From a virus: a stretch of DNA of 64,000 bases. How positions within the stretch are numbered: the first letter of the stretch is position 1; the number at the start of each line of letters is the position of its first letter. The notes under the pieces were generated by a model, which was not told the DNA's origin, made no database searches, and saw only the letters and a program-made list of their open reading frames with translations. Where the stretch lies: positions 90,778 through 154,777 of IMG/VR virus record IMGVR_UViG_3300023174_003623. One strand, written 5' to 3'. Made by a program: the position numbers and the translations under genes. This document shows positions 1 to 64,000 of the stretch, piece by piece.

Positions 1-4
1 GTCT

Positions 5-1666
5 ATGTTTGTTCCTATCAATTCAGCATATAATGTATCTATTCCTACAAATATTTCAAATGCAGGAATTTCATTTATTGTAGGATCAAACCAAGCTACT
101 ATCTTTATTGCTAATAGTGCTGGTAGTTGGGATACTGGTGCAGGTACAAGTTCTGCACAATATGGTCTAGAAGCAATTGTAGCTAATACACTTATAGTTG
201 GTAGTATTCTAAAAGCTGGTAATGCTACATTAGGTATACAAGATCTTCGTATTACTGGATTTGCTGCTAACGCTGTATATTCTGCTGGTAATACAACTTA
301 TGTAGTTAATTTAAATACCAATTATAGTTTATCTTCTAATTTTTATGCAAATACAATTGTAAACAATTGGGAATACTATAACGCAGTTTCTAAAGCTCCT
401 AGTCCTTCAGTTTATCAAAAGAGTTTTGGTGGTAATTCGGCAGTTGTCGATGAACTTCATGTTGTAGTTGCCGATGAAGATGGCAAATTTACTGGTGTTC
501 CCGGTACAATTCTTGAAGTATTCCAAGGTCTTTCAAGAGCTACAGATGCTAAAACACAAGATGGTAATACATTATACTACAAAAATGTAATTAATCAAAA
601 TTCAAATTATGTTTGGTGGGCATCTGATCGTGGTGGTTCTAGTTCAGCAACTTCTCTTGTAATTACCAATTCAACTAATTCTAAACCAATGACTTTATCA
701 TTTATTAATGGTTCAGATGGTGTTGATGAATCAAGCATTGCAATTGGCAATTTAACTCGTGCTTATGACAAATTTAAATCCGCAGAAGATATTGATGTTT
801 CGCTCATTCTTCAAGGTAAAGCTCGTGGTGGGTCTACACAACCAACTGGTGCTGTTGCCACTGCTGTTGGATATCAACTTGCAAATTATTTAATTGATAA
901 TATTGCTGGCTCTCGCAAAGATTGTGTAGTGTTTATATCACCAGATAAAGATGATGTTGTCAACAATATTGGTAAAGATGAATATCAAGATATTGTTGAT
1001 TTTAGACTTGCGCTTTCTTCTAGTTCATATGCTGTGATAGACTCTGGTTATAAATACCAATATGACAAGTATAATGATGTTTATCGTTGGGTTCCTTTGA
1101 ATGGTGATATTGCTGGTCTTGCAGTTCGTACTGATAATTTAAGAGATCCATGGTGGTCACCTGCTGGTTTTAATCGTGGTCAAATTAAAAATATCATTAA
1201 ACTAGCTTATAATCCTGCTAAAGCAGAACGTGACATTCTTTATAAGAATGATATTAATCCAGTCTGCATATTCCCCGGCCAAGGTACGGTGTTATTTGGT
1301 GATAAAACGCTTCTTGGCAAACCAAGTGCATTTGACCGAATCAACGTTCGTCGTTTGTTCATCGTTCTTGAAAAAGCAATTGCAACTGCCGCTAAATTTA
1401 CGTTATTTGAATTTAATGATGCATTTACAAGAGCACAATTTAGAAACTTAGTTGAACCTTTCCTAAGAGACGTTCAGGGTCGTCGTGGTATCTACGACTT
1501 CAAGGTTGTTTGTGATGAAACAAACAATACTGGTGAAGTTATTGACCGCAACGAATTTGTAGGAGACATTTACATCAAACCAGCACGCAGCATCAACTTT
1601 ATTCAGTTGAACTTTGTAGCAGTTAGAACTGGTGTCGAATTCTCTGAAGTTGTTGGCAATTTCTAA
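5..1666 (+). CDS. gp18: Contractile tail sheath protein (5'-truncated by window)
   Basis: C-terminal sheath motifs WWSPAGFNRG, FGDKTL, FDRINVRRLF, YIKPARSINFIQLNFVA; precedes tail tube. Confidence 0.97.
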   Translation: MFVPINSAYNVSIPTNISNAGISFIVGSNQATIFIANSAGSWDTGAGTSSAQYGLEAIVANTLIVGSILKAGNATLGIQDLRITGFAANAVYSAGNTTYVVNLNTNYSLSSNFYANTIVNNWEYYNAVSKAPSPSVYQKSFGGNSAVVDELHVVVADEDGKFTGVPGTILEVFQGLSRATDAKTQDGNTLYYKNVINQNSNYVWWASDRGGSSSATSLVITNSTNSKPMTLSFINGSDGVDESSIAIGNLTRAYDKFKSAEDIDVSLILQGKARGGSTQPTGAVATAVGYQLANYLIDNIAGSRKDCVVFISPDKDDVVNNIGKDEYQDIVDFRLALSSSSYAVIDSGYKYQYDKYNDVYRWVPLNGDIAGLAVRTDNLRDPWWSPAGFNRGQIKNIIKLAYNPAKAERDILYKNDINPVCIFPGQGTVLFGDKTLLGKPSAFDRINVRRLFIVLEKAIATAAKFTLFEFNDAFTRAQFRNLVEPFLRDVQGRRGIYDFKVVCDETNNTGEVIDRNEFVGDIYIKPARSINFIQLNFVAVRTGVEFSEVVGNF

Positions 1667-1697
1667 TAAATAGGTTTAACTAGCAAGGAGAATTTAA

Positions 1698-2249
1698 ATG
1701 GCTTTCAATATTAATGAAATTAAAAGTCAAATGTTATTTGATGGAGCGCGACCTGCGCTCTTTCAGGTAACTCTACAAAACCCTGCAAATTCTGTAGCAG
1801 ATATTAAGTTTCCATTTATGTGTGAGGCTACAGCATTACCCGCAGCAGATGTTGGTACAGTTCAAGTCCCATATTTTGGTAGATTTATCAAATTAGCTGG
1901 AGACCGTGTTTATGCTGATTGGCAGGTAACTATTATTAATGATGAAGATTTTTTAGTTAGAAATGCCCTTGAAGAGTGGTCTAATAAGATTAACTCTTTC
2001 CAAGGTAACATTAGAGCTTTTGGATCAGCATCACCATTATTATATAAGTCACAGGCGCAAGTAATTCAATATTCAAAAACTGGTGTTCCAATTCGGACTT
2101 ATCAATTTAATGGAATTTTCCCAACTGTTATAAGCGATATTCCGCTTTCATGGTCTACACAAAATGAAATTGAAAGATTTACGGTAACCTTTGCCGTTGA
2201 TTATTGGGAAGTTTCCGGTGGAATTACCGGAAATGCGGGCGGTATTTAA
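1698..2249 (+). CDS. gp19: Tail tube protein
   Basis: GARPALF, VPYFGRFIKLAGDR, WQVTIINDEDF, FTVTFAVDYW; T4 synteny 18-19-20. Confidence 0.95.
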   Translation: MAFNINEIKSQMLFDGARPALFQVTLQNPANSVADIKFPFMCEATALPAADVGTVQVPYFGRFIKLAGDRVYADWQVTIINDEDFLVRNALEEWSNKINSFQGNIRAFGSASPLLYKSQAQVIQYSKTGVPIRTYQFNGIFPTVISDIPLSWSTQNEIERFTVTFAVDYWEVSGGITGNAGGI

Positions 2250-2255
2250 TAATAA

Positions 2256-2283
2256 AGGGGGAAAATTTCTTCCCCCTATTTTT
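2256..2283 (+). terminator. Intrinsic terminator after gp19
   Basis: AGGGGGA/TCCCCCT stem followed by a T run. Confidence 0.65.
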
Positions 2284-2297
2284 AGTGAGATAATATA

Positions 2298-3857
2298 ATG
2301 GCAGGATCACCAAGTATTTTTGGGTTTCAATTCAAGCGAAAAAAAGAAGATGATAAAAGCAATAACGAATCATTCGCACCGTTAATTCAAGATGACGGTG
2401 CAGTCGCTGTTGCGGCTGGTGGTGCATATGGTACTTATGTAGATTTAGAAGGTTCTGCTCGTACAGAAGCAGAACTTGTTACCAAATACCGAGAAATGTC
2501 GCTTCATGCAGAACTCGATTCTGCAATTGAAGATATTGTTAATGAAGCGATTATTGTAGATGATGATTTTGATCGCGCTATCGAAATCAATCTAGATAAA
2601 ACTGGACTTTCTGATAAACTTAAAGGTGCTATTCGTCAAGAGTTTTCTCAAATTCTTCAGTTGTTTGAATTCAATACACACAGCTATGATATCTTTAGAC
2701 GTTGGTATATTGATGGTAGACTATACTATCATGTAATTATCGATGATGCTAGACCCCAAGATGGTATTAAAGAATTTCGGTATATAGATCCAAGAAAAAT
2801 TCGTAAGATTCGTGAAGTAAAGAAAAAGCCTATACCAAATTTTAACATTGAAGTTACAAAAAATCAACAAGAATATTTTATATACAATGAAAAGGGGTTT
2901 AGTCAAAACATAGGCCCAACTTCTACTGGTACTGGTAGCACTGGTGTTAAGATTTCTGCTGATGCAATTCTTCATATTACATCAGGATTAACAGATAAAA
3001 ACAATCAATTAGTATTAGGATTTCTTCATACTGCAATTAAGCCATTAAATCAACTTAGAACACTTGAAGATGCCACATTAATTTATAGAATTTCTCGCGC
3101 ACCAGAACGTCGAGTATTTTATATCGATGTAGGTAACTTGCCTAAAATGAAAGCTGAACAATATCTTCGTGATATTATGGCAAGATTTAAAAACCGAGTT
3201 GTGTACGATTCTTCTACTGGTGAAGTAAGAGATGACAGAAAGTTTATGACCATGTTAGAAGATTTCTGGCTACCTCGTCGTGAAGGTGGTAAAGGAACAG
3301 AAATTCAAACACTTCCTCCCGGTCAAAATTTGGGGCAATTAGAAGATGTTAAATACTTTCAAAGAAATCTTTACAAAGCTTTAAAAATTCCTGTCAATCG
3401 TATTGAACCTGAACAGACTTACAATCTTGGTCGTGCAACTGAAATTACAAGAGACGAAGTGAAATTTGCTAAATTTGTAAATAGATTGCAGACTCGTTTT
3501 GCAACTTTATTTTTAAATGCTCTTGAAAAACAATTAATTCTTAAAAAGATTATCACACCAGAAGATTGGGTGGTTCTCAGTAATTCAATATCATTTGATT
3601 TTGCTAGAGATAATCATTATGCAGAATTGAAAGAATTAGAAATTGTAAACAACAGAATGGCGGCTGTACAAGCTGTAGACCCATTTGTTGGAAAATATTT
3701 CTCAGTTGAGTGGGTTCAGAAAAACCTTTTACGTCAAAAAGATGAAGATATAGAAGAAATTATGCAACAAATAGGTAATGAAGTCCAGCAGGGAATTATT
3801 CAACCTGTAGAACAACCAGAGCAGGCTGCTGCTCCTGCCAAATCAAGTAAAAAATAA
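2298..3857 (+). CDS. gp20: Portal vertex protein
   Basis: FRRWYIDGRLYYH, IYRISRAPERRVFYIDVGNLPK, EDFWLPRREGGKGTEI. Confidence 0.98.
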   Translation: MAGSPSIFGFQFKRKKEDDKSNNESFAPLIQDDGAVAVAAGGAYGTYVDLEGSARTEAELVTKYREMSLHAELDSAIEDIVNEAIIVDDDFDRAIEINLDKTGLSDKLKGAIRQEFSQILQLFEFNTHSYDIFRRWYIDGRLYYHVIIDDARPQDGIKEFRYIDPRKIRKIREVKKKPIPNFNIEVTKNQQEYFIYNEKGFSQNIGPTSTGTGSTGVKISADAILHITSGLTDKNNQLVLGFLHTAIKPLNQLRTLEDATLIYRISRAPERRVFYIDVGNLPKMKAEQYLRDIMARFKNRVVYDSSTGEVRDDRKFMTMLEDFWLPRREGGKGTEIQTLPPGQNLGQLEDVKYFQRNLYKALKIPVNRIEPEQTYNLGRATEITRDEVKFAKFVNRLQTRFATLFLNALEKQLILKKIITPEDWVVLSNSISFDFARDNHYAELKELEIVNNRMAAVQAVDPFVGKYFSVEWVQKNLLRQKDEDIEEIMQQIGNEVQQGIIQPVEQPEQAAAPAKSSKK

Positions 3858-3860
3858 TTT

Positions 3861-3868
3861 TATAAATA
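3861..3868 (+). promoter_or_regulatory. T4-type late promoter TATAAATA
   Basis: Exact TATAAATA upstream of prohead core genes; other intergenic or gene-boundary copies at 7268, 8760, 19234, 24324, 32921, 33837, 36892, 41008 (+) and 25700, 41004 (-). Confidence 0.85.
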
Positions 3869-3880
3869 TAGGAAATTACC

Positions 3881-4141
3881 ATGTCTAATATAGAAATAAT
3901 TGATTTAATTAAGTATGCAAATGAAAATCAACCTGTAAATTTTTCGGCTGCATTAGACAATATTTTAAGTCAAAAGACATTAGATGCTCTTGTTACAAAA
4001 AAAGAAGAAGTATCATCTACAATGTTCAATGGCCCAGATGATGAAGAATATGAAGATGATGAAGAATATGAAGATGATGAAGAATATGAAAATACAGAAG
4101 ACAACACCGAATTAGAAGACGATGGAGAAATAGATGATTAA
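3881..4141 (+). CDS. gp67: Prohead core protein (gp67-like), acidic tail
   Basis: Small acidic protein right after portal; DDEEYE x3 encoded by an 18-bp tandem repeat. Confidence 0.7.
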   Translation: MSNIEIIDLIKYANENQPVNFSAALDNILSQKTLDALVTKKEEVSSTMFNGPDDEEYEDDEEYEDDEEYENTEDNTELEDDGEIDD

Positions 4142-5132
4142 TTTATCAGAACTTTTAGATCGTGCTAAAAAGAAGGCTTTAGAAAAACCTGATAATAAAG
4201 ATGGGTATGCTCCAAAAAGCACTGATGAATTACGATTCAAACGTAAACATGTAGTTAATACTACACCAGATGCTAATAAAAATGGTGATGATGTGTTCAA
4301 GGGCACCAGCGTTAAGGCTGTAGATCGTGCTGGAACACGCTTTGGTTATAATCCCGGTCAAGATGAAGAAGTTTATGAAGAAGTCAAGAAGAAAAAAGTG
4401 TGCAAGGAATGTGGTAAAAAATACACAGGAAAGCAATGTTCTTGTTGCATGAATGAAGCAAAAACAAGAATGCCATTAGATGGGCACCCTTATCATAATA
4501 AATCTGATGCTGAATTAAAATACATAATTAAAGATGCGGGTGAAGCTGCTCAGGCTATGCGTGGTCAAGATTCCAAAGCTGAAAATAAATATTTAGACCA
4601 AGTTAATGATGCATCCACAATTCTTGCTTATCGTCAAAAGCTTCAAAAAAATTCTTATGAACCAGATGGTGAACATATTTCTGAAATGCAATGGAATTAT
4701 GGAAAAAAAAGAGAACCATCACCAAATCCACACCCAGACCATGAATTCAATAAATTATCAGACAAAGAATTAAAAAATATTATAGACACACATAATCAAA
4801 CTTATCCAGAACGCAATGATTATGACCCAACCGGTAACAGACCTTCAAGAAAAACTCCATTAGGGAGTAATTGGTCTTATATGTCAGATAGAGACAAACA
4901 AAAAGAGATAAAACAAAACCCAAAAATTCAAGAATACTTGAAATCAGCTAAAAATTTTCCAATTGCTAAGGAGATCTTACGTTGGAGAGACGGTCAAGTT
5001 AATGAATCTGCTGCTCCCGGTAAAGAAGATTGGATTAAAGCAAATAAACAAAGATTTATCAAGCAATATGGTAAAGAAAAAGGATTAAAAATCCTTTATG
5101 CCAAAGCTTGGGCAATGTCAAAGGGTAAATAA
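4134..5132 (+). CDS. Prohead core / internal head protein at the gp68 position, modular
   Basis: Position between gp67 and gp21; C-terminal SAAPGKEDWIKANKQRFIKQYG...LYAKAW module. Confidence 0.55.
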   Translation: MINLSELLDRAKKKALEKPDNKDGYAPKSTDELRFKRKHVVNTTPDANKNGDDVFKGTSVKAVDRAGTRFGYNPGQDEEVYEEVKKKKVCKECGKKYTGKQCSCCMNEAKTRMPLDGHPYHNKSDAELKYIIKDAGEAAQAMRGQDSKAENKYLDQVNDASTILAYRQKLQKNSYEPDGEHISEMQWNYGKKREPSPNPHPDHEFNKLSDKELKNIIDTHNQTYPERNDYDPTGNRPSRKTPLGSNWSYMSDRDKQKEIKQNPKIQEYLKSAKNFPIAKEILRWRDGQVNESAAPGKEDWIKANKQRFIKQYGKEKGLKILYAKAWAMSKGK

Positions 5133-5134
5133 CT

Positions 5135-5545
5135 ATGGCAACAATGATTAATAGATCTGGGGCTTCTGCAATTATTCATGTAACATCTAACGATTGTGTT
5201 GTTATTGCTGGTAATCCTACCGTTAGTAATATTGCATTTGGTAATAGCACTGTATTTGAAACCATAACAGGAGCTTCTATTACACAAGTTTGGTGGGGTT
5301 CTACAGGTATTTCAGGCAATTCTTATTGGGTGGTCAATCGAGGCTTAGGTAGTGCTGGTTCTCCAGTTACAACAGTTAATGCTAATACGGTTTTAGTTTT
5401 ACCAGATTCCGGTTATATGGATTACGCAGGTGCTGGTGCGGCGTTGATTAAAAATTTAACTGCCAATTGCTCAGTTGCTTTATATAATAGCACCACTGGT
5501 TATTTGATGGTTGAATTCCAAAAAACACCAACAATTGACAAATAA
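5135..5545 (+). CDS. Hypothetical virion protein
   Basis: G/N/T/V-rich ORF inside the head operon. Confidence 0.6.
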   Translation: MATMINRSGASAIIHVTSNDCVVIAGNPTVSNIAFGNSTVFETITGASITQVWWGSTGISGNSYWVVNRGLGSAGSPVTTVNANTVLVLPDSGYMDYAGAGAALIKNLTANCSVALYNSTTGYLMVEFQKTPTIDK

Positions 5546-5554
5546 GGAACTAAC

Positions 5555-6214
5555 ATGAAACTTATCTGCGAACAAATAGAAAATGTTAGATACGTTGTAG
5601 AATCTAAAGAATCTGGTAAAAAAGATTTCTACATTGAAGGCATTTTTATGCAAGGCGAAATTCAAAATAGAAACGGTCGAGTATATCCCGTTACTGTTTT
5701 AGAAAAAGAATGCGCTCGTTACATGAAAGAAGCTGTAAAGCAAAATAGAGCTTATGGCGAACTTGGGCATCCTAATGGCCCTTCAATTAATCTTGATCGA
5801 GTTTCTCATTTGATTACAGATCTTCGTCAAGAGGGATCTAATTTCTACGGTCGTGCTAAGATCATGGAAACTCCAATGGGAAATATCGTAAGAAATATTA
5901 TGGAAGGTGGCGGATCATTTGGTGTTTCTACTCGTGGTATGGGATCTATTAAAGAAAATAAATCTGGCGTTATGGAAGTACAAGACGATTTTCATCTCGC
6001 AACTGCCGCAGACATTGTTGCAGACCCTTCAGCCCCTGATGCATTTGTTCGTGGCATTATGGAAGGGGTTGAGTGGCTTTGGGACAATGGCATACTTAAG
6101 GCACATAAGCTTGAAGAGATGAAGACAACAATTACAAAGGCTTCATCAAAGAATCTCGAAGAAACAAAATTGAATGTTTTCAAGAGTTTTATCAACGAAT
6201 TAGTTAAAAGATAA
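5555..6214 (+). CDS. gp21: Prohead protease
   Basis: NRNGRVYP, AYGELGHP, GVSTRGMGS, ADIVADPSAPDAFV. Confidence 0.97.
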   Translation: MKLICEQIENVRYVVESKESGKKDFYIEGIFMQGEIQNRNGRVYPVTVLEKECARYMKEAVKQNRAYGELGHPNGPSINLDRVSHLITDLRQEGSNFYGRAKIMETPMGNIVRNIMEGGGSFGVSTRGMGSIKENKSGVMEVQDDFHLATAADIVADPSAPDAFVRGIMEGVEWLWDNGILKAHKLEEMKTTITKASSKNLEETKLNVFKSFINELVKR

Positions 6215-6259
6215 CTTTTAATAAATACATAAAACATAATTTTTAGAGGAGTTTCTAAG

Positions 6260-7255
6260 ATGAACCTTACAGAAACAATAAAGAACATGAAACAAAATAT
6301 TAATGAAGCTGTTCAAAATGGTGGCGGTACTACTGGTGTATCCATGGTACCTGATCCAACAAATGTTCGTGCAAAGCCTCCCGGTAATAGCAAGATACAA
6401 GGGGATATGAAGGTAATCAATCCTATTGCTGGTGATGAAGAAGAAACAGACCCAGAAAACAATAGTGCACCTACAAATACATCCGCAGATAAAAATAGAG
6501 CCACAATTGCTGCAAAAGGAACTGGCATGAAAGAACATATCATTTCAATGTTCGACGGAGAAGATCTCTCTGAAGAATTCAAAGAAAAAGCTGGCACACT
6601 ATTTGAAGTTGCAGTAAATCAACGTGTTGCCGAACTTCAAGAAGAATTTGAAATTGTTCTTGCTGAAGAAATTGAAAAAATAGAAGAAGAAGCCACTGCT
6701 CAAATTGAAGAGCTTGTCGCTAAGCTTGACGAATATCTTTCTTATGTTGCCGAACAGTGGGTTGCCGAGAACGAAATCGCAATAGAAACTGGTCTCAAAG
6801 CTGATATTACAGAAGGTTTTATCGAAGGTTTAAGAGATCTTTTTGCAGAACATTATATTGATGTTCCTGATGAAAAATTTGATGTTGTTGAGGAATTGGC
6901 TGCTCGTGTTGAAGAACTTGAGGGTCAGTTAAACGAAGCTATAAACGAAAACATTAAGCTTAATTCTTCGATCACCGAAATGACTGCTGAAGAAACTTTT
7001 AATGAAGTTGCTGAAGGTCTTGCTTCTACTCAGGTAGAAAAATTCAAGCATTTGGCAGAAGGTATTGAATTTGATGACGTTTCAAATTTCAAGAAAAAGC
7101 TTAATATCATCAAAGAAAATTACTTCTCCACAGGAGTCGTAGAAAAGAAAACTTCTAATCTTCTAGAGGAATCTTTTGAAGGCGAAGAAGAACCAAAAAA
7201 TCATGGTCCAATGGCTAACTATGTTAGAGCCATTAGCAGGAACATTGTTAAGTAA
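6260..7255 (+). CDS. gp22: Prohead core scaffold protein
   Basis: Acidic coiled coil, LDEYLSYVAEQW, LFAEHYIDVP, IIKENYF; precedes gp23. Confidence 0.93.
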   Translation: MNLTETIKNMKQNINEAVQNGGGTTGVSMVPDPTNVRAKPPGNSKIQGDMKVINPIAGDEEETDPENNSAPTNTSADKNRATIAAKGTGMKEHIISMFDGEDLSEEFKEKAGTLFEVAVNQRVAELQEEFEIVLAEEIEKIEEEATAQIEELVAKLDEYLSYVAEQWVAENEIAIETGLKADITEGFIEGLRDLFAEHYIDVPDEKFDVVEELAARVEELEGQLNEAINENIKLNSSITEMTAEETFNEVAEGLASTQVEKFKHLAEGIEFDDVSNFKKKLNIIKENYFSTGVVEKKTSNLLEESFEGEEEPKNHGPMANYVRAISRNIVK

Positions 7256-7317
7256 AAAAATTAAATTTATAAATAGTTAAAAGCAAAATAATTAATTGCT
7301 TACAAAGGAGAATCCCA

Positions 7318-8667
7318 ATGATGTTAACTGAAGATGCACAAAGAAAGTGGGCACCCGTTCTACAGCACCCAGATCTACCAAAGATCTCCGATGCTCATCG
7401 TCGTGCCGTAACCGCAATAATCCTAGAAAACACAGAGTACGCTCTCCGTGAAGCCGGTGCCCATCTTGGTCATCAAAGACTTCTAGGTGAAGATGCACCC
7501 AACAACGCAATCGGCAACCCAGCCTCAGATAATTCTGGTGCTATCGATACCTTCGATCCAGTATTAATTTCATTGGTTCGTCGCTCAATGCCAAATCTAA
7601 TTGCCTATGATATCTGCGGCGTTCAGCCAATGACAGGTCCAACTGGTTTGATTTTCGCAATGCGTTCACGTTATACTAATCAAACTGGCACTGAAGCGTT
7701 ATTTAACGAAGCAAATTCAATGTTTGCTACAACAAGAATAGCAGGCACTGGCCTTGGTAATAACTCTGTTGGTACTTCTCCCGTTGCAAACAACAGCATT
7801 ACGAATAACCTTTACAACACTGGTAAAGGTGCTCTTACTGCTAATGCCGAAGCTTTAGGTACAACCAATAACCCAGACATTCCTCAAATGGCTTTCAGCA
7901 TCGAGAAGGTAACCGTAACGGCTCTAACTCGTGCTCTAAAAGCTGAATACACAATGGAACTTGCTCAGGATCTAAAGGCTATTCATGGTCTAGATGCCGA
8001 AACAGAACTATCTAATATTCTAAGTTCTGAAATTCTAGCTGAAATCAACCGTGAAGTCATTCGTACAATCAACATTACTGCAAGACAAGGTGCCAGTTCT
8101 GGTACAACTACTGCCGGTGTGTTCGACCTTGATACGGACTCCAATGGTCGTTGGTCAGTTGAAAAGTTCAAAGGTCTAATGTTCCAAGTAGAACGTGAAT
8201 GTAATCAGATTGCCAAAGAAACCCGTCGTGGTAAAGGCAATATTCTAATCTGCTCTTCTGACGTAGCTTCTGCTCTTCAGATGGCAGGTGTTCTAGATTA
8301 CGCTCCTGCTCTAAATAGCAATAACCTAAATGTTGACGATACTGGCAACACCTTTGCTGGTGTTCTAAATGGTCGTATCCGTGTCTACATTGACCCATAT
8401 ACAACTGGTAATTATCTAACAACTGGTTATAAAGGTTCAAGCCCATTCGATGCCGGTCTATTCTATTGCCCATATGTTCCACTACAAATGGTTCGTGCGG
8501 TCGATCAGGGTAGCTTCCAGCCAAAGATTGGTTTCAAGACCCGCTACGGTATTGTTGCTAATCCATTCGCTGAAGCCACTAATGCTGCCACACCAGCAAA
8601 TAGCGGTCGTCTAGTAGAAGATTCTAACGTCTACTATCGTCGTATGGTTGTTACCAACATCATGTAA
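7318..8667 (+). CDS. gp23: Major capsid protein
   Basis: DICGVQPMTGPTGLIFAMR, RALKAEYTMELAQDLKAIHGLDAE, FQPKIGFKTRYG. Confidence 0.99.
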   Translation: MMLTEDAQRKWAPVLQHPDLPKISDAHRRAVTAIILENTEYALREAGAHLGHQRLLGEDAPNNAIGNPASDNSGAIDTFDPVLISLVRRSMPNLIAYDICGVQPMTGPTGLIFAMRSRYTNQTGTEALFNEANSMFATTRIAGTGLGNNSVGTSPVANNSITNNLYNTGKGALTANAEALGTTNNPDIPQMAFSIEKVTVTALTRALKAEYTMELAQDLKAIHGLDAETELSNILSSEILAEINREVIRTINITARQGASSGTTTAGVFDLDTDSNGRWSVEKFKGLMFQVERECNQIAKETRRGKGNILICSSDVASALQMAGVLDYAPALNSNNLNVDDTGNTFAGVLNGRIRVYIDPYTTGNYLTTGYKGSSPFDAGLFYCPYVPLQMVRAVDQGSFQPKIGFKTRYGIVANPFAEATNAATPANSGRLVEDSNVYYRRMVVTNIM

Positions 8668-8678
8668 TTAAGGTACAA

Positions 8679-8758
8679 AAAGAGGGGGTTTATGCCCCCT
8701 CTTTCCTTATAAGAAGATTGTTATAAATTATAGGAGAGTAACCCTCTCCTATTTTTTT
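8679..8758 (+). terminator. Two tandem hairpins / intrinsic terminator after gp23
   Basis: AAAGAGGGGG/CCCCCTCTTT hairpin, then ATAGGAGAG/CTCTCCTAT hairpin plus T run. Confidence 0.75.
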
Positions 8759-8787
8759 GTATAAATATTATGATAAAGGAGATTTTT

Positions 8788-9324
8788 ATGTCAGCTTTAT
8801 CAAATCAACCCACAAATAAAAACTTTATGTCTCCGTTAGGATTTAAATTCCTAATTAAGAAGACACCTAATATCAATTGGTTTATACAATCCGTAAACCT
8901 CCCCGGAATCAAAGTTCCTCCTGCGCCTATTGATACTCCTTTTGTTCGCATTCCATTTAGTGGAGAACAAATGACATTTGATGATTTAAGGATTACTTTT
9001 CGTGTTGATGAAGACATGAAAAATTATCTTGAAATATACAATTGGATTATCGGTACAGCATTTCCTGAAACATTTGAACAATATGAAGGTATTGGTCCCA
9101 GTACATCTAATACTAACAGATTTACTAAACCGGGTCAACTAAAATCTGATGCATCTTTAATAATTATGAATTCTGCTATGAATCCTATCTTAGATATTTC
9201 TTTTTATGATGTAGCCCCTACGGAATTATCTGCAATATCATTTGATACTAGACTTACAGATGTTTCTTACATTGATGCCTCAGTAACATTTTCTTATCTT
9301 AGATACAAAATTAATACGATTTAG
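8788..9324 (+). CDS. gp3: Tail completion / tube terminator protein
   Basis: NFMSPLGFKF, QSVNLPGI, FRVDEDMKNYLEIYNWI; start set by AAGGAG RBS. Confidence 0.88.
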   Translation: MSALSNQPTNKNFMSPLGFKFLIKKTPNINWFIQSVNLPGIKVPPAPIDTPFVRIPFSGEQMTFDDLRITFRVDEDMKNYLEIYNWIIGTAFPETFEQYEGIGPSTSNTNRFTKPGQLKSDASLIIMNSAMNPILDISFYDVAPTELSAISFDTRLTDVSYIDASVTFSYLRYKINTI

Positions 9325-9327
9325 CTA

Positions 9328-9355
9328 TTGACATTTTAAAAAATACTGGTATAAT
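9328..9355 (+). promoter_or_regulatory. Sigma70-like promoter for uvsY operon
   Basis: TTGACA-N16-TATAAT. Confidence 0.7.
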
Positions 9356-9388
9356 CAGTAATGTCTTGAATCATATAATGGAAGTATT

Positions 9389-9823
9389 ATGAAGTTAGAA
9401 GAAATACAGTCTATGTGGAAAGAACACTGTAACATTGACAGAAGTGAACTTGGTGAGGAAAGCTTAAAGATTTCTCAATATCATTCTATTTACTTTAAGA
9501 TTTTTTCAGAGGAACGTCTTCTTCTTAAGAAACTTGAAAGGTCTTATAAATCTTTATATAAAACTAAGTATGAATATTACAATGGATCGATTAGCTATGA
9601 AGAATTAAAAGAGAACGGATGGGAACCTTTTGGATTAAAGATTCTTAAATCAGATACACATATATACTTAGACTCAGATAAAGATGTGATATCCCTTCAG
9701 CTTAAGATTGAATACCAAAAAGAAAAAATTGATTTCTTAGAAAATATTATTAAGAGCTTAAACGCAAGAGGATATCAAATTAAAAATGCAATTGATTGGT
9801 CTAAGTTTATAAATGGTGTTTGA
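9389..9823 (+). CDS. uvsY: Recombination mediator
   Basis: YEYYNG, YLDSDKD, RGYQIKNAIDWSKF; precedes uvsW. Confidence 0.92.
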   Translation: MKLEEIQSMWKEHCNIDRSELGEESLKISQYHSIYFKIFSEERLLLKKLERSYKSLYKTKYEYYNGSISYEELKENGWEPFGLKILKSDTHIYLDSDKDVISLQLKIEYQKEKIDFLENIIKSLNARGYQIKNAIDWSKFINGV

Positions 9824-11268
9824 TGGATGTAAGAATTACTAAAATTAATGAAATCTATAATAAGATTGACTGTGAACCGGGAATAGCAAAAGAGATAGAC
9901 TCTTTTTTTTCCTTTAAAGTTCCTAACTATCAGTTTATGCCTTTGTATAAAACTGGTAGTTGGGATGGTTCTGTTCATTTATTTTCTATACAAAACCGTC
10001 TTTTATATGCTGGTTTAACTCAGTACTTAGATAAGTTTTGTGAAGAAAGAGAATACACTATAGAATATAAATCAGATTTTAGTGACGATTCTTTATCTGA
10101 TGAAGAAGTTAAAAGCTTCATTTCTTCATTAGGGCTACCATTTTCTCCAAGAGATTATCAAATAGATGCGTTTATTCATGCAATATGTAAACGCAGATCT
10201 CTTCTTATATCTCCAACTGCCTCTGGTAAATCTTTGATCATTTATTTGATCACACGATATCTCAACTCACGCACTCTTCTTATTGTCCCTACTACTTCCC
10301 TTGTGCATCAAATGTATTCTGATTTTGAATCTTATGGTTTTGACTCAAAGAAGAACTGCCATAAAATTTATTCAGGCGAAGATAAACATGAAGATAAAAT
10401 GGTAACAATTACAACATGGCAATCTATTTACAAGATGCCCAAAGCATGGTTTAAAAAATTTGATGTTGTAATTGGAGATGAAGCTCATTTGTTTAAAGCC
10501 AAATCACTTACAACCATAATGACAAATTTACTGAACAGCAAATATAGATTTGGCTTTACGGGAACTTTAGATGGCACTCAGACTCATAAGTTAATGCTTG
10601 AAGGATTATTTGGTCCCGTCAAAAAAGTAACCACTACTCATGAGTTGATCGAACAAAAACACCTTTCAAATTTTAAAATCAAGTGTATTCTTTTACAGCA
10701 TACAGATGAACATCGTAAACTTCTGGTAAAGAAAAAATATGCTGAAGAAATGGATTTTATTGTTGGGTTAGAAAAACGAAATAAATTTATACAGGATTTA
10801 GTGCTTTCTCAGAAAGGAAATACATTATTGCTGTTTCAATATGTTGAAAAACATGGAAAAATACTGTATAATAGTATCAAACAGGCAATCTCTAAAGAGA
10901 GATCTATTTACTTTGTTCACGGTGGAGTTGAAGGAGAAGATCGAGAGAATATAAGAAAATTGGTGGAGATGGATAATGATGCGATTATTATTGCTTCTTA
11001 TGGAACATTTAGTACTGGCATCAACATAAAAAATCTTCACAACATTATATTTGCTTCTCCGTCAAAGTCAAGGATTAGAAATCTACAATCAATTGGTCGT
11101 GGGCTTCGATTAGGAGAGAACAAAGAAAGCTGTACATTGTTTGATATTGCAGATGACCTTTCATGGAAATCAAAAAGAAATCATACATTACTGCATTTTA
11201 TCGAGCGAATTAAAACTTACAACGAAGAGAAGTTTGACGTAAAAATTTTCTCAAAGAGACTGATATGA
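9820..11268 (+). CDS. uvsW: SF2 DNA helicase
   Basis: SPTASGKS, DEAH, GFTGT, LQSIGRGLR. Confidence 0.97.
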   Translation: MMDVRITKINEIYNKIDCEPGIAKEIDSFFSFKVPNYQFMPLYKTGSWDGSVHLFSIQNRLLYAGLTQYLDKFCEEREYTIEYKSDFSDDSLSDEEVKSFISSLGLPFSPRDYQIDAFIHAICKRRSLLISPTASGKSLIIYLITRYLNSRTLLIVPTTSLVHQMYSDFESYGFDSKKNCHKIYSGEDKHEDKMVTITTWQSIYKMPKAWFKKFDVVIGDEAHLFKAKSLTTIMTNLLNSKYRFGFTGTLDGTQTHKLMLEGLFGPVKKVTTTHELIEQKHLSNFKIKCILLQHTDEHRKLLVKKKYAEEMDFIVGLEKRNKFIQDLVLSQKGNTLLLFQYVEKHGKILYNSIKQAISKERSIYFVHGGVEGEDRENIRKLVEMDNDAIIIASYGTFSTGINIKNLHNIIFASPSKSRIRNLQSIGRGLRLGENKESCTLFDIADDLSWKSKRNHTLLHFIERIKTYNEEKFDVKIFSKRLI

Positions 11269-11699
11269 GTACATATACAATAATTAAATTAAACACAGGT
11301 CAAGATATTATTTGTTCACTTACTAAGGAACACTTATCTTCTTCTTTCATGTTAGAAGTAGAGAATCCTATGTTAATTCATCATAGCGTGAATGCTGATG
11401 GTTCAATAATAATTCTTCTTAAAAGATTTAACCCATTAGCTTTATCTACTAAGATGACAATAGAGCGGGCGCATATTATTGCAACGTATGCGCCACAAAA
11501 ACAATTTGCAAATTATTATTGTGCAATTCTAGCTTTTCATGAAAAAGTTTTGGATGAAATGGCAATAAGAGATATTGATATAGCCACATCATTTATTGAT
11601 GCAGCAATTATGAATGAAAAATTTGAAGAGACCTTTAAAGATATAAAGGAAAAGAAGAATGCACATGTAACAAAAAAGACTGATAAAAAGGTACATTAA
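11265..11699 (+). CDS. Conserved T4-like hypothetical protein (possible Sm-like fold)
   Basis: IIKLNTGQDIIC...VENPM motif, position between uvsW and gp55. Confidence 0.55.
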   Translation: MSTYTIIKLNTGQDIICSLTKEHLSSSFMLEVENPMLIHHSVNADGSIIILLKRFNPLALSTKMTIERAHIIATYAPQKQFANYYCAILAFHEKVLDEMAIRDIDIATSFIDAAIMNEKFEETFKDIKEKKNAHVTKKTDKKVH

Positions 11700-12283
11700 T
11701 GAATATTGAAACCTCACATTATGTAAATAATAAAAAGTTACTAGAAGAACTTATTATACATCATAATCTAGTAAAAGAATCGAAAGTTAATGGTGCGAAA
11801 AAACCTCGCATTTCTAATTATGTAGGTGAGTGTATTATGTTGATTGCCAAAAAATTGTGCAATCGACCAAATTTCATGAACTATCCTTTTAAAGAAGAAA
11901 TGATTGGTGATGGTATTGAAAATTGCTTGATGTATATTGATAATTTTGATCCGGCAAAATCTAGTAATCCTTTTGCTTATATTACACAAATTATTTACTT
12001 TGCATTTGTTCGTCGTATAACAAAAGAAAAGCGTCATTTATATACAAAACATAAATTAATACAAAATTATGTAATTCATGGTGGTAACTATGATCAAAAT
12101 GAATGGGATGAAATAGTTCAACAAACTTATGTTGAGAATGAGAATGCGGGCGATTTTATCAAAGCATTTGAAGAAGGTTTAGTCCGTAAGAAAAAAGAAA
12201 AAAAGAAAATAGGAATTGAAAAATTTATTGAAGAAGATATTGAAGAATTAGAATCTGAAATTGTAGTGAAGGATGGATTATGA
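11699..12283 (+). CDS. gp55: Late sigma factor
   Basis: HYVNNK, RPNFMNY, EMIGDGIENC, NPFAYITQIIYFAFVRRI. Confidence 0.96.
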   Translation: MNIETSHYVNNKKLLEELIIHHNLVKESKVNGAKKPRISNYVGECIMLIAKKLCNRPNFMNYPFKEEMIGDGIENCLMYIDNFDPAKSSNPFAYITQIIYFAFVRRITKEKRHLYTKHKLIQNYVIHGGNYDQNEWDEIVQQTYVENENAGDFIKAFEEGLVRKKKEKKKIGIEKFIEEDIEELESEIVVKDGL

Positions 12284-13344
12284 CTCAAGTTGCTCTTATA
12301 ACAGATACTCATTGGGGTTGTAGGAATGACAGTCCAATCTTTGCACAACATATTTTTAGGTTTTACAGCGAAGTATTTTTCCCTTATCTTAAGCAGCATG
12401 GAATTAATTTTATCATTCATCTTGGCGATATTGTAGATCGAAGAAAGTATATCAACTTTGTTACGGCTAAGAATCTTAAAGATGATTTTATCGACCCAAT
12501 AAAGAATAACAAGTTATTCCTTCATGCGATTATAGGCAATCACGATACATTTTTTAAGAACACTAATGAAGTAAACTCGATGGATGTTTTATATGGAGAC
12601 AGTTCTCCATTTCGATATTATTCATCCCCTCAAGAAATTAATATTGATGGCTGTAAAATATTATTGATGCCTTGGATTTGCACTGATAATCATGATGAGT
12701 GTATGGAAGCTATTGAAAATACAGATGCTCAAATATTGTTTGGTCATCTTGAACTCAGTGGGTTTGAGATGTATAAAGGACATGCTAACGATCATGGATT
12801 TGAGTCGAAGATTTTTGATAAGTTTGATTTAGTATGTTCCGGTCATTTTCATCATAAATCAACGAGAGGCAATATCAATTATCTTGGTGCCCCTTATGAA
12901 ATGACTTGGAGTGATTATGATGATCCCCGTGGCTTTCATGTGTTTGATACTGCAACAAGAGAATTGACTTTTATAGAAAATCCAAATAAGATATATCATA
13001 AAATAATCTATGATGATACTGATAAAACTATTGAATATGTTACTTCTCAAGACTTTTCAGAGTATAAGGGTTGCATAATAAAAGTTATCATTAAGCAGAA
13101 GACCAACCCACATCTGTTTGATTTGTTTATTGATGCACTTGAGAAAGCTGGAGTTGCAGACCTTCAAGCAGTTGAAGATCATCTGAATCTAGACCTTACG
13201 ATGGATGAAGAAATCCTTGAAGAAGCAGAAGATACTTTGTCGATATTGAATAAGTTTATTGAACAAATTGCAGACAAAAACAATCACAATAATCTTTCTC
13301 GTTTAATCAAAGAGTTATATGATGAAGCTCTAGCGGTGGAATAA
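12280..13344 (+). CDS. gp47: Recombination endonuclease, Mre11-like subunit
   Basis: DTHWG, HLGDIVD, GNHD, SGHFH phosphoesterase motifs. Confidence 0.96.
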   Translation: MTQVALITDTHWGCRNDSPIFAQHIFRFYSEVFFPYLKQHGINFIIHLGDIVDRRKYINFVTAKNLKDDFIDPIKNNKLFLHAIIGNHDTFFKNTNEVNSMDVLYGDSSPFRYYSSPQEINIDGCKILLMPWICTDNHDECMEAIENTDAQILFGHLELSGFEMYKGHANDHGFESKIFDKFDLVCSGHFHHKSTRGNINYLGAPYEMTWSDYDDPRGFHVFDTATRELTFIENPNKIYHKIIYDDTDKTIEYVTSQDFSEYKGCIIKVIIKQKTNPHLFDLFIDALEKAGVADLQAVEDHLNLDLTMDEEILEEAEDTLSILNKFIEQIADKNNHNNLSRLIKELYDEALAVE

Positions 13345-13349
13345 TTTAT

Positions 13350-15065
13350 ATGATTAATTTTAAATTTCTACGATGGAAAAACCTGTTATCTACAGGTAAT
13401 AATTTTACAGAAATAAATTTGAGTAAATCTAAAACCACTTTGATTGTGGGTGAGAACGGTGCGGGTAAGTCTACTATTCTTGATGCGCTATCGTTTAGTT
13501 TGTATGGTAAACCTTTTCGTAAAATTAACAAATACCAACTGGCTAACACCATCAACAATAAAAATGTGGTTGCAGAAGTAGAGTTTGATATTGGTCGTCA
13601 CTCGTATAAAGTTGTACGAGGAATGAAGCCCAATATATTTGAAATTTATCAAAACGGAACTCTACTTAATCAAAACGCTGAGATGAAGGAGTACCAAGAG
13701 ATATTTGAGAAGCAGATTTTGAAGATGAATCATAAATCTTTTTCTCAGGTGGTCATTCTTGGATCAGCATCTTTTACTCCATTTATGCAATTACCTGCTG
13801 CTCATCGTCGTGAAGTAATTGAAGATCTACTTGACATTCAGATTTTTTCGACAATGAACTCTTTGCTTAAAACAAAGATGCAGCAGAATAAAGAAGATTT
13901 AGCGAAATCTGAAATGATGATTCAGTTAGCCAATCAGAAGATAACCTTACACAGACAAAACATTGAAACTCTTAAACAAAATAATGATGAGTTAATTGAA
14001 GGATATCATCGTAAAATTGATACTAATAGAATGGCAATTGAAGAATATTCTTTATTAGTTCAAAAGCTAGTGGCAGAGACTGAAGACTTGAAGACAAAGA
14101 TTACTGACCAATCTAAGGTACACAATAAGTCTAAGAAATTAGATACTATAGAATTTCAAATAAAAGAAAAACGAAAGTCTATTGAAAAGGAAATATCTTT
14201 TTTTCATGACAACGACAACTGCCCAACTTGTAAACAAGAGTTACAAGTTGAACATAAGAATGAAAGACTAACTGAGCGGTCTAGTCAATTAAAATCTCTT
14301 GAAGAAGCTTTTGAACGGTTCAAACAAGAACGGGCTGATTGTAATGTTAGGCTTGAAGAGATTATAGCAATTACCGCTGAGATTTCTAAAAAGAATAATA
14401 AGATTTCTGAAATTAAACATAGCATCAATATCTGTAATGCTACGATTAATTCACTAGAAAATAATATTAAATCTATTGAATCTCAATCTAAGAAAATTGG
14501 AGAAGATAGCAGCAAGTTAGAAGAAATTCAAAACGAACTTTCGCTTTCTATTCAAGAAAAAAACAAATATGCAGAATTAAAGTCATTACACGACATTGCA
14601 GCAAATCTCCTTAAAGATACAGGAATAAAAACTAAAATCATTAAACAATATATTCCTGTGATGAATAAGTTGATTAACAAGTATTTGGCGGCAATGGATT
14701 TTTTTGTAGAATTTGAGTTGAATGAAAATTTTGAAGAAAAGATTAAATCGAGGTATCGAGATGAATTTAGCTATGACTCTTTTTCAGAAGGTGAAAAACT
14801 TCGTATTGACTTGGCTTTATTGTTTACTTGGAGAGCCATTTCTAAATTACGCAACAGTGCTAGCACTAATCTTCTCATCATGGACGAGATATTTGATTCT
14901 TCCTTAGATAATGCAGGTACAGAAGAGTTTCTAAAAATTCTAGAAACCTTGACAACAGACACAAATGTGTTTATAATAAGTCATAAAATAGATAATCTTT
15001 ATGACAAATTTCACTCTGTGATTCGGTTTGAAAAACATAAAAACTTTAGTAGAATAGCGGCTTAA
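13350..15065 (+). CDS. gp46: Recombination ATPase, Rad50-like subunit
   Basis: GENGAGKS, CPTC zinc hook, FSEGEK signature, DEIFDSSLD. Confidence 0.97.
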   Translation: MINFKFLRWKNLLSTGNNFTEINLSKSKTTLIVGENGAGKSTILDALSFSLYGKPFRKINKYQLANTINNKNVVAEVEFDIGRHSYKVVRGMKPNIFEIYQNGTLLNQNAEMKEYQEIFEKQILKMNHKSFSQVVILGSASFTPFMQLPAAHRREVIEDLLDIQIFSTMNSLLKTKMQQNKEDLAKSEMMIQLANQKITLHRQNIETLKQNNDELIEGYHRKIDTNRMAIEEYSLLVQKLVAETEDLKTKITDQSKVHNKSKKLDTIEFQIKEKRKSIEKEISFFHDNDNCPTCKQELQVEHKNERLTERSSQLKSLEEAFERFKQERADCNVRLEEIIAITAEISKKNNKISEIKHSINICNATINSLENNIKSIESQSKKIGEDSSKLEEIQNELSLSIQEKNKYAELKSLHDIAANLLKDTGIKTKIIKQYIPVMNKLINKYLAAMDFFVEFELNENFEEKIKSRYRDEFSYDSFSEGEKLRIDLALLFTWRAISKLRNSASTNLLIMDEIFDSSLDNAGTEEFLKILETLTTDTNVFIISHKIDNLYDKFHSVIRFEKHKNFSRIAA

Positions 15066-15067
15066 TT

Positions 15068-15604
15068 ATGACAGAAGAAATTAAATACGAAATATTACCA
15101 TTAGTTCCTAATACAGACCCTATTCTGTTTAGGCCAATCGAACGGTTTAATTTTGAAAACCCACCAGTAGATCCAATTTATCTAGCAAATTGTTTGATTG
15201 CTACAATGAATCATAATTCCGGTATGGGGTTATCAGCAAACCAATGTGGACTTCCTTTTAGGGTATTTGTAATGCGAGCAGAAGAAGCTATTGTGTGTTA
15301 TAATCCACGCATTATTGAAGTTGCTCCAGAGCAAGTTAATTTAGATGAAGGCTGTCTTTCATATCCTTTTCTATATGTTAAAATTAAACGCCCCATGTAT
15401 GTTAGGGCACGTTTTACTAATGCATTTGGTGAAACGTTTACAAAACAATTTGTGGGTATGAGTGCTCGTTGTTTTCTGCATGAAATGGATCATCTTGAAG
15501 GAATTAATTTTACTCAGAGAGCTAATAAAGCATTGTTAGACCGAGCAAAACGTCAATCTATTAAAGTACAAAAAAGACAGAAACCTGCTAAGTTGGCACT
15601 ATGA
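15068..15604 (+). CDS. def: Peptide deformylase
   Basis: GMGLSANQ, EGCLS, HEMDHLEG motifs. Confidence 0.95.
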   Translation: MTEEIKYEILPLVPNTDPILFRPIERFNFENPPVDPIYLANCLIATMNHNSGMGLSANQCGLPFRVFVMRAEEAIVCYNPRIIEVAPEQVNLDEGCLSYPFLYVKIKRPMYVRARFTNAFGETFTKQFVGMSARCFLHEMDHLEGINFTQRANKALLDRAKRQSIKVQKRQKPAKLAL

Positions 15605-15939
15605 AATTATTTAATTTAATTCAAGATGATATAATCCTTGCTGAAGGAGTAACCTTTACTGATGGTCGTTGTGCTTTAAATTGGTTAAACACAAATTATA
15701 AGAAAATTACTGGTATGGCTTTTTTTGATTGCGAAGAACATATTATAGAAATACATGGGCACAATCGAAAAATAAAAATCAAATATCTTGATGAAGATAC
15801 GCCGGTAAGTCCTACATCAGAATACGATGCTGATGAAAATGGATATGTGGTAAAACATATTAGATGCTTAACAAGTGACCCAGATAAGATGTGCGATTCT
15901 TGCACATGTTGGAAGTCAACAAGAAAATATTGCTCATAA
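15601..15939 (+). CDS. Hypothetical protein with Cys-rich C-terminus
   Basis: Translationally coupled ORF. Confidence 0.6.
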   Translation: MKLFNLIQDDIILAEGVTFTDGRCALNWLNTNYKKITGMAFFDCEEHIIEIHGHNRKIKIKYLDEDTPVSPTSEYDADENGYVVKHIRCLTSDPDKMCDSCTCWKSTRKYCS

Positions 15940-15942
15940 ATT

Positions 15943-16404
15943 ATGAATTCTTGGGATAAAAAATATTGTGAATTGGCTCAACATATTTCTACTTGGTCAA
16001 AAGACCCATCTACTCAAGTAGGTGCTATTACTGTAGGAAAGATGGGGCAAATTCTTTCGCAAGGTTATAACGGCTTTCCTCGTGGGATTGAGGATACACG
16101 AGTACGTCTTTATAATCGTGAAGAAAAATATAAATACGTTGTTCATGCAGAAATGAACTGTATTTACAATGCATGTTTGAATGGTGTTTCATTGCATGAT
16201 TCTACCCTTTATGTCTATGGCTTGCCAGTTTGCTCAGAATGTGCTAAAGGCGTAATCCAAGTTGGTATCAAACGTGTTGTAGTATATACACCAAATATGC
16301 ATAAAGAAGATTTTTCAGATAAGTGGAAAGCATCTGGAGAATGGGCTGAAGAACTATTTAATGAAACTAATGTGGAGTTTTGCTGGTATGTCAATTCCTT
16401 ATAA
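15943..16404 (+). CDS. cd: dCMP deaminase
   Basis: SKDPSTQVGA, GYNG, HAEMN, PVCSEC. Confidence 0.93.
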   Translation: MNSWDKKYCELAQHISTWSKDPSTQVGAITVGKMGQILSQGYNGFPRGIEDTRVRLYNREEKYKYVVHAEMNCIYNACLNGVSLHDSTLYVYGLPVCSECAKGVIQVGIKRVVVYTPNMHKEDFSDKWKASGEWAEELFNETNVEFCWYVNSL

Positions 16405-16741
16405 ATATAATGAAGATGAAGCACTACAAGAAATTAAAAAATATGTAGATGCAACGTATAATGAACATTACAGTGGTAAGTATCAAGCCACTGATATGAT
16501 TATTGATGCTGGTCATGGTACTGGGTTTTGCATTGGTAATATTATGAAATATGCCAAGCGATATGGTAAAAAAGGTGGCTATAATAGAAAAGATATAATG
16601 AAGATTATTCATTATGCAATTATTGAATTGTATGTCCAAGACTTACAACAAAAATTGGATAAAGAAAATCAACTAAATATAGTAGTTGATGATGATAAAC
16701 CTTTACATATATCACCAAGTCATTATTATAGTGTGCCTTAA
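16388..16741 (+). CDS. DUF3310-like protein
   Basis: HYS...GFCIGNIMKYAKRYGKK...DIMKIIHY. Confidence 0.75.
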   Translation: MSIPYKYNEDEALQEIKKYVDATYNEHYSGKYQATDMIIDAGHGTGFCIGNIMKYAKRYGKKGGYNRKDIMKIIHYAIIELYVQDLQQKLDKENQLNIVVDDDKPLHISPSHYYSVP

Positions 16742-16764
16742 AATTATTAAAAGTGGAGTAAATT

Positions 16765-17622
16765 ATGTCTAATTTTCAAGTTAAGGTTCCTGTTGAAACA
16801 TTAAGAACACGCAAGCTATTCCTTGCTGTGCCTATGTATGGTGGGCAATGCAGTGGAATGTTTGCGCGGTCAGTTGCAGATTTGTCTGCAATGTGTACTC
16901 AATATGGAATTCCCCTTCAGCTTTATTTTCTATTCAATGAATCGCTAATTACTCGCGCACGCAATTATTGTGCAGATGAATTTATGCGTTCTGGTGCAAC
17001 CCATCTAATGTTCATTGATAGTGACATTGGGTTTAATCCAAATGACGTTATTGCACTTCTTGCTATTCAAGATGATGCAAGTCCATATGACGTTATTGGT
17101 GGCCCTTATCCTAAGAAGTGTATCTCTTGGGAAAAGATTAAACTTGCAGTAGATAAGGGTGTAGCGGATGATAATCCAAACAACCTTGAGAAGTTTGTCG
17201 GTGATTATGTATTCAATCCTAAGTCTGGTCAGGCTCAGATTCCGATTGGCGAACCAGTTGAAGTATCTGAAATTGGTACTGGATTTATGATGATTCGTCG
17301 TCGTACTTTTGAGAAGTATGCGGAAGCTTTCCCCGAGCTTTCTTATAAGCCAGACCATGTTCGTACCGAGCATTTCGATGGTAGCCGTGAGATTATGGCT
17401 TACTTCGATTGTATCATTGACCCAGTATCAAAGCGGTACTTGTCAGAGGACTACATGTTCTGTTATAATGTACAGAAGATGGGCGGTCAGGTTTGGTTCT
17501 GTCCTTGGATGCAGCTACAACATGTCGGCACTTATATCTTCGGTGGCTCACTTGCAGATCTTGCATCAATTGGTGCTGCTGCTACTGCTGATGTTAATTA
17601 TTCGCATAAGAAGGGTAAATGA
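16765..17622 (+). CDS. GT-A fold glycosyltransferase-like protein
   Basis: ESLITRARN, DxD motif FIDSDI, GTGFMMI, YLSEDYMFC. Confidence 0.75.
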   Translation: MSNFQVKVPVETLRTRKLFLAVPMYGGQCSGMFARSVADLSAMCTQYGIPLQLYFLFNESLITRARNYCADEFMRSGATHLMFIDSDIGFNPNDVIALLAIQDDASPYDVIGGPYPKKCISWEKIKLAVDKGVADDNPNNLEKFVGDYVFNPKSGQAQIPIGEPVEVSEIGTGFMMIRRRTFEKYAEAFPELSYKPDHVRTEHFDGSREIMAYFDCIIDPVSKRYLSEDYMFCYNVQKMGGQVWFCPWMQLQHVGTYIFGGSLADLASIGAAATADVNYSHKKGK

Positions 17623-17633
17623 GGTAATATATT

Positions 17634-18290
17634 ATGAAATTGAGTGCTAAAACGATTCAGATTCTGAAGAACTTTAGCTCTATCAATCCCTCAATCATGT
17701 TCAAGGAGGGGAACATCTTATCAACGATGTCCCCTCTAAGGACTATTATCGCTAAAGCAACTATTGCTGAAACGATTGAACGGGATTTTGGTATCTTTGA
17801 CCTTAATCGGTTTCTTGGAATTCTCTCATTATTTAATGATCCAGACCTTATCTTTACTGATACTTTTGTAAAGATTACCGATGGACAGAAAAGCGTAAAC
17901 TTTACTTACGCCGATCCAATTACCATCACAACTCCTCCTGAAAAAGAAATCAAAATGAACATGCCCTATGTGGAATTCGATTTGACTTCTGACCTATTGC
18001 AAAACGTAATGAGAGCAGCAAGTGTTCTCCAGCTATCAGAAATTTCATTGTTTTCTGAAAATGGTAGAATGATGATGGGTGCGAAAGATTTTAAGAATCC
18101 TTCAAACAACTCATTTGAAATTGATGTAAAAGAAACGAACGATAACTTTAAAATCATTTTCCTATGTAATAATATGAAGATGATGCACAACTCCTATAAA
18201 GCTTGTGTGGCTAAGGGTATCGGTCGTTTTTCATCTGAAGATATTGAATATTTTATTGTGACTGAAAGTAAGTCTACCTATGGGGTTTAG
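17634..18290 (+). CDS. gp45: Sliding clamp
   Basis: ILKNFSSINPSI, FGIFDLNRFL. Confidence 0.93.
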   Translation: MKLSAKTIQILKNFSSINPSIMFKEGNILSTMSPLRTIIAKATIAETIERDFGIFDLNRFLGILSLFNDPDLIFTDTFVKITDGQKSVNFTYADPITITTPPEKEIKMNMPYVEFDLTSDLLQNVMRAASVLQLSEISLFSENGRMMMGAKDFKNPSNNSFEIDVKETNDNFKIIFLCNNMKMMHNSYKACVAKGIGRFSSEDIEYFIVTESKSTYGV

Positions 18291-18296
18291 TAACTT

Positions 18297-19238
18297 ATGA
18301 TTCGTGATGAATTTTTGTGGTCTCAGCAATACCGTCCTAAGACTGTATCAGAATGTATTCTTCCTATTAACCTTAAGACAACCTTTCAGGAGTTTGTCGA
18401 TAAGGGCACAATTCCTAATATGCTTCTTACTGGGCGGGCTGGAGTAGGTAAAACTACTGTGGCCCGCGCCATTCTTGATCAATTAGAATGTGATTATATG
18501 GTTATCAATGGATCGATGAACGGTAACATTGATACTCTTCGTGTTGATATAAGTCAGTTTGCTTCTTCTATGTCTTTGATGGGTGGAAGAAAATATGTTA
18601 TTCTTGATGAAGCAGACTATCTAAATCCCAATAGCACTCAGCCTGCTTTGCGAAACTTCATGGAGGAGTTTTCAAGCAACTGTGGATTTATTTTGACTTG
18701 TAATTTTAAGAACAAGATTATTGAGCCGCTGCATAGTCGTTGTACCGTAATTGATTTTAAGATTCCTAATGATGAGAAGTCTAAGTTAGCTTCTCAATTT
18801 ATGAAACGAATTGAGAAAATTCTTGAGGTAGAAAATGTACAGTTCGACCGGCCTGCTATTGCTGAGCTTATTAGTAAGCATTTCCCTGATTGGCGGCGAG
18901 TTCTAAACGAGCTTCAGCGATATTCTGCTACGGGTAAAATCGATAGTGGTATATTGGCTAATATTGGCGATGAAAGCTTTAAGACGCTTTTTGGTCATCT
19001 GAAAGCTAAATCGTTTACCAATATGCGTAAGTGGGTAGGAGAGAATAGTGACATTGAAACTTCGGCATTGTTTCGTCGAATTTATGATAGTGCAGCCCAA
19101 TACATTAAACCAGCATCTATTCCTAGTTTAGTATTGTTGTTGGGTGACTATCAATATAAAGCCGCTTTTGTATCCGATCCTGAAATCAATATTGTAGCGT
19201 GCTTGACTATGATTATGACTGAGTGTGAGTTTATATAA
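18297..19238 (+). CDS. gp44: Clamp loader large subunit
   Basis: YRPKTV, GRAGVGKTT, ILDEAD, LHSRC. Confidence 0.97.
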   Translation: MIRDEFLWSQQYRPKTVSECILPINLKTTFQEFVDKGTIPNMLLTGRAGVGKTTVARAILDQLECDYMVINGSMNGNIDTLRVDISQFASSMSLMGGRKYVILDEADYLNPNSTQPALRNFMEEFSSNCGFILTCNFKNKIIEPLHSRCTVIDFKIPNDEKSKLASQFMKRIEKILEVENVQFDRPAIAELISKHFPDWRRVLNELQRYSATGKIDSGILANIGDESFKTLFGHLKAKSFTNMRKWVGENSDIETSALFRRIYDSAAQYIKPASIPSLVLLLGDYQYKAAFVSDPEINIVACLTMIMTECEFI

Positions 19239-19272
19239 ATAGAAAAACAATATTTTTTTGGAGAAACCCCTT

Positions 19273-21183
19273 ATGCTCAAGTTCAGTAAATTTATAGTTG
19301 AAAGTGTTCAAGAAGAACATAATGAAGTTCCAATAGAGCAAGATAGACAGAATACACTTTTTGGAACAAATGATTATGTGCCATTTCATGAAGGCGATAA
19401 GTTTAATGAATCTTATATTGTAGAATCAGTTGAAGACCACCCTGATAATCCTGCAAGATTAGTTTTTAGAGGTAGCGGCGCTGCAAAGGGTATTGTTGTG
19501 CCTCGACATATGTGGGAAGGCAGTAAACCTACAGACCCAAATGCACCGGTCAAATTGGGTAAAGATGGTAAGCCTAAAAAACAAAACCGAACGATGGGAA
19601 TGCGAGATAGAAATAAACTTAGAGCACAAGTATATGGTGGTGAAAATAGAGATCCATTAACTTTAGGTCAAATAGAAAATGTTCATAAACAAACTTTAGA
19701 TGAGCATTTTGCAAAACCTAAATCTCAACAAATTGAAGCAGAAAAAGCCGCAATATCAAGATTACAAGCTGCTGGTCATTTAGGTAAGAACGGTGATACT
19801 ACGGATGAGGGTGAAAAAACTGATACCGTCCAAAATGAATATGATGAGAAAGGTAGATCTTTTGTTGCTTCTGCTTCCAAAGGTGTTGCTGGTCATGCTC
19901 TTTATACTTCTGGTTATGGTGAAAATGAAAGACATCATATTTTAAACACTTGCCCTGCTCAAACCGTAGGTTGTGGTGGTGGCGTTGATGCACATGGTGT
20001 GGCTGATACGTCTAAAGGTGGGTGTTTTGCACCTAACGCTGAAGCTCAATATGTTGCCGCTTCAGTTAAAAGAGCTTGTCATGAACAAGCTAAACATGAC
20101 CCAGCAATGACCCGTGATTGGATTCTAGCTCATGCTCATTCTTTACGAAATCGAGCAGATGAAGCAGATAAACAAGATAAAAGAACATTATTTAGACCAA
20201 ACGTAGTAGATGAAACTGATAGAACCTCGCGTCATTTAATTAATCATTTGAATGCTCAACGGGCAACAGAAGACAATCCAAGTCGCCCCGGTGAATCAAA
20301 ACCACCAATTATTGCTAATTCTTATGGTAAGACTAATGAATTACATGATCCCGAAAATAATTATCATGTAACTTATTCAAATACTGGGCCTAAAGTAAAA
20401 AATGGTGGTTTTATTCATGAAAATATGCGAAAAGATAAACAGAGAATTAGGAATACAATCAACGCTACACGAAATGCTGTAGGTGAAGACATCGTTAATG
20501 ATCAAGGTAATAAGACACCACCTAAAGGCTCATATTTAGTAACAGACATGAGAAGAGGTAAAAAACTAGATCAAGAATATCAAAAAAACATAACTCATAT
20601 TAAATATTGGTCTGGACCTAGAGAAGAAAATGAATTATCTTCTGCTGAAAAAAAGGAAGGACCAGAAGGTCATTATGATGGTAATGGTAAGGCAACCACT
20701 CCAGATAAAGCTCATTATGGACATAAGACTATCAACGGAAGGCGATATGATTATCAAAAACAACATGTAGTACATCCTCGGTTAGTAAAGGTTGGTGATA
20801 AATTAATTCCAACAGACTCAAGATTTAAAGATGAAGATTTCTTACCAAAAGAAAGATTTAAATCTAAGAATGGTAAAACTCCCGGTGGCATTTTAGTTAC
20901 TACACCAACTACATCTACAAGCAAGATAAAACATGAATCGGAGTTTAATCACCATGTTGGACCTGAGACTATTGAACATGCTAAAATGAATAACGGTGAG
21001 CATGAAATTGATAAGCCAGAAGATCAAGAAGCTGCTCGTGGTAATCCTTTTGTTAACCCATCAATGGAAACGGCTGTAAAATCCGCCAAATCAAAATCCG
21101 ACAAAGTAAGGCAGAAAGTTGGTCGCCCCATGACGGGTGTTGAACGTGCAATTGCAAGAGCAAAGGGTCAGCAAATAGACTAA
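19273..21183 (+). CDS. Large hypothetical protein with capsid-targeting-like N-terminus and GP88/DUF7227-like Cys domain
   Basis: MLKFSKFIVE start; TCPAQTVGC...GCF, RPNVVD, SYGK, NYHVTYS; TATAAATA at 19234. Confidence 0.55.
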   Translation: MLKFSKFIVESVQEEHNEVPIEQDRQNTLFGTNDYVPFHEGDKFNESYIVESVEDHPDNPARLVFRGSGAAKGIVVPRHMWEGSKPTDPNAPVKLGKDGKPKKQNRTMGMRDRNKLRAQVYGGENRDPLTLGQIENVHKQTLDEHFAKPKSQQIEAEKAAISRLQAAGHLGKNGDTTDEGEKTDTVQNEYDEKGRSFVASASKGVAGHALYTSGYGENERHHILNTCPAQTVGCGGGVDAHGVADTSKGGCFAPNAEAQYVAASVKRACHEQAKHDPAMTRDWILAHAHSLRNRADEADKQDKRTLFRPNVVDETDRTSRHLINHLNAQRATEDNPSRPGESKPPIIANSYGKTNELHDPENNYHVTYSNTGPKVKNGGFIHENMRKDKQRIRNTINATRNAVGEDIVNDQGNKTPPKGSYLVTDMRRGKKLDQEYQKNITHIKYWSGPREENELSSAEKKEGPEGHYDGNGKATTPDKAHYGHKTINGRRYDYQKQHVVHPRLVKVGDKLIPTDSRFKDEDFLPKERFKSKNGKTPGGILVTTPTTSTSKIKHESEFNHHVGPETIEHAKMNNGEHEIDKPEDQEAARGNPFVNPSMETAVKSAKSKSDKVRQKVGRPMTGVERAIARAKGQQID

Positions 21184-21199
21184 AGGTAAATACTATATT

Positions 21200-21592
21200 A
21201 TGAATCCATTTGATTATGTGAAATCGATTAATGAATCGAAAGTGAATTTGATGGTTGATACAGAGAATGATGAGTTGGCAGAGAAGGATTATGTTCCCTT
21301 TCTGACCAACAAGTCATTCTCGTATCATATTGACACAATCCTCTATGCAAACGAAATTAATCAGTTTGCACACATGGATAACAAGCTTCAATATGAATAC
21401 TATCTAAACGGTATTCCTAAAAAGAAGCGGTTTAGCCAGTGGACAAAGAAAACCTCCAATGAAGATTTAGATATTGTAGCTGAATATTACAGTTGCAATT
21501 ACATTCGTGCTGCCGAAATCTTGACAATTATAAATAAAAAACAGTTCAGTCTGATTAAAAATAAATTGCAAAAAGGCGGGACAAATGAATAG
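21200..21592 (+). CDS. gp62: Clamp loader small subunit
   Basis: NPFDYVKSIN, YVPFLTNKSFS, KKRFSQW. Confidence 0.92.
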   Translation: MNPFDYVKSINESKVNLMVDTENDELAEKDYVPFLTNKSFSYHIDTILYANEINQFAHMDNKLQYEYYLNGIPKKKRFSQWTKKTSNEDLDIVAEYYSCNYIRAAEILTIINKKQFSLIKNKLQKGGTNE

Positions 21593-21662
21593 ATCTGTGT
21601 AGTTGAAGGTTAGAAACAACTACTCCGATTATAATAAATTAAAAAAAGCGGAGTGAGTAAAC

Positions 21663-22058
21663 ATGAATGTAGTTGATTCCTTAGTAGAAGTGAGTCTCTT
21701 AGAACAAGAAGATTTTTTAAAGATTAAAGAAACTTTGACTCGTATTGGTGTTGCTTCAAAGAAAGATAATACTTTATATCAATCTTGTCATATTCTTCAT
21801 AAACAAGCAAAATATTACATCGTACACTTTAAAGAACTTTTCATGTTAGATGGTAAGCCGTCTAACTTTTCAGATGATGATAAAGCCAGACGAAATACTA
21901 TTGCCACTTTATTAGAACAGTGGGGTCTTCTTAAAGTTGTTCGTCCAGAGTACATTGCAGAAATGATGGCACCAATTAGTCAAATCAAAATTATCTCTCA
22001 TAAAGAAAAAGATGATTGGGAATTGGTAGCGAAATATAATATAGGCAGAAAAAAATGA
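21663..22058 (+). CDS. regA: Translational repressor
   Basis: DFLKIKETLTRIGVAS, LYQSCHILHKQ, YYIVHFKELF. Confidence 0.97.
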   Translation: MNVVDSLVEVSLLEQEDFLKIKETLTRIGVASKKDNTLYQSCHILHKQAKYYIVHFKELFMLDGKPSNFSDDDKARRNTIATLLEQWGLLKVVRPEYIAEMMAPISQIKIISHKEKDDWELVAKYNIGRKK

Positions 22059-22579
22059 TAGCAACTTTTAGGGAATTTGTAGAGACTATACCTGAGCATG
22101 AGCCTAAATTTAATAAACTTAGTGACGATCAAATTTCCAAAAGAGGAAACCTATCACATACTCTTGAGACTGACAGATTCCATGTAAAAGCTATCGATCA
22201 CAATGACGGGTTTAGAACTTATACCGTTCATGATAAAGCTACCGGAGAACATGTCGGTACTGTAGAAGGTCAGATGCTACATAAAGGCAAAACTTTCAGA
22301 GCAGAAGAAGTAACTAAGGATAGAACTTCTCATCCAAAAATGATGCATGAAGTCTATAATGCAATATTGAATAACGGAACTTCGATGATGAGTTCTGGGT
22401 CTATAAGCAAAACGGCACATAAGATCTGGGAACGCTTGCATTCTGAAGATAGACCTGTTAGACTAGTCAAAGATGGAAAGATTGTTCCAAATTCTAGTCC
22501 TGACTGGAAGAAAAATGTCCAAAAGCCTACATTAAAAAATATAGAAAATCCTACAGTTTATTTTGTAAGGGCTAAATAA
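22055..22579 (+). CDS. Hypothetical protein, capsid-targeting-like N-terminus, possible GNAT-like fold
   Basis: MIATFREFVE start; S-x-S-x-TAHKIWERL segment. Confidence 0.5.
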   Translation: MIATFREFVETIPEHEPKFNKLSDDQISKRGNLSHTLETDRFHVKAIDHNDGFRTYTVHDKATGEHVGTVEGQMLHKGKTFRAEEVTKDRTSHPKMMHEVYNAILNNGTSMMSSGSISKTAHKIWERLHSEDRPVRLVKDGKIVPNSSPDWKKNVQKPTLKNIENPTVYFVRAK

Positions 22580-24319
22580 ATGTTAAGATTCAAAGCTTTT
22601 TTATTAATTTCAGAAGAATTAAATGATTCACAACGTGAAGAATTTAATCAAATGCCTAGAGATCCAAAAGCCGTAAAAGCTACTGATCATTATTTTGGTG
22701 TAGGTAATGATGTTGTGTCTAAACCATTAGAAGGCACAATGGATAAATCTGAAATACACAAAGCTATTGAACGACATTTAGGACGATCCATTTCGCATCA
22801 AGATTACAAAAATGGTATAACAAATGATGAATATGGTCGTCAAACTAAACTTGGTAAACTTCTAACTAAAACAAAAGCACCTTCTACATTAGTTAATGGG
22901 TTTGCTAACGATAACACCAGACAAGGTAAAAAATTCACTGGGTTAACTGCAATAACTACTAGATCTCCGGGCGGAGATCCTAGTAAAGGTGATAAATCTG
23001 GTGTTGCAGGTCAAACCTCTTCTAATCAATCTTGGCAACAACAATCTTGCAAAAATGTAGAAACCGGTCTCCATAAAAAGTACCTACCACAAGAAATTAA
23101 ACATGGAACAGTTGTTACTTATTTACAAGATCATGAAGGGCGAGAATTAGCCAGAGCAACATTACAACCGCATATTAATGATCAAGGGCATACAGCATAT
23201 GCCGTAGATTCACATTATGGTATCGATCACGCTGGATTTAAAGCTCATGCAGAGCAATTAGCTAAAGATTTATCAGGACCACATAAAGGTGGTTCAATCG
23301 TTTATAAAAAACATCCTGATGTATATAATGATAATGGTTATACTACAATGATGCATCCTGATGTTGCACCAGAACATATAACTAAAGCATTAGATGATGA
23401 TGATAAATTAGTTCGTCTAGCAGCAATTAGTCACCCTAAAGCAACATCAGAACATATAACTAAAGCATTAGATGATCCAAACGAAGGAATTCGTAAAGCA
23501 GCACTTGAACACCCTAAAGTAACATCAGAACATATAACTAAAGCATTAGATAATACAAATGATTTTGTTCGTTTAGCAGCAATTAGACACCCTAAAGCAA
23601 CATCAGAACATATAACTAAAGCATTAGATGATCCAGCTGAATATATTCGTGACTCAGCACTTGAACACCCTAAAGTAACATCAGAACATATAACTAAAGC
23701 ATTAGATAATACAAATGATTTTGTTCGTCAAATAGCAATTAAACACCCTAAAGCAACACCAGAACATATAACTAAAGCTTTAAATGATCCAAGCATTGAA
23801 GTTCGTAGAGCAGCACTTGAACACCCTAAAGTGACATCAGAACATATAACTAAAGCTTTAAATGATCCAAGCAGTAGTGCAGGAGTTCGTCAAGCAGCAA
23901 TTAGACACCCTAAAGCAACATCAGAACATATAACTAAAGCTTTAAATGATCCAAGCAGTAGTACAGGAGTTCGTCTAGCAGCAATTAGTCACCCTAAAGC
24001 GACACCAGAACATATAACTAAAGCATTAGATGATACAAATGATTTTGTTCGTGAAATAGCAATTAGACGCCCTAATGCAACACCAGAACATATAACTAAA
24101 GCTTTAAATGATCCAAGCATTGAAGTTCGTAGAGAAGCACTTAAACACCCTAAAGTGACATCAGAACATATAACTAAAGCATTAGATGATGATGATGTAT
24201 TTCGTCGTGCAGCAGCACTTGAACACCCTAAAGTAACATCAGAACATATAACTAAAGCATTAAATGATCCAAGCAGAGAAATTCGTCAAATAGCAATGAA
24301 AAAACAAAAAGCTAAATAA
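22580..24319 (+). CDS. HEAT/LRV-like repeat protein
   Basis: 12 C-terminal repeats HPKxTxEHITKALxDxxxxVRxxAxx. Confidence 0.85.
   Translation: MLRFKAFLLISEELNDSQREEFNQMPRDPKAVKATDHYFGVGNDVVSKPLEGTMDKSEIHKAIERHLGRSISHQDYKNGITNDEYGRQTKLGKLLTKTKAPSTLVNGFANDNTRQGKKFTGLTAITTRSPGGDPSKGDKSGVAGQTSSNQSWQQQSCKNVETGLHKKYLPQEIKHGTVVTYLQDHEGRELARATLQPHINDQGHTAYAVDSHYGIDHAGFKAHAEQLAKDLSGPHKGGSIVYKKHPDVYNDNGYTTMMHPDVAPEHITKALDDDDKLVRLAAISHPKATSEHITKALDDPNEGIRKAALEHPKVTSEHITKALDNTNDFVRLAAIRHPKATSEHITKALDDPAEYIRDSALEHPKVTSEHITKALDNTNDFVRQIAIKHPKATPEHITKALNDPSIEVRRAALEHPKVTSEHITKALNDPSSSAGVRQAAIRHPKATSEHITKALNDPSSSTGVRLAAISHPKATPEHITKALDDTNDFVREIAIRRPNATPEHITKALNDPSIEVRREALKHPKVTSEHITKALDDDDVFRRAAALEHPKVTSEHITKALNDPSREIRQIAMKKQKAK
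23354..24301 (+). repeat. 12 tandem 78-bp (two 84-bp) coding repeats
   Basis: CAGAACATATAACTAAAGC is invariant in every unit. Confidence 0.92.
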
Positions 24320-24421
24320 ATTGTATAAATAGAGTTTGATATTGCCATGCCTTCGGGGTGGCGCGTTTGATAGTATCGCATAAACTATCAATTTATTAAT
24401 CTTGCCTAACAGGAGATACTT

Positions 24422-24892
24422 ATGACTAAGACATACTATGTCCCAAAAAATTGGGACGCCTTCAATTCGTTCTTTGTCGGATTTGATCACGTTTTCAACG
24501 AAGCTTCAAAACTTCATGACGACTTCACAAAGAGCATCCCCCACTATCCTCCGTACAACATCAAAAAAATCGATGAGAATAAGTACGCAATCGAGCTTGC
24601 AGTAGCTGGTTTCGGTCGTTCTGATATCGAGATTGAGTTTGTCGAAGATAAGCTAGTCATCACGGGCAATTCCAAAAATGACGATGCCAATCCTTACCTT
24701 TATAAGGGAATCAGTACTCGTGCCTTTACACGAACTTTTTCTCTAAATGACTCTATCGAAATTAAGGGTGCTGAGATTTTAAATGGTATTCTTCAGATTG
24801 TTCTGGAGCGTATTATTCCTGATCATAAGAAGCCCAAAAAGATCGAAATTAAAGAACCAACTACTAAACAGTTTCTTGCGGAGGAAAAATGA
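24422..24892 (+). CDS. hsp20: Small heat shock protein
   Basis: YPPYNI, IELAVAGF, YKGISTRAFTRTF, NGILQI. Confidence 0.96.
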   Translation: MTKTYYVPKNWDAFNSFFVGFDHVFNEASKLHDDFTKSIPHYPPYNIKKIDENKYAIELAVAGFGRSDIEIEFVEDKLVITGNSKNDDANPYLYKGISTRAFTRTFSLNDSIEIKGAEILNGILQIVLERIIPDHKKPKKIEIKEPTTKQFLAEEK

Positions 24893-24992
24893 ATCTTATT
24901 AAAGACAATACAGCTTTGTCACTTTTGATCTTATTTAATGCTTGTTCATTGATAAGTTATTTTATGAGAACTGGCATTTAATCTAAAAAAGG

Positions 24993-25018
24993 AAAGGGGA
25001 GATTTTGCTCCCCTTTTC
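24993..25018. terminator. Bidirectional terminator between convergent hsp20 and lysin
   Basis: AAAGGGGAG/CTCCCCTTT stem flanked by A and T runs. Confidence 0.7.
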
Positions 25019-25019
25019 A

Positions 25020-25637
25020 TTAAACTCCTAGGAGTTTAGCATATTCATAAGTGTGATTTTTGCGATCTTCTAACCCAATAGTGCCACCATTGATTTTTTT
25101 TGTCAATTCTGTAATTGCTATAAGATTGATGCCTTTATCGCAAATATCCCAAAGATTATTCTTATCAAAAAAGAACATAGCGGATTCAAAAGCAAGTTCA
25201 CCAGAAACAATGTCTGGGTTTGAAAGTATATCTGGGCGTCCAAAAGCTTTAGCAAAAGCAGCATAATTTTCACGACCAGTTAATTGAATAGCACCGCGCC
25301 CTCTGTATTTCCAACCATCACCAGAAGATTCATCACTATTTCCCATACGATTACTGTATACTTTATTAGCAATCTTTTCTGGATTTCTGGCATAAGGAGT
25401 AGCAGCAGAAATATCAGGGAAATACTTATGAAAGATCTTGACAAGTCCGTCTGCACTATAGTTTAGATTTTCTGATAGAGTTTTGAAGTTGCCACTTTCA
25501 TGAGCAGTTTGAGCAAAGAAATGAGCAGCACGAATTTTAGACATTTTATAATAATTTACTGCTGCTTTAAGAGTGTTTGCTCCCCATTCACCATCAGGAG
25601 TTACGCCAATTTTTGTTTGAAAATGTTTTAAACTCAT
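25020..25637 (-). CDS. GH19 endolysin with short peptidoglycan-binding-like N-terminus
   Basis: FFAQTAHES, ENLNYS, YRGRGAIQLTGRENY, KKINGG; minus-strand TATAAATA at 25700-25707. Confidence 0.92.
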   Translation of the reverse strand: MSLKHFQTKIGVTPDGEWGANTLKAAVNYYKMSKIRAAHFFAQTAHESGNFKTLSENLNYSADGLVKIFHKYFPDISAATPYARNPEKIANKVYSNRMGNSDESSGDGWKYRGRGAIQLTGRENYAAFAKAFGRPDILSNPDIVSGELAFESAMFFFDKNNLWDICDKGINLIAITELTKKINGGTIGLEDRKNHTYEYAKLLGV

Positions 25638-25659
25638 ATGAAAATCCTTTAAATATTAT

Positions 25660-25688
25660 TTGACTTACTGTTAAAATAGTAGTATAAT
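25660..25688 (+). promoter_or_regulatory. Sigma70-like promoter for gp43
   Basis: TTGACT-N17-TATAAT. Confidence 0.7.
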
Positions 25689-25718
25689 ACAATATAAAAT
25701 ATTTATATAGGAACAAAA

Positions 25719-28265
25719 ATGCATTTTTATACTTCCGTGATTCAACGAGGCGATAATATTCTATACAGAGGATATGAAAACGGAAAGCTTGTACAGAAGA
25801 AGATTCGATATAAACCTTACCTTTTCGTAGAGTCTTCTAATCCTTCTAAGTATAAAACCCTTCAAGATGTGTCTGTCCACAAAATGGATTTTGATTCTAT
25901 TGGTGATGCTAAAGAATTTGTAGAAACTCATGAGGGCGTTTCTAATTTTACTATTCATGGTCAAAGCCCTCGTTCATTTAATTATCTTTGGATTTATGAC
26001 AATTATCCTACTGAAATTGCTATTGATGTTGACTTGATTAAAGTTGTATACCTTGATATTGAGGTTGCTTCTGATGATGGGTTTCCTAAACCAGAATTTG
26101 CAGATAAAGAAGTTACTGCAATCGGTATGAAAATTAAGGATACTAAAATAGTACTTGGTTGTGGTAAGTATTCCGCGAACGATGATGTTAAGTATATTAA
26201 ATGCCGTGATGAAGCCCACCTTCTAGACTCTTTTTTGAGGGTATGGAAAGAAATCAATCCTGATATTATTACGGGTTGGAATGTTGAATCATTTGACGTA
26301 ATGTACCTCATCAATCGTATTAATAAAATTCTTGGTGATAACGAGGCAAGGCGGCTTTCACCTTGGAATATTATTGTAGAGAAGAAAGTCAGTCACGGTA
26401 AAGCAAATGGACATTTTACTGCGTATGATATTTTAGGTATTGCTATTCTTGATTACCTTCAGCTTTACAAGAAATTTACTTATAGTAATCAAGAATCTTA
26501 TAAGCTCGACCATATTGCCATGGTTGAACTTGGTGAGAAAAAACTTGATTATTCTGAGTATGGTAATCTATATGAGTTGTATCGAAATAATTATCAAATG
26601 TTCATCGATTACAATATCAAGGACGTAGAGCTTGTAGAACGTTTAGAGGATAAACTTAAACTTATTGAACTTGTTTTTGCAATGGCTTACAGTGCCAAAG
26701 TAAACTATGTGGATACTTTTGGTGTTGTAAAGCTTTGGGATATTGTCAGCCATAACTTCTTGTTAGATCGCAACATTGTAGTGACACCAAAGGAAAGCAT
26801 CCCTGATATTCCGTATGCGATGTTGAATTCACCAGAGAATCTTATGAATGATTCTATTGAAGAAGGATCATTTACTGGTGCGTATGTTAAGGTGCCACAA
26901 GTAGGAATGCACGAGTGGGTTTGTTCATTCGATTTGAACAGCCTATATCCACACCTTATCATGCAGTACAACATTTCACCAGAGACTTATGTCGAACAGG
27001 TTCCCGGTCAAAAGAATGTAGATACTTTCCTTCAAGGGGATGCTGATAATTGGAATACAGACCTAATCAAAACTGCGAATCGTTGTTTGTTTCGACGGGA
27101 TAAACAAGGATTTCTTCCTGAATTGATGGAATTGTATTACAACAAACGAACCATCTATAAGAAGAAGATGATCGAACTTCAGAAAGAATATCAAAAGAAT
27201 AAGTCTTATGAGCTAGAAAAGGAGATTGCTCGATACAACAATCTTCAGATGGCTTTTAAGATTATGTTGAATTCGGCGTATGGTGCTCTTGGCAATTCAC
27301 ATTTTAGATATTACCAGATTGCCCTTGCCGAATGTATTACTCTTTCAGGTCAGGTTGCGATTCGTTGGATTGAGAATGAAATGAATAGATATCTGAACAA
27401 GTTATTGAAAACGGATAAGGATTATATTATTGCCTCAGACACAGATTCAATTTATATCAATTTTAGTGAACTTGTAGATAAAGCGTTTGAAGGTAAAAAG
27501 AAAGATATCACAAAAGTTATTAATTATCTGAATAGAGTATGCGAAGAAAAACTTGAGCCTTTTATTGACGAGTGTTATAGGCATCTTGCAGTGTATACTA
27601 ATGCGTATGCTCAGAAGATGAAAATGAAGCGAGAGTCTATTGCCGACAAAGGTATCTGGACTGCCAAAAAGCGATACATTTTAAACGTATATGACTCAGA
27701 AGGTGTACGATATGCTGAACCCAAACTTAAGATGATGGGTATTGAAGCTATTAAATCATCTACTCCTTTGGCCTGTCGAGAGTCTATCAAAAATGCTTTA
27801 AAGATTATGATGACTCAAGACAATCAAGTACTTATTGAGTTTGTCAAGGATTTTCGTGAGAAATTTTCTAAGATGACTTTTGAAGAAATTGCCTTTCCTC
27901 GTGGATGTAATAATCTAGCCAAATATTCTAACGATGATTTAGTATATTCTAAGGGAACACCCATTCATGTTAAGGGTGCATTGTGGTATAATCTTCTAAT
28001 AAAGAAGAAGAATTTGGCAAAACGCTATCCTTACATTTCTGAGGGTGAGAAGATTAAGTTTTGTTATTTGATGCCGAATAAATACGGAATAACGGTTATT
28101 TCATCTCCAGCGGAATTACCTAAAGAATTAGATATTGAGCAGTTTATTGATTATGATACTCAGTTTGATAAGGCATTCATTGAACCTTTAAATGCAATTG
28201 CTGAAAAGATTAACTGGACAACAAAAGAAAACACTGCTACTACGCTGGACGACTTTTTTTTATGA
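25719..28265 (+). CDS. gp43: Family B DNA polymerase
   Basis: DIEV exonuclease motif, SFDLNSLYP, KIMLNSAYG, SDTDS, C-terminal clamp-binding LDDFF. Confidence 0.98.
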   Translation: MHFYTSVIQRGDNILYRGYENGKLVQKKIRYKPYLFVESSNPSKYKTLQDVSVHKMDFDSIGDAKEFVETHEGVSNFTIHGQSPRSFNYLWIYDNYPTEIAIDVDLIKVVYLDIEVASDDGFPKPEFADKEVTAIGMKIKDTKIVLGCGKYSANDDVKYIKCRDEAHLLDSFLRVWKEINPDIITGWNVESFDVMYLINRINKILGDNEARRLSPWNIIVEKKVSHGKANGHFTAYDILGIAILDYLQLYKKFTYSNQESYKLDHIAMVELGEKKLDYSEYGNLYELYRNNYQMFIDYNIKDVELVERLEDKLKLIELVFAMAYSAKVNYVDTFGVVKLWDIVSHNFLLDRNIVVTPKESIPDIPYAMLNSPENLMNDSIEEGSFTGAYVKVPQVGMHEWVCSFDLNSLYPHLIMQYNISPETYVEQVPGQKNVDTFLQGDADNWNTDLIKTANRCLFRRDKQGFLPELMELYYNKRTIYKKKMIELQKEYQKNKSYELEKEIARYNNLQMAFKIMLNSAYGALGNSHFRYYQIALAECITLSGQVAIRWIENEMNRYLNKLLKTDKDYIIASDTDSIYINFSELVDKAFEGKKKDITKVINYLNRVCEEKLEPFIDECYRHLAVYTNAYAQKMKMKRESIADKGIWTAKKRYILNVYDSEGVRYAEPKLKMMGIEAIKSSTPLACRESIKNALKIMMTQDNQVLIEFVKDFREKFSKMTFEEIAFPRGCNNLAKYSNDDLVYSKGTPIHVKGALWYNLLIKKKNLAKRYPYISEGEKIKFCYLMPNKYGITVISSPAELPKELDIEQFIDYDTQFDKAFIEPLNAIAEKINWTTKENTATTLDDFFL

Positions 28266-28282
28266 ACAATTTGAGGTAAAAT

Positions 28283-29203
28283 ATGTCATTTTTCAAAAAT
28301 CTTGTAGAAAGTATAAAAGATGAAGACACTAATATCGTTGCTGATGGTCAAGGTTCTTCAGAATTTAGTGGATTTATTGATACTGGGTCTTATATTCTCA
28401 ATGCAGTTGTTAGTGGTAGTATTTTTGGTGGTGTCCCAAATAATAAGATTACTGCTTTTGCTGGTGAATCTGCTACCGGAAAAACTTTCTTTGTGCTTGG
28501 GATTGTCAAAGCCTTCTTAGATGCAAATCCTACCGCTGGTGTTATGTATTATGATACTGAGGCTGCTGTTACCAAACAGATGATGGAGTCTCGCGGAATT
28601 GATACTAAGCGAGTAATTGTTGCTGAACCAGATACTATTCAGAAGTTTAGAACTCATGCCCTTAAGACGCTTGACTATTATGAAAAGGGTGGTGCAGACC
28701 GTCCTCCGTTTATGATGGTGCTTGATTCATTGGGTCTTCTATCTACCACAAAAGAAATGGAAGATACTGCTGAAGGTAAAGAGACTCGTGACATGACTAA
28801 ATCCCAAACTATTAAGGCTGCATTTCGAGTGTTGACTTTGAAGTTAGCAAAGGTCAAGGTTCCGCTTATTGTAACCAATCACGTTTATGATATCGTTGGC
28901 GCATATGTTCCCACCAAAGAAATTTCTGGTGGATGTTTGGTTGCAGGCACTAACGTCTTAACGCGCAGAGGGTTTGTTAGCATAGAAAATATTAGTACTA
29001 ACGATTTAGTGATGACTAAAGAAGGTGAATTTAAAAACGTATTAGAATGTCACACTTTTGATGATAAAGAACTATTGCAAATCCATTTAGAAGATGGGTC
29101 AAGTGTAACGTGTACACCAGAGCACAAATTTTTTATTAACAATCAATGGGTTGAAGCAAAAAACATTATTATAGGTGATGATCTGCAAACATTACAAAAA
29201 TAG
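28283..29203 (+). CDS. uvsX: UvsX recombinase N-extein fused to split intein N-half
   Basis: GESATGKT Walker A, LDSLG, VTNH...EISGG then intein block A CLVAGTNV (from 28934) and block B CTPEHKF; stop after 89 intein residues. Confidence 0.93.
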
Positions 29204-29227
29204 GTAGTGGTTTAAAGTATAAATTAA

Positions 29228-29268
29228 TAAATACATGTATGACGTTTAGGAGGTCTTGCATGTATTTA
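29228..29268 (+). promoter_or_regulatory. RBS/start-sequestering hairpin overlapping a late-like promoter of the HNH gene
   Basis: TAAATACATGTATGAC / GTCTTGCATGTATTTA stem with AGGAG in the loop; AATAAATA at 29226. Confidence 0.7.
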
Positions 29269-29934
29269 AATAACAAATATACAAATTGGTATATGAAATT
29301 GATGAATTCTAGAAAACAATTACCTAGAAAAAGAAAAGACGGTAATTGTTATGAATCTCATCATATTTTACCTAAAAGTTTAGGCGGCAGTAATCATAAA
29401 TCTAATTTAGTATTATTAACTCCAAGAGAACATTTTATAGCCCATTGTTTATTAATAAGAATGACCTATGGCGCACAAAAACGAAGTATGACATATGCAT
29501 TGGTGCGGTTTTTAGGTAAAAATATCGATAATCAACGGTATAAAATAACTTCTAGAATATATGAAAATATCATAAAAAATAATCGAATTTTTACTTTAGG
29601 TAAAAATAATCCCATGTATGGCAAACCTTGTTGGCATACAATGACAGAAGAAGAAAAAAGTGAATGGAAAACTAATATTAGTAAAGGGATGATGGGAGAA
29701 AAAAATCCATTTTATGGTAAAACACACAATCAAGAAACTCGAAATATTATATCACAAATCCGTTCTCAACCAATTTTAGTTAAATTCAATAATGGTTCAG
29801 AAATAACATTTACTCAATATAAATTTTTAGGTACTTACATTGGTAAATCTGAAGCATTAGGACAGAAATTATGCAAACCTCAACACAATAATTTATTGGC
29901 AAAATATGGAATAAAGGAAATTATAAAATTATGA
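29260..29934 (+). CDS. HNH homing endonuclease with NUMOD3 motifs
   Basis: [14 protein letters not shown]...[14 protein letters not shown]; NPMYGK and NPFYGKTH; AGGAGG RBS. Confidence 0.92.
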
Positions 29935-30449
29935 AAGTAGTTAATATTAAATCTGTAGGAACAGGAAAAGTATATGACATTACAGTTGATGAGCATGAAA
30001 ATTATATTCTTGAAAATGGATTGATAACTCACAATTCAGGGCTTAAATATGCTGCGTCTACTATCGCCATGCTTTCTAAGAAGAAAGATAAAGATGGTAA
30101 CAACGATGTGGTTGGTAACATCATCAAAGTCAAGATGCACAAATCTAGGTTATCGAAAGAGAATGGTCAGGTTGAAGTTCGCTTATCATATGATAAAGGT
30201 CTTGATAAGTATTATGGTTTGCTTGATTTAGCTGAAAAGTATGGTATAATCAAGAAGGTCACTACTCGATACGAGATGCCTAACGGAACTAGGCTTTTTG
30301 GAAAGGAAATTCTATCCAATCCAGAAAAGTATTTCGATGATGAAATGCTTCTTCGTCTAGAAGAGTGTGCCAAAAAAGAATTTAGTTATGGTGGTCAAGG
30401 AGAAATTGATGACAATCGAGAAGACGATTCTATCGAATCTGGTGTTTAA
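29931..30449 (+). CDS. uvsX: Split intein C-half fused to UvsX C-extein
   Basis: 35-aa IntC MKVV...VYDITVD...NGLITHN followed by SGLKYAAS, continuing UvsX. Confidence 0.93.
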
Positions 30450-31788
30450 TGAACAATATGCTCGTAAAACAATACCCTTTCTCAAAGAAGAATATTTCAA
30501 AGATAATACAGAAAAACGACTTTTTAGACTACTTGATGAATATGTGAAGAAGTACAATGCCTTTCCTTCAAAGGAGGCATTGACAATTGATTCATCAGCT
30601 ATGGCTGACCATACTGAACAATCATTTAAAGAAACACAGGAATATATCGAAGCATTAATTTTTGATTCCTCTACAAAGGAAGAATGGTTGTTAGATCAGA
30701 CCGAGAAGTTTTGTCAAGACCAAGCTTTGTTCAATGCAATTTCTAAATCTATTCAACTTATGAATAGTGACAATTCAGGTATTTCTAAAGGATCTATTCC
30801 TCAGATTTTGGCAGATGCTTTGGCAGTATCTTTCGATACACACATTGGTCACAGTTTCCTTGATGACTGGGAGACTCGATTTAATTCCTATCATTTGAAA
30901 GAGTCTAAGATTCCTTTTGATTTGGAATATTTTAATAAAATTACTCAGGGCGGTCTTTCTCCTAAGACATTGAACATTTGCTTGGCTGGTACTGGTGTTG
31001 GTAAGTCAATGTTTATGTGTCACTGTGCTACCGGTAATCTGATGGCAGGGTATAATGTTTTGTATATCACCCTTGAAATGTCTGAAGAAAAGATTGCTGA
31101 ACGTATTGATGCAAACACTCTTAACGTCACAATCGATGAGTTGTCTTCTCTCTCTAAAGATGTTTATGAAAAGAAGATTAACAAAGCTCGTGAGAAAACT
31201 GTAGGTAAACTCATTATTAAAGAATATCCTACGGCATCTGCTAGTGCTTCTAATTTTCGTTATTTACTGAATGAACTTAAGATTAAGAGAAATTTTGTAC
31301 CTGATATTGTATACATTGATTACTTAAACATTTGTGCATCTTCTCGTTTAAAGACAGGAACAAACTTCAATTCATACACTTACATCAAAGCAATTGCAGA
31401 AGAGCTTCGTGGACTTGCTGTTGAGTTTAACGTACCAATCATTAGTGCGACTCAGACAAATCGCGGAGGTTTTGGAAACTCTGACGTAGAACTTACAGAT
31501 ACTTCGGAATCGTTTGGTCTTCCTGCTACGGCTGACTTTATGTTTGCAATCATCACTAGCGAACAGCTTAACACATTGAATCAATTAATGGTCAAGCAAT
31601 TGAAGAACCGTTATAGTGACCCAAATATGTATAGAAAGTTTGTCATAGGGGTTGACAGGTCTAAGATGAGATTGTATAATCTTGAGGAACGAGCACAGGA
31701 TAACATTATTGATGGTGCTCAACCTTCAATGACAGTTTCCCCTGTCAAAAAAAAATTTGACAAACCCTCATTTCAGGACTTTACTTAA
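30409..31788 (+). CDS. gp41: Replicative DnaB-like helicase
   Basis: [34 protein letters not shown]. Confidence 0.97.
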
Positions 31789-32369
31789 TGAATATCTTTT
31801 TCTTGTCACATGACCCGAATCAATGTGCTGAGTATCACTGTGATAAACATGTGGTCAAGATGATTCTTGAATATGCACAACTATTATCAACCGCTCATCG
31901 TATTCTTGATGGTCAAGAATATGTTGACAACAGTTCTGGGCGTAAAATCAAACGTTGGAAGTTAAATGATGGGCGAGAAGATATGTTGTATAAAGCTACA
32001 CATATCAACCATCCTTCAGCAGTTTGGGCTAGGCAAGGAAAAGCTAATTATTCATGGCTTTATGCATTGTGGGTAAGTTGCCTTAATGAATATACTCATC
32101 GATATGGTAAAGAACATGCTTGCGAAAAACTTAGATTTGTTCTTGTCAACTGTCCTAAAAATCTAAAAGATAATGACTGGTCAGATCCACCGCAAGCAAT
32201 GCCTGACGAATGCAAAACAAGTGATGTTGTAAATGCATATCGTCAATACTACATTATGAAAAAGAATGGATTTGCTCGATGGACTAACCGAGAGATTCCA
32301 AAGTGGTATTCACACGGAATTTTATCTTTACTTACAATCGAATCACAAGCGATGGGTCTATATGATTGA
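31788..32369 (+). CDS. Pyrimidine dimer DNA glycosylase (DenV-like)
   Basis: MNIFFL, HCDKHVVKMILEYAQLLSTAH, HINHPSAVW, YRQYY. Confidence 0.85.
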   Translation: MNIFFLSHDPNQCAEYHCDKHVVKMILEYAQLLSTAHRILDGQEYVDNSSGRKIKRWKLNDGREDMLYKATHINHPSAVWARQGKANYSWLYALWVSCLNEYTHRYGKEHACEKLRFVLVNCPKNLKDNDWSDPPQAMPDECKTSDVVNAYRQYYIMKKNGFARWTNREIPKWYSHGILSLLTIESQAMGLYD

Positions 32370-32811
32370 TATAGAAATAAATGGCATTCGTTCAAATAAG
32401 AAAAAGATGAGTCTCTTTACCGAGGCTCTGAATTTTTATATGAGCAAATTGTTTAATAAAGATCCAAAAATTGAAGTTGAACTTAATTTCATTAAAAATT
32501 TAGATGCCCATGGCTATTGTATTGTAGAAAGTTCTCATTATCCAAAATTTTTTGTGATAGAACTAAATAAAAGCATAGATGAAGAACATCAACTCAGAGC
32601 ACTTGCACATGAATCTGTGCATTGTATGCAATATCGTAAAAACCATCTTCAAAATAAAAAAGATGGTGTTTATTGGAAAGGTGTTTGGTTTGAGTCGATG
32701 GAAAAAAATGAAATGTATTTCACAGCACCTTGGGAAGTGCAAGCATATGAATTAGAAGAAACACTTTACAATGATTTTATGTTACATTATATTGCAATAA
32801 ATAGTAAATAA
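32362..32811 (+). CDS. Putative zinc metallopeptidase
   Basis: LAHESVHCMQ (HExxH), PWEVQAY. Confidence 0.8.
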   Translation: MIDIEINGIRSNKKKMSLFTEALNFYMSKLFNKDPKIEVELNFIKNLDAHGYCIVESSHYPKFFVIELNKSIDEEHQLRALAHESVHCMQYRKNHLQNKKDGVYWKGVWFESMEKNEMYFTAPWEVQAYELEETLYNDFMLHYIAINSK

Positions 32812-32818
32812 AGAATAT

Positions 32819-32891
<73 letters not shown>

Positions 32892-32944
32892 CCTTGAGAG
32901 TCTTCGTCAAGACTCGACCTTATAAATAAGTGTAGGAGGCTTTT

Positions 32945-33505
32945 ATGCACTACACAATTTATAAGATTACAAATAAGATTAACGGCAAGGTCTACATAGG
33001 ATCACATAAGACCAAAAATCTTGATGACGGGTACATGGGTTCAGGAAAGTATCTTAAACGAGCCATAGAAAAAAATGGAATAGAGAATTTTGAGAAAGAA
33101 ATTCTTTTCGTTTATGATAACCCTGAAACCATGTATCAAAAAGAAGGCGAACTTGTTAACGAAGATTTTCTCGCTACAGAAAACACTTACAACTTAAAAG
33201 TTGGTGGTTATGGCGGATTTGATTATATTAACAGCAATAAATTAAACGTCTACGAAAATGCCGGTAAAATCGGGTATGGTGGAGAAAATTTATTAAGAAG
33301 CCATACAGAAGAAACGAAAAAGAAAATAAGCGAGAAAAATAAAATCTCCCAAAAAGGAGAAAAAAATTCTCAATATGGAACTAAATGGGTTCATAATCCT
33401 TTGACTAAAAAATCAAAAAAGATAAAGGGCGAACTTGAAGAAGGTTGGCTGTTAGGTAAATATAAATTACCTAAATCAAAAGTAATTTCTATCCGTGTGG
33501 TGTAA
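32945..33505 (+). CDS. GIY-YIG (Seg-like) homing endonuclease
   Basis: IYKITNKINGKVYIG, YMGSG, YNLKVGG; late promoter at 32921. Confidence 0.92.
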   Translation: MHYTIYKITNKINGKVYIGSHKTKNLDDGYMGSGKYLKRAIEKNGIENFEKEILFVYDNPETMYQKEGELVNEDFLATENTYNLKVGGYGGFDYINSNKLNVYENAGKIGYGGENLLRSHTEETKKKISEKNKISQKGEKNSQYGTKWVHNPLTKKSKKIKGELEEGWLLGKYKLPKSKVISIRVV

Positions 33506-33564
33506 CGGCAGCACAACTGTCTCCAAAATAGTTAGTTGAGGTTCAAATCCTTACACGGATGCCA
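33491..33564 (+). tRNA. tRNA-Trp(CCA)
   Basis: ATCCGTG/CACGGAT acceptor, CT-CCA-AA loop, GGTTCAAATCC, encoded CCA. Confidence 0.88.
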
Positions 33565-33568
33565 AATT

Positions 33569-33841
33569 ATGAAAAACATTTTACGATGGATAAAACATGA
33601 TTTCAATTCAAATCCTTTTAGGTTTGTTATTGAGTGTCTCGCTTGGTGTGGCAGTATCGGAAGTGCTATTGGAATGGCGCTTACCGTTCCTAATCCTCCC
33701 CTTATGGTGTTTTATCCTATATGGATTACTAGTTGCGGTATGTACGCTTGGTCTGCTTTTACTCGCAGGTCATTCAGTATGCTCTTAAATTATGTACTTC
33801 TAATGACGATTGATTCGATTGCACTTTATAGAATGTTATAA
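33569..33841 (+). CDS. Small membrane protein
   Basis: Three hydrophobic segments. Confidence 0.65.
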   Translation: MKNILRWIKHDFNSNPFRFVIECLAWCGSIGSAIGMALTVPNPPLMVFYPIWITSCGMYAWSAFTRRSFSMLLNYVLLMTIDSIALYRML

Positions 33842-33876
33842 ATATCATTTCTATCAACCAGCTTAAACAGTAGGAG

Positions 33877-34062
33877 ATGTCTATGTATAAGCAAGTAAAC
33901 TATTATGAAGTTGATAATTTCAATACACTTGAAATATTGTATCAACAATTACACGATCAATATAAAAATGTCGAAAAACGTTTAATTAAAACACTCGACG
34001 AAAACATGACTCTTAAATCGTTATATTCAGAAAATAAAAATCTACATCCTTTTATCGACTAA
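33877..34062 (+). CDS. Hypothetical protein
   Basis: AGGAG RBS; TATAAATA at 33837. Confidence 0.5.
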   Translation: MSMYKQVNYYEVDNFNTLEILYQQLHDQYKNVEKRLIKTLDENMTLKSLYSENKNLHPFID

Positions 34063-34379
34063 TGAAAACATGTCCTAAATGTGGCAAGGATCATGAGCGA
34101 AACGGAAAATTTTGCTCATCCTCTTGTGCTAATAGTAGGACATGGACTGAAGAAGATAAGAAAAAAAAATCTGATTCTTATAAAAAATTTTATAAGACTG
34201 AAGAAGGTGAACTAAATAAATGGATAAAGGGGAAAAGGAATTCCAAAGATGGATTTCTTCCCATGGATTCGATAGAAGTCTTAGAAAAAGTAGAAGATGA
34301 TTATATAATTCCATATAATTTTGAAGAAGATACTTCAAGATTTGTTTCAGGTGGAGATGTGTGGTTCGTTGATGAATGA
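34062..34379 (+). CDS. Zinc-finger protein
   Basis: CPKC...FCSSSCAN. Confidence 0.65.
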   Translation: MKTCPKCGKDHERNGKFCSSSCANSRTWTEEDKKKKSDSYKKFYKTEEGELNKWIKGKRNSKDGFLPMDSIEVLEKVEDDYIIPYNFEEDTSRFVSGGDVWFVDE

Positions 34380-35089
34380 GGTGCAACATGTTTGAACATG
34401 CAAAAAGTAATTTTATTGTTGTTTTTAAAAATTTTAAAAGATATGATTGCTTAGAGTTGTCTATAAAAACTACTAAACATTTTATACCTGAAAGTGATAT
34501 TTTTTGTGTTGACATGATGGGTGAACAATATTCAGAATCTTTTAAAGATTTAATTCCTCTCCCTAAATCTCAAATTTTTAATCGCCCCACAAAATACATA
34601 GCATCAAATCCACAATTTATAGAATCGTGGAGACCTTATAATTGTTTATTTTTTTCCGAAGGATATAATACAATATTTGATATTTTTCAAAATTTCAATG
34701 GAAAAATTTTGGCAATAAATGAAGATCAATTTTTTACTAATGGTAATACGCTTAAAGAACTAAAGGAAAATGACTTTGATTTGGCATGGGCTAATTGGGT
34801 GTGGCCTGATGAAAACACTGTAAATGGTAGCATATTATGTTTTAATCCAATTAAATGTAAAAACTTATTTCCTTTACCAGAAGAACCTACTTATGTAGAT
34901 AAGCGTTTGTATGAACATATCATGACTAAACATGAAGAACTGGACATAAAATTATATAAGATGAAAAATAGAGTGGGAGATAATTATATGCAAGATGGTA
35001 TAAGAGTTACTATCGATAAAGGGTATTCTGAAAAACAACAAATGATAGAATACTTATCGTATAATTTACCATCGGTGCTTAATATATGA
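34376..35089 (+). CDS. Glycosyltransferase-like hypothetical protein
   Basis: ILAINEDQFF (DxD-like), NGSIL; adjacent to heptose genes. Confidence 0.45.
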   Translation: MRCNMFEHAKSNFIVVFKNFKRYDCLELSIKTTKHFIPESDIFCVDMMGEQYSESFKDLIPLPKSQIFNRPTKYIASNPQFIESWRPYNCLFFSEGYNTIFDIFQNFNGKILAINEDQFFTNGNTLKELKENDFDLAWANWVWPDENTVNGSILCFNPIKCKNLFPLPEEPTYVDKRLYEHIMTKHEELDIKLYKMKNRVGDNYMQDGIRVTIDKGYSEKQQMIEYLSYNLPSVLNI

Positions 35090-35844
35090 AAAAACCATTT
35101 ATTCTTTTAATTGGCGATAATTGCCGTGATATCTATTATTATGGCAATGTAAATCGAATTAGTCCAGAAGCTCCTGTTCCTATTTTAGATTCTTCTTTTA
35201 AAGAAGAAAAATATGGAATGGCAGGTAATGTATGGCACAATTTAGAAAAACTTGGTTGTGATATTGTATTCCTCACTTCTGGGCGGTCTTCAAAAACTCG
35301 ATTTATTGATGTTAAAACCAATCAGCATTTAATTCGATTTGATGAAGATCCAAAACGAGAGCCAGTCAAATTACCTTCTTTACATTCCAACACATCTGTA
35401 TTTGACGCAATAGTAATTTCTGATTATGATAAAGGTTCTGTTACTTACGATACCATTGATTATATTAAAACTTATTATGATGGTCCAATTTTCATAGATA
35501 CTAAGAAAAAAGATCTTGCCCGATTTGAAGGTATGTATGTCAAGATTAATCAAAAAGAATATGAAGATGCTATCTCTTATCCAGAAGAACATTTGATTAC
35601 AACTTTAGGTGATATTGGAGCGTCGTATAAAGGTAAATTGTATGGAACTAAAAGTATAGATAAGTTTGATGTATGTGGTGCTGGTGACACTTTCTTTGCT
35701 TCTTTGATTTATAAGTTTCTCTTTACAAAAGACATAGAACAAAGTATAATTTTTGCAAACGCAGCAAGTGCTGTAACAGTCCAACATAATGGAGTATATT
35801 CACCATCAATAAGTGAAATTGAAGAGGTATTAAATGACAAGTAA
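35086..35844 (+). CDS. HldE/RfaE-type heptose-7-phosphate kinase domain (PfkB family)
   Basis: RISPEAPVP, GMAGNV, ISDYDKG, DVCGAGDTF. Confidence 0.9.
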   Translation: MKKPFILLIGDNCRDIYYYGNVNRISPEAPVPILDSSFKEEKYGMAGNVWHNLEKLGCDIVFLTSGRSSKTRFIDVKTNQHLIRFDEDPKREPVKLPSLHSNTSVFDAIVISDYDKGSVTYDTIDYIKTYYDGPIFIDTKKKDLARFEGMYVKINQKEYEDAISYPEEHLITTLGDIGASYKGKLYGTKSIDKFDVCGAGDTFFASLIYKFLFTKDIEQSIIFANAASAVTVQHNGVYSPSISEIEEVLNDK

Positions 35845-36676
35845 ATTAGGGATAATTCAACTGCGAGGTGGTGGAGATTGTTTAATTACACTTCCTATTG
35901 CAAAACATTTTTATGATAAGGGACATGAAGTTTATTGGGTAATCGATGGTGCTTTTCAAAAGGCATTTCAATATGCCGCCCCTTATGTAAATTTTCTTCC
36001 TTTATCAGTAGAAGAAAAGTCAATTCAATCTAATATTCGCAATCCATATTGGTTTGAGACACCGAGGCAAATGTTATTGGATGAAGGATGTTCTGAAATA
36101 ATAAGTTTTCCGTATGAAGAAATCTTACACTTTTCAAAAATTGGCATGCCTTCTCGATTGATTGATCCAGTTCCAATTCGTGCTAAAGAACTTGGTCTAC
36201 CTTTCCATACTACATTTGATCAATTTAAATATGCTGCAACAAGTGTTCCTTTTGAAAAAAAATGGAATCTTGACATTCGACGTAATCTTAAACAAGAAAA
36301 AGAATTATATGATCGTTTGGTTTGGGATAAGGCTGGTCCATATATTATTGCTCACACTTCTGGTGCGATGGGAAGAATTAAGTATGAACTTGATTTAAGA
36401 AATTTTGCTATTAATATTGGTTTAGCTGAAGCACAGATTATTGAAATAAGCGATTTAACTGACAACATTTTTGATTGGATTACTCTTATTGAAAAGAGTG
36501 CATGTTTTGTTGGAATTGATTCATTTTTTGTGAATTTGGTAGAGCAACTTCAAATGAAAATAAGAAAGTTTTTCATTCGTCGATCACCTACTAATTTTAC
36601 ACCAGTATTAAAAGGTACTTGGGATTATTTGCCGATTTCATTGGCTACCGATCAGCCACACGATCTACAGTTTTAA
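35834..36676 (+). CDS. GT9 (heptosyltransferase)-like glycosyltransferase
   Basis: GGGDCLITLP N-terminal motif, IFDWITLIE, FVGIDS. Confidence 0.7.
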   Translation: MTSKLGIIQLRGGGDCLITLPIAKHFYDKGHEVYWVIDGAFQKAFQYAAPYVNFLPLSVEEKSIQSNIRNPYWFETPRQMLLDEGCSEIISFPYEEILHFSKIGMPSRLIDPVPIRAKELGLPFHTTFDQFKYAATSVPFEKKWNLDIRRNLKQEKELYDRLVWDKAGPYIIAHTSGAMGRIKYELDLRNFAINIGLAEAQIIEISDLTDNIFDWITLIEKSACFVGIDSFFVNLVEQLQMKIRKFFIRRSPTNFTPVLKGTWDYLPISLATDQPHDLQF

Positions 36677-36687
36677 GAGGTAACAGT

Positions 36688-36864
36688 ATGAAATATGATA
36701 AAAATTATAAGATGAATAAAATGACTAAGATAATGCTTAGTTTAATGCCTGATCAAAGCAGTTATTCTTTAGTAAAAAAGGCATTTATTGAAGCTGAACA
36801 ACATGCTTTTAATTCTAAAAAGAAAATGTCAGTTAAACATATACCATCCGATACAGAAGAATAA
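36688..36864 (+). CDS. Hypothetical protein
   Basis: GAGG RBS. Confidence 0.5.
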   Translation: MKYDKNYKMNKMTKIMLSLMPDQSSYSLVKKAFIEAEQHAFNSKKKMSVKHIPSDTEE

Positions 36865-36938
36865 GATTTAATATATAGAAAATGTATTTCATATAAATAT
36901 CAATATCTTATACTCACTGCTTTTATAGAGGAACTACC

Positions 36939-37589
36939 ATGGCAAAGAAGTTTACGCAATTTGTTCAAGAAGCCCATATCAAGACAATCAATGAAGACGA
37001 ACTTACTCATTTTATAAATGAATTGGTTGAAGAACATGATTTGACTGAAGAAGAAACTCAAGAAGTGCTTGACGAACTTTTTGGAATTGGTAGCACATTG
37101 AAACGAGTTGGTAGTGTTGTAGCTTCCCCATTCAAACATGTTGGTGCATGGGTTAAAGGGAAAGTAGATAAAGCAAAATCTGGTATTCATGCTTTAAAAG
37201 TTAAATCTCGTGCAGCAGATATAAAAAGTGCTGGTAAATTGTCTGCCGCTAGACAAGCTAGTGCAACAAGTGTATCAGATACTTATAAAAAATCTGCTGG
37301 TGCAGATTCTGAACGTACTAAAGCAAGACAAGTTCGTCAAGCAACTATTCGCACACGAAAAGCTGGTGGTGGTGTAACTTCAACAGGCAGTGCATATATC
37401 ACTCATCCAGAAACGGGTCGGCATGTTGCTATTTCTCATGATGATGCTGGTGCAATTGGTAGAGGTGAAAAGAAAGCCTCTGATGTAATTAAAGCTAAAG
37501 CACCTAAACCAAAGGCAGTTGCTCCAGCACCTAAACCAAAAGCTAAGGCTCCTTCATCAGTTGTTAGATCACCAAGACGTAGCAGATAA
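36939..37589 (+). CDS. Basic K/A/P-rich protein with capsid-targeting-like N-terminus
   Basis: MAKKFTQFVQE; acidic N-terminus, histone-H1-like C-terminus; TATAAATA at 36892. Confidence 0.65.
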   Translation: MAKKFTQFVQEAHIKTINEDELTHFINELVEEHDLTEEETQEVLDELFGIGSTLKRVGSVVASPFKHVGAWVKGKVDKAKSGIHALKVKSRAADIKSAGKLSAARQASATSVSDTYKKSAGADSERTKARQVRQATIRTRKAGGGVTSTGSAYITHPETGRHVAISHDDAGAIGRGEKKASDVIKAKAPKPKAVAPAPKPKAKAPSSVVRSPRRSR

Positions 37590-37600
37590 AGGACTTATTA

Positions 37601-37873
37601 ATGGATTATTTAACCATTAAAGAACTTGTGCTAGAAATTGTTGAAGAGATTTTGTCTTCTGACGAGGATTTGCAAGAACTTTTTGTCAGAAGACGAAAAT
37701 CTGCTGTACCAAAGAAAAGAGGTCAATACCCTCAAAAAGTTGATCGTCACAAATATGTGAAACAATTCAGACCTTTTGCTACTCGTGGTGGATTTCAGAT
37801 TGATGCTCGATATGTGCGTAGAGGTGGGCCAACATCAAATCCTTTGAATCCTGTCAGACCACCTCGTCCTTAA
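37601..37873 (+). CDS. Hypothetical protein, acidic N-terminus and Arg-rich C-terminus
   Basis: AAGGA RBS, same late operon. Confidence 0.6.
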   Translation: MDYLTIKELVLEIVEEILSSDEDLQELFVRRRKSAVPKKRGQYPQKVDRHKYVKQFRPFATRGGFQIDARYVRRGGPTSNPLNPVRPPRP

Positions 37874-37878
37874 AATTA

Positions 37879-38781
37879 ATGAAATCTTTGCATCAGTTTA
37901 TAAAAGAAAAAGTTGCATCAGGTAAAGTTATCAATGCAGAAGAAAGCCCTTTATATAAAAAAAGAGATAAACCAGAAGAAAAACTATCTTCAGAAGAAGA
38001 AGTTCAAAAAGCTCTTAATACTGATGCCACATCCAGAAGAATAATTGCAAAAAATATTCAACATCCTGTAGGTACTCGGATTGGTGCGCGACTTAATCTT
38101 AACGTATTAAAAAATAATGGTATTCCTGTTTTAACAATTCATAAAGGTTCTAAAAGAGGAGGATCTTATGGTGGTGAGGCTCAAGCTTACCATCATGTTG
38201 TAACCCTTCATAATGTAGAATTTAACGTCAATCAATCAGCAAGAGATGCTATTGCAACGGGTAGAGAAAATAAAAGTGCAATGGCTTCAGTTGATGGCGA
38301 AATACAAGATCCTAGCAAGCATAGTTTTAATGGTGTAGTTGCTAAATTCAATCCAAAACGTCAACATGTATTTGTAGATGAAAATGGACGGGCAATTAAG
38401 TCTGCTGAAGATGTAACTCTACATGGAAATCGTGCATACTTGCGTGGAAAAATTGAATATCATAACGCAGAAACAATACCGCATCCTATAGGGGATTCGC
38501 CTTCAGATGCAAAATTACATGAAAAAAGGAATTTAGGAGAAACTAATATGTCAAAACTAAAAGAAATCATTCACCAGTATGTTGTAGAAGCACTTGAAGA
38601 GATTCTTGACGAAGGTGTTGAGCGTGAAGCCAGACTTCAAAATAGCGTCTTGAATGATCCTACAAATCAAGATAAAAGAGATGCATTAGAACGTGCAGTA
38701 ACAAAAAACGTTAGAAGAAAAGTTAGAGCTATGAGAAAGCGTCTTTTTGTGCCAAAACCCGATGATAAGTATGATGACTAA
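37879..38781 (+). CDS. Hypothetical protein with capsid-targeting-like N-terminus; internal in-frame start at 38548
   Basis: MKSLHQFIKE; AGGAG-N8-ATG at 38548. Confidence 0.6.
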   Translation: MKSLHQFIKEKVASGKVINAEESPLYKKRDKPEEKLSSEEEVQKALNTDATSRRIIAKNIQHPVGTRIGARLNLNVLKNNGIPVLTIHKGSKRGGSYGGEAQAYHHVVTLHNVEFNVNQSARDAIATGRENKSAMASVDGEIQDPSKHSFNGVVAKFNPKRQHVFVDENGRAIKSAEDVTLHGNRAYLRGKIEYHNAETIPHPIGDSPSDAKLHEKRNLGETNMSKLKEIIHQYVVEALEEILDEGVEREARLQNSVLNDPTNQDKRDALERAVTKNVRRKVRAMRKRLFVPKPDDKYDD

Positions 38782-38787
38782 ATTTAA

Positions 38788-39108
38788 GTGATATCTTTTA
38801 TTGATTACATTCTCGAAGTAAAGCATACAAAGCGAACCAAGAGAATAAAAAGGGGAAAAGCAAAGGAGCCAACACAGCCAAGACAAAGTGATTGGCCTCC
38901 TTTCACCCCTGAGCCTCCATCATATACAAACAGCACTGGTATAGCGGAACAGGAAGGCGAACCCACAAAGCCTAACAACCCTACACCTTTGCCACCTTCT
39001 AATCCCCCCCAAAAGAAGAAGAAGCCATCTAAAAGCACTTCTCTTTTTGGGTCTGGGTTTACAGGTCTTTCAAGCGGTCTTCCTCCGACTTCTGCACAGG
39101 GCAATTAA
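38788..39108 (+). CDS. Pro-rich protein with capsid-targeting-like N-terminus
   Basis: GTG start, MISFIDYILE. Confidence 0.55.
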   Translation: MISFIDYILEVKHTKRTKRIKRGKAKEPTQPRQSDWPPFTPEPPSYTNSTGIAEQEGEPTKPNNPTPLPPSNPPQKKKKPSKSTSLFGSGFTGLSSGLPPTSAQGN

Positions 39109-39165
39109 ACTCTTTACTTTTTAAAAAAACTCTGTATAATTGCCTTCATCTTAACAGGAGGCGAT

Positions 39166-39396
39166 ATGAAAGTTAAATTTGATCCGTCCAACCCTAGCCA
39201 TCTCAGGTCTTATCGAATTTTCTTGACACATAAGACTTGGTTGAATGGCTGCATCTTTGAACTAGAATGGCCGTATCATGACATTCCCGTGATGATTCAG
39301 GCAAAAATTATTGATAAATATCTTGACAAACTTATCAAAATGATGGATACTGAATCTTCTGAAAACAAAACTAAACGTCAACGAAAAAGTGCTTGA
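39166..39396 (+). CDS. Hypothetical protein
   Basis: AGGAGG RBS, upstream TATAAT. Confidence 0.65.
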   Translation: MKVKFDPSNPSHLRSYRIFLTHKTWLNGCIFELEWPYHDIPVMIQAKIIDKYLDKLIKMMDTESSENKTKRQRKSA

Positions 39397-39452
39397 CAAG
39401 TTTTCAAAAGAATTGTACACTAGTTTTCGTAATAACAATTGAGGTGATTTAT

Positions 39453-40409
39453 ATGGCTCATATGATTGAAGAAATTAATGGTGTTGCTCAAATGGCATAT
39501 TCTATTTCGGGTGAAGTACCTTGGCACAGTCTTGGTAAACCAGTTCCGCCCGATCTGTCTCCGAAGCAGATGCTAGAGGCTGCTGGTGTAAACTGGACTG
39601 TTCGCAAGGTTCCGGCTTTTGCAAATGTGAACGGTAAGAACGTAGCGGTTGGTCGTTCTGCTCTGGTTCGCGATTCTGATGATAGCATTCTTGATGTTGT
39701 CTCTGATGATTGGAACATTCTTCAGAACGAAAGTGCTTTTGAGTTCTTTCATGATTTTGTTGCTGCCGGTGAGATGGAAATGCACACTGCTGGTTCTCTT
39801 CGTAACGGTCAGATTGTCTGGGCACTTGCGAAGGTTAATGATGGCTTTGAGCTTTTTAAGGGTGATACTGTAGACTCTTATCTACTCTTCACCAATCCGC
39901 ATCGTTATGGTTGGAGTATTGACGTTCGCTTTAGTCCGATTCGTACCGTGTGTTGGAATACCTTGACTCTTTCGTTGAATACTGCTTCTACGAACATGGT
40001 GAAGGTTTCTCACCGCCGACAGTTTGATTCGGATATGGTGAAGGAAACTCTTGGTGTTGCTAAAGAGAAGTTGGGTAAGTATAAGGAAATGGCTTCTTAT
40101 TTGGGTGCCAAGCGTTATACTGAACAGTCTCTTGTGGAATACTTCAAGAAAGTATTTCCGGTTTCTGGTGCTGGTGAAAAGGAAATGTCTCGTTCTGCTA
40201 GTAAGGCTCTTGATATCATTCATACGCAGCCCGGAGCTTCATATGCTGAAGGTTCTTACTGGCAAGCGTGGAATGCGACTACATATATGGTAGACCACAT
40301 TATTGGTCGTAACAATGACAATCGCCTTACGTCAGCTTGGTATGGTCAGGGCAAGACTCTTAAGAATAAGGCTCTTGAACTTGCGATTACTATGGCTGAA
40401 GCTGCATAG
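39453..40409 (+). CDS. DUF932 / TIGR03299 phage-plasmid protein
   Basis: VPWHSLG, LQNESAFEFF, TAGSLRNG, IRTVCWNTL; promoter TTGACA-N17-TACACT at 39394; GAGG RBS. Confidence 0.88.
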   Translation: MAHMIEEINGVAQMAYSISGEVPWHSLGKPVPPDLSPKQMLEAAGVNWTVRKVPAFANVNGKNVAVGRSALVRDSDDSILDVVSDDWNILQNESAFEFFHDFVAAGEMEMHTAGSLRNGQIVWALAKVNDGFELFKGDTVDSYLLFTNPHRYGWSIDVRFSPIRTVCWNTLTLSLNTASTNMVKVSHRRQFDSDMVKETLGVAKEKLGKYKEMASYLGAKRYTEQSLVEYFKKVFPVSGAGEKEMSRSASKALDIIHTQPGASYAEGSYWQAWNATTYMVDHIIGRNNDNRLTSAWYGQGKTLKNKALELAITMAEAA

Positions 40410-40464
40410 TCCTTCTGACGAGTCTTTAATAGACGAAACGGGAAAAGGATGTCCCGTCAAGGAC
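40409..40464 (+). ncRNA. Type I hammerhead ribozyme
   Basis: Stem I GTCCTT/AAGGAC, core CTGACGA, stem II GTCT/AGAC, GAAA, stem III CGGGA/TCCCG, GUC cleavage triplet (after 40458). Confidence 0.92.
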
Positions 40465-40594
40465 ACGCACCGAGACCTTGTGGTGTATCGGTGACGCGGG
40501 GTATAATGGAATTCCCCAGGAAGAATGTAGGCAGATGAAAGAGTCTTGTCGGAGTTGATCGCCCGCCCTCTCCATCTCACATTCTTAAACCGCG
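40465..40594 (+). ncRNA. Candidate structured RNA downstream of the hammerhead
   Basis: CACCGA/TCGGTG hairpin; nested CGCGG/CCGCG, AAGAATGT/ACATTCTT, AGATG/CATCT, AGAG/CTCT. Confidence 0.55.
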
Positions 40595-40987
40595 CTATAT
40601 CTTTCTAGAAACTATACCTCGACCTTTTGGCGCATATGGTTTTACTCTTTCTACATTCAAAAGAGGATATCCCCATTTACCATTTGGGCCTATATCAAAT
40701 TTAGATTGTGGTGCGACTTGATGTTTGTCGTAATCTCTTCTAAACTCTTCTTCGTTTTTATAAAAGATAGGCTCTCCAACAGTAGCATGACCAACAACCT
40801 GTGCTGGGCCTTTACCTGTTCTTACAATACCTATTTTCTTTCCGATATATGGATGAAGAGTGGGTGTATTTCTGGTTTCAATAGTTTTCTGACCGTGTAG
40901 AATTTGGTCAGTAAAAGGTTGAGTTTTATCGTTTATATTGATACCGATTGACACTTCTTCAGTTATAAAATTAATAAATGAAAGCAT
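40595..40987 (-). CDS. ASCH domain protein with capsid-targeting-like N-terminus
   Basis: QPFTDQILHGQKTIETR (GxKxxExR); MLSFINFITE. Confidence 0.85.
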   Translation of the reverse strand: MLSFINFITEEVSIGININDKTQPFTDQILHGQKTIETRNTPTLHPYIGKKIGIVRTGKGPAQVVGHATVGEPIFYKNEEEFRRDYDKHQVAPQSKFDIGPNGKWGYPLLNVERVKPYAPKGRGIVSRKI

Positions 40988-41003
40988 ATAGTCTCCTTTT
41001 GCA

Positions 41004-41015
41004 TATTTATAAATA
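41004..41015. promoter_or_regulatory. Palindromic bidirectional late promoter TATTTATAAATA
   Basis: TATAAATA on both strands between two divergent genes. Confidence 0.75.
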
Positions 41016-41043
41016 ATATGTCACATTGATAAGGTATAAAAAG

Positions 41044-41595
41044 ATGTTATCATTCTTCGAGTTTATTACAGAAAAAGTTTTATCGATTGGACTAAACCCA
41101 GAACACGAAAAATATCGAACACAACATATGCAAGATATGCACGATATGCTTGTAAAATCATATCATTATGTTGGTGGCTATGCTGGGTTGGGTTCTGGTT
41201 CTGAGGAAGAATCAAAAGCAATTCACTCTGATTTATCCAATCCAGATCATATTATTAAAGTCATTAAAAGAGGCAGTGCAATCACCGCTCTTGCTATGTA
41301 CAAACCACAATTCGGACGTAAAGGTATAGCATCTGCTACTGATGGCACTGCTCAAGGGGTTAAAGATTGGAAAAAAATGAGGGACGAAGATAGTCGTCGG
41401 CATGGTTGGGCGGAAACTTCACATAAAGCTACCGCAGCATTAAAAAAACTAGGCTACCCTGAAATTCCAATTCAAGATATGCAGCGAATCTTATCAAATA
41501 AGAAACTGACACCAACCTCTGGTAACAAATATACTAGAGAGATTGGTGGACACGAACACGAAAAAGTTGGAATGGGCTATCCAAAGCTAGACTAA
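41044..41595 (+). CDS. Hypothetical protein with capsid-targeting-like N-terminus
   Basis: MLSFFEFITE start. Confidence 0.65.
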   Translation: MLSFFEFITEKVLSIGLNPEHEKYRTQHMQDMHDMLVKSYHYVGGYAGLGSGSEEESKAIHSDLSNPDHIIKVIKRGSAITALAMYKPQFGRKGIASATDGTAQGVKDWKKMRDEDSRRHGWAETSHKATAALKKLGYPEIPIQDMQRILSNKKLTPTSGNKYTREIGGHEHEKVGMGYPKLD

Positions 41596-42727
41596 TTCAA
41601 ATTGTTATGATATAATTTATAAACTGAAGTTATAAACAAATGTGCAAGGATTTGGTATGAAAGTTACAATATGTGATCCTCCGAGTGGTTGTCAATATGG
41701 ATTTCCCCGTGCAATTCCTCAAGAAGTTCTTGATAGTATGATTGTAGCCCGTGAAAAAGGCGAATCACATACTACTATATTTAATAATTGGCTCATTTCA
41801 TGTGATTATCCTCCATCTCTGATTGAATCGTATGGAGATCAATTTTATTGCCGTTATTGGGAAGAGGATGTCAGACCTGTAACTAACATAACTAAATTCG
41901 TTGCTGAACCAGATGTTGAATGTCTTGGATTTGATGAAAATGACTGATTCTAATAAAAGTTTGAGCGAAAACGATTTTCATGCAATGTCAATTTCTATTG
42001 ATAGTGCTATTTTAATGTGTGATAATGAACGTGAATTATTGAAGCTTGCTTGTGTTATGTTGCAACGAGCTGTAGAGATTTTTGAAACACATTTAGGGGT
42101 AGATGGGCGTAAGCAAATGTTTAAGGATTTAGTATGAAACCATGGTATTATAAACTGTTATGCATTCTTTTAGGGCATCAATTAAGAATTCACAAAATCT
42201 TTTGGGATAGGACTCGAAAGGTGCATTGTGAAAGATGTAAACTACAATTCCATACAAATCTCTTTATGGAGCATTTAGAACCTTGGGATAAACGCTGCGA
42301 AGAAATTTATAAGAATGATGATAGAAATTTCTTTAGTTCTTTAGATGAAAAAGATGAGGTTGTAAAATGGATCTGAAAAAGTATATGGTAGAAACGATTA
42401 GTATTCATCGAATTCGATATGTGGTCGAAGCCAAAGAAGCGACTCATGCGACTGATGAAGTGGTGATGAGGATGGGCGATACTCACTTTGATGAATTCTC
42501 TCAGCATCATATTGATGAGGTTATTTCTTCCGTCCGTGAAATTTCTGATGAAGATTATCTTAAGACTTTTGATGAAGATAACGACTATCTTAAGAATTGG
42601 TCTGATGAAAAGAAATTTGGATTCGTTCAGCGAATTGATTATGGTGAAGAATTTTTGCAAAAATTAACTGATATTCATAAAGAACTAGATCCTCTTTGTG
42701 GTGATCCTGATTGTTGTGGAGTATGCA

Positions 42728-43045
42728 ATGATAATTCAAAATGAAGCACAGTGCGCCAAGTGTAAGGAGATTATATTCTCCGTGCATCGGCATGATTATA
42801 AATCCTGTGAATGCGGTGCGATTGCGGTTGATGGTGGAATGGCTTATCTAAAACGTGTAGGCAATCGCGAGGATATCATTGAGCGTGCTTTGGACTTGGA
42901 TGAGAAGATTGTAGAACAATGCGCTAATGCTGCTCAGTGGGGCATTGATACAGGTCGGAATGCTTACGGTATTACTCTTGCAGTCATCCGTGCTTTGCGT
43001 GATAATGATTGTCTAAACCTTGAGAAATTTGGAGCATCAAAATGA
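42728..43045 (+). CDS. Zinc-ribbon phage protein
   Basis: CAKC...HRHDYKSCECGAIAVDGG. Confidence 0.7.
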   Translation: MIIQNEAQCAKCKEIIFSVHRHDYKSCECGAIAVDGGMAYLKRVGNREDIIERALDLDEKIVEQCANAAQWGIDTGRNAYGITLAVIRALRDNDCLNLEKFGASK

Positions 43046-43260
43046 ACCTTGAAGACATTATCCGCATGGCGCGGGAGGCAGGCCTCACCGTGCTGATAGA
43101 GCACGGTCTGACCGGTTACTTGGAACGCTTCGCCGCGCTAGTCGCCGCCGCCGAGCGCGAGGCGTGCGCGAAAGTTGTTGAGGACTACTGGAGAGAAGTT
43201 CACCTCGATATAGCAGTAGGTGAAATTGCGGCAGAAATCCGCGCAAGGGGGCAGGAATGA
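43042..43260 (+). CDS. Small protein of the FAALVAAAEREACA family
   Basis: Shares a GC-rich DNA segment with 43257-43451. Confidence 0.7.
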   Translation: MNLEDIIRMAREAGLTVLIEHGLTGYLERFAALVAAAEREACAKVVEDYWREVHLDIAVGEIAAEIRARGQE

Positions 43261-43451
43261 ACGAGCGACTTACTGAATTTTACAAACAGGCTTTTGGATA
43301 TTTGCCCGCACCCATCGGCGAGCCTGAGCTAGAAAAGTTTGCCGCTTTGGTCGCCGCCGCCGAGCGCGAGGCGTGTGCGTCTATGGTCGATCATATTTTA
43401 TGTGAAGGTGGCGGAACCTATGGAGATGCAATCCGCAGGAGGTCAGAGTGA
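43257..43451 (+). CDS. Small protein of the FAALVAAAEREACA family
   Basis: Paralog of 43042-43260. Confidence 0.7.
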   Translation: MNERLTEFYKQAFGYLPAPIGEPELEKFAALVAAAEREACASMVDHILCEGGGTYGDAIRRRSE

Positions 43452-46400
43452 TTTTGTTTTTTTGTACTCTAAAAGGAGATTAAAATGGAAGTAATGATTA
43501 AACTAGATGGTGATCAAGTTGACCGAATCGTGGTTGATCAACTTAAGAACAGTATCGCGTTGTTGGAAATGGAACTAGACAATCGTAATCGTAATCTTAA
43601 TTCCTTTGGTGTCTTTACCAGCGACCGCGAGAAGGATATTGTAGAAATTGAAAACCATCTTCTTGCTATGAAGACGACTCTCGATTGGTTTGAACCTTCT
43701 TGGATGCGAAATGAAAACCAAAAGTAAAACCTTGGCTAAGGCTCTTAGACATATGAATGAAAAAATTGAGTCTTCTATTATTGCAGAAGCCGCTAACAAG
43801 ATTGAAGAACTGGAAGCCAAGGTATCTGAGTTGAACCAAAAACTATGTAAAGAAATCTTTAGATTAAGAGGTTCATAATGAGTCGGGCTGAAAAGGTTCT
43901 TAGGATGAGTGACGAAACAATTAACTTTTTGTCATCTACACTCGTATTGGGTGTTGTTTTTGGATTGATGTTTTTTACCGATATCATACAACCAACTTAC
44001 ATCACATCCTTACTGTATAAGTGTCAAGAGACTTTGCCAAGAAATCAGCACTGTAAAATCATTGCTGTTCCGGATGAAATCAAATGAAAAGACAAAAAAT
44101 TGAAGACCTCGCAATTCAAGCCGGAATCAAATCCTATGTATTAGGAATGGCTACCGAAGAAGCGTGGCAACAAACTGAACGATTTGTTGAGTTGATCATT
44201 CAAGCGTGTATTGACAATCTTTTTTTCCACGGACACGATGAAGCTGCTAATCAGTTAGAATGGTTGCGTGTGAATCGATTTGGAGTGAAGAATAAATGAA
44301 AGAACTATCCAAAGAAGAAATCCTAGAAGCATTTAAGCGTCTTGCTAGCTCTCCTCGGTATCGTCTAAGCGAATTCGAAATCTTTACGATGGCTGTTCGC
44401 TGGATGGAAAAACAGAATAAAGGCGAAGAATCTATGAAAGAAATTACAGAAATTACTGATTATTCTATGAATATCAAGGATTTAGATATCAAGGATTTAG
44501 TAGCAGAAACTAATGCTAAATCCTTGTCTCTTTTTGATTTCAAACCAAATTATAATGTTGTGTTTCACAATGGAGATCGCCAGATTGGGAGACTTGACTT
44601 TAATGGTGGTGTGATGGTGTTTGAAGGAGATGCTGAAGAGAGTGCTAAAATATTCTTTGATGCTCTTGCAGAAAAGTTTGCGGATCGTTTGAAAGAAGAA
44701 CGAGAGAAGGAGCGCGAGGCAATTTGCCGTCTGGTACAGAGCATGTGGCGTGGCATCGACGCTGACAGGATGGTCGAAGCAATCCGCGCAAGGGGGAAGA
44801 ATGAACGAACTAATTAAAGAACTCGCCGACCAATCTTGGAACACATTTGATCTCCGAGGCGTTGAAGTCGGACCTCCTTATGTCTTTGCTGAACGATTCG
44901 CCGAGTTGATTGTGCGGGAATGTAGCATAGTCATTCAAGATTTTGTAGATCATAGAATTCCTGCCAGCGAATATCCTAAGCAGTTAAAAGAACATTTTGG
45001 AGTTGAATAATGGGTTGGACTTATGAAGTTAATGTTTGGGATGGTCCAACTGATGGTCAATTTAAATGGTTGCAGATTTACGCCGGAGAGAGTATAATCA
45101 AAGCAGTCTACAATATGTGGTGGGCTAAACGCAACGGATGGCAATGTATCAAGCTGGAATATAGACCGTGATAGATAAAACAACAAAGACGGTGATGGTG
45201 CTAGCCATAGTTGTATTCTTGGTCTTGAGTTATTTCGCAGTCACTCGCTCAAATGAACGAGAAGAAAAGTGTAGCAAAGTAAACGGGATTGTGATACAAT
45301 CCAATCAAGGTTGGATTTGTGTAGACTCTAACATTATGAAAGGATAAACAAATGATTGAAGGCAAGGTTGAAGGCATTCGCCGTGAGAAGTATTGGAACG
45401 AGCGTGATATTGATGAGAAGCTAGAGGGTCTCCGTCAGGCTCTGTTTCAGCAACATCATCTGATTAGTATGATTCATGATATGGTGTTAAAGTTGAACGT
45501 GCATCAGCATGTAAACGATAAAATGATTCTTCCGTTTAATTTTCCGGATAATCACATTAGAAGCCCGTATGTTCCTAATTGCATTCAGATTCAGAATGAA
45601 CAGAAGGAATAATTGCAATGTCTAAGTTAGCACATTTGATTACTGCGACTGCAACAGGAGATGTTGCTGCATCAAGGAAACTAAAACCAAATTATATTAA
45701 TGTTGACGTTGAGCATTCATACGATCCACACTCTTATGATGTGCTTTATGACATTGGAATGAGGTTACATAAAAAAACTCGTATTGCAAGGTCCTTATCT
45801 GAACAAATCAATGCTGAAGCTGAACAAGATATGTTAACTAATGTTAGGCGCGCAATGATAGAAGAGGTGTTTGGAGAATTCCGTCACTATCTTGTTGAAA
45901 TGCGTGCTGCATTATACGATAATGATGATTATCGCATTAAAACTCTTTTGGCGGAGATGGAACATCAAATGTTTCATGAAGGAATTTAATATGATCATTG
46001 ACCGTTATGTAAAGTTTGAATGGAAGGGTTCTCAGGAAGTAGAGAACGGTGTCGCTGTATTCACTGTTCTTGAATCTGAAAGACTTGAAGTGGAGCTGAC
46101 CCATTTTGGTGCGGCTCATGCTATTTTCAAGCGAATGGAAAAGATTGCGGGCATGGCGTTTCGCGATGGTGAATCTAGCTTGCTGGCAAGAGTCAATAAT
46201 TTGGTGCAGTCGCTATGAAGTCCCATAAAGAACAGGTAATAGAATCCGCTATTCAAGGATTGATTGAGGGAGGATTCACCAAAGACTATGCTTATTTGTT
46301 TGAGAAGTTGCTTGACAGGGTATATACCGCAGCATACAATGAGGGTAAGTGGTCAGGTCAACAGGAAAGTTATATCAACAGCCTTCATTGGAGCAATAGT

Positions 46401-49204
46401 AGATAACATGAAATACTACACCTACTGTGAGCCAACCAGTACCGAGGACATGACACCGCTGTATATCACTCTAAGTGAAGAAGAGATTCTAAAAGAATAT
46501 TGGGACTATTGGTATGGTCGGATGTGCGCCAAGTTTGGTCAAAAGCATGTTGATGCGAACTATAGCACTAAAGAATGTATAGAAGACTGGTGCGTGGTGC
46601 ATTGGGCAGAGGAGAGTGAGTGATGAGTGAGATAATCGACCTTAATAAAGCATTCTTGAAATACTTTAACGAATCAGAAGGATTTTCATTAAGATCTGAA
46701 AGATTCTATGATGATGTTAGGTCGATTCTAACAAATCCAGCGTTATCCTCGGCAAGTAGAAATAAACTGATGCGTGGTTGGCTTGAGGCTGCATTCATTC
46801 AAGGTGCAAGGACTATGGCACAGGATACTCTAGACACGCTTGGTGATTATGCCACAGCTGTTGCTGGAATTGATGAAAAAGTATATAATAGATCTGAAGC
46901 ATTTGATGCTGCTAGAGATAATCTTATGACATACTTCACACAGGTACTAAACGGAGAAACAGAATGAATGCAGAAGAAGACCTTAAAAAACTAAGGCGAT
47001 TATTAAAAGAGTTCTTTCAGATGCTGGATAGTACAGAAGAGAGCGACAGCGGAAGAATCTTTAAACCAATCCAAATATCTAGTTGTCGCGCTTTGATGAT
47101 CAAACCTTTAAATAAATTGTTGAACGATCTTAGAAAAGAAGCAATGAGGGAGATTGAAGAATGAGCCCTGAACTAGATAAACGACTATGCGAAGACTTTC
47201 CTAAAATCTTTGCACAAAGAAACGGATCGCCTAAAGAAACTGCATTTGCATTTGGTTTCGAATGCGGTGATGGGTGGTACGATATTATATCCACACTATG
47301 TGCTGTGATTCAGAATCAAATTAAGTATACTCCTGATATTCCTGAAGTCGTTGCTCTTCAGGTCAAAGAAAAATATGGAACACTTAGATTTTATATCTAT
47401 GGTGGTAATGACTATACTGATGGAATGATTGCAATGGCTGAATCTATGAGCGCAAAGATCTGTGAACTCTGCGGTAACAAAGGCAAGGTCATTGAAGATA
47501 ATGGTTGGTTGAAGACTCGGTGTAACACTTGCCATCGTGTTGAAGAGGTTGGACAAGAATAAAGTTGTTTACTTATTTTAATTTATAGATTATAATTGAC
47601 TTATAAATTGAAACGAGGATCTTACGATGTACACTACAAAAGTTACTTGGCTCGGCACCGAATATGGTTGCCGAGTGTTCAAGGACGGTGAACTGATCCT
47701 TGAAGGATGGGCTTCTTCTCGGGAGCTTATTGGTGCAACTTTCCGCGATTTGCTCCGCACCATTGACAAGTGCGGTGAGGGCGACAGCTTTACTTCTGCT
47801 GCTCGTCATCGTAATAGCAAAGAAGGAAATCTTTGCATCGGTGTGAAACACATTTGGCATTAAGGAGGAAGAAATGAATGACCGAATTCTAGAATTGGCT
47901 GTACGGGCTGAGTTATATGTTGATTGGAATGGAAGACCGTATCCTCGGGCAATGAGTGCTGAGGAATGCAGGGCAGCCTATGCAAAGTTTGCTGAACTCA
48001 TTATCGCTGATACACGCGAGGCTTGTGCTAAGATTTGCGATTCTTATGCTGAAAACCAGAAATCTTGGTCTACCGGAGAAGATAGTGCTGAAGAATATCG
48101 AGAGCAAGCGGCAAATGAACTCGCCGATACAATCCGTGAAAGTTGGAATATATGAGACCACAAGAAATCAATCGTAACATTGATTTAGCTTTCAAACGGT
48201 TTGCTCGTGATGGCAATCTAATTCATTTTCAGAAGTGTAAGAATCATCTGGAAAAACGATTAGAATGGTTTCGTAAGACTGAACCAGAATTAGATTTTGG
48301 TTTTACAAATTATATGTATTGTTTTAAAGATGAGTATAACGAAGAAGACATAAAGCATCATTTAAGTTATATCTCTGACCGATGGAATTGCCCCGGTCGC
48401 ATTAACTTTATGCTTGAAGTGATTAACCGAGGAATTTGATATGAAAGATGATATTGTAAGTCTTATAGGTTTTCTAGGTGGCATAGTAGTTACTGTTTGT
48501 TTGCTTATTGCACTTTGCCCGGATTCATTCACGCAAGCAGAAGATGCCCTAAAACAATGTGAAAAATCTTTACCTAGAGATCAAAAATGTATGATAATTG
48601 CAATTCCAGAGGATAAAAAGTGAAAAAGATTAAATCAGAATTGACGCTCGAAGAAGCATGGGGCATGAACGGGCTGATGGCAACTTCCGCTTTTCGTTAC
48701 TGCCTCGGGCGAATGACTTACATCGTTGGCGAATGTGCTGATTGGCTTATCGCTAACTGGGATAAGTTTCCGCCTAGTGTCAGGTCTCTTATTGAACGAG
48801 AACTTGAAGAAGAATTTGGAAATGATGACAGGGAACGGATGCACAATCCACAAGGCATGTGGAAGCCTCTCGGGCACGATTGCGACCGCAAAGAATGGGA
48901 ACGAGTAAGAAAGCTTTGGAATAAAAAAGAAGACTATGATGATGAAACCACAGGATGTTGATGAGCTTATGTCTGCTTTCATTCGATATGAGAAAGCACT
49001 GACTCATCTTCCTTTTGAATCTCTTTTAACAAGAGAAGAGATGGAAGAAGCTGAACTAATAATGCAACAACAGTTTGCATACGAAGAATAGACCACTACC
49101 ACACTTCCCCCCAGATGTCAATAGAAAAGAATTTCTTTTTACCTGTTGACATCTTTTTTTGATTCTGTATAATGCCTCTCATCGAAACGAAACAGGAGAT
49201 GGAA

Positions 49205-50053
49205 ATGCCTAAAGGTGTATACGAACGTAAGCCGCGCATTAAGAAAGACGACTTTGCGACTCCCCGTATGTCAATGGTTGTCACTGAGACTGATGACCAG
49301 ATTGACACTCGCCTTCGTAGCCGGTTTCGCACTGTTGGTATCATGGCGAAGTCTGCATGTGATGGTATTACTCGCTCTTTGATTGTCTCTGGGCCTCCGG
49401 GTCTTGGCAAGTCTTTCACGGTCGAGAAGATTGTGTCAGACTACGATAAGAGTGGTAAGAAGGCTGTCATCTGCAAGGGTTATGTGCGTCCTACTGGCTT
49501 GTATAAGACTCTGTACGAATATCGTCATGCTGGCAATGTGATTGTGTTTGACGACTGCGACTCTGCCTTTCAGGATATGGATGCTCTCAATCTTCTGAAG
49601 GCTGCGTGCGATACTACTGAGAAGCGACGCCTGATGTGGGGTGCTGAGACTCGCATGACTGACGCTAACGGTAAACCCATGCCTTGGTCGTTTGATTTTG
49701 AAGGTTCTATCATCTTCATCACCAATTACGACTTCGATGCTGCGATTGCCGCTAACAACAAGTTCAGCGAACACTTCAATGCGCTTATCAGTCGGTCGCA
49801 CTACATTGATACCGGCATGAAGTCGATTCGTGACTATCTGGTGCGAATTCAGCAAGTGGTCGATGAAGGCATGTTGGACGATATGGGGTTGACGGCATAC
49901 CAGCAGCGTGATATCATTGACTTCGTGTTCGACAACGCACCTAAGTTTCGAGAGCTTACGTTGCGTATGGTAATCAAGCTCGCAGGGTTGTACAATATCA
50001 GCCGTACCGAGTGGAAGACGATGGCTTCTGTTACTCTGTTCAAGAAAATCTAA
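49205..50053 (+). CDS. AAA-type P-loop ATPase
   Basis: SGPPGLGKS, VIVFDDCD, IIFITN; promoter TTGACA-N16-TATAAT at 49146. Confidence 0.85.
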   Translation: MPKGVYERKPRIKKDDFATPRMSMVVTETDDQIDTRLRSRFRTVGIMAKSACDGITRSLIVSGPPGLGKSFTVEKIVSDYDKSGKKAVICKGYVRPTGLYKTLYEYRHAGNVIVFDDCDSAFQDMDALNLLKAACDTTEKRRLMWGAETRMTDANGKPMPWSFDFEGSIIFITNYDFDAAIAANNKFSEHFNALISRSHYIDTGMKSIRDYLVRIQQVVDEGMLDDMGLTAYQQRDIIDFVFDNAPKFRELTLRMVIKLAGLYNISRTEWKTMASVTLFKKI

Positions 50054-50067
50054 ACTGGAGACTTATA

Positions 50068-50427
50068 ATGATTGACTACATTGTGACTTTTACCGACAAC
50101 CACCTTAAGAACATTGCCAAGGGTCTGTTGAGTTATAACGGTATTGAGGCGTCTGATTTGCGAAAGCTTAAGACGACCAAAACGAAAGTCGTCGAGGCTA
50201 TTGTCGCTGACCCTGAGTTCAAACAGTCTTTACTTAAGACTCTTAATGATCATCTGGCTTTTAGCAATCTTTATGATTGTTTTCCGTTTGAAGATGATAT
50301 GTACGATATTGCTATCATCAAAGATATTTGTGACGCACTTCAAGTTAAGAACCAAGAAGCTAACAGGAAGCGTATGATTGAAGACGCCCGTGAGTTGTTG
50401 ATTGAGAACGGGTATACGGTTTCTTAA
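50068..50427 (+). CDS. Hypothetical protein
   Basis: GGAG RBS. Confidence 0.6.
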   Translation: MIDYIVTFTDNHLKNIAKGLLSYNGIEASDLRKLKTTKTKVVEAIVADPEFKQSLLKTLNDHLAFSNLYDCFPFEDDMYDIAIIKDICDALQVKNQEANRKRMIEDARELLIENGYTVS

Positions 50428-50669
50428 CTGTTACCAAGAGCTGCCACACGACTTGTCTTTTTAAGAATGTCTCTCACTACACCGGGAGACACTTTATTGT
50501 GGTGTGGCAGTTCTACTCTTTCTTCTGGTGCGTCTGGGTGTTTATAGATAGCATGGTCGCCTGTGTCTCTATGCTTCACCCAGCCATTCTGTCGTAAGTG
50601 TGACTCAACATCACGACGTTTGTCCATCGTGATTTTAATTTCTTGAATGTATTGAAGAAAAGTTATCAT
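50424..50669 (-). CDS. hicA: HicA-family mRNA interferase with capsid-targeting-like N-terminus
   Basis: LRQNGW...TGDHAIYKHP...LPHH...SPGVVRDILK; MITFLQYIQE; CATAAATA upstream on minus strand (50691-50698). Confidence 0.82.
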   Translation of the reverse strand: MITFLQYIQEIKITMDKRRDVESHLRQNGWVKHRDTGDHAIYKHPDAPEERVELPHHNKVSPGVVRDILKKTSRVAALGNS

Positions 50670-50755
50670 AAAAGAGTTCCTGTTTTTTTGTATTTATGTG
50701 TTGACAGGCTTAAACCCGTCCTGTATACTACCTTCACTAACTGAGGAGAAACACT

Positions 50756-51013
50756 ATGACCGTGAATCGTGAAGAACTGATTAACCTGCTCAAGAAGACT
50801 GAAGTTATCGTCGCTTTCACTAAGGCTGACGGCACTGAACGAGAACTGCACTGTACGCTTCAATCACACTTACTTCCTGTTCGCGAAGTAGTGGAAGGCG
50901 AAGTCAAGAAGGAGCGCAAGGTTAATGAGTCTGTCATTGCCGCCTTCGACCTTCAGAAGATGGAATGGCGCTCTTTCCGTATCGATTCTGTAAAGTACTA
51001 CCATAAGCTTTAA
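50756..51013 (+). CDS. WYL_2 / DUF2693-like Sm-fold protein
   Basis: FTKADGTERELHCTL, FDLQKMEWRSFR; promoter TTGACA-N17-TATACT at 50701. Confidence 0.8.
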   Translation: MTVNREELINLLKKTEVIVAFTKADGTERELHCTLQSHLLPVREVVEGEVKKERKVNESVIAAFDLQKMEWRSFRIDSVKYYHKL

Positions 51014-51992
51014 GGAGCGTATGATGAAACTGCAACTGACGATTGGTACATGCACTGTCAACACTACCTTCAAAGGACTAAGCAAAGTCTTTAATGAAGA
51101 AGATGCTAGGATTTTTGAAAATATGTTGACTGTGGGTAGTTCACTTCAAAACGGAGTGACAATCAGTCAAACTATTGACGGTGTAGATTACAGCATTCGT
51201 CTTATCAAATAAATATCGGGTGCCCGTAAAGAGTACGGGTTAAATGCGAGCGACATTCCAGCCCCCCCTTTTCCAAACAACACTTGACAAACCATGAAAC
51301 TTTCTTATATAGAAACTTTAATTCTTCTTGCTATCATTCTGTTGGGACTTAGGTTATACTCCCAATCAGACTGTGATAGCAAAGGTGGCGTGTTGTATCA
51401 ATGGCAATGCGTTCAGGTCAATCTTATCAAATAAAGTGGTTGACACTCCATACCAGTCCTGTATAATGTCTCTCATCGAAACGAAGGAGTAGATTATGAT
51501 TGTCAGTGCCAAGATTGCTGGGTTTCAGTTTGAGACTGTGCTTGACTTGTTCTTTCTGGACAATCCGAAATGGGCTGACAGTAAAGAATTCATCGAACGT
51601 GAACTGCGTATTTATGGTGAAGCTGTATGTTGGCGCAGTCCTGACTTTGACGTGAAATGCGTCCTTACTCTTATTAAGGAATAAAACAATGAAAGGTATT
51701 GAACTCCTATTCTCTGATAGGAACGGTATTTACATTCCTAAGATGTATGCAGAAATGGTAAACGACTTTCTGTATCTTTGGGAAAGTGTTAGTCGAGAAG
51801 ATATCGACTTACTTCTCAAAGGCCCAGAAGAAGAGTCTTACTGGGATGTGTGGAACGATGTTGTGCAGTGGGCTAGATATACTGATGAAGAAGGTAAAGT
51901 CTGGCGTCTACATCAGGATGGCGACTTGTTTGCCTACTGCGACGAGCGTATGAGTGATGAAGAGTATTTCAACTTTTGGGGAGAAAATCGGG

Positions 51993-52343
51993 ATGAGTGA
52001 ACTAACTTTTATTGAACATGATTTTATTGTTGGATTTAACAATATGCAGGCAAGCGTACACCAGACTGGTCGAGACAAGGGCTGGTGGGACACAAACCGT
52101 TCTGATGGTGAATGTATCGCTCTGATTCATTCTGAACTGTCAGAGGCTTTAGAGGCTTTACGTCATGATAATCCGTCTGACGATAAGATTCCAATGTTTA
52201 CTGGTGCAGAGGCTGAACTGGCTGATACCGTGATTCGCATCATGGACTTGGCACAGCAACGTGGATGGGATGTTGCGGGTGCGATTGTTGAGAAGGCCAA
52301 ATACAACAAGACTCGCCCTATTCGTCACGGTAAGAAGTTTTAA
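51993..52343 (+). CDS. MazG-like nucleotide pyrophosphatase
   Basis: LIHSELSEALEA, ELADTVIRIMD, KAKYNKTR. Confidence 0.85.
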   Translation: MSELTFIEHDFIVGFNNMQASVHQTGRDKGWWDTNRSDGECIALIHSELSEALEALRHDNPSDDKIPMFTGAEAELADTVIRIMDLAQQRGWDVAGAIVEKAKYNKTRPIRHGKKF

Positions 52344-52719
52344 CTATTGACAATCCTTGTATCATAGTTCATACTGCACTCATCAACACAGGAGACGCTA
52401 TATGATTTTTAACTACGCTGGTTATGTCTATGATACTTGGGTTGACTACGAAGAAGACAACCGCAAGATATTCCATGAAGTGCTTAAAGATGGTAACTTT
52501 GTCAAGAGTATCGACTTTACTCCCTATCGACGCATGACTTTGAAGGACTTCATCAATTATATTGACTTGGGGTTGCCTTCTCGAATCAACAAAGGCCCAT
52601 TGACAAGTGAAGATTTGCAGTATCTTAAAGACACTGCTACTTTTTGTGAAGGCCATTCTTTTACTTGACAATCCCTGTATCATAGTTCATAATGCCCATC
52701 ATCTTAAGGGAGAGCAGAA

Positions 52720-52866
52720 ATGAAAGCTGAAAAGATTGTGATTGCAGTTGCCCATCGTCCTATGCGTGCCGTCGAACTCTACGCTCACGGCACTCCTTTC
52801 CGCCACAAAACCCAACGCGACCGTACCAAGTATAACCGTAAACCCAAACACAAAGGAGACTTCTAA
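52720..52866 (+). CDS. 48-aa basic protein resembling ArfA core (not in ORF track)
   Basis: PFRHKTQRDRTKYNRKPKH; own promoter at 52665 and GGGAG RBS. Confidence 0.6.
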   Translation: MKAEKIVIAVAHRPMRAVELYAHGTPFRHKTQRDRTKYNRKPKHKGDF

Positions 52867-53947
52867 TGGGCTACTTTAGCCAGATTGTTGTTGAAGTTGA
52901 AGAAATGTATATGCAAGGTTTCTCTAAAACTCGTATTGCAGAAATTCTAAATCTGCCGTATGATACTGTGGAATCCTATCTGTCTAACTTTGAGGAAACT
53001 TCTGATGACTAAAGACTGGGATGCACCGACAGACTTATCGCCTTTAGGTCTTGCTGCTGTTTCTGTTTTTAAGACTGTTGCTAAAAAGAAGAAAACGACT
53101 TATAGTGGTTCAAAGGTATTCTATAGCCCAAAAGAATGGGCTGACCGTGGAGAATCTTTTGGTTTGAATTCTGAGCTTATCATTCAGTATGATGGCAGTC
53201 CAGATGTTCGTTTTCTTGCTGCGCTTAGTCATGATGTGGCTGGCGCTTTACTTATGCATGGATTGTATGTAGAATCTTGCACTGGTTGGTATTCTGCTGT
53301 CTATAAGATTTAACGGAGGCTCTATGATGCACTACCGCGAAGACTTTACGCCTGAAGAACTCAAACAGTTTAAGGCTGAACTCGATGCTTTGGATGCTGC
53401 ATATCAGGCTATGGCGAAGGCTGACCGTGAAGCTGAGTCTGAATGGTTAGCTAACGCTTCGCCTGATGATATCGAGGCTGCAATGGAAGAAGCCGAGTAT
53501 AACGACTTTCTTTACTCTTTACCGCGATAGGAGAACACAATGAACTTCGACCGAGTAACAGCAGAACTAGCATATGATTTACTTCAAAGAGGAGTATGGA
53601 CATCAGCCGAGTTCCGAGCATGGAATATCTTCAAGCTAAAAGAAGCAATAAACAAAACAGATTCAACCGTCCGTCACTTCATGTATGGAATAAGATACCA
53701 AGAAGGTGACTACTCACGCCTTACCCGTCTGGTGTTCTTCGACATGCGTGAGGCTCAAGACCGTATCGATAAATGGAATCATCTCTTAGTTAAAGAAGGT
53801 ATGTCTGGCCGACATGTATTAGAGACTCTGATTCTCGTGGATCCAGAGAATGATTGGAATTTTCTAAAAAAAATTTCTGTGTAAAGTGTTGACATTCTTT
53901 TATGTTTCTGTATAATGCCACTTCTTCTTTAAGAAAGGAAAAACACC

Positions 53948-54406
53948 ATGGGCCTTGATATGTACATGACTGCTCGCCGCCATTTGTCTACCTATGATAC
54001 GAACGAAACCTTGCAGACTGCTCGCACTGCATTGGCTGAAGTGATGCAGCAACTCGATGCGCCTGTCGATAGCGCAGTGAATGATGTTACAGTTGAAGTG
54101 GCATATTGGCGTAAGGCAAACGCTATTCATAACTGGATGGTGGCTAACGTCCAGAATGGCAACGATGACTGCCGTGAGTATTATTTCTCACCAGCAGCCA
54201 TGCAGGAGCTTCTTAACGTGTGTGAGGCTGTTCTGGAAAACATTGGAGAGGCTGGAGAACTGTTGCCTCCGACCAGTGGATTCTTTTTTGGTTCGACGGA
54301 TATTGACGAGTATTATTTGCGCGAAGTCAAGTATACTCGTGACCGCTTGACTGAATGTCTGAAGTGTGGTACTGAATGGAGTTTTTATTATTCTTCATCT
54401 TGGTGA
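53948..54406 (+). CDS. Conserved phage hypothetical protein
   Basis: MGLDMY, YWRKANAIHNW, GFFFGST, YYSSSW. Confidence 0.8.
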   Translation: MGLDMYMTARRHLSTYDTNETLQTARTALAEVMQQLDAPVDSAVNDVTVEVAYWRKANAIHNWMVANVQNGNDDCREYYFSPAAMQELLNVCEAVLENIGEAGELLPPTSGFFFGSTDIDEYYLREVKYTRDRLTECLKCGTEWSFYYSSSW

Positions 54407-55451
54407 TAAAAAGTAGTTGACACCCAGTACCAGCCCTATATAATGCACTCATCGAAACGAACTGGAGAGAACATCATGAAGGCTGACTACTCTGTCGTTG
54501 AAGCTCGCCGCTGGATTCACACTGATGGTCGCACTGCTTCCTTTCACGGTGCGGTGCCTTACTTTGGTGTGAACGATGGCTGGACTGTTGCAATCGTAGG
54601 CTACACTGTGTACAATGCGAAGTCTAACACCTACGGTTGCGGTCGTCCTCCCTTCAAGACCGTTTCTGAGGCTCAGGCGTGGATTGAATCTTTGGCTGCT
54701 TAAGGAGTATACTATGAATGGTTTTGAACTTGTGAACTCTATAGACGAGGTGATGGTTTCTTTAAACAAACCCTACCATGAACGAACTGGGTTTCTTATG
54801 GGGCTGATGGGGATTATGATGAATGAGATGAAACACCACAACCCTGAAGCCTATGCTATGGCTGAGAAGTATATCGAACAGGCTGTGGCTGGTTTAATTA
54901 TTCGCGAACAGGGGAAACTGAATGATGCCGTCACCGCCGCCTAAAATCTTTGGTATGGAAGCAGATACTCTTGCTATTGTGTTTGCTTTTGCTGCAAATG
55001 TTTTGTTGATTGTTCCCACATTCTTTCCGTTGTACACACTTTAAGAGGCTGTTATGAACGATATCGAACCTACCATGACTGAAAACAACAATCCGATTAG
55101 TGATGACTTGACAGAAGCTGAATTGCAGATGCTTCGCGGCCTAAATGCAAGAGGTTATGCTGTTGCTGTATTTACTGCTATTGAAGTTGGTGATGCTGAC
55201 TATCTGGACGTTGAAGATGCTATGATTGAAGCGGGCTGGAACGTCATTTTTAACGAAGAAAGGACTCGCGAATAATGAATACCTATCTGGCTTACTACAA
55301 TCGAAAGACCGTGACTATTCACGCAGAAACTTCATACGAAGCACAGAAGAAAGCCGCCTTTTACTTCAAAGCGAAGAAGGCTTATAAGGTTGCTGTGATA
55401 CTAGTAATGGATTTAAATGGTGAAGTAGTACACGATACTGCTTCGCTATAA

Positions 55452-55701
55452 CCGAACGTGTCGATTAGCCATCGACTAGTGTGCGCCCGCACGATGAGAA
55501 GCCGTGTCGCAGCGGCTGGGCCTTACTCTTAGGTAGCGAAGAGCGGTGGCACCCGATAGTGTTCTGTGGCCGAGAAGAGGATGGTAGGATTGAGTGATGG
55601 TAGTTAGCTGATGGTATCGAAGGGCAGGCCAGCCAGACCCCGGAACCAGATGATGCGAAACTACTTGACAATCTATAGAACCTCCGCACAGAACAAGCAC
55701 T
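55452..55701 (+). ncRNA. Candidate ~250-nt structured RNA
   Basis: GC-rich interval with no convincing ORF; several hairpins plus a long nested helix. Confidence 0.55.
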
Positions 55702-56530
55702 TTCTTTTCAAAATAATTGTTGACACCCAGTACCACTCCCGTATAATGCACTCATCAAAACGAACTGAGGCAATCATATGAAAAAGTTTCTTCTCGACGG
55801 TAAAGAAGTCAATAGGAACGATTATTACAAGGTTGTGGTTGGTAGCAATTCTTCCCCCGCTACGTTTGAATTCCCCTGCCGAGGCTATTCTTTGGAGTCT
55901 GAAATGAAATTCCAGAGCAGCCTGAAACACTTTTCTTTTTTTGTTGAAAAGATTGACGAGAACGAGTACAATACACTTCGTAACGGTGCTGCTAACTAAG
56001 AGGACTTCACGATGATGAACGAATTCGGCTGCTATGACCCCTACTATGACCTGACCGACTCTGAATTGAAAGAACTGAATGAATGGTTCGATTCGGTTGA
56101 CACTCCCCCCGAATTGTGCCAGACTATCGTTGTTGACTTTGTTGACTTTGACCCCAACGAAGACCTTCCGTTTTAAGGAGAATCAAATGGACTACTATCC
56201 TGACCCTGACTCTGCTTACGAAGACCAGTTTCATTCTGAAGACGCCGAATACTACGATACTGAAGAAGTGTACGGTGATGAATACGATGATGAAGACTAT
56301 CGCTTTTTCGGGGAGTTTGAATAATGCAAAAGAATTACGAGTCCTACATCAGCACCAGTCAAGGCATGTGGCGGGTTATACATCAGGGACTGCCAATGTG
56401 TAAAGACTTTCCTGACCGTTCTTCGCCTGATAAAGAAGCGAAACGACTCAGGCTAGACTTGTCGCATGGCTTTCGTTGGGATGGTGATATTGGTGACTGG
56501 GTAGTTGACAGCCCAGTCTGATTATGCTAA

Positions 56531-56604
56531 AGCTGGATGGCAGAGTGGTTATGCGCGGGCCTGCAAAGCCTTATATGTCGGTTCGATTCCGATTCCAGCT
56601 TCCA
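56531..56604 (+). tRNA. tRNA-Cys(GCA)
   Basis: AGCTGGA/TCCAGCT acceptor, CT-GCA-AA loop, GGTTCGATTCC, encoded CCA. Confidence 0.92.
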
Positions 56605-57343
56605 ATCAAAAAGTAGTTGACACTCAGCACCAGACCCGTATAATGCACTCATCGAAACGAACTGGAGAGAACATCATGGGCACCTATGTTTACACTCGCC
56701 GCGCTGAGACCAAGACCATTGCTGGCGTCACCATTGGCCGCTTTGCCTTTGCCTACAAGTACAGCCGATTCGATGGTTGGTATCCGGGCGGCAAGAATCG
56801 CACTGTCCGTATCATGGAGTCTTTTGCTGCTAAGGCCGCTGAAAAGACTCCCAATGTCGAGTTCTTTGTTATTGGTGACTTCGAGCGTGCTGCCGCTTGC
56901 AATTCTCTGGTTTATCAGATGCCTAAAGACGTTGAGTATTTTGTCGAAGAACCGACTGGCGCGGAGGTTGTCGGTACTCTTCGCAAGGTTGGTCGTAAGT
57001 TTGTCCTGTCAACTCTAATTTAAGGAGAAAGTTATGCGAACTGGCTACAATGCTTTTAATTCTACCTACGTTTTTCACTCTATGGCTGCTGGTCATGTGA
57101 TGAACTGCTACGATGATGATGGTTCTTATTATCGTAGCGAACCCAGCAACGCCGAGGAAATTTACAACTCGAACTGGGACAATTCAATGACTTCGTTCTC
57201 GCCCACTTGCCACTATCGCTTTTCTGATGGAAGTGTGGTAGAAGTCGGCTATTCGGGTGCATGGGAAATTCCTGATTAAAGTAGTTGACACTCAGTACCA
57301 GTCCCGTATAATGCACTCATCGAAACGAAGTGAGGAACTGCTA

Positions 57344-57859
57344 ATGACTCTGCTCGATACCCGCAAAGCTGAAGTGGTCGCGAAACTTGACGTATTGGTA
57401 AAGCAGGCGCAGGCTCTCTGGCCCAAGGCTCAGGGGCTGACCTACACGGTTCGCTTCGACCTTCGCGGTGCTGCTGCTGGTACTGCTCGTGTTCGCGACG
57501 GCATCTACACTCTGCGCTTTAACGTCGATATGATGCAGAACGAGGCTTGGCAGCACCTCATCAACGACACCGTGCCGCATGAACTGGCCCACATTATGGG
57601 TTACCATCTGGGCTACGGCATGAATCACGGCAAGGCATGGCGGTCTATCTGCATTCGCCTTGGCGGCACTGGCAAACGCTGCCATAATGAGTCTGTGACC
57701 TACGCTAAGGGCGCTACGTTCGAGTACACGACTTCGACCGGTCGTAAGGTGATTCTCAGCCAGATTCGCCACAATCGCGTCCAGATTGGCGAGAGCGTCT
57801 ACCGCTGGCGTGACGGGTCTAAAATCGACCGTGCCTGCTCTTTCAAAAAGGTTGCTTAA
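57344..57859 (+). CDS. SprT-like zinc metalloprotease
   Basis: TVPHELAH, HGKAW, RCH. Confidence 0.88.
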   Translation: MTLLDTRKAEVVAKLDVLVKQAQALWPKAQGLTYTVRFDLRGAAAGTARVRDGIYTLRFNVDMMQNEAWQHLINDTVPHELAHIMGYHLGYGMNHGKAWRSICIRLGGTGKRCHNESVTYAKGATFEYTTSTGRKVILSQIRHNRVQIGESVYRWRDGSKIDRACSFKKVA

Positions 57860-57931
57860 ACCGCTTGACGACCATCCGGGGAGTGTGAGACAATACTCCC
57901 CGTTGACCCCTTACCACTCTGGAGGCTTTTC

Positions 57932-60900
57932 ATGAAAACTCTTCGCGATATCAACAAAGCTCTGAAACCGCATAACGTCAGGCTTAACAAGGGTAGTTGC
58001 TACATGTACATGACTTACGATACCAATGTGTCGTTTGAATCCAAAAGCTTCTATGGCAGTCATTTCGCCAGCCTTTCGCCTGAGCGTTGGGTGGAAGAGG
58101 GGATTGACTTTGCTGATAGGTGTTTCCTTAAAGTTAGGGAGAATGACTAATGAACGCATTTGCTGAAGAACTCTATCAACAGGAACTGATTGACAGACGC
58201 TGCGAAGTGCTTGAGAATAGGCTTCGAGACCTGAAGAAGTCGATACAGTCTCTGCCGCCTAATGGAATGGAAATTCTGATTGAAATGAAGCAGTTACATA
58301 ACGAACTGCTAGAACTCTATAGTCGAGTCTAAAGGAGAACAATATGCGTAAAAGCAAAATGACCAAGCTTATCATCAAAGCCGGAGAACTGGCTAGCAAG
58401 TATAACGACGCTGAACTCGACCGCATTCTTGAAGATGCTCTACTTCACTTCTCTGAACTTGATGCCCTTGTTTATGGTATTGAGCTTGAACTTGAGAAGT
58501 ATACCGAAAGTGAAGACGCCGATTGTGGGTATGAGTGCTCGATTTAGAAAGGAGAACGATATGCTGAATATCAATCACACTGTTCGCGCTTACACTGGTA
58601 AAAGGGGATGCATGTGCGGCTGCCTTGGTCAGTACAAGGATAGTGAGCGCGTTCGTAAGCTTGCAATCACTCAGCTTCTCAAAGACCCTGACGTTGAGTT
58701 TGATACTTGGGCCGAGGAAGGTTGCCTTTCGGTGACCACTGCAACTCGTACCCGTGTCCTTTACCTGAACAGTGAAGGGGTTGACATCGTGCGTAAGATG
58801 GGTATTCGAGAGAATCAAGTCTACGGATAAAGTAGTTGACGACCATCCGGGGAGTAGGTTACACTGCTCCCCGTTGACCCCTTACCACTCTGGAGGCTTT
58901 CATGTTTATTGCCATTTGCCTTCTCGCCGCTTTTGCCGTTGCCTGTGGCGTGTATATCATGGTCGAACTGGAAAAACAATATAAAATCGAGCGGGAAAAC
59001 ATTCACGGTGATGATTGTTAAACCGCTTGACGCACTGCTCGAACTAGGCTACACTGCTCCCCGTTGTCCGATTCATCATCTGGAGGCTCTCATGGCTAAA
59101 GTTTACGTCACCACTCAGAACTACGAGAACTACGCTTGGAACGAAGACGGTTCGCTCGGCACTGGCGTCGATGCGTACTGGAAGGCGAAGGGCGGCTCGG
59201 ACTACTTTATCACCATTCCCGTTGGCACTCGCTGGGAGAACATGGGCGACGTTGCCAAGGCTCTCGTGGAGGCTCACCGTCAGGATATTGAGTGCGATAA
59301 CGATGCCTTTCGGTCGAACATTATCGGCTGGGAAATTGTTGACGACCACTACTTGACAGACTACGAACAGTCACAACTGCGCTACGAAGGCTACATTCAG
59401 TTCTCTACCACAGTGCTTGCTTAAACTGCTTGACGACCATCCGGGGAGTAGGTTACACTGCTCCCCGTTGACCCACTCACCACTCTGGAGGCTTTTCATG
59501 AAGTACCGCGCAATCGTTAATGGCGTTTCGTTCTACACCACTACCCGTGCGATTCAGAACGGGGTTGGCGACTTCACTAAAATCAACGACGCCCTTCGCA
59601 TGGCAATGGTCGAGTTGGATAAGCTTGCTAAAGACGGCGCGATTGGTTTCGCTGGCACTTGGAACGGTTGCCAGATTCAGCTTACCAAAATTCCAAAGGC
59701 TGCATAAACCGCTTGACGACCATCCGGGGAGTAGGTTACACTGCTCCCCGTTGACCCACTCACCACTCTGGAGGTTCTGCATGGAAATCGACTTCAACCG
59801 TAAGTCCCTTGACACCTTGCTGCAAGTGTTCACCGCTGGCCCTTTTGGCCCTTGCCTTGCCTTTCGCTCCTACTACCAGATTCCTGTAAACGAAGCCATT
59901 GTTACTGAAGACGTTGAGAACTTCGCCATGGCTTTCATGACTGCCGCTAATCGCGTCTATCCGGAGACTTTTTAACGATGAAACTACGCTCTGATTTTAA
60001 GACCGAAAAAGCGTATCTGAAGTACCTTGACGCCCAGCTAAAGTATTGGGCAGACACTCAAAAAGAGCACGACGAGGCTCAGGCTGACCTCGCTCGTCGC
60101 CGTGAACTTGACAATCACTATCAGGCTGTCGAACGCCGAAACGATGAATGGTTTCGCTGGTATATGAAAAACGTCAACGGAAAGTAGTTGACAACCCGCA
60201 CCAGTGCTGCGATACTGCACTCCGTTGACCCACTACCACTCTGGAGGCTCTCATGGAACTGTTCAGCAAAGTCAAAGGCTATGCGACCCGTGATGGTGCG
60301 ATTAAGAAGCTGGCAAAGGAACTGCCAGACTACCACAATTACCGCTGGATGATTGTCTCGCTGCCGTCTGGCCGCTTCTCGCCTGCGGTCAGAACTGTCG
60401 GCACTGATATCTGCGGCGCTCTGGCTCATCGGGACGTTGGCGAATTCTAAACCGCTTGCAAGCTTGCCGGGAGTAGGTTACACTGCTCCCCGTTGACCCA
60501 CTACCACTCTGGAGGCTCTGCATGAAAAAGTCCAAACCCGTCTTCGAAGTCACCATGCGTTCGCCCAAGGCTGGCGAGTACTTCAACTCCCGCCTGACCC
60601 GTCGCGACGTTTCCAGCCGCCTGTACTCTGCTGCCGACGTTCGCCTTGTTCAGAACCTTATCGACTCGCTCGACAAGGGCACGACCGTCGCTAGCATCAC
60701 GGTTGCCGACGACACCTACTCCGTTCGCTTGGTCGCCTAACCTACTGAATTTCGGAGGATTTAGCATGAACTTCGCCCAGCACCCCGTGACCCGCCTGTT
60801 CTGGAATGGTAAGACTTTCGCGGCGACTTTCGCGACTGCCACTCCCCTGACCCGTGACGCTGCCCGCTTCCTTGCGTGGCTGCACAATGCCCTGACCATC

Positions 60901-61131
60901 ACCGTCACGATTGACGGCTAAACGGAGGCCTATACGATGAACGACACCCAACTGTCTACTGCTCTGCTGACCCGCCGCCTCGACAACCTGAAGGCTGAGG
61001 CGGCAATGTACCCAGCCCTGAAGTTCTGGGCTTCTATCGGGCGGCTGCAAATCGATGCAGTGTACGTCCAGCTTGATGAATTGCACGGCGAAACTACTGC
61101 CGAGGCTCTGGCCGCCCGCGCAGGCTATTAA
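57932..61131 (+). other. Cassette ORFs of unknown function (57932-58150, 58150-58332, 58344-58547, 58561-58830, 58902-59021, 59092-59424, 59498-59707, 59781-59975, 59978-60187, 60253-60450, 60522-60740, 60766-60921, 60937-61131)
   Basis: Starts defined by the GGAG(G) RBS within or after each repeat. Confidence 0.75.
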
Positions 61132-61200
61132 CCGCTTGCAAGGTTCGCGGGAGTGTGAGACAATACTCCCCGTTGACCCCTTACCACTCTGGAGTACGCC

Positions 61201-62118
61201 ATGACCAACCGCACCGATGCTCACCGCCCGTCTGCCCTCGTCGCGACCGACTACGAATTCGTGGAGTTCTGCTCGGCCCGCGAATTCGAGGTCTACGACC
61301 TCGCCCCCCGTGGAGAGGCTGGCGGCTACTTTAAGCACCAGAAGATGACCGGCGGCACTTGGTACGCTGGCGGCGAGCAGTTCTGCCGCTGCGATATCTG
61401 TGGCACGACCCGCGCTCTGGACTTCGCCATTTTTTGGCATAAGCCCAGCAACGTGTACGTTCGCACGGGCGGCGACTGCGCGACTCGAGTGTGCGACTTG
61501 CTCGAAGTCGAAGGCTTTCAGGCTTTCCGCGACGCCGCCCGTGCCAAGTCGGTGCGCCTTGCTGGCGAAGCCGTCGCCGAGGCTGCTCTGGCTGCGAAAG
61601 GCATCGACCTCGACTTCGCTGCACTGCGTCAGGCCTCCCGCGAGCTTCACGGCATCAAGACCGGCGGCACTCCCCGCGAGCAGTGGACTGTCTCTACCGC
61701 TCTGGATATCGCTGGCAAGTTCGCCAAGTACGGCAACATGTCCGAAAAGCAGGAAAAGTTTCTCGTGAGCCTGCTGGACTCCGTTGCCCGTCGCGACGAA
61801 GTCCGCGCCCTGTGGGCTGCTCGTCACGCTGAGCGCGTCGCGACTAGCATGCACCTCGGCACGGTTGGTGACCGCATCGAACTCACCGTGACCGTCAAGT
61901 TCGCCAATTCCTACGAGTCCAATTTCGGCCAGTTCTGGATTGTCGGACTCGAAGACGCCTCTGCCAACACCGTGATTTACAAGGGGAATTCGCCCTTCAG
62001 CACGACCAAGGGCGAGGTCGTCAAACTCAAGGCGACGGTGAAAGAACACGGCGAACGCAATGGCGTCAAGCAGACCGTGATTGCCCGTCCGAAAGTGCTG
62101 GAAGTCGCCGCCGCTTAA
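61201..62118 (+). CDS. Protein with N-terminal Cys motifs and probable C-terminal OB-fold
   Basis: CRCDICG...GGDC; GTVGDRIELTVTV...LKATVKEH...QTVIARPK. Confidence 0.65.
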   Translation: MTNRTDAHRPSALVATDYEFVEFCSAREFEVYDLAPRGEAGGYFKHQKMTGGTWYAGGEQFCRCDICGTTRALDFAIFWHKPSNVYVRTGGDCATRVCDLLEVEGFQAFRDAARAKSVRLAGEAVAEAALAAKGIDLDFAALRQASRELHGIKTGGTPREQWTVSTALDIAGKFAKYGNMSEKQEKFLVSLLDSVARRDEVRALWAARHAERVATSMHLGTVGDRIELTVTVKFANSYESNFGQFWIVGLEDASANTVIYKGNSPFSTTKGEVVKLKATVKEHGERNGVKQTVIARPKVLEVAAA

Positions 62119-62191
62119 ACCGTTTGCAAGGTTCAAAATAGGGGAGTAAACTGCTCCCCGTTGACCCCTTAACACTCTGGAGTACGCGCAA

Positions 62192-62707
62192 ATGACGACC
62201 ACCACCTTCGACCTCGCCGTTGCCATTGAAAACATGAACACCGCTATCGACTCTGCCGCCCGCTGCGCCCGTGAAGCCCTTGAATCGACTCTGGCTTTCA
62301 GCGACCGCACTTTTAGCACCGCAGTCCGCGCCGAACAGCTCATCTCGATAACCGCTAACTTGCGCGGTGCTGCTGAACAGGCCGAAACCAATCCCGTAAA
62401 GGCTGCTGAACTCGCCTTTCTTAGCACCGCTCGCGCCACTGATATCGCCGACTTGGTTGAAGGTATTGTCGGCGTTGAAGGTGACGTAGTGGACACCGCG
62501 CAGAATTGCTTTGAAGTCGCCACTGCCGCTCAGGGGATTGCCTACGCTGCCCAAAAAGTATGGGAAGTTGCTGATGCTGTCGCCGCTGAAGGTGAGTCCG
62601 ACGCCGACTTCTCGAAGGTTGTTGCATATCGACGCGACTTTGCAACTTGCCTGCGCCGCGCCTCAACTGCTCGCCACAACCTTTATCTGATATCCCGCGA
62701 CCTCTAA
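62192..62707 (+). CDS. Ala-rich helical hypothetical protein
   Basis: Last cassette ORF, followed by a terminator. Confidence 0.7.
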   Translation: MTTTTFDLAVAIENMNTAIDSAARCAREALESTLAFSDRTFSTAVRAEQLISITANLRGAAEQAETNPVKAAELAFLSTARATDIADLVEGIVGVEGDVVDTAQNCFEVATAAQGIAYAAQKVWEVADAVAAEGESDADFSKVVAYRRDFATCLRRASTARHNLYLISRDL

Positions 62708-62726
62708 TTCCCCCCACTCCCCTCAC

Positions 62727-62757
62727 AAGCCTGCCCTAACCCGGCAGGCTTTTTTTT
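62727..62757 (+). terminator. Intrinsic terminator closing the cassette array
   Basis: AAGCCTGCC/GGCAGGCTT stem plus T8. Confidence 0.9.
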
Positions 62758-62804
62758 GTCTGTCTTTTCAATGCCTTACACCAATAACCCTGCATTTCGG
62801 CACC

Positions 62805-63138
62805 TTTCACCACTCTAGACCCTGCTCAATCATATTACTTTCAAGCCTTTTTTCGTAAGCCATTGATTTCATTATACTTTATCATTTAACTGGTACTTTG
62901 ATGACACTTGTAACTATCTGATTCATAAGGACTTTTTTTATCAACTTTCCCTATAGACTGATTAAAACCCTAGCCGCTCATTCTCGCCTTTCACTCACTC
63001 GCCTGCTCGTTTTCTCGGATTTCACCACTCTAGACCCTGCTCGCCGATATTACTTTCAAGCCTTTTTTACTAAGTGTCTGTTTTTCATGCTGTTTTTCTT
63101 TTAACTGGTACTTTGATGACATTCGCAAGTGTCTGATT
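62805..63138. repeat. ~120-bp imperfect direct repeat (62805-62923, 63020-63138) with IHF-like sites
   Basis: 215-bp offset; TAAGCCATTGATT at 62856 matches YAANNNNTTGATW. Confidence 0.75.
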
Positions 63139-63293
63139 TTATTACGCTTTTTCGGTTGCTCTGCTGCTCTGCCCGTTGTCTGGCATGCTTTCAGGGGAAT
63201 GCTCGCAGGCACCTCGCAGGCTTACGTTAACGTCAGGGTCGAACTATGGGGAAACCTAGCAAATGCCTGTCAGACGCTTGCAGGGGTTTAGGG

Positions 63294-63818
63294 CGCATAC
63301 CACACAAACACCTCAAAAGTCAAGCATTATTTTCTGCCAGACGCTCAAATGCTCGTTTATATCATGTTTTTTAGGGCCAGTCAACCACTTTTGCTCGACG
63401 CTCAAATGCTCGCTTATAACACACCTCGCAGGGCTTGTCAAACGCTCGACGCTTAACCTATACGTCAACTTTCAATCCCTCGACGCTCGACGCTTGACAT
63501 TTACGTTAAGGTCAACTTTGAAACGCTTGACGCTTGACGCTTGACGCTTGACGCTTGACGCTTGACGCTTGACGCTTGCCTCTAACACACATTGCAGCAC
63601 ATGTCAAGCCCCCCCATGCAGAACAGCGCATATACCACAACACGCGAGAACATGCAAGCACCTGCCAGACACCGCAAAGGCCAGCGCATACCACACAAGC
63701 CAGCACATGTCAAGCACTGCGAGAAACATGCAAAACACCTGCACATACCACATTACGAGCAGCATGTCAAGCACCTGTGAGACACCTCCCAATACCACAA
63801 AAGCACATCACATGTCAA
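63294..63818 (-). promoter_or_regulatory. Array of eight leftward sigma70-like elements
   Basis: TTGACA/TTGACT/TTGCAT-N17/18-TAxxxx with TG extension. Confidence 0.65.
63524..63578 (+). repeat. Heptamer tandem repeat (CGCTTGA)7 plus partial copy
   Basis: Directly visible. Confidence 0.95.
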
Positions 63819-63841
63819 GCAATATATTTTCGCGCAGGGTA

Positions 63842-63871
63842 TTGACAGGGGTGGGCTGGGCATGCTATACT
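63842..63871 (+). promoter_or_regulatory. Rightward sigma70-like promoter followed by a G11 tract
   Basis: TTGACA-N18-TATACT; G run 63875-63885. Confidence 0.65.
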
Positions 63872-64000
63872 ATCGGGGGGGGGGGTACTTAAAAGTTTTT
63901 GCAGTTTTCGATCTGGTTCCATGGCGGCTAGCATCCCACCCCTATAAGCACCGTAGAAAAAGATTGCCATGGGTCTCAAAAAAATTCGCCAGTAAAAAAA

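What the first reader, a model, noticed from the sequence alone, without database searches (positions are those of the whole stretch)
19273..50669. Family of unrelated proteins sharing a capsid-targeting-like N-terminal tag and late promoters: a putative injected-cargo system
Seen: nine ORFs start with M-x(1-3)-F/L-x-x-F/Y-I/V/L-x-E or a close variant: MLKFSKFIVE (19273), MIATFREFVE (22055), MLRFKAFLLISE (22580), MAKKFTQFVQE (36939), MKSLHQFIKE (37879), MISFIDYILE (38788), MLSFINFITE (40987-), MLSFFEFITE (41044), MITFLQYIQE (50669-). Most lie behind TATAAATA-type promoters even inside replication or early regions. Known: T4 internal proteins use a ~10-aa capsid targeting sequence (MKTYQEFIAE type) removed by gp21 after I/L-x-E. 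Inference: this phage attaches the tag to diverse domains (HicA, ASCH, HEAT repeats, GP88-like, GNAT-like, histone-like) to package and inject effectors before any phage transcription.
Basis: partly seen in the sequence, partly recalled or inferred. Interest (0 to 1): 0.82.

Follow-up and report, generated by a model that had tools for sequence, protein, structure and literature searches.

The report
Capsid-targeting tags on phage cargo genes
An uncultivated T4-like lake phage puts the 10-residue label that phage T4 uses to load proteins into its head on 9 to 13 unrelated basic proteins, which are therefore probably packed in the virion and injected with the DNA; the mechanism is known, its reach and cargo here are new.

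Summary
All nine N-termini are as written, and four more tagged genes lie upstream in the same 154.8-kb record. The motif M-x(1-3)-[FYL]-x-x-[FY]-[ILV]-x-E heads 9 of 204 genes, against 0.27 expected.

The conserved positions (4, 7, 8, 10) are those that T4 mutagenesis showed to carry head targeting (4, 7) and gp21 cleavage (8, 10). The phage encodes gp21, gp22 and a gp23 with an L-x-E site at the expected place.

- Tagged bodies are unrelated to each other and mostly accessory.
- All are basic, with median pI 9.5 against 5.9 for the rest.
- They are enriched behind NATAAATA late promoters.
- None of the 53 small early-type genes carries the tag.

Homologues outside T4-like phages lack the tag. 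Published virion proteomes of two cyanophages detected 5 of 6 tag-bearing proteins.

So this is a T4-type capsid-targeting system with a large cargo set: HicA, HEAT-repeat, ASCH-like, a polyvalent-protein module and others. Packaging in this phage, cleavage and injection remain inferred. "Histone-like" is unsupported and "GNAT-like" is weak.

It is a new member of a known kind. This scan has noted the same kind of leader before on other phage DNA.

The parts
5555..6214 (+). gp21 prohead protease (Peptidase_S77), the enzyme expected to cut the leaders after Glu
   Evidence: Pfam PF03420 E 3e-39 and phrog_207 E 2e-79. 37% identical to T4 gp21, with the GELxHP and GVSxRGxGS blocks conserved.
6260..7255 (+). 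gp22 scaffolding core protein, the expected docking partner of the leaders
   Evidence: tblastn: 35% identity over 97% of its length to annotated gp22 of cyanophages.
7318..8667 (+). gp23 major capsid protein precursor, with an L-G-E site aligned next to the T4 L-T-E cleavage site
   Evidence: 43% identical to T4 gp23...RLLGE/DAP aligns with T4 ...FLTE/AEIGGD. 65-68% identical to gp23 of Melnitz, DLP6 and phiM12.
19234..19241 (+). TATAAATA late-promoter box, 39 nt before the 636-aa gene
19273..21183 (+). Tagged gene, 636 aa, leader MLKFSKFIVE. The body (residues about 55-600) is a conserved polyvalent-protein module. The gene is inserted between gp44 and gp62.
   Evidence: Model pLDDT 85 with residues 1-48 disordered. 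Neighbours.
21529..21536 (+). TATAAATA inside the gp62 gene, upstream of regA; a possible late start for regA plus the two tagged genes behind it (inferred)
22055..22579 (+). Tagged gene, 174 aa, IPI-type leader MIATFREFVETIPE; overlaps the regA stop (ATGA)
   Evidence: Weak repeat similarity to the next gene.
22580..24319 (+). Tagged gene, 579 aa, IPI-type leader MLRFKAFLLISE; HEAT-repeat protein
   Evidence: Pfam HEAT E 7e-25
36892..36899 (+). TATAAATA late-promoter box at the head of a four-gene operon, three of whose genes are tagged
36939..37589 (+). Tagged gene, 216 aa, leader MAKKFTQFVQE; an acidic helix followed by a basic low-complexity body
   Evidence: The leader is conserved in 10 homologues while the middle part varies.
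37879..38781 (+). Tagged gene, 300 aa, leader MKSLHQFIKE; PF25735 (L5 gp82-like) domain
   Evidence: Pfam E 7e-10. Near homologues are tagged, distant ones are not, and one is fused to ART-PolyVal.
38788..39108 (+). Tagged gene, 106 aa, GTG start, leader MISFIDYILE; basic and proline-rich (mature pI 10.3)
   Evidence: Low coding score, so this is the least certain gene.
40595..40987 (-). Tagged gene, 130 aa, leader MLSFINFITE; ASCH-like fold that begins after the leader
   Evidence: Atlas feature score 0.95, TM 0.86 to viral clusters with ASCH and 0.70-0.75 to bacterial ASCH proteins; aligned from residue 9-13.
41004..41015 (.). Palindrome TATTTATAAATA: two overlapping TATAAATA boxes that face the divergent tagged genes on either side
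41044..41595 (+). Tagged gene, 183 aa, leader MLSFFEFITE; weak GNAT-like fold lead
50424..50669 (-). Tagged HicA toxin, 81 aa, leader MITFLQYIQE. Met15 is where a plain HicA would start. The gene is antisense to the early small-gene region.
   Evidence: Pfam HicA_toxin E 1e-12, residues 19-71. Five homologues at 81-98% identity are all tagged. No HicB beside it.
50691..50698 (-). CATAAATA (NATAAATA-type) box, 29 nt before the HicA gene

Best explanation
The shared N-terminus is a T4-type capsid targeting sequence (CTS).

Proposed mechanism:
1. Late in infection the tagged proteins are made, from their own NATAAATA late promoters or by read-through within operons.
2. The aromatic residues at positions 4 and 7 dock the leader onto the gp22 scaffolding core of the assembling prohead.
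3. The gp21 protease cuts after the Glu of [ILV]-x-E (position 10, or a few residues later in the four IPI-type leaders).
4. This frees a basic mature protein that stays among the packaged DNA.
5. At the next infection the protein leaves through the tail with the DNA and acts before any phage gene is expressed.

The cargo of this phage:
- a HicA RNase without an antitoxin;
- a HEAT-repeat protein;
- an ASCH-like protein;
- a PF25735 protein;
- a 540-residue enzyme-like module that other phages carry inside giant polyvalent proteins;
- several basic proteins of unknown fold.

Shown here: the motif and its enrichment, its match to the T4 functional positions, the head machinery, modularity, basic charge and promoter bias. 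Also shown: tagged proteins of related phages are in virions, from published mass spectrometry. Inferred: docking, cleavage, packaging and injection in this phage, and what each cargo does.
For: 1. Enrichment. Nine N-termini against 0.27 expected; 14 against 1.2 for the generalised pattern.
2. Same positions as T4. IPII and IPIII read MKTYQEFIAE and IPI reads MKTFKEF...ITE in the T4 record. Residues 4 and 7 carry targeting and 8 and 10 carry processing (review PMC9026906).
3. Control in T4. My pattern recovers IPII and IPIII; the loose one also recovers gp24 and Alt, both known gp21 substrates.
4. Machinery. gp21, gp22 and gp23 with an L-x-E site.
5. Selection acts on the protein. Codons of the leaders differ (TTT/TTC/TAC, ATA/ATT/GTT/TTA, GAA/GAG) and the bodies are unrelated.
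6. Modularity.
- Stand-alone homologues of the 636-aa body (620-695 aa) carry the tag. The same module at 57-67% identity inside 700-2163-aa polyvalent proteins (ART-PolyVal, PcfJ) does not.
- Near PF25735 homologues are tagged and distant ones are not.
- The HicA leader is a 14-residue extension before the usual Met.
- The ASCH fold starts after the leader.
7. Charge. Mature pI is 8.1-10.3, median 9.5 against 5.9 for the other 191 proteins (p 1.5e-6). Of 76 tagged IMG/VR proteins, 92% have pI above 8.
8. Timing. NATAAATA precedes 7 of 13 tagged genes against 15 of 191 others (p 7e-5). None of the 53 small plus-strand early-type genes is tagged.
9. Breadth.
- A scan of IMG/VR for TATAAATA, a 12-42 nt gap and M-x-x-F-x-x-F-I-x-E gave at least 119 stretches.
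- 78 of the 80 analysed matches open ORFs of 50 aa or more (median 272 aa).
- 71 of 79 loci carry T4-superfamily genes.
- 103 tagged proteins fall into 55 unrelated clusters.
10. Experiment by others.
- In S-CREM2, 4 of the 5 annotated ORFs with the strict tag were detected in purified virions: SAM hydrolase, APH/ChoK-like kinase, cytidylyltransferase and ORF13. Overall 52 of 221 ORFs were detected (Fisher p 0.012).
- In S-SM1, the one tagged ORF (T4-GC190) gave 25 peptide counts.
- The leader of that family is kept from 37 to 100% identity.
Against:
- Four of the 13 leaders deviate from the 10-residue form.
- The DUF6433 protein (genome 38640) is conserved in relatives with other N-termini, and its Pfam match starts at residue 9. 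Its 'tag' may be part of the family rather than an added address.
- Eight of 13 tagged genes lack an exact TATAAATA.
- Gene 333 also has a strong TTGACA-17-TATAAT promoter, so it may be made early too.
- TATAAATA as a word is not over-represented in this AT-rich genome: 27 found, about 36 expected.
- The proteome cross-check rests on six proteins in two other phages. Those authors themselves caution that abundant enzymes might co-purify with virions (PMC10665884).
- Injection has been shown only for T4 proteins.
Confidence: 0.78

Rival explanations
1. The leaders do target proteins to the prohead and are cut by gp21. But the proteins are assembly parts: extra core or scaffold components, or DNA-condensing fillers. 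They would be degraded, expelled or inert, not effectors injected to act on the host.
For: - T4 gp67, gp68 and gp22 are core proteins processed by gp21.
- Several cargo here are basic, low-complexity proteins with no enzyme fold (36939, 38788).
- DUF6433 is conserved across the clade like a structural gene.
Against: - Ten of 13 have no homologue in five related genomes, unlike core genes.
- The bodies include a toxin, an ASCH fold, HEAT repeats and a module of polyvalent proteins, which are predicted to be injected (PMC5512222).
- Tagged virion proteins of S-CREM2 include a SAM hydrolase and a kinase.
Confidence: 0.1
2. The leader is a gp21-dependent switch or degradation signal, not a packaging address. 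The protease would activate or remove these proteins late in infection inside the producing cell, for example by unleashing HicA at lysis time.
For: - The [ILV]-x-E site is the most constant part of the motif.
- A HicA without an antitoxin has to be kept harmless somehow.
Against: - In T4, gp21 is active only inside the prohead.
- Positions 4 and 7, which serve targeting and not cleavage in T4, are as conserved as 8 and 10.
- Tagged proteins are found in purified virions of relatives.
Confidence: 0.06
3. The motif is a nucleic-acid or translation-start feature of late genes, such as AT-rich early codons or a recombination cassette border. The peptide similarity would be a by-product, or chance or paralogy.
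For: - The genome is 35% G+C, and F, I, K and Y codons are AT-rich.
- Many tagged genes sit in plastic regions.
Against: - Shuffling the same N-terminal residues gives 0.33 hits against 9.
- Synonymous codons vary freely, and conservative replacements (F/Y, I/L/V) are what is kept.
- The bodies share no similarity.
- Structural late genes with the same promoters lack the motif.
Confidence: 0.03

Closest known systems
[quoted passage not shown]
   Same: - A 10-residue N-terminal leader with aromatics at 4 and 7, I/L/V at 8 and Glu at 10.
- An IPI-like longer variant.
- A gp21/gp22 head.
- Unrelated, basic, non-essential bodies in plastic loci.
   Different: - 9-13 tagged genes in one genome, against three IPs in T4 (plus gp61.1, which my pattern also picks up).
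- Cargo of up to 626 residues with recognisable enzyme, toxin and repeat domains, not small inhibitors of 8-20 kDa.
- The host and clade are far from the T-evens: gp23 is 43% identical to T4, and nearest to Melnitz, DLP6 and phiM12.
- Nothing has been tested at the bench.
T4 Alt ADP-ribosyltransferase (682 aa; head-packaged, cut by gp21, injected)
   Same: A large enzyme carried in the head and delivered with the DNA, with an N-terminal propeptide ending in Glu. This shows that cargo the size of the 636- and 579-aa proteins can travel this way.
   Different: Alt's leader (MELITE...) is not the F-x-x-F-I-x-E form. No ART domain was found in the tagged proteins here.
Polyvalent proteins of phages and conjugative elements (Iyer et al. 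2017, PMC5512222)
   Same: The body of the 636-aa protein is a module of such proteins (with ART-PolyVal and PcfJ). The PF25735 body also occurs fused to ART-PolyVal. Polyvalent proteins are predicted to be injected with the DNA at the earliest phase of infection.
   Different: Here each module stands alone behind a CTS instead of being strung into one giant polypeptide. The large versions start with a different conserved N-terminus (P-[ST]-x-x-Q-M-R-x-x-L).
Virion-associated enzymes of T4-like cyanophages (cytidylyltransferase/NMNAT-like T4-GC190, SAM hydrolase, APH/ChoK kinase; PMC3037559, PMC10665884, PMC9602691)
   Same: The same leader heads these proteins (MKKFSAFLNE, MKNFSSFLTE, MKDFDSFLEE, KRFDAFLTE), and they were detected in purified virions.
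   Different: The passages I read in those papers do not mention a CTS, and PMC10665884 leaves open whether the enzymes are truly packaged. None of these enzyme families is among the cargo of this phage.
Ejection and inner-body proteins of phiKZ and SPN3US jumbo phages, processed by a gp21-related protease after Glu (PMC5694885, PMC7411985)
   Same: Many head-internal proteins are cut after Glu by a related protease and ejected into the host.
   Different: They have longer propeptides and a different cleavage motif, with no F-x-x-F-I-x-E leader.

Membership tests
T4-type CTS-bearing internal head proteins | Leader at the extreme N-terminus, about 10 residues (19 in IPI) | tested here: met
   All 13 start at Met1. 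Nine have Glu at position 10-11 and four at 11-15.
T4-type CTS-bearing internal head proteins | Targeting residues: aromatic or hydrophobic at positions 4 and 7 (T4: Y4, F7) | tested here: met
   F/Y/L/I at the first position and F/Y at the second in all 13. Function of the positions from PMC9026906.
T4-type CTS-bearing internal head proteins | gp21 processing site: I/L/V at P3 and Glu at P1 | tested here: met
   Present in all 13. The same site type is aligned in this phage's gp23.
T4-type CTS-bearing internal head proteins | gp21-type protease and gp22 scaffolding core in the same genome | tested here: met
   PF03420 above cut-off; gp22.
T4-type CTS-bearing internal head proteins | Bodies unrelated to each other, non-essential and basic | tested here: met
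   No blastp similarity beyond repeats. Ten of 13 are absent from five relatives. pI 8.1-10.3.
T4-type CTS-bearing internal head proteins | Made late, when proheads assemble | tested here: inconclusive
   Promoter boxes are enriched. But eight lack exact TATAAATA and one has a sigma-70-type promoter. There are no RNA data.
T4-type CTS-bearing internal head proteins | Protein present in the mature head with the leader removed | not testable with these tools
   Only indirect: 5 of 6 tagged proteins of S-CREM2 and S-SM1 were detected in virions by others. N-termini were not reported.
T4-type CTS-bearing internal head proteins | Ejected into the host with the DNA | not testable with these tools
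   Shown for T4 IPs, Alt and CTS fusions only (PMC9026906).
HicA mRNA-interferase toxins (PF07927) | HicA domain above the Pfam cut-off | tested here: met
   48.2 bits against a cut-off of 27, residues 19-71; phrog_353 'toxin' E 1e-14.
HicA mRNA-interferase toxins (PF07927) | Adjacent HicB antitoxin | tested here: not met
   Both neighbours (50068-50427 on +, 50666-50863 on -) have no Pfam hit. So it has a HicA fold but is not a classical hicAB module.
Polyvalent proteins (Iyer et al. 2017) | Several unrelated effector domains in one polypeptide | tested here: not met
   The 636-aa protein is one module plus a leader. It shares a module with polyvalent proteins but is not one itself.
Radical-SAM enzymes (lead for the 540-residue module) | Partial TIM barrel with a Cys triad for a 4Fe-4S cluster (CxxxCxxC or a variant) | tested here: inconclusive
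   VIA top hits are mostly radical-SAM enzymes, but Z is only 5.0-5.8. There are three invariant Cys with spacing C-x6-C-x16-C, no Pfam hit, and no Foldseek hit.

The most novel reading that the evidence does not exclude
The F-x-x-F-[ILV]-x-E leader is a sequence-readable address used across the whole T4 superfamily: lake, marine, cyanobacterial, methylotroph and other hosts. If so, the set of proteins a phage injects could be read from its genome alone.

That hidden set is large. In the small sample here there are 55 unrelated families, nearly all basic and nearly all of unknown function. In this phage it includes an antitoxin-less HicA RNase and a possibly radical-SAM-like enzyme module. Other phage lineages deliver that same module inside polyvalent proteins behind a different address.
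Probability: 0.45. Interest if true: 0.72.

Novelty: new member of a known kind. Interest (0 to 1): 0.55.

Why it matters
Proteins that enter the cell with the phage DNA act before any phage gene is read, so they are prime candidates for anti-defence and host-takeover functions. In T4 all three IPs turned out to be inhibitors of GmrSD restriction enzymes (PMC12373910).

If the T4 address label works unchanged in distant lake and marine relatives, it gives three things:
- a cheap sequence filter for finding such first-strike proteins in metagenomes;
- an explanation for why enzymes such as cytidylyltransferases, kinases and a SAM hydrolase keep turning up in cyanophage virion proteomes;
- evidence that effector modules are re-addressed when they move between phage lineages (a CTS here, polyvalent fusion elsewhere).

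A packaged HicA without an antitoxin would be a new way of using a toxin-antitoxin toxin.

Tried and rejected
- **No close cultured relative.** Megablast of 5.4 kb against cultured phages gave no match.
- **Loose motif hits rejected as tags:**
  - 28283 (MSFFKNLVE) is the N-half of UvsX followed by an intein piece.
  - 37601 (MDYLTIKELVLE), 45991, genome 86709 and the 1209-aa tail protein at genome 56657 do not fit the 4/7/8/10 register.
- **HicB partner.** Sought beside HicA and not found.
'Histone-like' for 38788 has no domain or fold support. 'GP88-like' is below the Pfam cut-off (21 against 24.4 bits).
- **Function of the other cargo.**
  - Pfam, PHROGs and NCBIfam give nothing useful for 22055, 36939, 38788, 41044 and genome 333, 15751, 17998.
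  - PDB sequence search is also empty for the five I queried: 19273, 22055, 36939 and genome 333, 15751.
  - Foldseek against the PDB found nothing for the confident 636-aa model.
- **Second structure job.** I did not fold 36939, because its alignment shows a mostly low-complexity body.
- **Decoy scan of IMG/VR.** I used ORF length, T4-like flanks and pI as internal controls instead.
- **TATAAATA frequency.** It is not over-represented genome-wide; only its position before genes is informative.

Full report
**What the window is.** The window is the last 64 kb of a 154,777-bp IMG/VR virus record, estimated 81% complete. It is a T4-superfamily phage. It carries the gp21 prohead protease at 5555-6214 (PF03420) and the gp22 scaffold at 6260-7255. 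Its gp23 at 7318-8667 is 65-68% identical to that of Methylophilales phage Melnitz, Stenotrophomonas phage DLP6 and Sinorhizobium phage phiM12, and 43% identical to T4. No cultured phage is close at the DNA level.

**The observation.** I called genes over the whole record: 204 genes covering 92% of it.

- The strict pattern, Met then 1-3 residues then [FYLIM]-x-x-[FY]-[ILV]-x-E, heads nine genes. Two of them lie upstream of the window.
- The rate of the same core inside proteins predicts 0.27 (p 2e-11).
- Shuffling residues 2-13 of every protein gives 0.33 on average and never more than 4.
- One loose look-alike, 28283, is the N-terminal half of UvsX and is not a tag.

**Match to the T4 signal.** In the T4 record, IPII and IPIII begin MKTYQEFIAE and IPI begins MKTFKEF...ITE. 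According to the review of Black's work (PMC9026906, section 2.6), amber-suppression mutagenesis of the IPIII leader put capsid targeting mainly at residues 4 and 7 and processing at residues 8 and 10. Those are the four positions conserved here. The four longer leaders copy the IPI layout.

As a control, my strict pattern finds IPII, IPIII and gp61.1 in T4. The loose pattern also finds gp24 and Alt, both known gp21 substrates. This phage's gp23 has L-G-E next to the position of the T4 L-T-E cleavage site.

**Selection acts on the peptide, not the DNA.** The leaders use different synonymous codons, and after the leader the 13 proteins share no similarity. The only exception is weak repeat matches between 22055 and the HEAT protein.

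**The tag is a movable address.**

1. *The 636-aa protein.*
   - Residues about 55-600 are a module found at 57-67% identity in 81 cluster representatives of a 1.84-billion-protein library, mostly inside proteins of 700-2163 aa.
   - Examples from high-G+C viral contigs carry ART-PolyVal or PcfJ domains, which marks them as polyvalent proteins. That class is predicted to be injected with the DNA (PMC5512222).
   - The large forms lack the tag. The stand-alone forms of 620-695 aa begin MLKFRQFIAE, MLKFRQFLIE, MGKFLDFINE and the like.
   - The AlphaFold model is confident (pLDDT 85, pTM 0.81), with residues 1-48 disordered.
2. *The PF25735 protein (37879).* Near homologues begin MKTFKAFVQE, MLSFKSFITE, MKSYTQFIAE and so on. 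The 17 most distant ones have unrelated N-termini, and one homologue is fused to ART-PolyVal.
3. *HicA.* The Pfam domain starts at residue 19 and Met15 is where a plain HicA would begin. Five homologues at 81-98% identity all keep the leader, while the linker after it has an indel.
4. *The ASCH-like protein.* Structural matches start at residue 9-13.

**Two independent class properties.**

- *Charge.* The mature cargo are all basic, pI 8.1-10.3 with median 9.5, against 5.9 for the other 191 proteins (Mann-Whitney p 1.5e-6). T4 internal proteins are described as basic DNA-binding proteins.
- *Timing.* NATAAATA lies 16-65 nt upstream of 7 of 13 tagged genes, against 15 of 191 others (p 7e-5). 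The same box precedes gp23, the gp67-like gene and the endolysin-like gene.
- The remaining tagged genes abut the gene before them.
- None of the 53 small plus-strand genes of the early-type region (41.6-60.2 kb) is tagged. The one tagged gene there, HicA, is on the other strand behind CATAAATA.

**Genomic position.** The tagged genes are accessory. Ten of 13 have no homologue in a complete relative (G001), Melnitz, DLP6, phiM12 or T4.

- The 636-aa gene sits between gp44 and gp62.
- The 174- and 579-aa genes sit between regA and an hsp20 gene.
- In G001 those junctions are empty, and the 636-aa homologue lies elsewhere, also tagged.

**Breadth.**

| Genome | Strict tags |
|---|---|
| This phage | 9 |
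| G001 | 5 |
| Melnitz | 3 |
| T4 | 3 |
| DLP6 | 1 |
| phiM12 | 1 (a 48-aa ORF, doubtful) |

I scanned IMG/VR for TATAAATA, a 12-42 nt gap, and the codons of M-x-x-F-x-x-F-I-x-E.

- 78 of the 80 analysed matches open ORFs of at least 50 aa, median 272 aa.
- 71 of 79 loci have T4-superfamily genes in their flanks, often just after the gp41 helicase gene.
- 92% of the proteins have pI above 8.
- Together with the tagged proteins of the six genomes, 103 proteins fall into 55 unrelated clusters.

**Experimental cross-check from the literature.**

- *S-SM1.* The only credible tagged ORF is SSM1_190 (MKKFSAFLNE, T4-GC190, annotated cytidyltransferase). Sullivan et al. 2010 detected T4-GC190 in purified virions with 25 peptide counts (PMC3037559, Table S8).
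- *S-CREM2.* The strict tag heads five annotated ORFs, and four of them are in the published virion proteome:
  - ORF6, SAM hydrolase (MKDFDSFLEE);
  - ORF13 (MKDLHSFLTE);
  - ORF14, APH/ChoK-like kinase (KRFDAFLTE);
  - ORF154, cytidylyltransferase (MKNFSSFLTE).

  The fifth is only 55 aa. Overall 52 of 221 ORFs were detected (Fisher p 0.012; pooled with S-SM1, p 0.002).
- Near-variant leaders head three more virion proteins of S-CREM2.
- In the passages I read, the authors do not mention a targeting sequence, and they leave open whether these enzymes are truly packaged.
- The T4-GC190 leader is kept from 37 to 100% identity (Syn9, S-SSM6a, B3). Distant homologues match only the catalytic part.

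**Cargo functions.**

- Solid: HicA and HEAT repeats.
- Good lead: ASCH-like fold.
- Weak: GNAT-like for 41044.
- The 540-residue module has no Foldseek match in the PDB. An all-against-representatives search puts radical-SAM enzymes at the top, but only at Z 5.0-5.8. Three Cys are invariant across 42 sequences. This is a lead, not an assignment.
- 36939 has a conserved acidic helix, a variable basic low-complexity middle and a conserved C-terminal block.
- 38788 is basic and proline-rich; 'histone-like' is unsupported.

**Verdict.** The finding is a T4-type capsid-targeting system with an unusually large and varied cargo set, in a distant lake relative.

- The principle is established for T4. 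Reviews already suggest that the CTS lets T4-like phages load varied proteins.
- This scan has noted similar leaders on other phage DNA.
- I therefore class it as a new member of a known kind.
- Added here: the link to published cyanophage virion proteomes, the basic-charge rule, and the re-addressing of polyvalent-protein modules.
- Packaging, cleavage and injection in this phage remain to be shown.

Noticed in passing
window 28283-30449: uvsX is split. The first ORF is the UvsX N-half plus a Hint/intein N-piece (Pfam RecA, PT-HINT, Intein_splicing). A 224-aa gene related to a T4 homing-endonuclease-like ORF lies in the gap. The next ORF matches the UvsX C-half of relatives.
   Followed up: partly
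L024:1226-3897 (genome 1226-3897, upstream of the window): Four tandem paralogues directly after tagged gene 333 all begin MNK[VI][ED]LYASFISD, that is Y-x-x-F-I-x-D. In T4, Asp at position 10 allows targeting but blocks cleavage (PMC9026906). They may be packaged uncleaved. One has a weak ChaB hit.
   Followed up: partly
L075:967-1131 (T4 18966-19130, gene 61.1): T4 gp61.1 (54 aa, hypothetical) begins MKTFKEFIKE, a full CTS-like leader, although it lies in the early primase region.
   Followed up: no
P0001, P0006, P0007, P0011, P0032, P0063 and others; L010, L014, L020: Many large polyvalent proteins that hold the 540-residue module begin with another shared N-terminus, roughly P-[ST]-x-x-Q-M-R-x-x-L. 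It may be the address used by their own phage lineages.
   Followed up: no
window 37601-37873 and residues 224-247 of 37879-38781: A second leader-like helix, MSKLKEIIHQYVVEALEEILxE, heads five otherwise different proteins elsewhere (P0135-P0139, 85-96% identical over about 24 residues). It also occurs inside the 300-aa tagged protein. The untagged 90-aa gene of the same operon starts with a similar MDYLTIKELVLEIVEEILSS.
   Followed up: no
window 41004-41015: A 12-nt palindrome TATTTATAAATA gives two overlapping late-promoter boxes that drive the divergent tagged genes 40987(-) and 41044(+).
   Followed up: yes
window 19273-21183, residues 55-600: A widespread phage module (57-67% identity across very different phages) folds with high confidence but has no clear PDB relative. 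It has three invariant Cys and weak radical-SAM-like matches.
   Followed up: partly
L077-L149 (IMG/VR loci): In many marine and lake T4-like contigs the tagged genes sit just downstream of the gp41 helicase and uvsX genes, which suggests a conserved hot spot for internal-protein genes. Melnitz has two tagged genes there (12203, 13281).
   Followed up: partly
window 42000-64000: G+C rises steadily from about 0.35 to 0.59 towards the end of the record, across the small-gene region. Earlier notes of this scan describe promoter/stem-loop cassettes there.
   Followed up: no
L024:130-332 (genome, upstream of gene 333): Tagged gene 333 has a near-consensus TTGACA-17-TATAAT promoter as well as an AATAAATA box, so it may be expressed both early and late.
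   Followed up: no
L218:151 (S-SSM6a, HQ317391 position 49017): The annotated start of the T4-GC190 homologue (49089) is probably too far downstream. A GTG 72 nt upstream gives the leader KSFGQFLTE behind a GATAAATA box.
   Followed up: partly

Follow-up and report, generated by a model that had tools for sequence, protein, structure and literature searches.

The DUF932 locus and its module

The window analysed here is a 64-kb stretch of a 154.8-kb virus record. On its plus strand it carries a gene for a 318-residue DUF932 protein (39453..40409; Pfam PF06067, E = 4.3e-36; PHROG 1221, E = 2e-65). The start codon, ATG 39453, was placed with the help of homologues that begin MAHMIE; it is preceded by the ribosome-binding site GAGGTG (39441-46), and the gene ends with the stop codon TAG at 40407-09. 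Upstream, the plus-strand site TTGACA-N17-TACACT (39393..39421) is a candidate σ70-like promoter by its match to the consensus only, and it is likely to be the promoter of a transcript that would run through DUF932, the hammerhead and the RNA behind it. The −35 hexamer of this site (39393-39398) overlaps the TGA stop codon (39394-96) of the preceding 76-residue gene. A consensus scan between 40409 and 40459 found no promoter-like site.

The last base of the DUF932 stop codon opens a module of ∼186 nt (40409-40594) in which a hammerhead ribozyme is followed, from its predicted cleavage site onwards, by a structured RNA that we call RNA-1. A convergent gene for 130 residues on the minus strand (40595..40987; ribosome-binding site AAGGAG, leader MLSFINFITEE, weak PHROG matches) ends 1 nt after RNA-1, and no plus-strand gene directly follows RNA-1 in the window. 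As the convergent gene abuts it, RNA-1 cannot be the leader of a downstream gene here. The convergent gene is one half of a diverging pair (40595-41595): one gene runs on the minus strand from 40987 to 40595 and the other on the plus strand from ATG 41045, and their N-termini are alike (MLSFINFITEE and MLSFFEFITEK). The pair was probably inserted behind RNA-1 in this phage, since close relatives without it carry small plus-strand genes at that place, starting 20-111 nt after RNA-1. Late promoter motifs of the TATAAATA type stand back to back on both strands at ∼41005-41016. We take TATAAATA to be the T4 late-promoter consensus; this motif and the presence of a Kyanoviridae phage among the DUF932 relatives point to a T4-like lake phage. 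The record (154.8 kb, 81% complete) gave no matches to RtcB or Rnl2.

The hammerhead ribozyme

The initial annotation had placed a complete hammerhead at 40409-40464, starting in the DUF932 stop codon, and both statements are borne out. All of the core positions are canonical and the three stems are perfect on the plus strand. Stem I pairs GUCCUU (40409-14) with AAGGAC (40459-64), the core CUGACGA occupies 40415-21, stem II (element 40422-34) pairs GUCU with AGAC (40422-25 with 40431-34) around the loop UUAAU, G12 A13 A14 lie at 40435-37, and stem III (element 40438-57) pairs ACGGGA with UCCCGU (40438-43 with 40452-57) around the loop AAAGGAUG. The residues that mark membership of the class, C3 U4 G5 A6 N7 G8 A9 and G12 A13 A14, are present, with G10.1-C11.1 formed by G40422-C40434 and A15.1-U16.1 by A40438-U40457. 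The cleavage triplet is G40456 U40457 C40458, so that the residue after U16.1 is not a G, as is required at H17, and cleavage is predicted between C40458 (C17) and A40459. In both the Rfam alignment and the minimum free energy (MFE) fold, loops cap stems II and III while stem I is left open, which is the type I layout. G40409 is common to stem I and to the stop codon TAG, of which it is the last base.

A hammerhead covariance model, which the initial annotation had suggested as a check, was run against the window: Rfam Hammerhead_1 (RF00163) matches exactly 40409-40464 with 33.8 bits, 0.2 bits under the gathering score of 34, and its alignment contains a 14-nt insertion in stem III. The E value is 6e-7 in a 301-nt search and 1.3e-4 for the whole 64-kb window on both strands. 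This is the sole match of its type in the 154.8-kb record; the hammerhead of one relative (L004) scores 33.0 bits with the same model. In the window and in seven relatives the hammerhead fold is the MFE fold or differs from it by no more than 0.1 kcal/mol. On this sequence evidence 40409-40464 is confirmed as a genuine hammerhead.

DUF932 relatives and pattern searches of viral and metagenome contigs together gave 18 distinct orthologous hammerheads from 30 public phage and metagenome contigs (30 loci). Their core is invariant, N7 alone being free to be C or U, and cleavage would follow a C in all 18 (a C or an A in more distant members). Stem II occurs as GUCU/AGAC, GCCC/GGGC, GACC/GGUC or GCCU/AGGC, and stem III in three architectures, namely ACGGGA(C)/(G)UCCCGU, ACCGGAAC/GUUYCGGU and a 12-bp stem with a 40-nt loop; one variant has a C·A mismatch among the otherwise compensated stems. 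Stems II and III thus change in compensation around an invariant core, as is to be expected of a functional hammerhead.

Stem I differs from stems II and III, which vary freely: its GUCCUU/AAGGAC pairing is invariant in all 31 distinct hammerheads, close and distant. At its left edge the module has (U)A followed by G; position −1 is A in 31 of the 31 variants in which it could be read, and −2 is U in 15 of the 18 close ones. Fast cleavage by a hammerhead requires loop II to make a tertiary contact with stem I or its flanks. Comparison of the variants demonstrated no such contact; all that was seen is that A(−1) and A(+7), where stem I ends, are invariant. In the variants with loop II UAGU the 4 nt preceding stem I (ACUA, AUUA or CUUA) can pair with the loop (four of four); the loop II of the window, UUAAU, has no pairing partner in the 4 nt before stem I. 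One subclade (L176, L180 and L184) has the core CGUAAC instead of CGAAAC (A13 to U) and the cleavage triplet GUA, and keeps RNA-1; judged from its core, this variant, retained ahead of RNA-1, may cleave poorly, slowly or not at all.

RNA-1

RNA-1, as defined by the alignment of homologues and the covariance model built from it (R1), is a structured RNA of 136 nt that runs from the cleavage site on the plus strand (40459..40594). Its length across the relatives is 110-185 nt and its start is always at the cleavage site; when released from the window transcript it would begin AAGGACACGC at A40459. Covariation supports three plus-strand hairpins: P-a (40466-73/40488-96), P-b (40498-501/40514-17) and P-c, which is long and variable (base 40521-28/40579-86 plus inner pairs). 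In the alignment of 23 distinct close homologues 98% of the cells are paired and 12 pairs have changed on both sides; sliding the structure by 1-3 columns in the same 23 homologues leaves 34-48% of the cells paired. The structure is assigned to the plus-strand RNA because it is on this strand that G·U pairs occur.

In 40 distinct sequences the 3′ end of RNA-1 has, after an AA, six bases that are complementary to six bases of the P-a loop. In the window the two plus-strand segments are UGUGGU (40479..40484), in the P-a loop, and ACCGCG (40589..40594), at the 3′ edge, and they form four Watson-Crick and two G·U pairs. The resulting pseudoknot is fully paired (six of six positions) in 31 of the 40 sequences. 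UGUGGU is found with ACCACA, ACCGCG or ACCGUA, and the other combinations are UAUGGU-ACCAUA, UCCGGU-ACCGGA, GCCGGU-ACCGGC and UUCUGU-ACAGAA. A 16-sequence alignment of the pseudoknot has 95.8% of the cells paired, with four of the six pairs changed on both sides, against 17-55% in slid controls. Its 3′ strand places the 3′ edge of RNA-1 at 40594.

Some local alternatives were set aside. A GG/CC closure of P-c proposed by RNAalifold was dropped, as the CC pairs with the P-a loop and in one relative (L142) covaries with this loop and not with the GG. An ACC/GGU hairpin at the tip of P-a is probably a transient fold only, as the same bases are taken by the pseudoknot. A second copy of RNA-1 was considered at 40620-35; the match has three mismatches, lies inside the convergent gene and was judged to be due to chance.

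RNA-1 matches no family in Rfam 15 at E values of up to 10 (a scan of 40300-40600 returned the hammerhead models and a chance miRNA match only), and its diverged members have no match in Rfam either. The R1 model finds one copy per genome and has no matches in DUF932 loci that lack the ribozyme. A BLAST search with the module against 50,697 phage records gave no match. Pattern searches of 185,579 bacterial and archaeal genomes gave 14 matches, none of them genuine, and no prophage copies. With 40 distinct sequences, RNA-1 is, as judged by sequence comparison, a conserved, structured and previously undescribed family of phage small RNA.

Fusion of ribozyme and RNA-1

The hammerhead and RNA-1 were never found apart, and in every relative the junction between them is the cleavage site. 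A pattern for RNA-1 only, searched against viral contigs, gave 11 genuine matches, all of which carry a hammerhead upstream, and a second RNA-1-only pattern gave three genuine new matches, again all with a hammerhead. The same holds for 23 of 23 metagenome matches, except for contigs that break off inside the ribozyme; the statement that every RNA-1 has a hammerhead counts the copies with enough upstream sequence. Conversely, a pattern for the hammerhead only (the 5′ strand of stem I, the core and CGAAAC) retrieved 16 further viral contigs that have the same stem I throughout, and all 16 continue into a much-diverged RNA-1 of the same build. The exact 15-mers and gapped patterns also gave many chance matches in coding DNA, which were recognized by inspection and by script and left out; they made up about 59 of 70 loci in the first pattern searches, L104 and L105, and 37 of 40 new loci with the second RNA-1-only pattern. 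Cleavage after C40458 had been proposed from the window to release the downstream RNA; this proposal now has comparative support, in that a conserved structured RNA starts exactly there in every relative.

Genomic contexts

DUF932 lies directly upstream of the module in 13 of 24 close loci, and the other 11 have no DUF932 within 4 kb. Among the DUF932 relatives in IMG/VR, the hammerheads of L001, L002 and L004 follow the DUF932 stop codon as in the window; that of L003 lies 380 nt further downstream, behind an extra ORF of 65 residues. Overlap with the stop codon is restricted to the DUF932 lineage (nine distinct variants, stop at −2), and it arises because the stop codon of this lineage takes its third base from the (U)A-G at the module's left edge: DUF932 ends in TAA in relatives without the module and in TAG in those with it. 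In other settings the upstream ORF ends at −3, −12, −17, −46 or −51 or inside loop II (+17), and in several of them the left-edge UAG lies out of frame or goes unused. The suggestion that a terminating ribosome modulates the folding of the ribozyme is not upheld as a general feature. Outside the DUF932 lineage the module has other ORF ends, a tRNA or a noncoding RNA upstream, and with contexts as varied as these a terminating ribosome cannot be a built-in regulator.

The noncoding RNA is a GC-rich structured element of ∼250 nt, which lies upstream in L067 and L097 and ends at the start of the ribozyme; in L096 and L117 the same element comes after RNA-1. The window has a copy of this second conserved RNA on the plus strand at 55448-55702, 15 kb from the module, which is 84% identical to these four elements. 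Its predicted structure has 72 pairs, 16 of which have changed on both sides among only five sequences, and it has no match in Rfam.

In five of the 13 distant members the module sits within a tRNA cluster. In L135 it occupies the place between tRNA-Leu and tRNA-Asn; in L146 the CCA of tRNA-Ile is 1 nt ahead of the hammerhead start, and tRNA-Trp begins 4 nt past the end of RNA-1. Throughout the tRNA arrays RNA-1 ends 2-4 nt before the next tRNA, which fits a discrete RNA gene. Five other distant members have a ribosome-binding site and an ATG 17-25 nt after RNA-1, and in these RNA-1 would, from its position, also be a 5′ leader; the genes behind it are mostly unrelated, being similar only in L134 and L143. 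In L097 a full promoter, TTGACG-N17-TATAAT, was read directly between RNA-1 and the next gene. The module is located in early regions that are rich in small genes.

Seven close relatives (L029, L107, L111, L115, L118, L119 and L121) have, ∼100 nt after RNA-1, a further conserved stretch with hairpins such as CUCAC-GUCA-GUGAG; it lies ahead of the next gene and is not present in the window. In L007 (IMGVR_UViG_3300007541_007656) a two-piece permuted tmRNA followed by tRNAs lies at 4079-4431, ∼1.1 kb downstream of DUF932 (Rfam alpha_tmRNA, 113 bits; tmRNA_permuted, 112 bits), and L138 has a permuted tmRNA of the beta type. A tmRNA was also considered for the window in view of the one after DUF932 in L007; ARAGORN and Rfam find none in the window.

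A probable front end for RNA-1

We consider it probable, from the arrangement of the sequences, that the hammerhead is a built-in front end of RNA-1 and that its main job would be to give RNA-1 a precise 5′ end independently of host enzymes. The ribozyme is assigned to RNA-1 because the fusion is fixed, the upstream partners vary and the structure of RNA-1 is self-contained and covarying. What the loci compared show directly is the motif, conserved and covarying, together with its obligate fusion to RNA-1, the variety of its contexts and the pseudoknot. Transcripts begun at the DUF932 promoter, or at promoters that lie upstream of it, would pass through the gene into the module; the hammerhead would fold once 40464 had been made and would cut after C40458. 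This would leave the DUF932 mRNA with a structured tail of 49 nt ending in a 2′,3′-cyclic phosphate and would free RNA-1 with a 5′-OH at A40459, whereupon RNA-1 would form its three hairpins and its 3′ tail would dock on the loop of the first. We infer that such cleavage takes place in vivo and that RNA-1 exists as a free, stable RNA.

The initial annotation had also proposed that cleavage sets the 3′ end of the mRNA. In DUF932 relatives that have no module a terminator-like hairpin stands at the corresponding position, which fits this proposal; the role is probably a secondary one, and the defined 3′ end of the DUF932 mRNA would be a side effect that replaces the terminator of the relatives. 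Elsewhere the ribozyme would be left on the upstream tRNA or mRNA as a trailer of ∼50 nt, with no obvious benefit to that RNA.

The P-a loop has an invariant GACCU(U) (GACCUU at 40474-79 in the window) that directly adjoins the pseudoknot strand. It is conceivable, although we hold this to be rather doubtful, that the hammerhead is the self-processing front end of a widespread, undescribed RNA family of early operons and tRNA arrays in which, after cleavage, AAGGAC would leave GUCCUU and pair with the internal GACCUU, which would bring the 5′-OH and 3′ ends side by side on one loop. The product would be an RNA with protected ends or one ready for ligation, and phage hammerheads would have a definite task that is open to test. 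Such a refolding step coupled to cleavage is suggested by the invariance of stem I; all of the positions of AAGG/CCUU are invariant, so that no covariation is seen between them, and we therefore offer refolding as a hypothesis.

Other readings of the module have to be weighed against a front end for RNA-1. It could be a portable processing or insulating element, in which RNA-1 would stay on the downstream message as a structured 5′-OH leader that stabilizes or standardizes it, in the manner of RiboJ or of the RNase III sites in T7 early mRNA. The plus-strand genes 20-111 nt after RNA-1 in close relatives, the ribosome-binding sites and start codons within 17-25 nt in five distant members, and the early regions full of small genes all suit such an element. 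In the window, however, a convergent gene follows, in L097 a promoter lies between RNA-1 and the next gene and in the tRNA arrays the next element is a tRNA; where there are downstream genes, they are unrelated and their spacing is variable. We regard this reading as unlikely. We think it quite improbable that the hammerhead serves the DUF932 mRNA, by setting or protecting its 3′ end under the influence of a ribosome terminating on UAG/G40409, with the downstream RNA as a by-product. Such a role would account for the stop-codon overlap kept in nine distinct DUF932-linked variants and for the terminator-like hairpin at that spot in the module-less relatives, but not for the 11 of 24 close loci that have no DUF932 within 4 kb, for modules that follow tRNAs or the noncoding RNA, or for the contexts in which the left-edge UAG is out of frame or unused. 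RNA-1 is, in addition, more conserved than the neighbouring genes and has a covarying structure of its own.

The dependence could also run the other way, with RNA-1 assisting the ribozyme as an accessory domain, be it as a partner in folding or in tertiary contacts, as an allosteric switch or as a product trap in which AAGGAC re-pairs with GACCUU and makes cleavage irreversible. Stem I is invariant in 31 of 31 distinct hammerheads in which stems II and III vary, the P-a loop has beside the pseudoknot strand an invariant ACCU(U) that mimics GUCCUU, and in all 16 sequences aligned RNAalifold has AGG paired with CCU. This pairing shows no covariation, all of its positions being invariant, and would put ten paired bases into a strained 14-nt loop; moreover, the hammerhead is complete by itself and its loop II varies with no matching change in RNA-1, and an accessory domain is in our view very unlikely. 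Finally, the boundaries of the module, A−1/G1 to the left and the pseudoknot's end to the right, are sharp and constant in unrelated flanks, as they would be in a selfish or mobile element, of DNA or RNA, that passes from one phage genome to another and has no function for the phage. The module has one copy per genome, no transposase, reverse transcriptase or ligase (RtcB, Rnl2) is found nearby or in the 154.8-kb record, and phage early regions are mosaic anyway, which makes a selfish element extremely improbable.

Comparison with known systems

The ribozyme by itself is an ordinary new member of the hammerhead class. Phage hammerheads, including those of type I, are well known (PMC3088659), and thousands of bacterial and phage examples have been found, the role of which has been described as unresolved (PMC6765202). 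With the type I hammerheads (RF00163; bacterial and phage examples in PMC3088659) the module shares the catalytic core, the three-helix junction with an open stem I, the GUC triplet, the 4-bp stem II with a U/A-rich loop and the location among phage genes. It differs from them in that stem I is only 6 bp long, has no distal helix and is closed by an invariant A/A pair, and in that the 3′ strand of stem I, itself invariant family-wide, is the first six nucleotides of the conserved RNA-1.

Hammerheads flank genes in the polycistronic transcripts of prophages (Agrobacterium tumefaciens ardA, Azorhizobium), and transcript processing has been proposed for them (PMC3088659; PMC6765202). Like the module, these are self-cleaving RNAs between units of one transcript in phage DNA; whereas they separate protein genes and are not tied to a particular RNA, the ribozyme of the module is always fused to one noncoding RNA family and also occurs in tRNA arrays. 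By analogy, the closest functional parallel is the pairing of theta (HDV-like) ribozymes with phage tRNAs (PMC10879173), in which a phage ribozyme is likewise fused to a small noncoding RNA and an end is made without host nucleases. The theta ribozymes are of another class and mature the 3′ trailers of tRNAs (PMC10879173), whereas the ribozyme of the module would make the 5′ end of an RNA that is not a tRNA. In the literature searched we came across neither a hammerhead joined to a conserved small RNA nor one placed within a phage tRNA array, nor any paper that combines DUF932 with a ribozyme or a hammerhead with a phage tRNA array. RiboJ is an engineered insulator in which a hammerhead and a hairpin stand before a gene; it trims off the variable RNA upstream, so that the 5′ end is fixed and structured. 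The module differs from RiboJ in being natural, in having a much larger, conserved and pseudoknotted RNA and in often having no gene behind it.

The ends of the T4 species 1 and 2 RNAs (rnaC and rnaD) are made by host tRNA-processing enzymes; a ribozyme is not known to be involved. These RNAs resemble RNA-1 in being small, stable phage RNAs (119-139 nt) among tRNA genes and are annotated only as such (NC_000866). The R1 model has no match in the T4 tRNA region that contains rnaC and rnaD at E values of up to 10, and BLAST finds no similarity. The module exposes an unnamed family of pseudoknotted phage RNAs among tRNA genes, the position of which recalls the species 1 and 2 RNAs of T4. It is also a natural arrangement in which the purpose of a hammerhead can be read from its anatomy, as the same small RNA is always fused to it and what lies upstream varies.

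Loop III

The initial annotation had noted that loop III mimics AAGGAC, the 3′ strand of stem I, and had proposed that it competes for GUCCUU to give an alternative inactive fold. The resemblance is real; it is confined to one subclade, being present in 11 of the 18 variants and missing from the other seven. In folding calculations the pairing of loop III with GUCC occurs only in the nascent transcript; in the full-length RNA the alternative is ∼5.5 kcal/mol weaker than the hammerhead fold. This energy deficit and the seven variants without the mimic led us to reject a stable inactive fold.

In the window (40444-40451) and its relatives loop III reads AAAGGAUGU, CAAGGACGU or CAGGGACGU within the hairpin loop. 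These sequences resemble (A/C)ARGGAUGU, which we take to be the binding consensus of CsrA/RsmA, and loops of this kind are found only in the subclade that has the GGGA/UCCC stem III.

Follow-up and report, generated by a model that had tools for sequence, protein, structure and literature searches.

Short repeats separate the small ORFs near the end of this viral sequence, and the question raised by the locus is whether they belong to a novel cassette-shuffling device or to a known type of regulatory element. The window, that is, the whole 64-kb stretch analysed, makes up the final 64 kb of a 154.8-kb record that is ~81% complete. With a probability of roughly 0.8, the repeats are PeSLs (promoter-early stem-loops), arrayed in the early, hyperplastic part of the genome of an uncultivated T4-like myovirus, with sigma70-type promoters, recombining cassettes and a hairpin that most likely attenuates read-through transcription; as a PeSL array of a T4-like phage they would not be a new device. 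The PeSL architecture is already published (Arbiol 2010; Comeau 2014) and is found here in a lake phage. [quoted passage not shown]

The source is an uncultivated lake phage related distantly to the T4-like myoviruses. The record codes for a tail sheath, a portal, a gp23-type capsid protein, a gp43 polymerase and a gp46-like protein, and the capsid protein is 64–68% identical to those of T4-like phages of Stenotrophomonas, Methylophilales and Pelagibacter. The array lies in a hyperplastic region with 40 small ORFs between 49 and 62.7 kb, almost all of them lacking a family assignment; a T4-type genome with such a region of small accessory ORFs is the described PeSL setting. Promoter-like sites are abundant there (46 between 49 and 64 kb vs 17.0 +/- 4.7 in shuffles).

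All nine elements lie where the earlier note had placed them (Table 1). They form one repeat family by alignment (family 1, 71–79 bp), and each spans the interval from the stop codon of one ORF to the SD and ATG of the next, with 65–73 intergenic nucleotides; the PeSL layout is thus present in 9/9. Every element also carries sigma70-type boxes spaced by 17–18 nt, with TTGACG, TTGACA or TTGCAA at -35 and TACACT, GACAAT, GATACT or TAAACT at -10. These hexamers match the consensus at 9–10 of 12 positions, as expected for sigma70-like early promoters, which are predicted here by sequence alone. Two hybrid elements (58828 and 60185) connect family 1 with a neighbouring family of promoters that have no hairpin.

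Table 1. Elements of the array, the ORFs that follow them and the bordering features (window positions).
Feature	Position (strand)	Promoter and leader	Hairpin or stem	ORFs that follow
Neighbouring-family promoter, last hairpin-less copy	57276..57346 (+)	TTGACA-16-TATAAT, leader CATCGAAACGAA	none	SprT-like gene, 57344-57859
Element 1	57857..57934 (+)	TAA, -35 TTGACG 57865, -10 GACAAT to 57894, leader, SD, ATG	allele b, 57877-57902, 10 bp, GGGGAGTGT/ATACTCCCC plus C-G closing pair	cassette 57932..58830 (+), four small ORFs (72, 60, 67, 89 aa), no function assigned
Element 2	58828..58904 (+)	upstream part from neighbouring family (AAAGTAGTTGAC)	allele a, 58848-58873, 10 bp	39 aa, 58902-59021
Element 3	59019..59094 (+)	promoter kept	none	110 aa, 59092-59424
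Element 4	59422..59500 (+)		allele a, 59442-59467, 10 bp	69 aa, 59498-59707
Element 5	59705..59783 (+)		allele a, 59725-59750, 10 bp	64 and 69 aa, 59781-60187
Element 6	60185..60255 (+)	hybrid: family-2-type promoter (TTGACA-17-GATACT), family-1 leader	no credible hairpin	65 aa, 60253-60450
Element 7	60448..60524 (+)	TTGCAA 60456, TACACT 60479-60484	60469-60490, 8 bp	72, 51 and 64 aa, 60522-61131
Element 8	61129..61203 (+)	TTGCAA 61136, GACAAT 61159-61164	allele b, 61149-61170, 8 bp	305 aa, 61201-62118
Element 9	62116..62194 (+)	TTGCAA 62124, N17, TAAACT 62147-62152	62141-62159, 8 bp, loop AAC	171 aa, 62192-62707
Canonical intrinsic terminator, closes array	62727..62751 (+)		9-bp stem plus T8	

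A hairpin around the -10 box, reported for most copies, was recovered in 7/9 elements as a G4/C4 stem of 8–10 bp, the GGGG...CCCC type of the PeSLs, over the -10; elements 7 and 8, which had not been listed as hairpin bearers, are among the seven. The left arm is indeed gone from element 3, replaced by a duplicate of CACTGCTC, so that this copy has no hairpin (-7.8 kcal/mol, z +2.05). In element 9 the left arm stands 5 nt nearer and the TTGCAA-N17-TAAACT spacing is retained, as had been described. The AGTGC/GCACT stem proposed for element 6 did not hold up: it is not counted here because it has only 5 bp, is missing from the minimum free energy fold of the whole element and is not conserved in the orthologues of contigs L160 and L161. 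Folding energies of 42-nt segments across the hairpins are -16 to -21 kcal/mol, compared to a regional mean of -7.6 (sd 4.05; 1st percentile -19.2). The fold is strand-specific, with no perfect stem of at least 8 bp on the minus strand at these places, and among 19 distinct sequences with a hairpin, 18 fold more stably on the sense strand, G-T pairs weakening the bottom strand. Across the window and its relatives (four lineages), the hairpin is present in 21/26 elements and absent from the other five.

The position of the hairpin and its arms agree with those of RB49 PeSLs 193/192, 205/204, 199/198 and 186/185. The RB49 arms over the -10 (GGGAGTGT...ATACTCCC; GGAGTAG...) nearly equal those of the window: GGGAGTGTC-GCTAA-GATACTCCC in PeSL193/192 is almost allele b and GGAGTA-GTAAGA-TACTCC in PeSL 205/204 almost allele a. 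A profile of 11 RB49 PeSLs matches six copies of the hairpin-less neighbouring family (E 8e-8 to 9e-4; none in a reversed control), which has the 16-mer CGAAACGAACTGGAGA in common with RB49 PeSL194/193; the same profile gives no match to the nine family-1 elements.

Cassette gain, loss and reordering with breakpoints in the repeats, the check proposed in the earlier note, are seen in five relatives (L155, L157, L160, L161 and L162), all of them lake-metagenome contigs from short-read assemblies, which could be wrongly joined at 75-bp repeats. The sister contig L155 is ~95% identical to the window in coding sequence and carries, at the position of the last neighbouring-family promoter, an extra 577-bp unit flanked by two identical 58-nt copies of a hairpin-less promoter. 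L161 is devoid of a run of three cassettes as well as of those at 60253 and 62192, and the edges of these losses lie in elements. The 65-aa 60253 cassette is also missing from L162 and transposed behind 60522/60766 in L160, where 9/11 synteny-block ends fall in or at elements. In L157 the SprT cassette is transposed and three of the four ORFs of the 57932..58830 cassette are missing; element 9 and its cassette are absent from L157 and L161. The window order itself is corroborated by L163 (100% identical over 59748-60811) and confirmed by L164, and L156–L159, from four samples, mutually agree. Two changes are exceptions in that their edges do not both lie in repeats: an indel at 59975/59976, which concerns a 40-aa ORF, and the loss of the ORF at 60937.

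The elements themselves also vary. Between L155 and the window they differ at 20.3% of positions compared to 5.0% for the genes. Alleles a and b have been exchanged as blocks at two orthologous elements, L155 having allele a with a different leader at element 1 and allele b at element 5; element 8 is allele a in L160, L161 and L162. The leader of element 2 is swapped downstream of GTTGACCC in L155 and L161, and L155 has lost the 19 nt between the two CACTGCTC repeats of element 3. Within the window the -35 type (TTGACGACC or TTGCAAG) and the hairpin allele (a or b) occur in all four combinations, which requires exchange between copies, and crossover points are scattered before, inside and after the hairpin.

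These exchanges bear on the claim that pairing survives sequence change, which is weakly supported within the window: one pair only has changed on both sides, and the covariation score is attained in 76/500 shuffles. With 12 long-loop variants, taken from four lineages, 3/500 shuffles attain it; relatedness by itself can yield such a value, even when there is no structure. Owing to register changes of the left arm, the variants do not all fit one consensus fold. What was called covarying is mostly two alleles moving as blocks by inter-copy exchange and not independent compensatory mutations. It is conceivable, if unlikely, that the hairpin is functionless in itself, either a passenger in a repeat that gene conversion homogenises or a by-product of a G-rich spacer that faces a C-rich discriminator, and that promoter, leader and homology alone matter. 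Such an account is consistent with copies identical by descent, with the block movement and non-significant covariation within the window, with a b/a hybrid in L160 whose top pair is mismatched, and with the five hairpin-less elements and the entire neighbouring family, which still border cassettes and mediate an indel. Against it stand the arm/loop variants, at least six in number (a, b, d, e, f, g) and spread over four lineages, which without exception retain 7–11 pairs, the replacement of the closing pair C-G by A-T and of the top pair G-C by T-A, and the almost identical arms at the same place in RB49 together with the sense-strand bias.

Under the PeSL reading, each element would act as an early promoter of the host sigma70 type, its leader and SD being fixed, and drive one to four small accessory ORFs. 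Since the elements are near-identical direct repeats, phage homologous recombination (UvsX, gp46/47-type) could exchange, delete, insert or transpose units made up of promoter and ORFs, so that relatives come to differ by whole cassettes, and the same process may convert one element copy into another. PeSLs are further characterised by mini-circles that are excised when flanking copies recombine, and such circles would be expected under this reading. The G4/C4 hairpin covers the -10 and the discriminator and would end approximately at the transcription start, so that it should be present only in transcripts coming from upstream. There it would attenuate read-through RNA or give it a 3' end, and each cassette would be expressed mainly from its own promoter. 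By analogy with RB49, a role as RNA attenuator is the most likely one for the hairpin; insulation of cassettes by a read-through RNA hairpin, one of the options raised in the earlier note, corresponds to the published PeSL function and would fit the sense-strand bias. No U-tract follows the array hairpins, and they are not called as intrinsic terminators. The RB49 211/210 stem, tested as a terminator and shown to work, also has no T-run (PMC2839356). The only plus-strand stem with a T-run after the array is the terminator at its end, which implies that the phage or its host uses that terminator type.

Two further readings place the function of the hairpin in DNA. The bolder, which appears quite doubtful, sees in the stem over the -10 no passive attenuator but the part that makes a mobile regulatory element active: its sense strand, folding as ssDNA during T4-type recombination-dependent replication, would start or attract strand exchange, and the family (arms GGGAGTGT/ATACTCCC, leader CGAAACGAACTGGAGA) would move between distant T4-like lineages, from the enterobacterial RB49 to the lake phage. 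Hairpin-bearing promoters would then be recombination hot spots by design. Similarly, a cruciform or ssDNA hairpin over the -10 might serve as the target of a structure-specific nuclease, a strand-exchange hot spot or, when extruded, a promoter off-switch. Arbiol et al. speculated that a recombination protein may target the GGGG...CCCC stem (PMC2839356); the bottom strand still folds at -11 to -19 kcal/mol, and it is at the hairpin-bearing elements that sister strains differ most. The G-T pairs nevertheless make that strand the weaker one in 18/19 sequences, the 577-bp indel is clean between repeats without a hairpin, and crossovers fall on either side of the stem and inside it, which renders a DNA-level role distinctly improbable.

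The inverted repeat could also be an operator at which a dimeric phage or host regulator shuts early promoters off, as it overlaps the -10 and has invariant GGGG and CCCC cores. This is very improbable. The first G and the last C are 17 to 24 nt apart and the loop measures 3, 6 or 8 nt (mostly 6–8), which suits a nucleic-acid stem and not a protein site of fixed geometry. The left arm is displaced by 5–6 nt with respect to the -10, G-T pairs make the half-sites asymmetric, and no candidate regulator was identified.

The integron-like alternative, in which folded ssDNA sites of the attC type are acted on by a dedicated site-specific recombinase, found no support and is extremely unlikely. As in attC arrays, small cassettes lie between imperfect inverted repeats, one strand of which folds better than the other, and gain, loss and reordering proceed cassette by cassette. 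Integrons possess one Pc promoter and an integrase; in the window every unit comes with a -35/-10 of its own, exchange takes place at no fixed point, homology alone suffices, and hairpin-less repeats recombine too, the cleanest indel lying between two such promoter copies. No match to a tyrosine recombinase (PF00589) was obtained in the 154.8-kb record (control genomes, 14/14 matched), which at ~81% completeness does not prove absence. The missing integrase and the scattered breakpoints are better accommodated by homologous recombination. N4-type promoters, whose early hairpins have short stems and 3-nt loops and are read by a phage-encoded virion RNA polymerase, deserve practically no credence despite a small hairpin at the promoter and the 3-nt loop of element 9, since the window has boxes near the sigma70 consensus, loops mostly of 6–8 nt and a T4-like genome, and the 154.8-kb record (largest ORF 1527 aa; ~81% complete) yielded no N4-like virion RNA polymerase.

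Among known systems, the PeSLs and PmSLs of PST/T4 and nt-1/KVP40 are repeated promoter and stem-loop units that cluster at the places where genes have been inserted, deleted, replaced or displaced between two close phages (PMC4122927). They include degraded 'half' elements, as does L155 at element 3; their stem-loop, of another consensus, directly precedes the promoter (PMC4122927), whereas that of the window lies over the -10. The upstream-terminator layout of those phages was also observed in contig G001 (L126). Unlike in RB49, the family-1 elements are GC-rich, with leader GTTGACCC..ACCACTCTGGAG, weaker hexamers (TTGACG/TTGCAA; TACACT/GACAAT) and only 8 nt between stop codon and -35 (TAAACCGC or AAAGTAG) instead of an AT-rich stretch (RB49 counterpart TAAAAAGTTG), and the phage that hosts them is very distant, of freshwater origin and uncultivated. 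The window shares with the PeSLs of the coliphages RB49 and phi1 the layout, the location in a hyperplastic ORFan region of a T4-like genome and the cassette indels between flanking copies (PMC2839356).

The array is a promoter-early stem-loop (PeSL) array. All nine copies of one repeat family described in the earlier note were located, each running, as had been proposed, from the stop codon of one gene to the ATG of the next, and every one of them carries -35 and -10 boxes with a spacing of 17–18 nt. The hairpin claimed at the -10 box stands in seven of the nine, where a stem of 8–10 bp (GGGG(A)G/C(T)CCCC) encloses or overlaps the box; the copy at 59019 has lost its left arm, as the note had recognized, and the 5-bp stem attributed to the copy at 60185 is neither part of the whole element's MFE fold nor retained by the orthologues. 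Folding energies of the hairpin windows are -16 to -21 kcal/mol compared to a regional mean of -7.6. The right arm spans the discriminator and ends about 7–8 nt past the -10, at the expected transcription start, so the stem would be formable only in RNA coming from upstream. A second, hairpin-less promoter family lies upstream of the nine elements; both families contribute to the hybrid elements at 58828 and 60185, and each -35 type is found in the window with each hairpin allele (a and b, the two main arm variants), giving four combinations. A search of the array against Rfam at a cut-off as loose as E ≤ 1 found no family. A reading of CCGCTTGA as a MotA box was ruled out since about 20 nt separate the motif from the -10, which is too far. 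Pfam searches of the record for AsiA, MotA and RegB gave no match and are uninformative, as the controls gave no match either.

Features of the window and order of cassettes in the window and three related lake contigs. ORFs are named by their start; a slash marks a repeat element, T a terminator, a prime a homologue and X an ORF without window homologue.
Feature or sequence	Position	Description or order
Second promoter family	49146–57285	TTGACA-16-TATAAT, leader CATCGAAACGAA, no hairpin
Stretch without ORF	55448–55702	255 nt, 84% conserved in both G001 and L157, above many adjacent genes
tRNA gene	56531–56601	within the early cassette array, immediately upstream of a promoter copy
SprT-like zinc metalloprotease gene (SprT)	57344–57859	Pfam E 4.9e-10
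Elements 1–9	57857, 58828, 59019, 59422, 59705, 60185, 60448, 61129, 62116	71–79-bp promoter repeats
Terminator (T)	62727–62751	canonical, after the array
Non-coding region	62708–64000	1.3 kb; 119-nt direct repeat, tandem TTGACGC heptamers, repeated ACATGTCAAGC motifs
Window		SprT / 57932, 58150, 58344, 58561 / 58902 / 59092 / 59498 / 59781, 59978 / 60253 / 60522, 60766, 60937 / 61201 / 62192 T
L161		..58561 / 59781', X40, 59978' / 60522, 60766, 60937 / X63, 61201' T
L160		59092', X76 / 59781', X40, 59978' / 60522', 60766' / 60253' / 61201' / X74, 62192' T
L162		/ 60522', 60766' / 61201'

The source record (IMG/VR; 154,777 bp, classed as linear, about 81% complete), whose final 64 kb make up the window, encodes a T4-type tail sheath, a portal, a gp23-type capsid protein, a gp43-type polymerase, a gp46-like nuclease subunit and a DnaB-type helicase. 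The capsid protein shares 64–68% identity with T4-like phages of Stenotrophomonas, Methylophilales, Pelagibacter and Sinorhizobium, and no close cultured relative was found at the DNA level (megablast of 57–63 kb against cultured phages). From about 49 kb to 62.7 kb the genes are all small, all on the + strand and nearly all without family assignment, which is a typical hyperplastic early region; no paralogues were found among the cassette ORFs. Rfam at E ≤ 1 likewise gave nothing for the stretch without ORF, a candidate non-coding RNA occupying a cassette slot. The non-coding region behind the array may be an origin or other cis-acting site; it is 73–81% identical in L157 and L160, where further genes follow (methyltransferases, an epimerase, dCMP deaminase), so the end of the window's contig is an assembly break and not the genome end. 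GC content climbs steadily along the early array (38000–62700) from about 0.33 to 0.59 (the last genes reach GC3 values of up to 0.77), and the same ramp (0.42 to 0.57), dropping to 0.30 past the non-coding region, is seen in L156 and L157; it is thus conserved. A chimeric assembly was ruled out as its cause, given that G001, L156 and L157 rise likewise beside low-GC DNA. GC3 of the cassettes is widely spread (0.28–0.77), as expected for genes of mixed origin.

Relatives were collected from several lake samples by metagenome pattern scan, protein search and identity look-ups; all are short-read assemblies, in which arrangements A and B are each backed by independent contigs. The cassette gain, loss and reordering anticipated in the earlier note was found as differences of whole units in L155, L160, L161 and L157. 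L155, about 95% identical to the window in coding sequence, carries an additional 577-bp two-ORF unit flanked by two identical 58-nt hairpin-less promoter copies, of which the window has one. Its element 1 bears allele a (b in the window) and its element 5 allele b (a in the window), two leaders are swapped, and element 3 has lost 19 nt between CACTGCTC repeats; an additional 115-bp ORF has edges without repeat. Divergence between the two reaches 20.3% of positions in the elements and 5.0% in the genes, positions that are not independent. A 25-nt piece between two L155 genes (2131–2155) is identical to the spacer of the window element at 59019, is missing from L155's own element 3, and is left over from an element or from an illegitimate exchange. 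According to its gene map, L161 lacks three consecutive cassettes as well as those of 60253 and 62192, and L160 shows a cassette transposition, with nine of 11 synteny-block ends in or at elements. The SprT gene behaves as a mobile single-gene cassette whose slot differs in L157 and G001: in L157 it is placed behind 59978' and several other cassettes, and in G001 its homology stops at the stop codon, where element 1 begins. L163 (100% identity over 59748–60811) and L164 match the window's order, and L156–L159, from four samples, agree with one another. G003 and L125 were set aside for order comparison as too distant. Scanning IMG/VR gave no match with a 30-nt element pattern, only single chance matches with a 14-mer and four single matches with a family-2 leader pattern.

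Two further contigs hold comparable material. G003 (L127/L128; 55 kb, CheckV 15% complete) carries, over 15 kb of DNA with elevated GC, about 28 promoters (TTGACAGGGTCTTTG...TATACT/TATAGT) that are near-identical; many have CAGGG...CCCTG stems between the boxes, and one resembles the RB49 TTGACAGGGGAT..CCCCT type. It is another PeSL-like array. G001 (L126/L150) contains at 18700–18760 a hammerhead-like core (CTGATGAG...CGAAAC) beside a stretch 83% identical to window 40456–40591; in the order of G001, 15 kb separate this stretch from its neighbours. Small non-coding modules are shuffled too.

Cassettes are bordered by repeated promoter units, relatives differ by whole units, and copies exchange segments. 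This exchange would proceed by the phage's own homologous recombination, since the record encodes no tyrosine recombinase in its 154,777 bp (about 81% complete) and the hairpin-less repeats recombine too. Among the rivals weighed is a neutral hairpin. The evidence for selection on the stem is suggestive, not strong. Within the window, support for pairing that survives sequence change is thin: one pair is altered in both partners (G-C to T-A), and the covariation score is also attained by 76 of 500 shuffles. Relatives add a b/a hybrid, AGGGGAG-TAAACT-CTCCCCT, GACAGGGGA-GTACACTA-TCCCCTGTT and GGGGGGGTAG/CTGCTCCCCT, with C-G or A-T closing pairs; over 12 distinct long-loop variants 91.7% of cells are paired, two pairs carry changes in both partners, and the score is attained by 3 of 500 shuffles, a level that related sequences without any structure can attain in the covariation tool's own trials. 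No one consensus fold fits all 17 distinct hairpins, as the left arm shifts register in the short-loop variants. As to a DNA-level hot spot at the stem, crossover positions fall before, within and after the hairpin. An operator would place a protein site where the stem lies. Two features favour a nucleic-acid stem over such a site: the G4 and C4 cores lie a variable 17 to 24 nt apart, around loops of 3, 6 or 8 nt, and the sense strand is the more stable in 18 of 19 distinct hairpin-bearing sequences through G-T pairs, in line with the strand-specific fold described earlier. The integron-like system and the N4-type promoter were weighed as well, the former meeting the same lack of a tyrosine recombinase. 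Judged by its sequence, the stem is not an ordinary intrinsic terminator, as it has no U-tract and a canonical terminator closes the array. It probably acts in read-through RNA as an attenuator or 3'-end structure, by analogy with the RB49 experiment and given the sense-strand bias.

PeSLs were described as running from the upstream stop codon through an AT-rich stretch, sigma70 boxes and a stem-loop to SD and start codon, the stem-loop being frequently polyG/polyC with G-T pairs and most commonly between the boxes or over the -10; the same work demonstrated promoter activity, showed that the 211/210 stem strongly lowers expression downstream of it, and detected mini-circles that had been excised (Arbiol et al., PMC2839356). 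The concept was later widened to PST/T4 and nt-1/KVP40 (Comeau et al., PMC4122927). Read directly in the RB49 sequence, PeSLs 193/192, 205/204, 199/198 and 186/185 have stems over the -10, as in the window; the arms of 193/192 (GGGAGTGTC/GATACTCCC) and 205/204 (GGAGTA/TACTCC) are almost the same as alleles b and a, respectively, and the experimentally tested 211/210 stem likewise lacks a T-run. A profile from 11 RB49 PeSLs matched six copies of the hairpin-less family, at E 8e-8 to 9e-4, and none of the nine elements; the reversed window, used as control, gave no match. At 54408–54478 the hairpin-less family also shares the exact 16-mer CGAAACGAACTGGAGA with RB49 PeSL194/193 (L165), and the upstream part AAAAAGT.GTTGACA with RB49 PeSLs, a sign of homology, or of a strong constraint that very distant T4-like phages share. 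That hairpin arms and leaders are near-identical to those of RB49 suggests that the element family either is under a strong shared constraint or has spread horizontally. The array reveals no new mechanism; its value for the known PeSL kind lies in evidence from natural populations, sampled in several lake metagenomes, that gain, loss and reordering of accessory genes take place at these repeats and that the repeats convert one another. It also takes PeSLs beyond a few cultured entero- and vibriophages, into a T4-like freshwater lineage that is distant and uncultivated.

What the first reader, a model, noticed from the sequence alone, without database searches (positions are those of the whole stretch)
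63294..63818. Eight leftward promoter-like elements that all lack the -7 T and face no gene
Seen on the minus strand: TTGACT-18-TATGCG (63294-63323), TTGACT-17-TATAAA (63356-63384), TTGACA-17-TATAAG (63413-63441), TTGACA-17-TAGAGG (63579-63607), TTGCAT-17-TATATG (63629-63657), TTGACA-17-TATGCG (63685-63713), TTGACA-17-TATGTG (63742-63770), TTGACA-18-TATTGG (63789-63818). All have an extended -10 TG and the initial TA, but none has the last T, whereas the rightward cassette promoters do. No credible minus-strand ORF follows. Known: T-7 is important for open-complex formation, and -7T-less promoters depend on CarD in some alphaproteobacteria. Inference: an RNA-polymerase loading or sponge zone, factor-dependent promoters for origin priming, or a transcription-driven DNA entry device.
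Basis: partly seen in the sequence, partly recalled or inferred. Interest (0 to 1): 0.75.

Follow-up and report, generated by a model that had tools for sequence, protein, structure and literature searches.

The report
Leftward promoter-like repeat array in phage control region
A T4-like lake phage keeps a conserved array of eight leftward-facing RNA-polymerase recognition sites, all lacking the usual last T, in its main gene-free control region, where they most likely drive non-coding transcription rather than act as a polymerase sponge.

Summary
All eight minus-strand sites lie at the stated coordinates. Each has a -35 box, a 17-18 bp spacer, an extended -10 TG and a TA start, and none ends in T. 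The pattern occurs 11 times in the window against 0.87 expected, and 7 of those hits lie here.

The window is the end of a 155-kb T4-like myovirus contig that closes on itself. The array therefore sits in a roughly 1.4-kb gene-free gap between the last early cassette and the first gene.

Nine further versions from other metagenome assemblies carry the same array. Across 73 sites the last base is G 72 times, A once and T never. The -35, TG and TA positions are almost invariant, whereas spacers vary at 24% of columns (p = 2e-4). Repeat units are gained and lost with the spacing kept.

The array is therefore selected for polymerase recognition and is not mere duplication. A missing -7T does not show inactivity, because an extended -10 compensated for it in the one published mutant test (PMC7703639).

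My best reading is real leftward non-coding promoters in an early-control or origin-like region, by analogy with T4 oriE, oriF and oriG. The purpose is inferred. The DNA-entry idea is refuted and the sponge idea is unsupported.

This is a new variant of a known kind, of moderate interest.

The parts
63789..63818 (-). Element 1: TTGACA-18-TGG-TATTGG
   Evidence: In relatives a 26-bp segment is present here. The window's deletion joins this -35 box to the neighbouring -10 box at an 18-bp spacing.
63742..63770 (-). Element 2: TTGACA-17-TGG-TATGTG
63685..63713 (-). Element 3: TTGACA-17-TGG-TATGCG
63629..63657 (-). Element 4: TTGCAT-17-TGG-TATATG, with a degenerate -35 box
   Evidence: It is identical in all ten versions.
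63579..63607 (-). Element 5: TTGACA-17-TGT-TAGAGG. Its initial transcribed region would be the heptamer array.
   Evidence: It reads TAAGGG in the L125 clade.
63413..63441 (-). Element 6: TTGACA-17-TGT-TATAAG
63356..63384 (-). Element 7: TTGACT-17-TGA-TATAAA
   Evidence: It reads TATAAG in all relatives, which is the only change seen at the '-7' position (A/G).
63294..63323 (-). Element 8: TTGACT-18-TGG-TATGCG
63523..63578 (+). Heptamer tandem repeat (ACGCTTG x8, that is GCTTGAC on the plus strand), between the left and right groups of elements
   Evidence: TRF score 112. The copy number is 8 in the window and 2-3 in relatives.
63453..63545 (.). Two 46-47-bp direct repeats (ACGTCAACTTT... plus degenerate heptamers)
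   Evidence: family D6. One copy is absent in the L125 clade.
62805..63138 (.). Two 119-nt direct repeats (62805-62923 and 63020-63138). They are locally AT-rich (28-33% GC) and hold strongly conserved sequence blocks. They lie downstream of the leftward sites.
   Evidence: No convincing minus-strand RNA structure was found (-7.3 kcal/mol, one covarying pair).
62727..62751 (+). Intrinsic terminator that ends the rightward early-cassette series and marks the left edge of the gene-free gap
   Evidence: It is conserved in L125 and L132.
63842..63871 (+). Strong rightward promoter TTGACA-18-TGC-TATACT, back-to-back with element 1 (-35 boxes 24 bp apart)
   Evidence: It reads TATAAT in relatives.
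63872..64000 (+). Highly conserved untranslated leader or small-RNA candidate. It begins with a run of 8-13 G and continues into genome bases 149-240.
   Evidence: In the predicted fold the G-run pairs with CCCACCCC. No Rfam family matched.
49093..49121 (-). Solitary ninth site of the same style (TTGACA-17-TGG-TAGTGG, G at '-7'), back-to-back with the cassette promoter at 49146

Best explanation
The eight elements are a conserved, fast-rearranging array of sigma-70-type recognition sites for host RNA polymerase holoenzyme. Each has a -35 box, a 17-18 bp spacer, an extended -10 TG and T-12/A-11. All point leftward, away from every neighbouring gene.

They lie in the roughly 1.4-kb non-coding region between the terminator of the last early cassette and the first gene of a circularly mapping T4-like freshwater myovirus.

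Shown: the sites are real, clustered far beyond chance, and conserved in nine other assemblies. Selection falls on the polymerase-contact positions and on the spacing, not on the rest of the repeat.

Inferred: they work as extended -10 promoters, with the TG motif making up for the missing T at -7. G at -7 and C at -6, together with the GC-rich sequence that follows, should give high-affinity but slowly and unstably opening complexes. These would fire G+T-rich non-coding RNA leftward into a repeat-rich stretch that holds two locally AT-rich 119-nt repeats.

The most likely purpose is service to an origin or early-control region. Leftward transcripts could act as primers or R-loops, or as divergent transcription that opens or supercoils the adjacent strong rightward promoter. 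This follows the way T4 oriE, oriF and oriG depend on promoter transcripts.

My confidence that these are selected polymerase-recognition sites is about 0.7. My confidence in the origin or early-control purpose is about 0.3. The overall figure is given below.
For: Sites verified at the stated coordinates. Pattern count is 11 against 0.87 expected, with 7 hits in this stretch.

The circular junction and the gene-free gap are shown by the end/start overlap and by contigs L125 and L132, which span it.

Ten versions were compared, from several metagenome assemblies (ENA GROS21 and MEHR18 samples, one JGI contig, Logan runs). Every full version has 7-8 strict sites, and the last hexamer base is G 72, A 1, T 0.

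Variable alignment columns are: -35 box 3/48 (all three from one duplication misalignment), TG 0/16, TA 0/16, spacers 29/122, between elements 36/206. Fisher's test gives p = 1.8e-4.

Two subfamilies with unrelated spacers keep the same geometry. A 26-bp deletion in the window and a 47-bp unit gain in L135 both leave 17-18 bp spacing.

An extended -10 compensated for a missing -7T in the R. sphaeroides rrnB mutant (PMC7703639).

A back-to-back pair of the same design occurs in relative L127, whose flanking-gene homologue is 57% identical. It has CATGTCAA ... TTGACA, with a leftward TGA-TATAAG and a rightward TATAAT, and there it faces real minus-strand genes.

The cultured relative Melnitz has three tandem leftward extended -10 promoters in a similar gap, next to a rightward promoter.

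T4 origins use promoter transcripts plus an AT-rich unwinding element (oriF, oriG) or an early promoter plus evenly spaced iterons (oriE). They sit where transcription diverges and the strand bias shifts (PMC3016281).

Here the strand bias switches at about 63810-63830, between the array and the rightward promoter. AT-rich stretches (28-33% GC) lie leftward.
Against: No transcript, start-site or replication data exist for this uncultured phage.

T at -7 is missing in all copies. For E. coli-type polymerase this is normally very damaging, so activity is assumed and not shown.

All ten versions are close relatives forming two clades, so the number of independent evolutionary events is small.

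No minus-strand terminator or structured RNA was found downstream, and no Rfam family matched.

GC-skew support is weak. After detrending, the genome-wide extremes are not at the array. Melnitz shows no skew change at its own array, because skew follows the coding strand.

The AT-rich stretches lie 170-450 bp from the nearest site, further than the T4 oriF unwinding element lies from its promoter.

No origin-binding or MotA-like protein was identified.
Confidence: 0.45

Rival explanations
1. Iteron-type protein-binding array. Under this reading the conserved words (GCTTGACATG and TGTGGTATnnGC, plus the plus-strand GCTTGAC heptamers) are sites for a phage or host DNA-binding protein, such as an initiator. 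The likeness to promoters is then incidental.
For: GCTTGAC occurs in both orientations. There are eight tandem plus-strand copies at 63523-63578 and inverted copies inside the elements.

Conservation extends beyond the canonical hexamers. GC before and ATG after the -35 box are conserved, and G and C at hexamer position 6 and the base after it are each present in 7 of 8 copies.

In relatives the rightmost CATGTCAAGCA is invariant although it has no -10 partner there.

T4 oriE has evenly spaced direct repeats of unknown role (PMC3016281).
Against: The conserved positions coincide exactly with the four holoenzyme contact groups: the consensus -35 box, the 17-18 bp spacing, TG at -15/-14 and TA at -12/-11. 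This holds in two subfamilies with unrelated spacers, which would be an unlikely coincidence for an unrelated protein.

No candidate binding protein was found next to the array.

Heptamer copy number drifts from 2 to 8 among close relatives.
Confidence: 0.15
2. Antisense or interference promoters. Under this reading, leftward RNA runs into the 3' end of the last rightward cassettes and damps them, or collides with read-through polymerases. The array would then be an insulator between the end and the start of the rightward programme.
For: The sites converge on the terminator at 62727-62751 and the last cassette genes. No minus-strand terminator lies in between.

The solitary ninth site at 49121-49093 also points into the 3' end of a rightward gene.
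Against: The gene that would be targeted is not conserved. L132 lacks the 171-aa gene and L125 carries a different cassette.

About 550 bp of conserved non-coding repeats lie between the array and any gene.

Eight tandem promoters seem excessive for damping one small gene.
Confidence: 0.15
3. Polymerase-holding sites. Under this reading, consensus -35 plus extended -10 give tight closed-complex binding. G at -7 and C at -6 block opening, so polymerase is parked rather than fired.
For: G at -7 and C at -6 are themselves conserved (7 of 8 paralogues; 72 of 73 sites in relatives), while hexamer positions 3-5 drift.

E. coli 'promoter islands' show that dense promoter-like tracts can bind polymerase and yield only short oligonucleotides (PMC3661553).
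Against: The extended -10 element restored activity to a promoter lacking -7T in the only direct test found (PMC7703639).

Eight sites per genome are few compared with the polymerase content of a cell.

Promoter islands are AT-rich, bound by H-NS and irregular, whereas this array is about 50% GC and regularly spaced.

Nothing measured here separates binding from firing.
Confidence: 0.1
4. Functionless expanded repeat. Under this reading a single crippled divergent promoter (T at -7 already lost) was amplified by slippage or unequal recombination in a hyperplastic region, and it persists without any role.
For: The array is tandem and periodic (57-bp, 47-bp and 7-bp repeats).

Unit number varies among very close relatives.

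The shared lack of T can be inherited from one ancestral unit.

Against: Among both paralogues and orthologues the contact positions stay fixed while spacers and inter-unit DNA diverge at 18-24% of columns.

Indels preserve the 17-18 bp spacing.

The gap as a whole is retained in all ten versions, in genomes that are otherwise tightly packed.
Confidence: 0.1

Closest known systems
Extended -10 (TGn) sigma-70 promoters, and the -7T-less promoters of alphaproteobacteria (Henry et al. 2020, PMC7703639)
   Same: They share the consensus -35 box, a 17-18 bp spacer, TG at -15/-14 and T-12/A-11. The last hexamer base is not T, as in 57-70% of promoters in the three alphaproteobacteria that paper analysed.
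   Different: Here all copies carry an extended -10. In that paper an extended -10 removed CarD dependence. The base at -7 here is specifically G (72 of 73 sites), whereas that paper found no preferred substitute. The host is unknown, and the cultured relatives infect both a CarD-less lineage (OM43) and SAR11. The sites face no gene.
T4 replication origins oriF/oriG (promoter plus downstream unwinding element, R-loop primer) and oriE (early promoter plus evenly spaced iterons); review PMC3016281
   Same: This is also a T4-like phage. The locus combines promoters with direct repeats and locally AT-rich DNA in a non-coding stretch, where transcription would diverge and the strand bias changes sign.
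   Different: There is no sequence homology. No MotA-type promoter or MotA gene was detected. The AT-rich segments are further from the promoters. There are eight tandem promoters rather than one. Replication initiation is untested.
PeSL promoter/stem-loop cassettes of T4-like phages (Arbiol 2010, PMC2839356; Comeau 2014, PMC4122927)
   Same: These are repeated early-type promoter sequences in the hyperplastic part of a T4-like genome, and unit number changes between close relatives.
   Different: The elements here are in the opposite orientation. They have no stem-loop partner and no ORF between copies. They have an extended -10 and no -7T, and they share no homology with the two rightward families beyond the -35 box.
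Three tandem leftward promoters in Methylophilales phage Melnitz (MZ577097.1, 72885-73060), not discussed in its paper (PMC9004378)
   Same: Melnitz is a cultured relative whose genes nearly all lie on one strand. Its array has extended -10 promoters about 75 bp apart in a small gap, pointing against the gene flow and next to a rightward promoter.
   Different: The Melnitz copies end in T (TATAAT). There are three rather than eight, the units are not homologous, and the gap is much smaller.
E. coli 'promoter islands' (Panyukov and Ozoline 2013, PMC3661553)
   Same: Both are dense runs of promoter-like sites that face no normal mRNA.
   Different: Promoter islands are AT-rich, irregular, bound by H-NS and chromosomal. 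This array is periodic, about 50% GC, phage-borne and conserved at specific contact positions.

Membership tests
Sigma-70-type extended -10 promoter | -35 hexamer close to TTGACA | tested here: met
   Five copies read TTGACA, two read TTGACT and one reads TTGCAT. The box is invariant in relatives, apart from one misaligned duplication.
Sigma-70-type extended -10 promoter | Spacer of 17 +/- 1 bp between the hexamers | tested here: met
   Six copies have 17 bp and two have 18 bp. The spacing is kept after a 26-bp deletion and after unit gains.
Sigma-70-type extended -10 promoter | TG at -15/-14 and T-12/A-11 | tested here: met
   Present in 8 of 8 copies here. There are no variable columns among 32 in the ten versions.
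Sigma-70-type extended -10 promoter | T at -7 (last base of the -10 hexamer) | tested here: not met
   G in seven copies and A in one in the window. In relatives the count is G 72, A 1, T 0.
Sigma-70-type extended -10 promoter | A transcript starting 6-9 nt downstream of the hexamer | not testable with these tools
   No expression data are available for this uncultured phage.
CarD-dependent alphaproteobacterial promoter class (PMC7703639) | Lack of -7T without another compensating element, in a host that has CarD | tested here: inconclusive
   The lack of -7T is met. However, all copies have the extended -10, which abolished CarD activation of rrnB. In native promoters the extended -10 did not predict CarD response. 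The host is unknown.
T4 oriF/oriG-type R-loop origin | Promoter followed closely by an AT-rich DNA unwinding element | tested here: inconclusive
   Stretches of 28-33% GC lie at about 62820-62940 and 63030-63120, in surroundings of 50-58% GC. They are 170-450 bp downstream of the leftmost site.
T4 oriF/oriG-type R-loop origin | MotA-dependent middle promoter | tested here: not met
   The elements have a true -35 box rather than a MotA box at -30. Pfam MotCF and AsiA gave no match in the genome, although the control genomes were also silent.
T4 oriF/oriG-type R-loop origin | Initiation of DNA synthesis at the site | not testable with these tools
   GC skew is dominated by the coding strand and is uninformative.
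Iteron-type origin (T4 oriE, plasmid-like) | Cluster of evenly spaced direct repeats | tested here: met
   A 57-bp period over 63628-63786, seven-bp repeats x8 at 63523-63578, and 57-bp and 47-bp pairs.
Iteron-type origin (T4 oriE, plasmid-like) | Cognate repeat-binding initiator encoded nearby | tested here: inconclusive
   The flanking proteins (171, 305 and 295 aa) have no Pfam family, and their PHROG matches are absent or of unknown function.
PeSL cassette | Early promoter joined to a stem-loop and flanking an ORF, in the direction of the genes | tested here: not met
   The elements are in the opposite orientation, have no stem-loop and have no ORF between copies.

The most novel reading that the evidence does not exclude
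The array may be a dedicated polymerase-holding device. Under this reading the sites are high-affinity (consensus -35 plus extended -10), and their conserved G at -7 and C at -6 keep host RNA polymerase from opening DNA unless supercoiling or a factor allows it. A T4-like phage would then use them next to its first early promoter or origin as a loading platform, an insulator or a topological switch.
Probability: 0.12. Interest if true: 0.75.

Novelty: new variant of a known kind. Interest (0 to 1): 0.45.

Why it matters
Control regions and replication origins are essentially uncharted in T4-like phages outside the enterobacterial group, which are abundant in lakes and oceans.

This locus offers a compact, conserved and testable candidate. 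It combines a gene-free hub with a strong rightward promoter and G-run leader, a tandem array of leftward extended -10 sites that never carry T at -7, a heptamer microsatellite made of the -35 word, and two AT-rich repeats.

If the sites fire, they are a natural series showing how far an extended -10 can replace -7T. If they only bind, they would be a phage example of selected non-productive polymerase sites.

Either result would help promoter prediction in uncultured phages. Programs that require -7T miss this whole class, as the consensus scan here did.

Tried and rejected
- BLASTN of the gap against 50,697 phage records gave no match.
- Protein-based locus searches in IMG/VR with the three flanking genes gave nothing, or only a 39%-identity fragment.
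- An exact-pattern scan of IMG/VR for TTGACATG-N9-12-TGTGGTAT gave 120 single, unrelated hits, mostly ordinary promoters that end in T. An exact scan for the leader gave none.
- Rfam on both strands of the whole gap gave only a sub-threshold hit on the terminator.
- A PWM built from the eight sites found no further strong member elsewhere in the genome. A looser pattern found one more site at 49121-49093.
- The minus strand of the 119-nt repeats does not fold convincingly.
- A DnaA-box reading of CATACCACA matches only 5-6 of 9 positions, and the 57-bp spacing is wrong for DnaA. This was judged by eye.
- A MotA-box reading of TGCTT puts the motif about 6 bp out of register, and no MotA or AsiA was detected.
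- A sigma-32 reading fits at -35 (CTTGAC resembles CTTGAA) but the -10 does not fit.
- Cumulative GC skew at first looked like an origin signal, with its minimum at the junction. After detrending, and by comparison with Melnitz, it proved uninformative.
- More distant relatives with 52-57% identity in the flanking gene do not keep the gap next to that gene.
- The host could not be inferred. The capsid protein is about equally close to phages of Stenotrophomonas, OM43, SAR11 and Sinorhizobium.

Full report
**Setting.** The window is bases 90,778-154,777 of a 154,777-bp IMG/VR virus record. Its proteins are those of a T4-like myovirus: tail sheath, portal, major head protein, an SbcC-like (PHROG) nuclease subunit, family-B DNA polymerase and DnaB-like helicase. 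The major head protein is 64-68% identical to those of Stenotrophomonas phage DLP_6, Methylophilales phage Melnitz, Pelagibacter phages Mosig and HTVC008M, and Sinorhizobium phiM12-like phages. Almost all genes lie on the plus strand. G+C rises from about 33% to 50-60% over the last 10 kb.

The last 147 bases of the window match the first 148 bases of the record at 95% identity, and the break falls in a run of G. Two independent metagenome contigs read straight through this junction: L125 (ENA) and L132 (JGI). The map is therefore circular. The finding lies in a gene-free gap of roughly 1.4 kb. The gap runs from the terminator at 62727-62751 to the first gene, at genome bases 333-1220 (295 aa, no known family).

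**The observation.** All eight minus-strand elements are present at the stated coordinates. Seven have TTGAC(A/T) and one has TTGCAT. Spacers are 17 bp (six copies) or 18 bp (two copies). All eight have TG at -15/-14 and TA at -12/-11. None has T at the last hexamer position (G in seven, A in one).

The pattern TTGACW-N14-15-TGNTA occurs 11 times in the window against 0.87 +/- 0.92 in shuffles, and seven of the hits are these sites. Genome-wide, 7 of the 14 minus-strand hits lie in these 525 bp. The rightward cassette promoters end in T and mostly lack the TGn extension. The consensus scan, which requires T at position 6, therefore missed all eight elements.

The sites are repeat copies. Tandem Repeats Finder reports a 57-bp period over 63628-63786 (2.8 copies, 74% matches). 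Elements 6 and 7 form another 57-bp pair. 'Eight of eight without T' is thus not eight independent events.

When the eight copies are aligned on the -10 box, the conserved right half reads TGTGnTATnnGC. G at -7 and C at -6 are each present in 7 of 8 copies, whereas hexamer positions 3-5 are nearly random.

**Coding potential.** No ORF in or to the left of the array survives comparison with relatives. Indels of 4, 8, 10, 20, 26, 35 and 47 nt fall throughout.

**Relatives.** Direct DNA and locus searches failed. The downstream 295-aa protein has many homologues. Its two closest clusters (90-95% identity) led to contigs that carry the gap. One exact-pattern scan of JGI metagenomes gave L132.

Ten full versions of the array were aligned (window, L132, L125, L135-L141; the eleventh locus with a site, L133, is only partial because much of its upstream sequence reads N). 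Every full version has 7-8 strict sites on the minus strand. Over 73 sites the last hexamer base is G 72 times, A once and T never.

Variable alignment columns fall as follows:
- -35 box: 3 of 48, all three caused by a 19-bp duplication in L125
- TG: 0 of 16
- TA: 0 of 16
- hexamer positions 3-5: 2 of 24
- hexamer position 6: 1 of 8
- spacers: 29 of 122
- DNA between elements: 36 of 206 ungapped columns

Contact positions against the rest give p = 1.8e-4 by Fisher's test.

Units come and go. There is an extra 47-bp unit in L135. The window has a 26-bp deletion that fuses one -35 box to the next -10 box at 18 bp. Heptamer copy number ranges from 2 to 8. The versions form only two close clades, so the number of independent events is small. 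Even so, the pattern is what selection for holoenzyme recognition predicts, and it is not what neutral tandem duplication predicts.

**What a missing -7T means.** Only 30-43% of promoters in three alphaproteobacteria have -7T, and CarD activates those that lack it (PMC7703639). The same paper shows that adding an extended -10 to the -7T-less rrnB promoter raised basal activity strongly and abolished CarD activation. In native promoters of that study an extended -10 did not predict CarD response, so this rests on one mutant construct.

All eight elements have an extended -10. A missing T is therefore no evidence that polymerase binds without opening, and it does not show CarD dependence. The host is unknown, and beta- and gammaproteobacteria lack CarD according to that paper's abstract. 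G at -7, C at -6 and the GC-rich sequence that follows suggest short-lived open complexes. That is my inference from general knowledge of discriminator effects and was not tested.

**Surroundings.** Reading from left to right, the gap holds the following features.
- A terminator at 62727-62751.
- Two 119-nt direct repeats (62805-62923 and 63020-63138), which are locally AT-rich (28-33% GC) and contain blocks conserved between both paralogues and orthologues. Their minus strand does not fold convincingly.
- Elements 8, 7 and 6.
- Two 46-47-bp repeats.
- A plus-strand heptamer array, (GCTTGAC)x8, which would be the first transcribed sequence of element 5.
- Elements 5 to 1.
- A near-consensus rightward promoter (63842-63871), 24 bp from element 1 and back-to-back with it. 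Its transcript would start in a run of 8-13 G.
- A leader that is more conserved than anything else in the gap and predicted to pair the G-run with CCCACCCC.

The strand bias changes sign at about 63810-63830. The minus strand is G+T-rich across the array, and the plus strand is G-rich to its right. A ninth site of the same style (TTGACA-17-TGG-TAGTGG) lies at 49121-49093. It is also back-to-back with a rightward promoter, 25 bp away.

**Comparable arrangements elsewhere.** In L127, whose flanking-gene homologue is 57% identical, a back-to-back pair reads CATGTCAA...TTGACA. Its leftward member is TTGACA-16-TGA-TATAAG (no T at -7), and there it points at real minus-strand genes, although a second, T-ending promoter lies closer to them.

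In the cultured phage Melnitz, three leftward extended -10 promoters about 75 bp apart, all TATAAT, sit in a small gap beside a rightward promoter. They point against the gene flow. The Melnitz paper does not discuss them. No cluster of the pattern was found in Mosig, and DLP_6 and phiM12 gave no hit at all.

**Interpretation.** The sites are best read as genuine holoenzyme recognition sites pointing leftward, most likely extended -10 promoters for non-coding RNA. Their place is a repeat-rich, gene-free hub at the head of the rightward programme, next to AT-rich repeats and at a point of divergent transcription. This resembles what is known of T4 origins. In oriF and oriG a promoter transcript forms an R-loop in a downstream unwinding element. 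oriE depends on an early promoter and has evenly spaced direct repeats. T4 origins also tend to lie where transcription diverges and the strand bias shifts (PMC3016281). That analogy is my preferred purpose, but it is inference.

Cumulative GC skew has its raw minimum at the junction. After detrending, however, the extremes move elsewhere, and Melnitz shows no change at its own array. I therefore give skew no weight.

**Rivals.** There are four: an iteron-type protein-binding array, antisense or interference promoters, polymerase-holding sites (of which E. coli promoter islands are a loose precedent; PMC3661553), and a functionless expanded repeat. The DNA-entry idea is excluded by the circular map.

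**Verdict.** This is a new variant of known kinds (extended -10 promoters, and promoter or iteron origin regions of T4-like phages) and not a new category. Interest is moderate.

Noticed in passing
window 63872-64000, continuing in L002 149-240: The strong promoter at 63842-63871 would start its transcript in a run of 8-13 G. A leader of about 100 nt follows and is more conserved than the rest of the gap. In the predicted fold the G-run pairs with CCCACCCC about 55 nt downstream. Phased A-tracts follow, up to the next promoter (L002 241). No Rfam family matched. This is a candidate small RNA or regulatory leader, and the G-run also explains why assemblies break here.
   Followed up: partly
window 63523-63578 and the degenerate copies at 63476-63503: The heptamer array (GCTTGAC)n is a polymer of the -35 word on the plus strand. 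Its copy number is 8 here but 2-3 in close relatives. L132 has a second array of four or more copies.
   Followed up: partly
window 62805-62923 and 63020-63138: Two 119-nt repeats hold blocks that are nearly identical between paralogues and across relatives (TTTCACCACTCTAGACCCTGCTC, ATTACTTTCAAGC, TTTAACTGGTACTTTGATGACA). The one perfect IHF-consensus match (62853-62865) is not conserved in L125 or L132.
   Followed up: partly
window 62192-62707 compared with L132 and L125: The last cassette gene (171 aa) is absent from L132, where the 305-aa gene abuts the terminator. L125 carries a different small gene upstream of a divergent homologue. Cassettes are gained and lost right next to the gap.
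   Followed up: partly
window 49093-49121 (minus strand): A solitary site of the same style (TTGACA-17-TGG-TAGTGG, with a G6 run in the spacer) lies back-to-back with the first 16-bp-spacer cassette promoter at 49146.
   Followed up: no
L146 2386-2561 (Melnitz MZ577097.1, 72885-73060, minus strand): Three tandem leftward consensus extended -10 promoters (TATAAT) lie in a gap where only 90-114-nt ORFs are annotated. They are not mentioned in the phage's paper.
   Followed up: partly
window 58000-64000: GC skew is negative on the plus strand over the last roughly 5 kb, although the genes there are on the plus strand like the rest of the genome. G+C reaches about 60% there.
   Followed up: no
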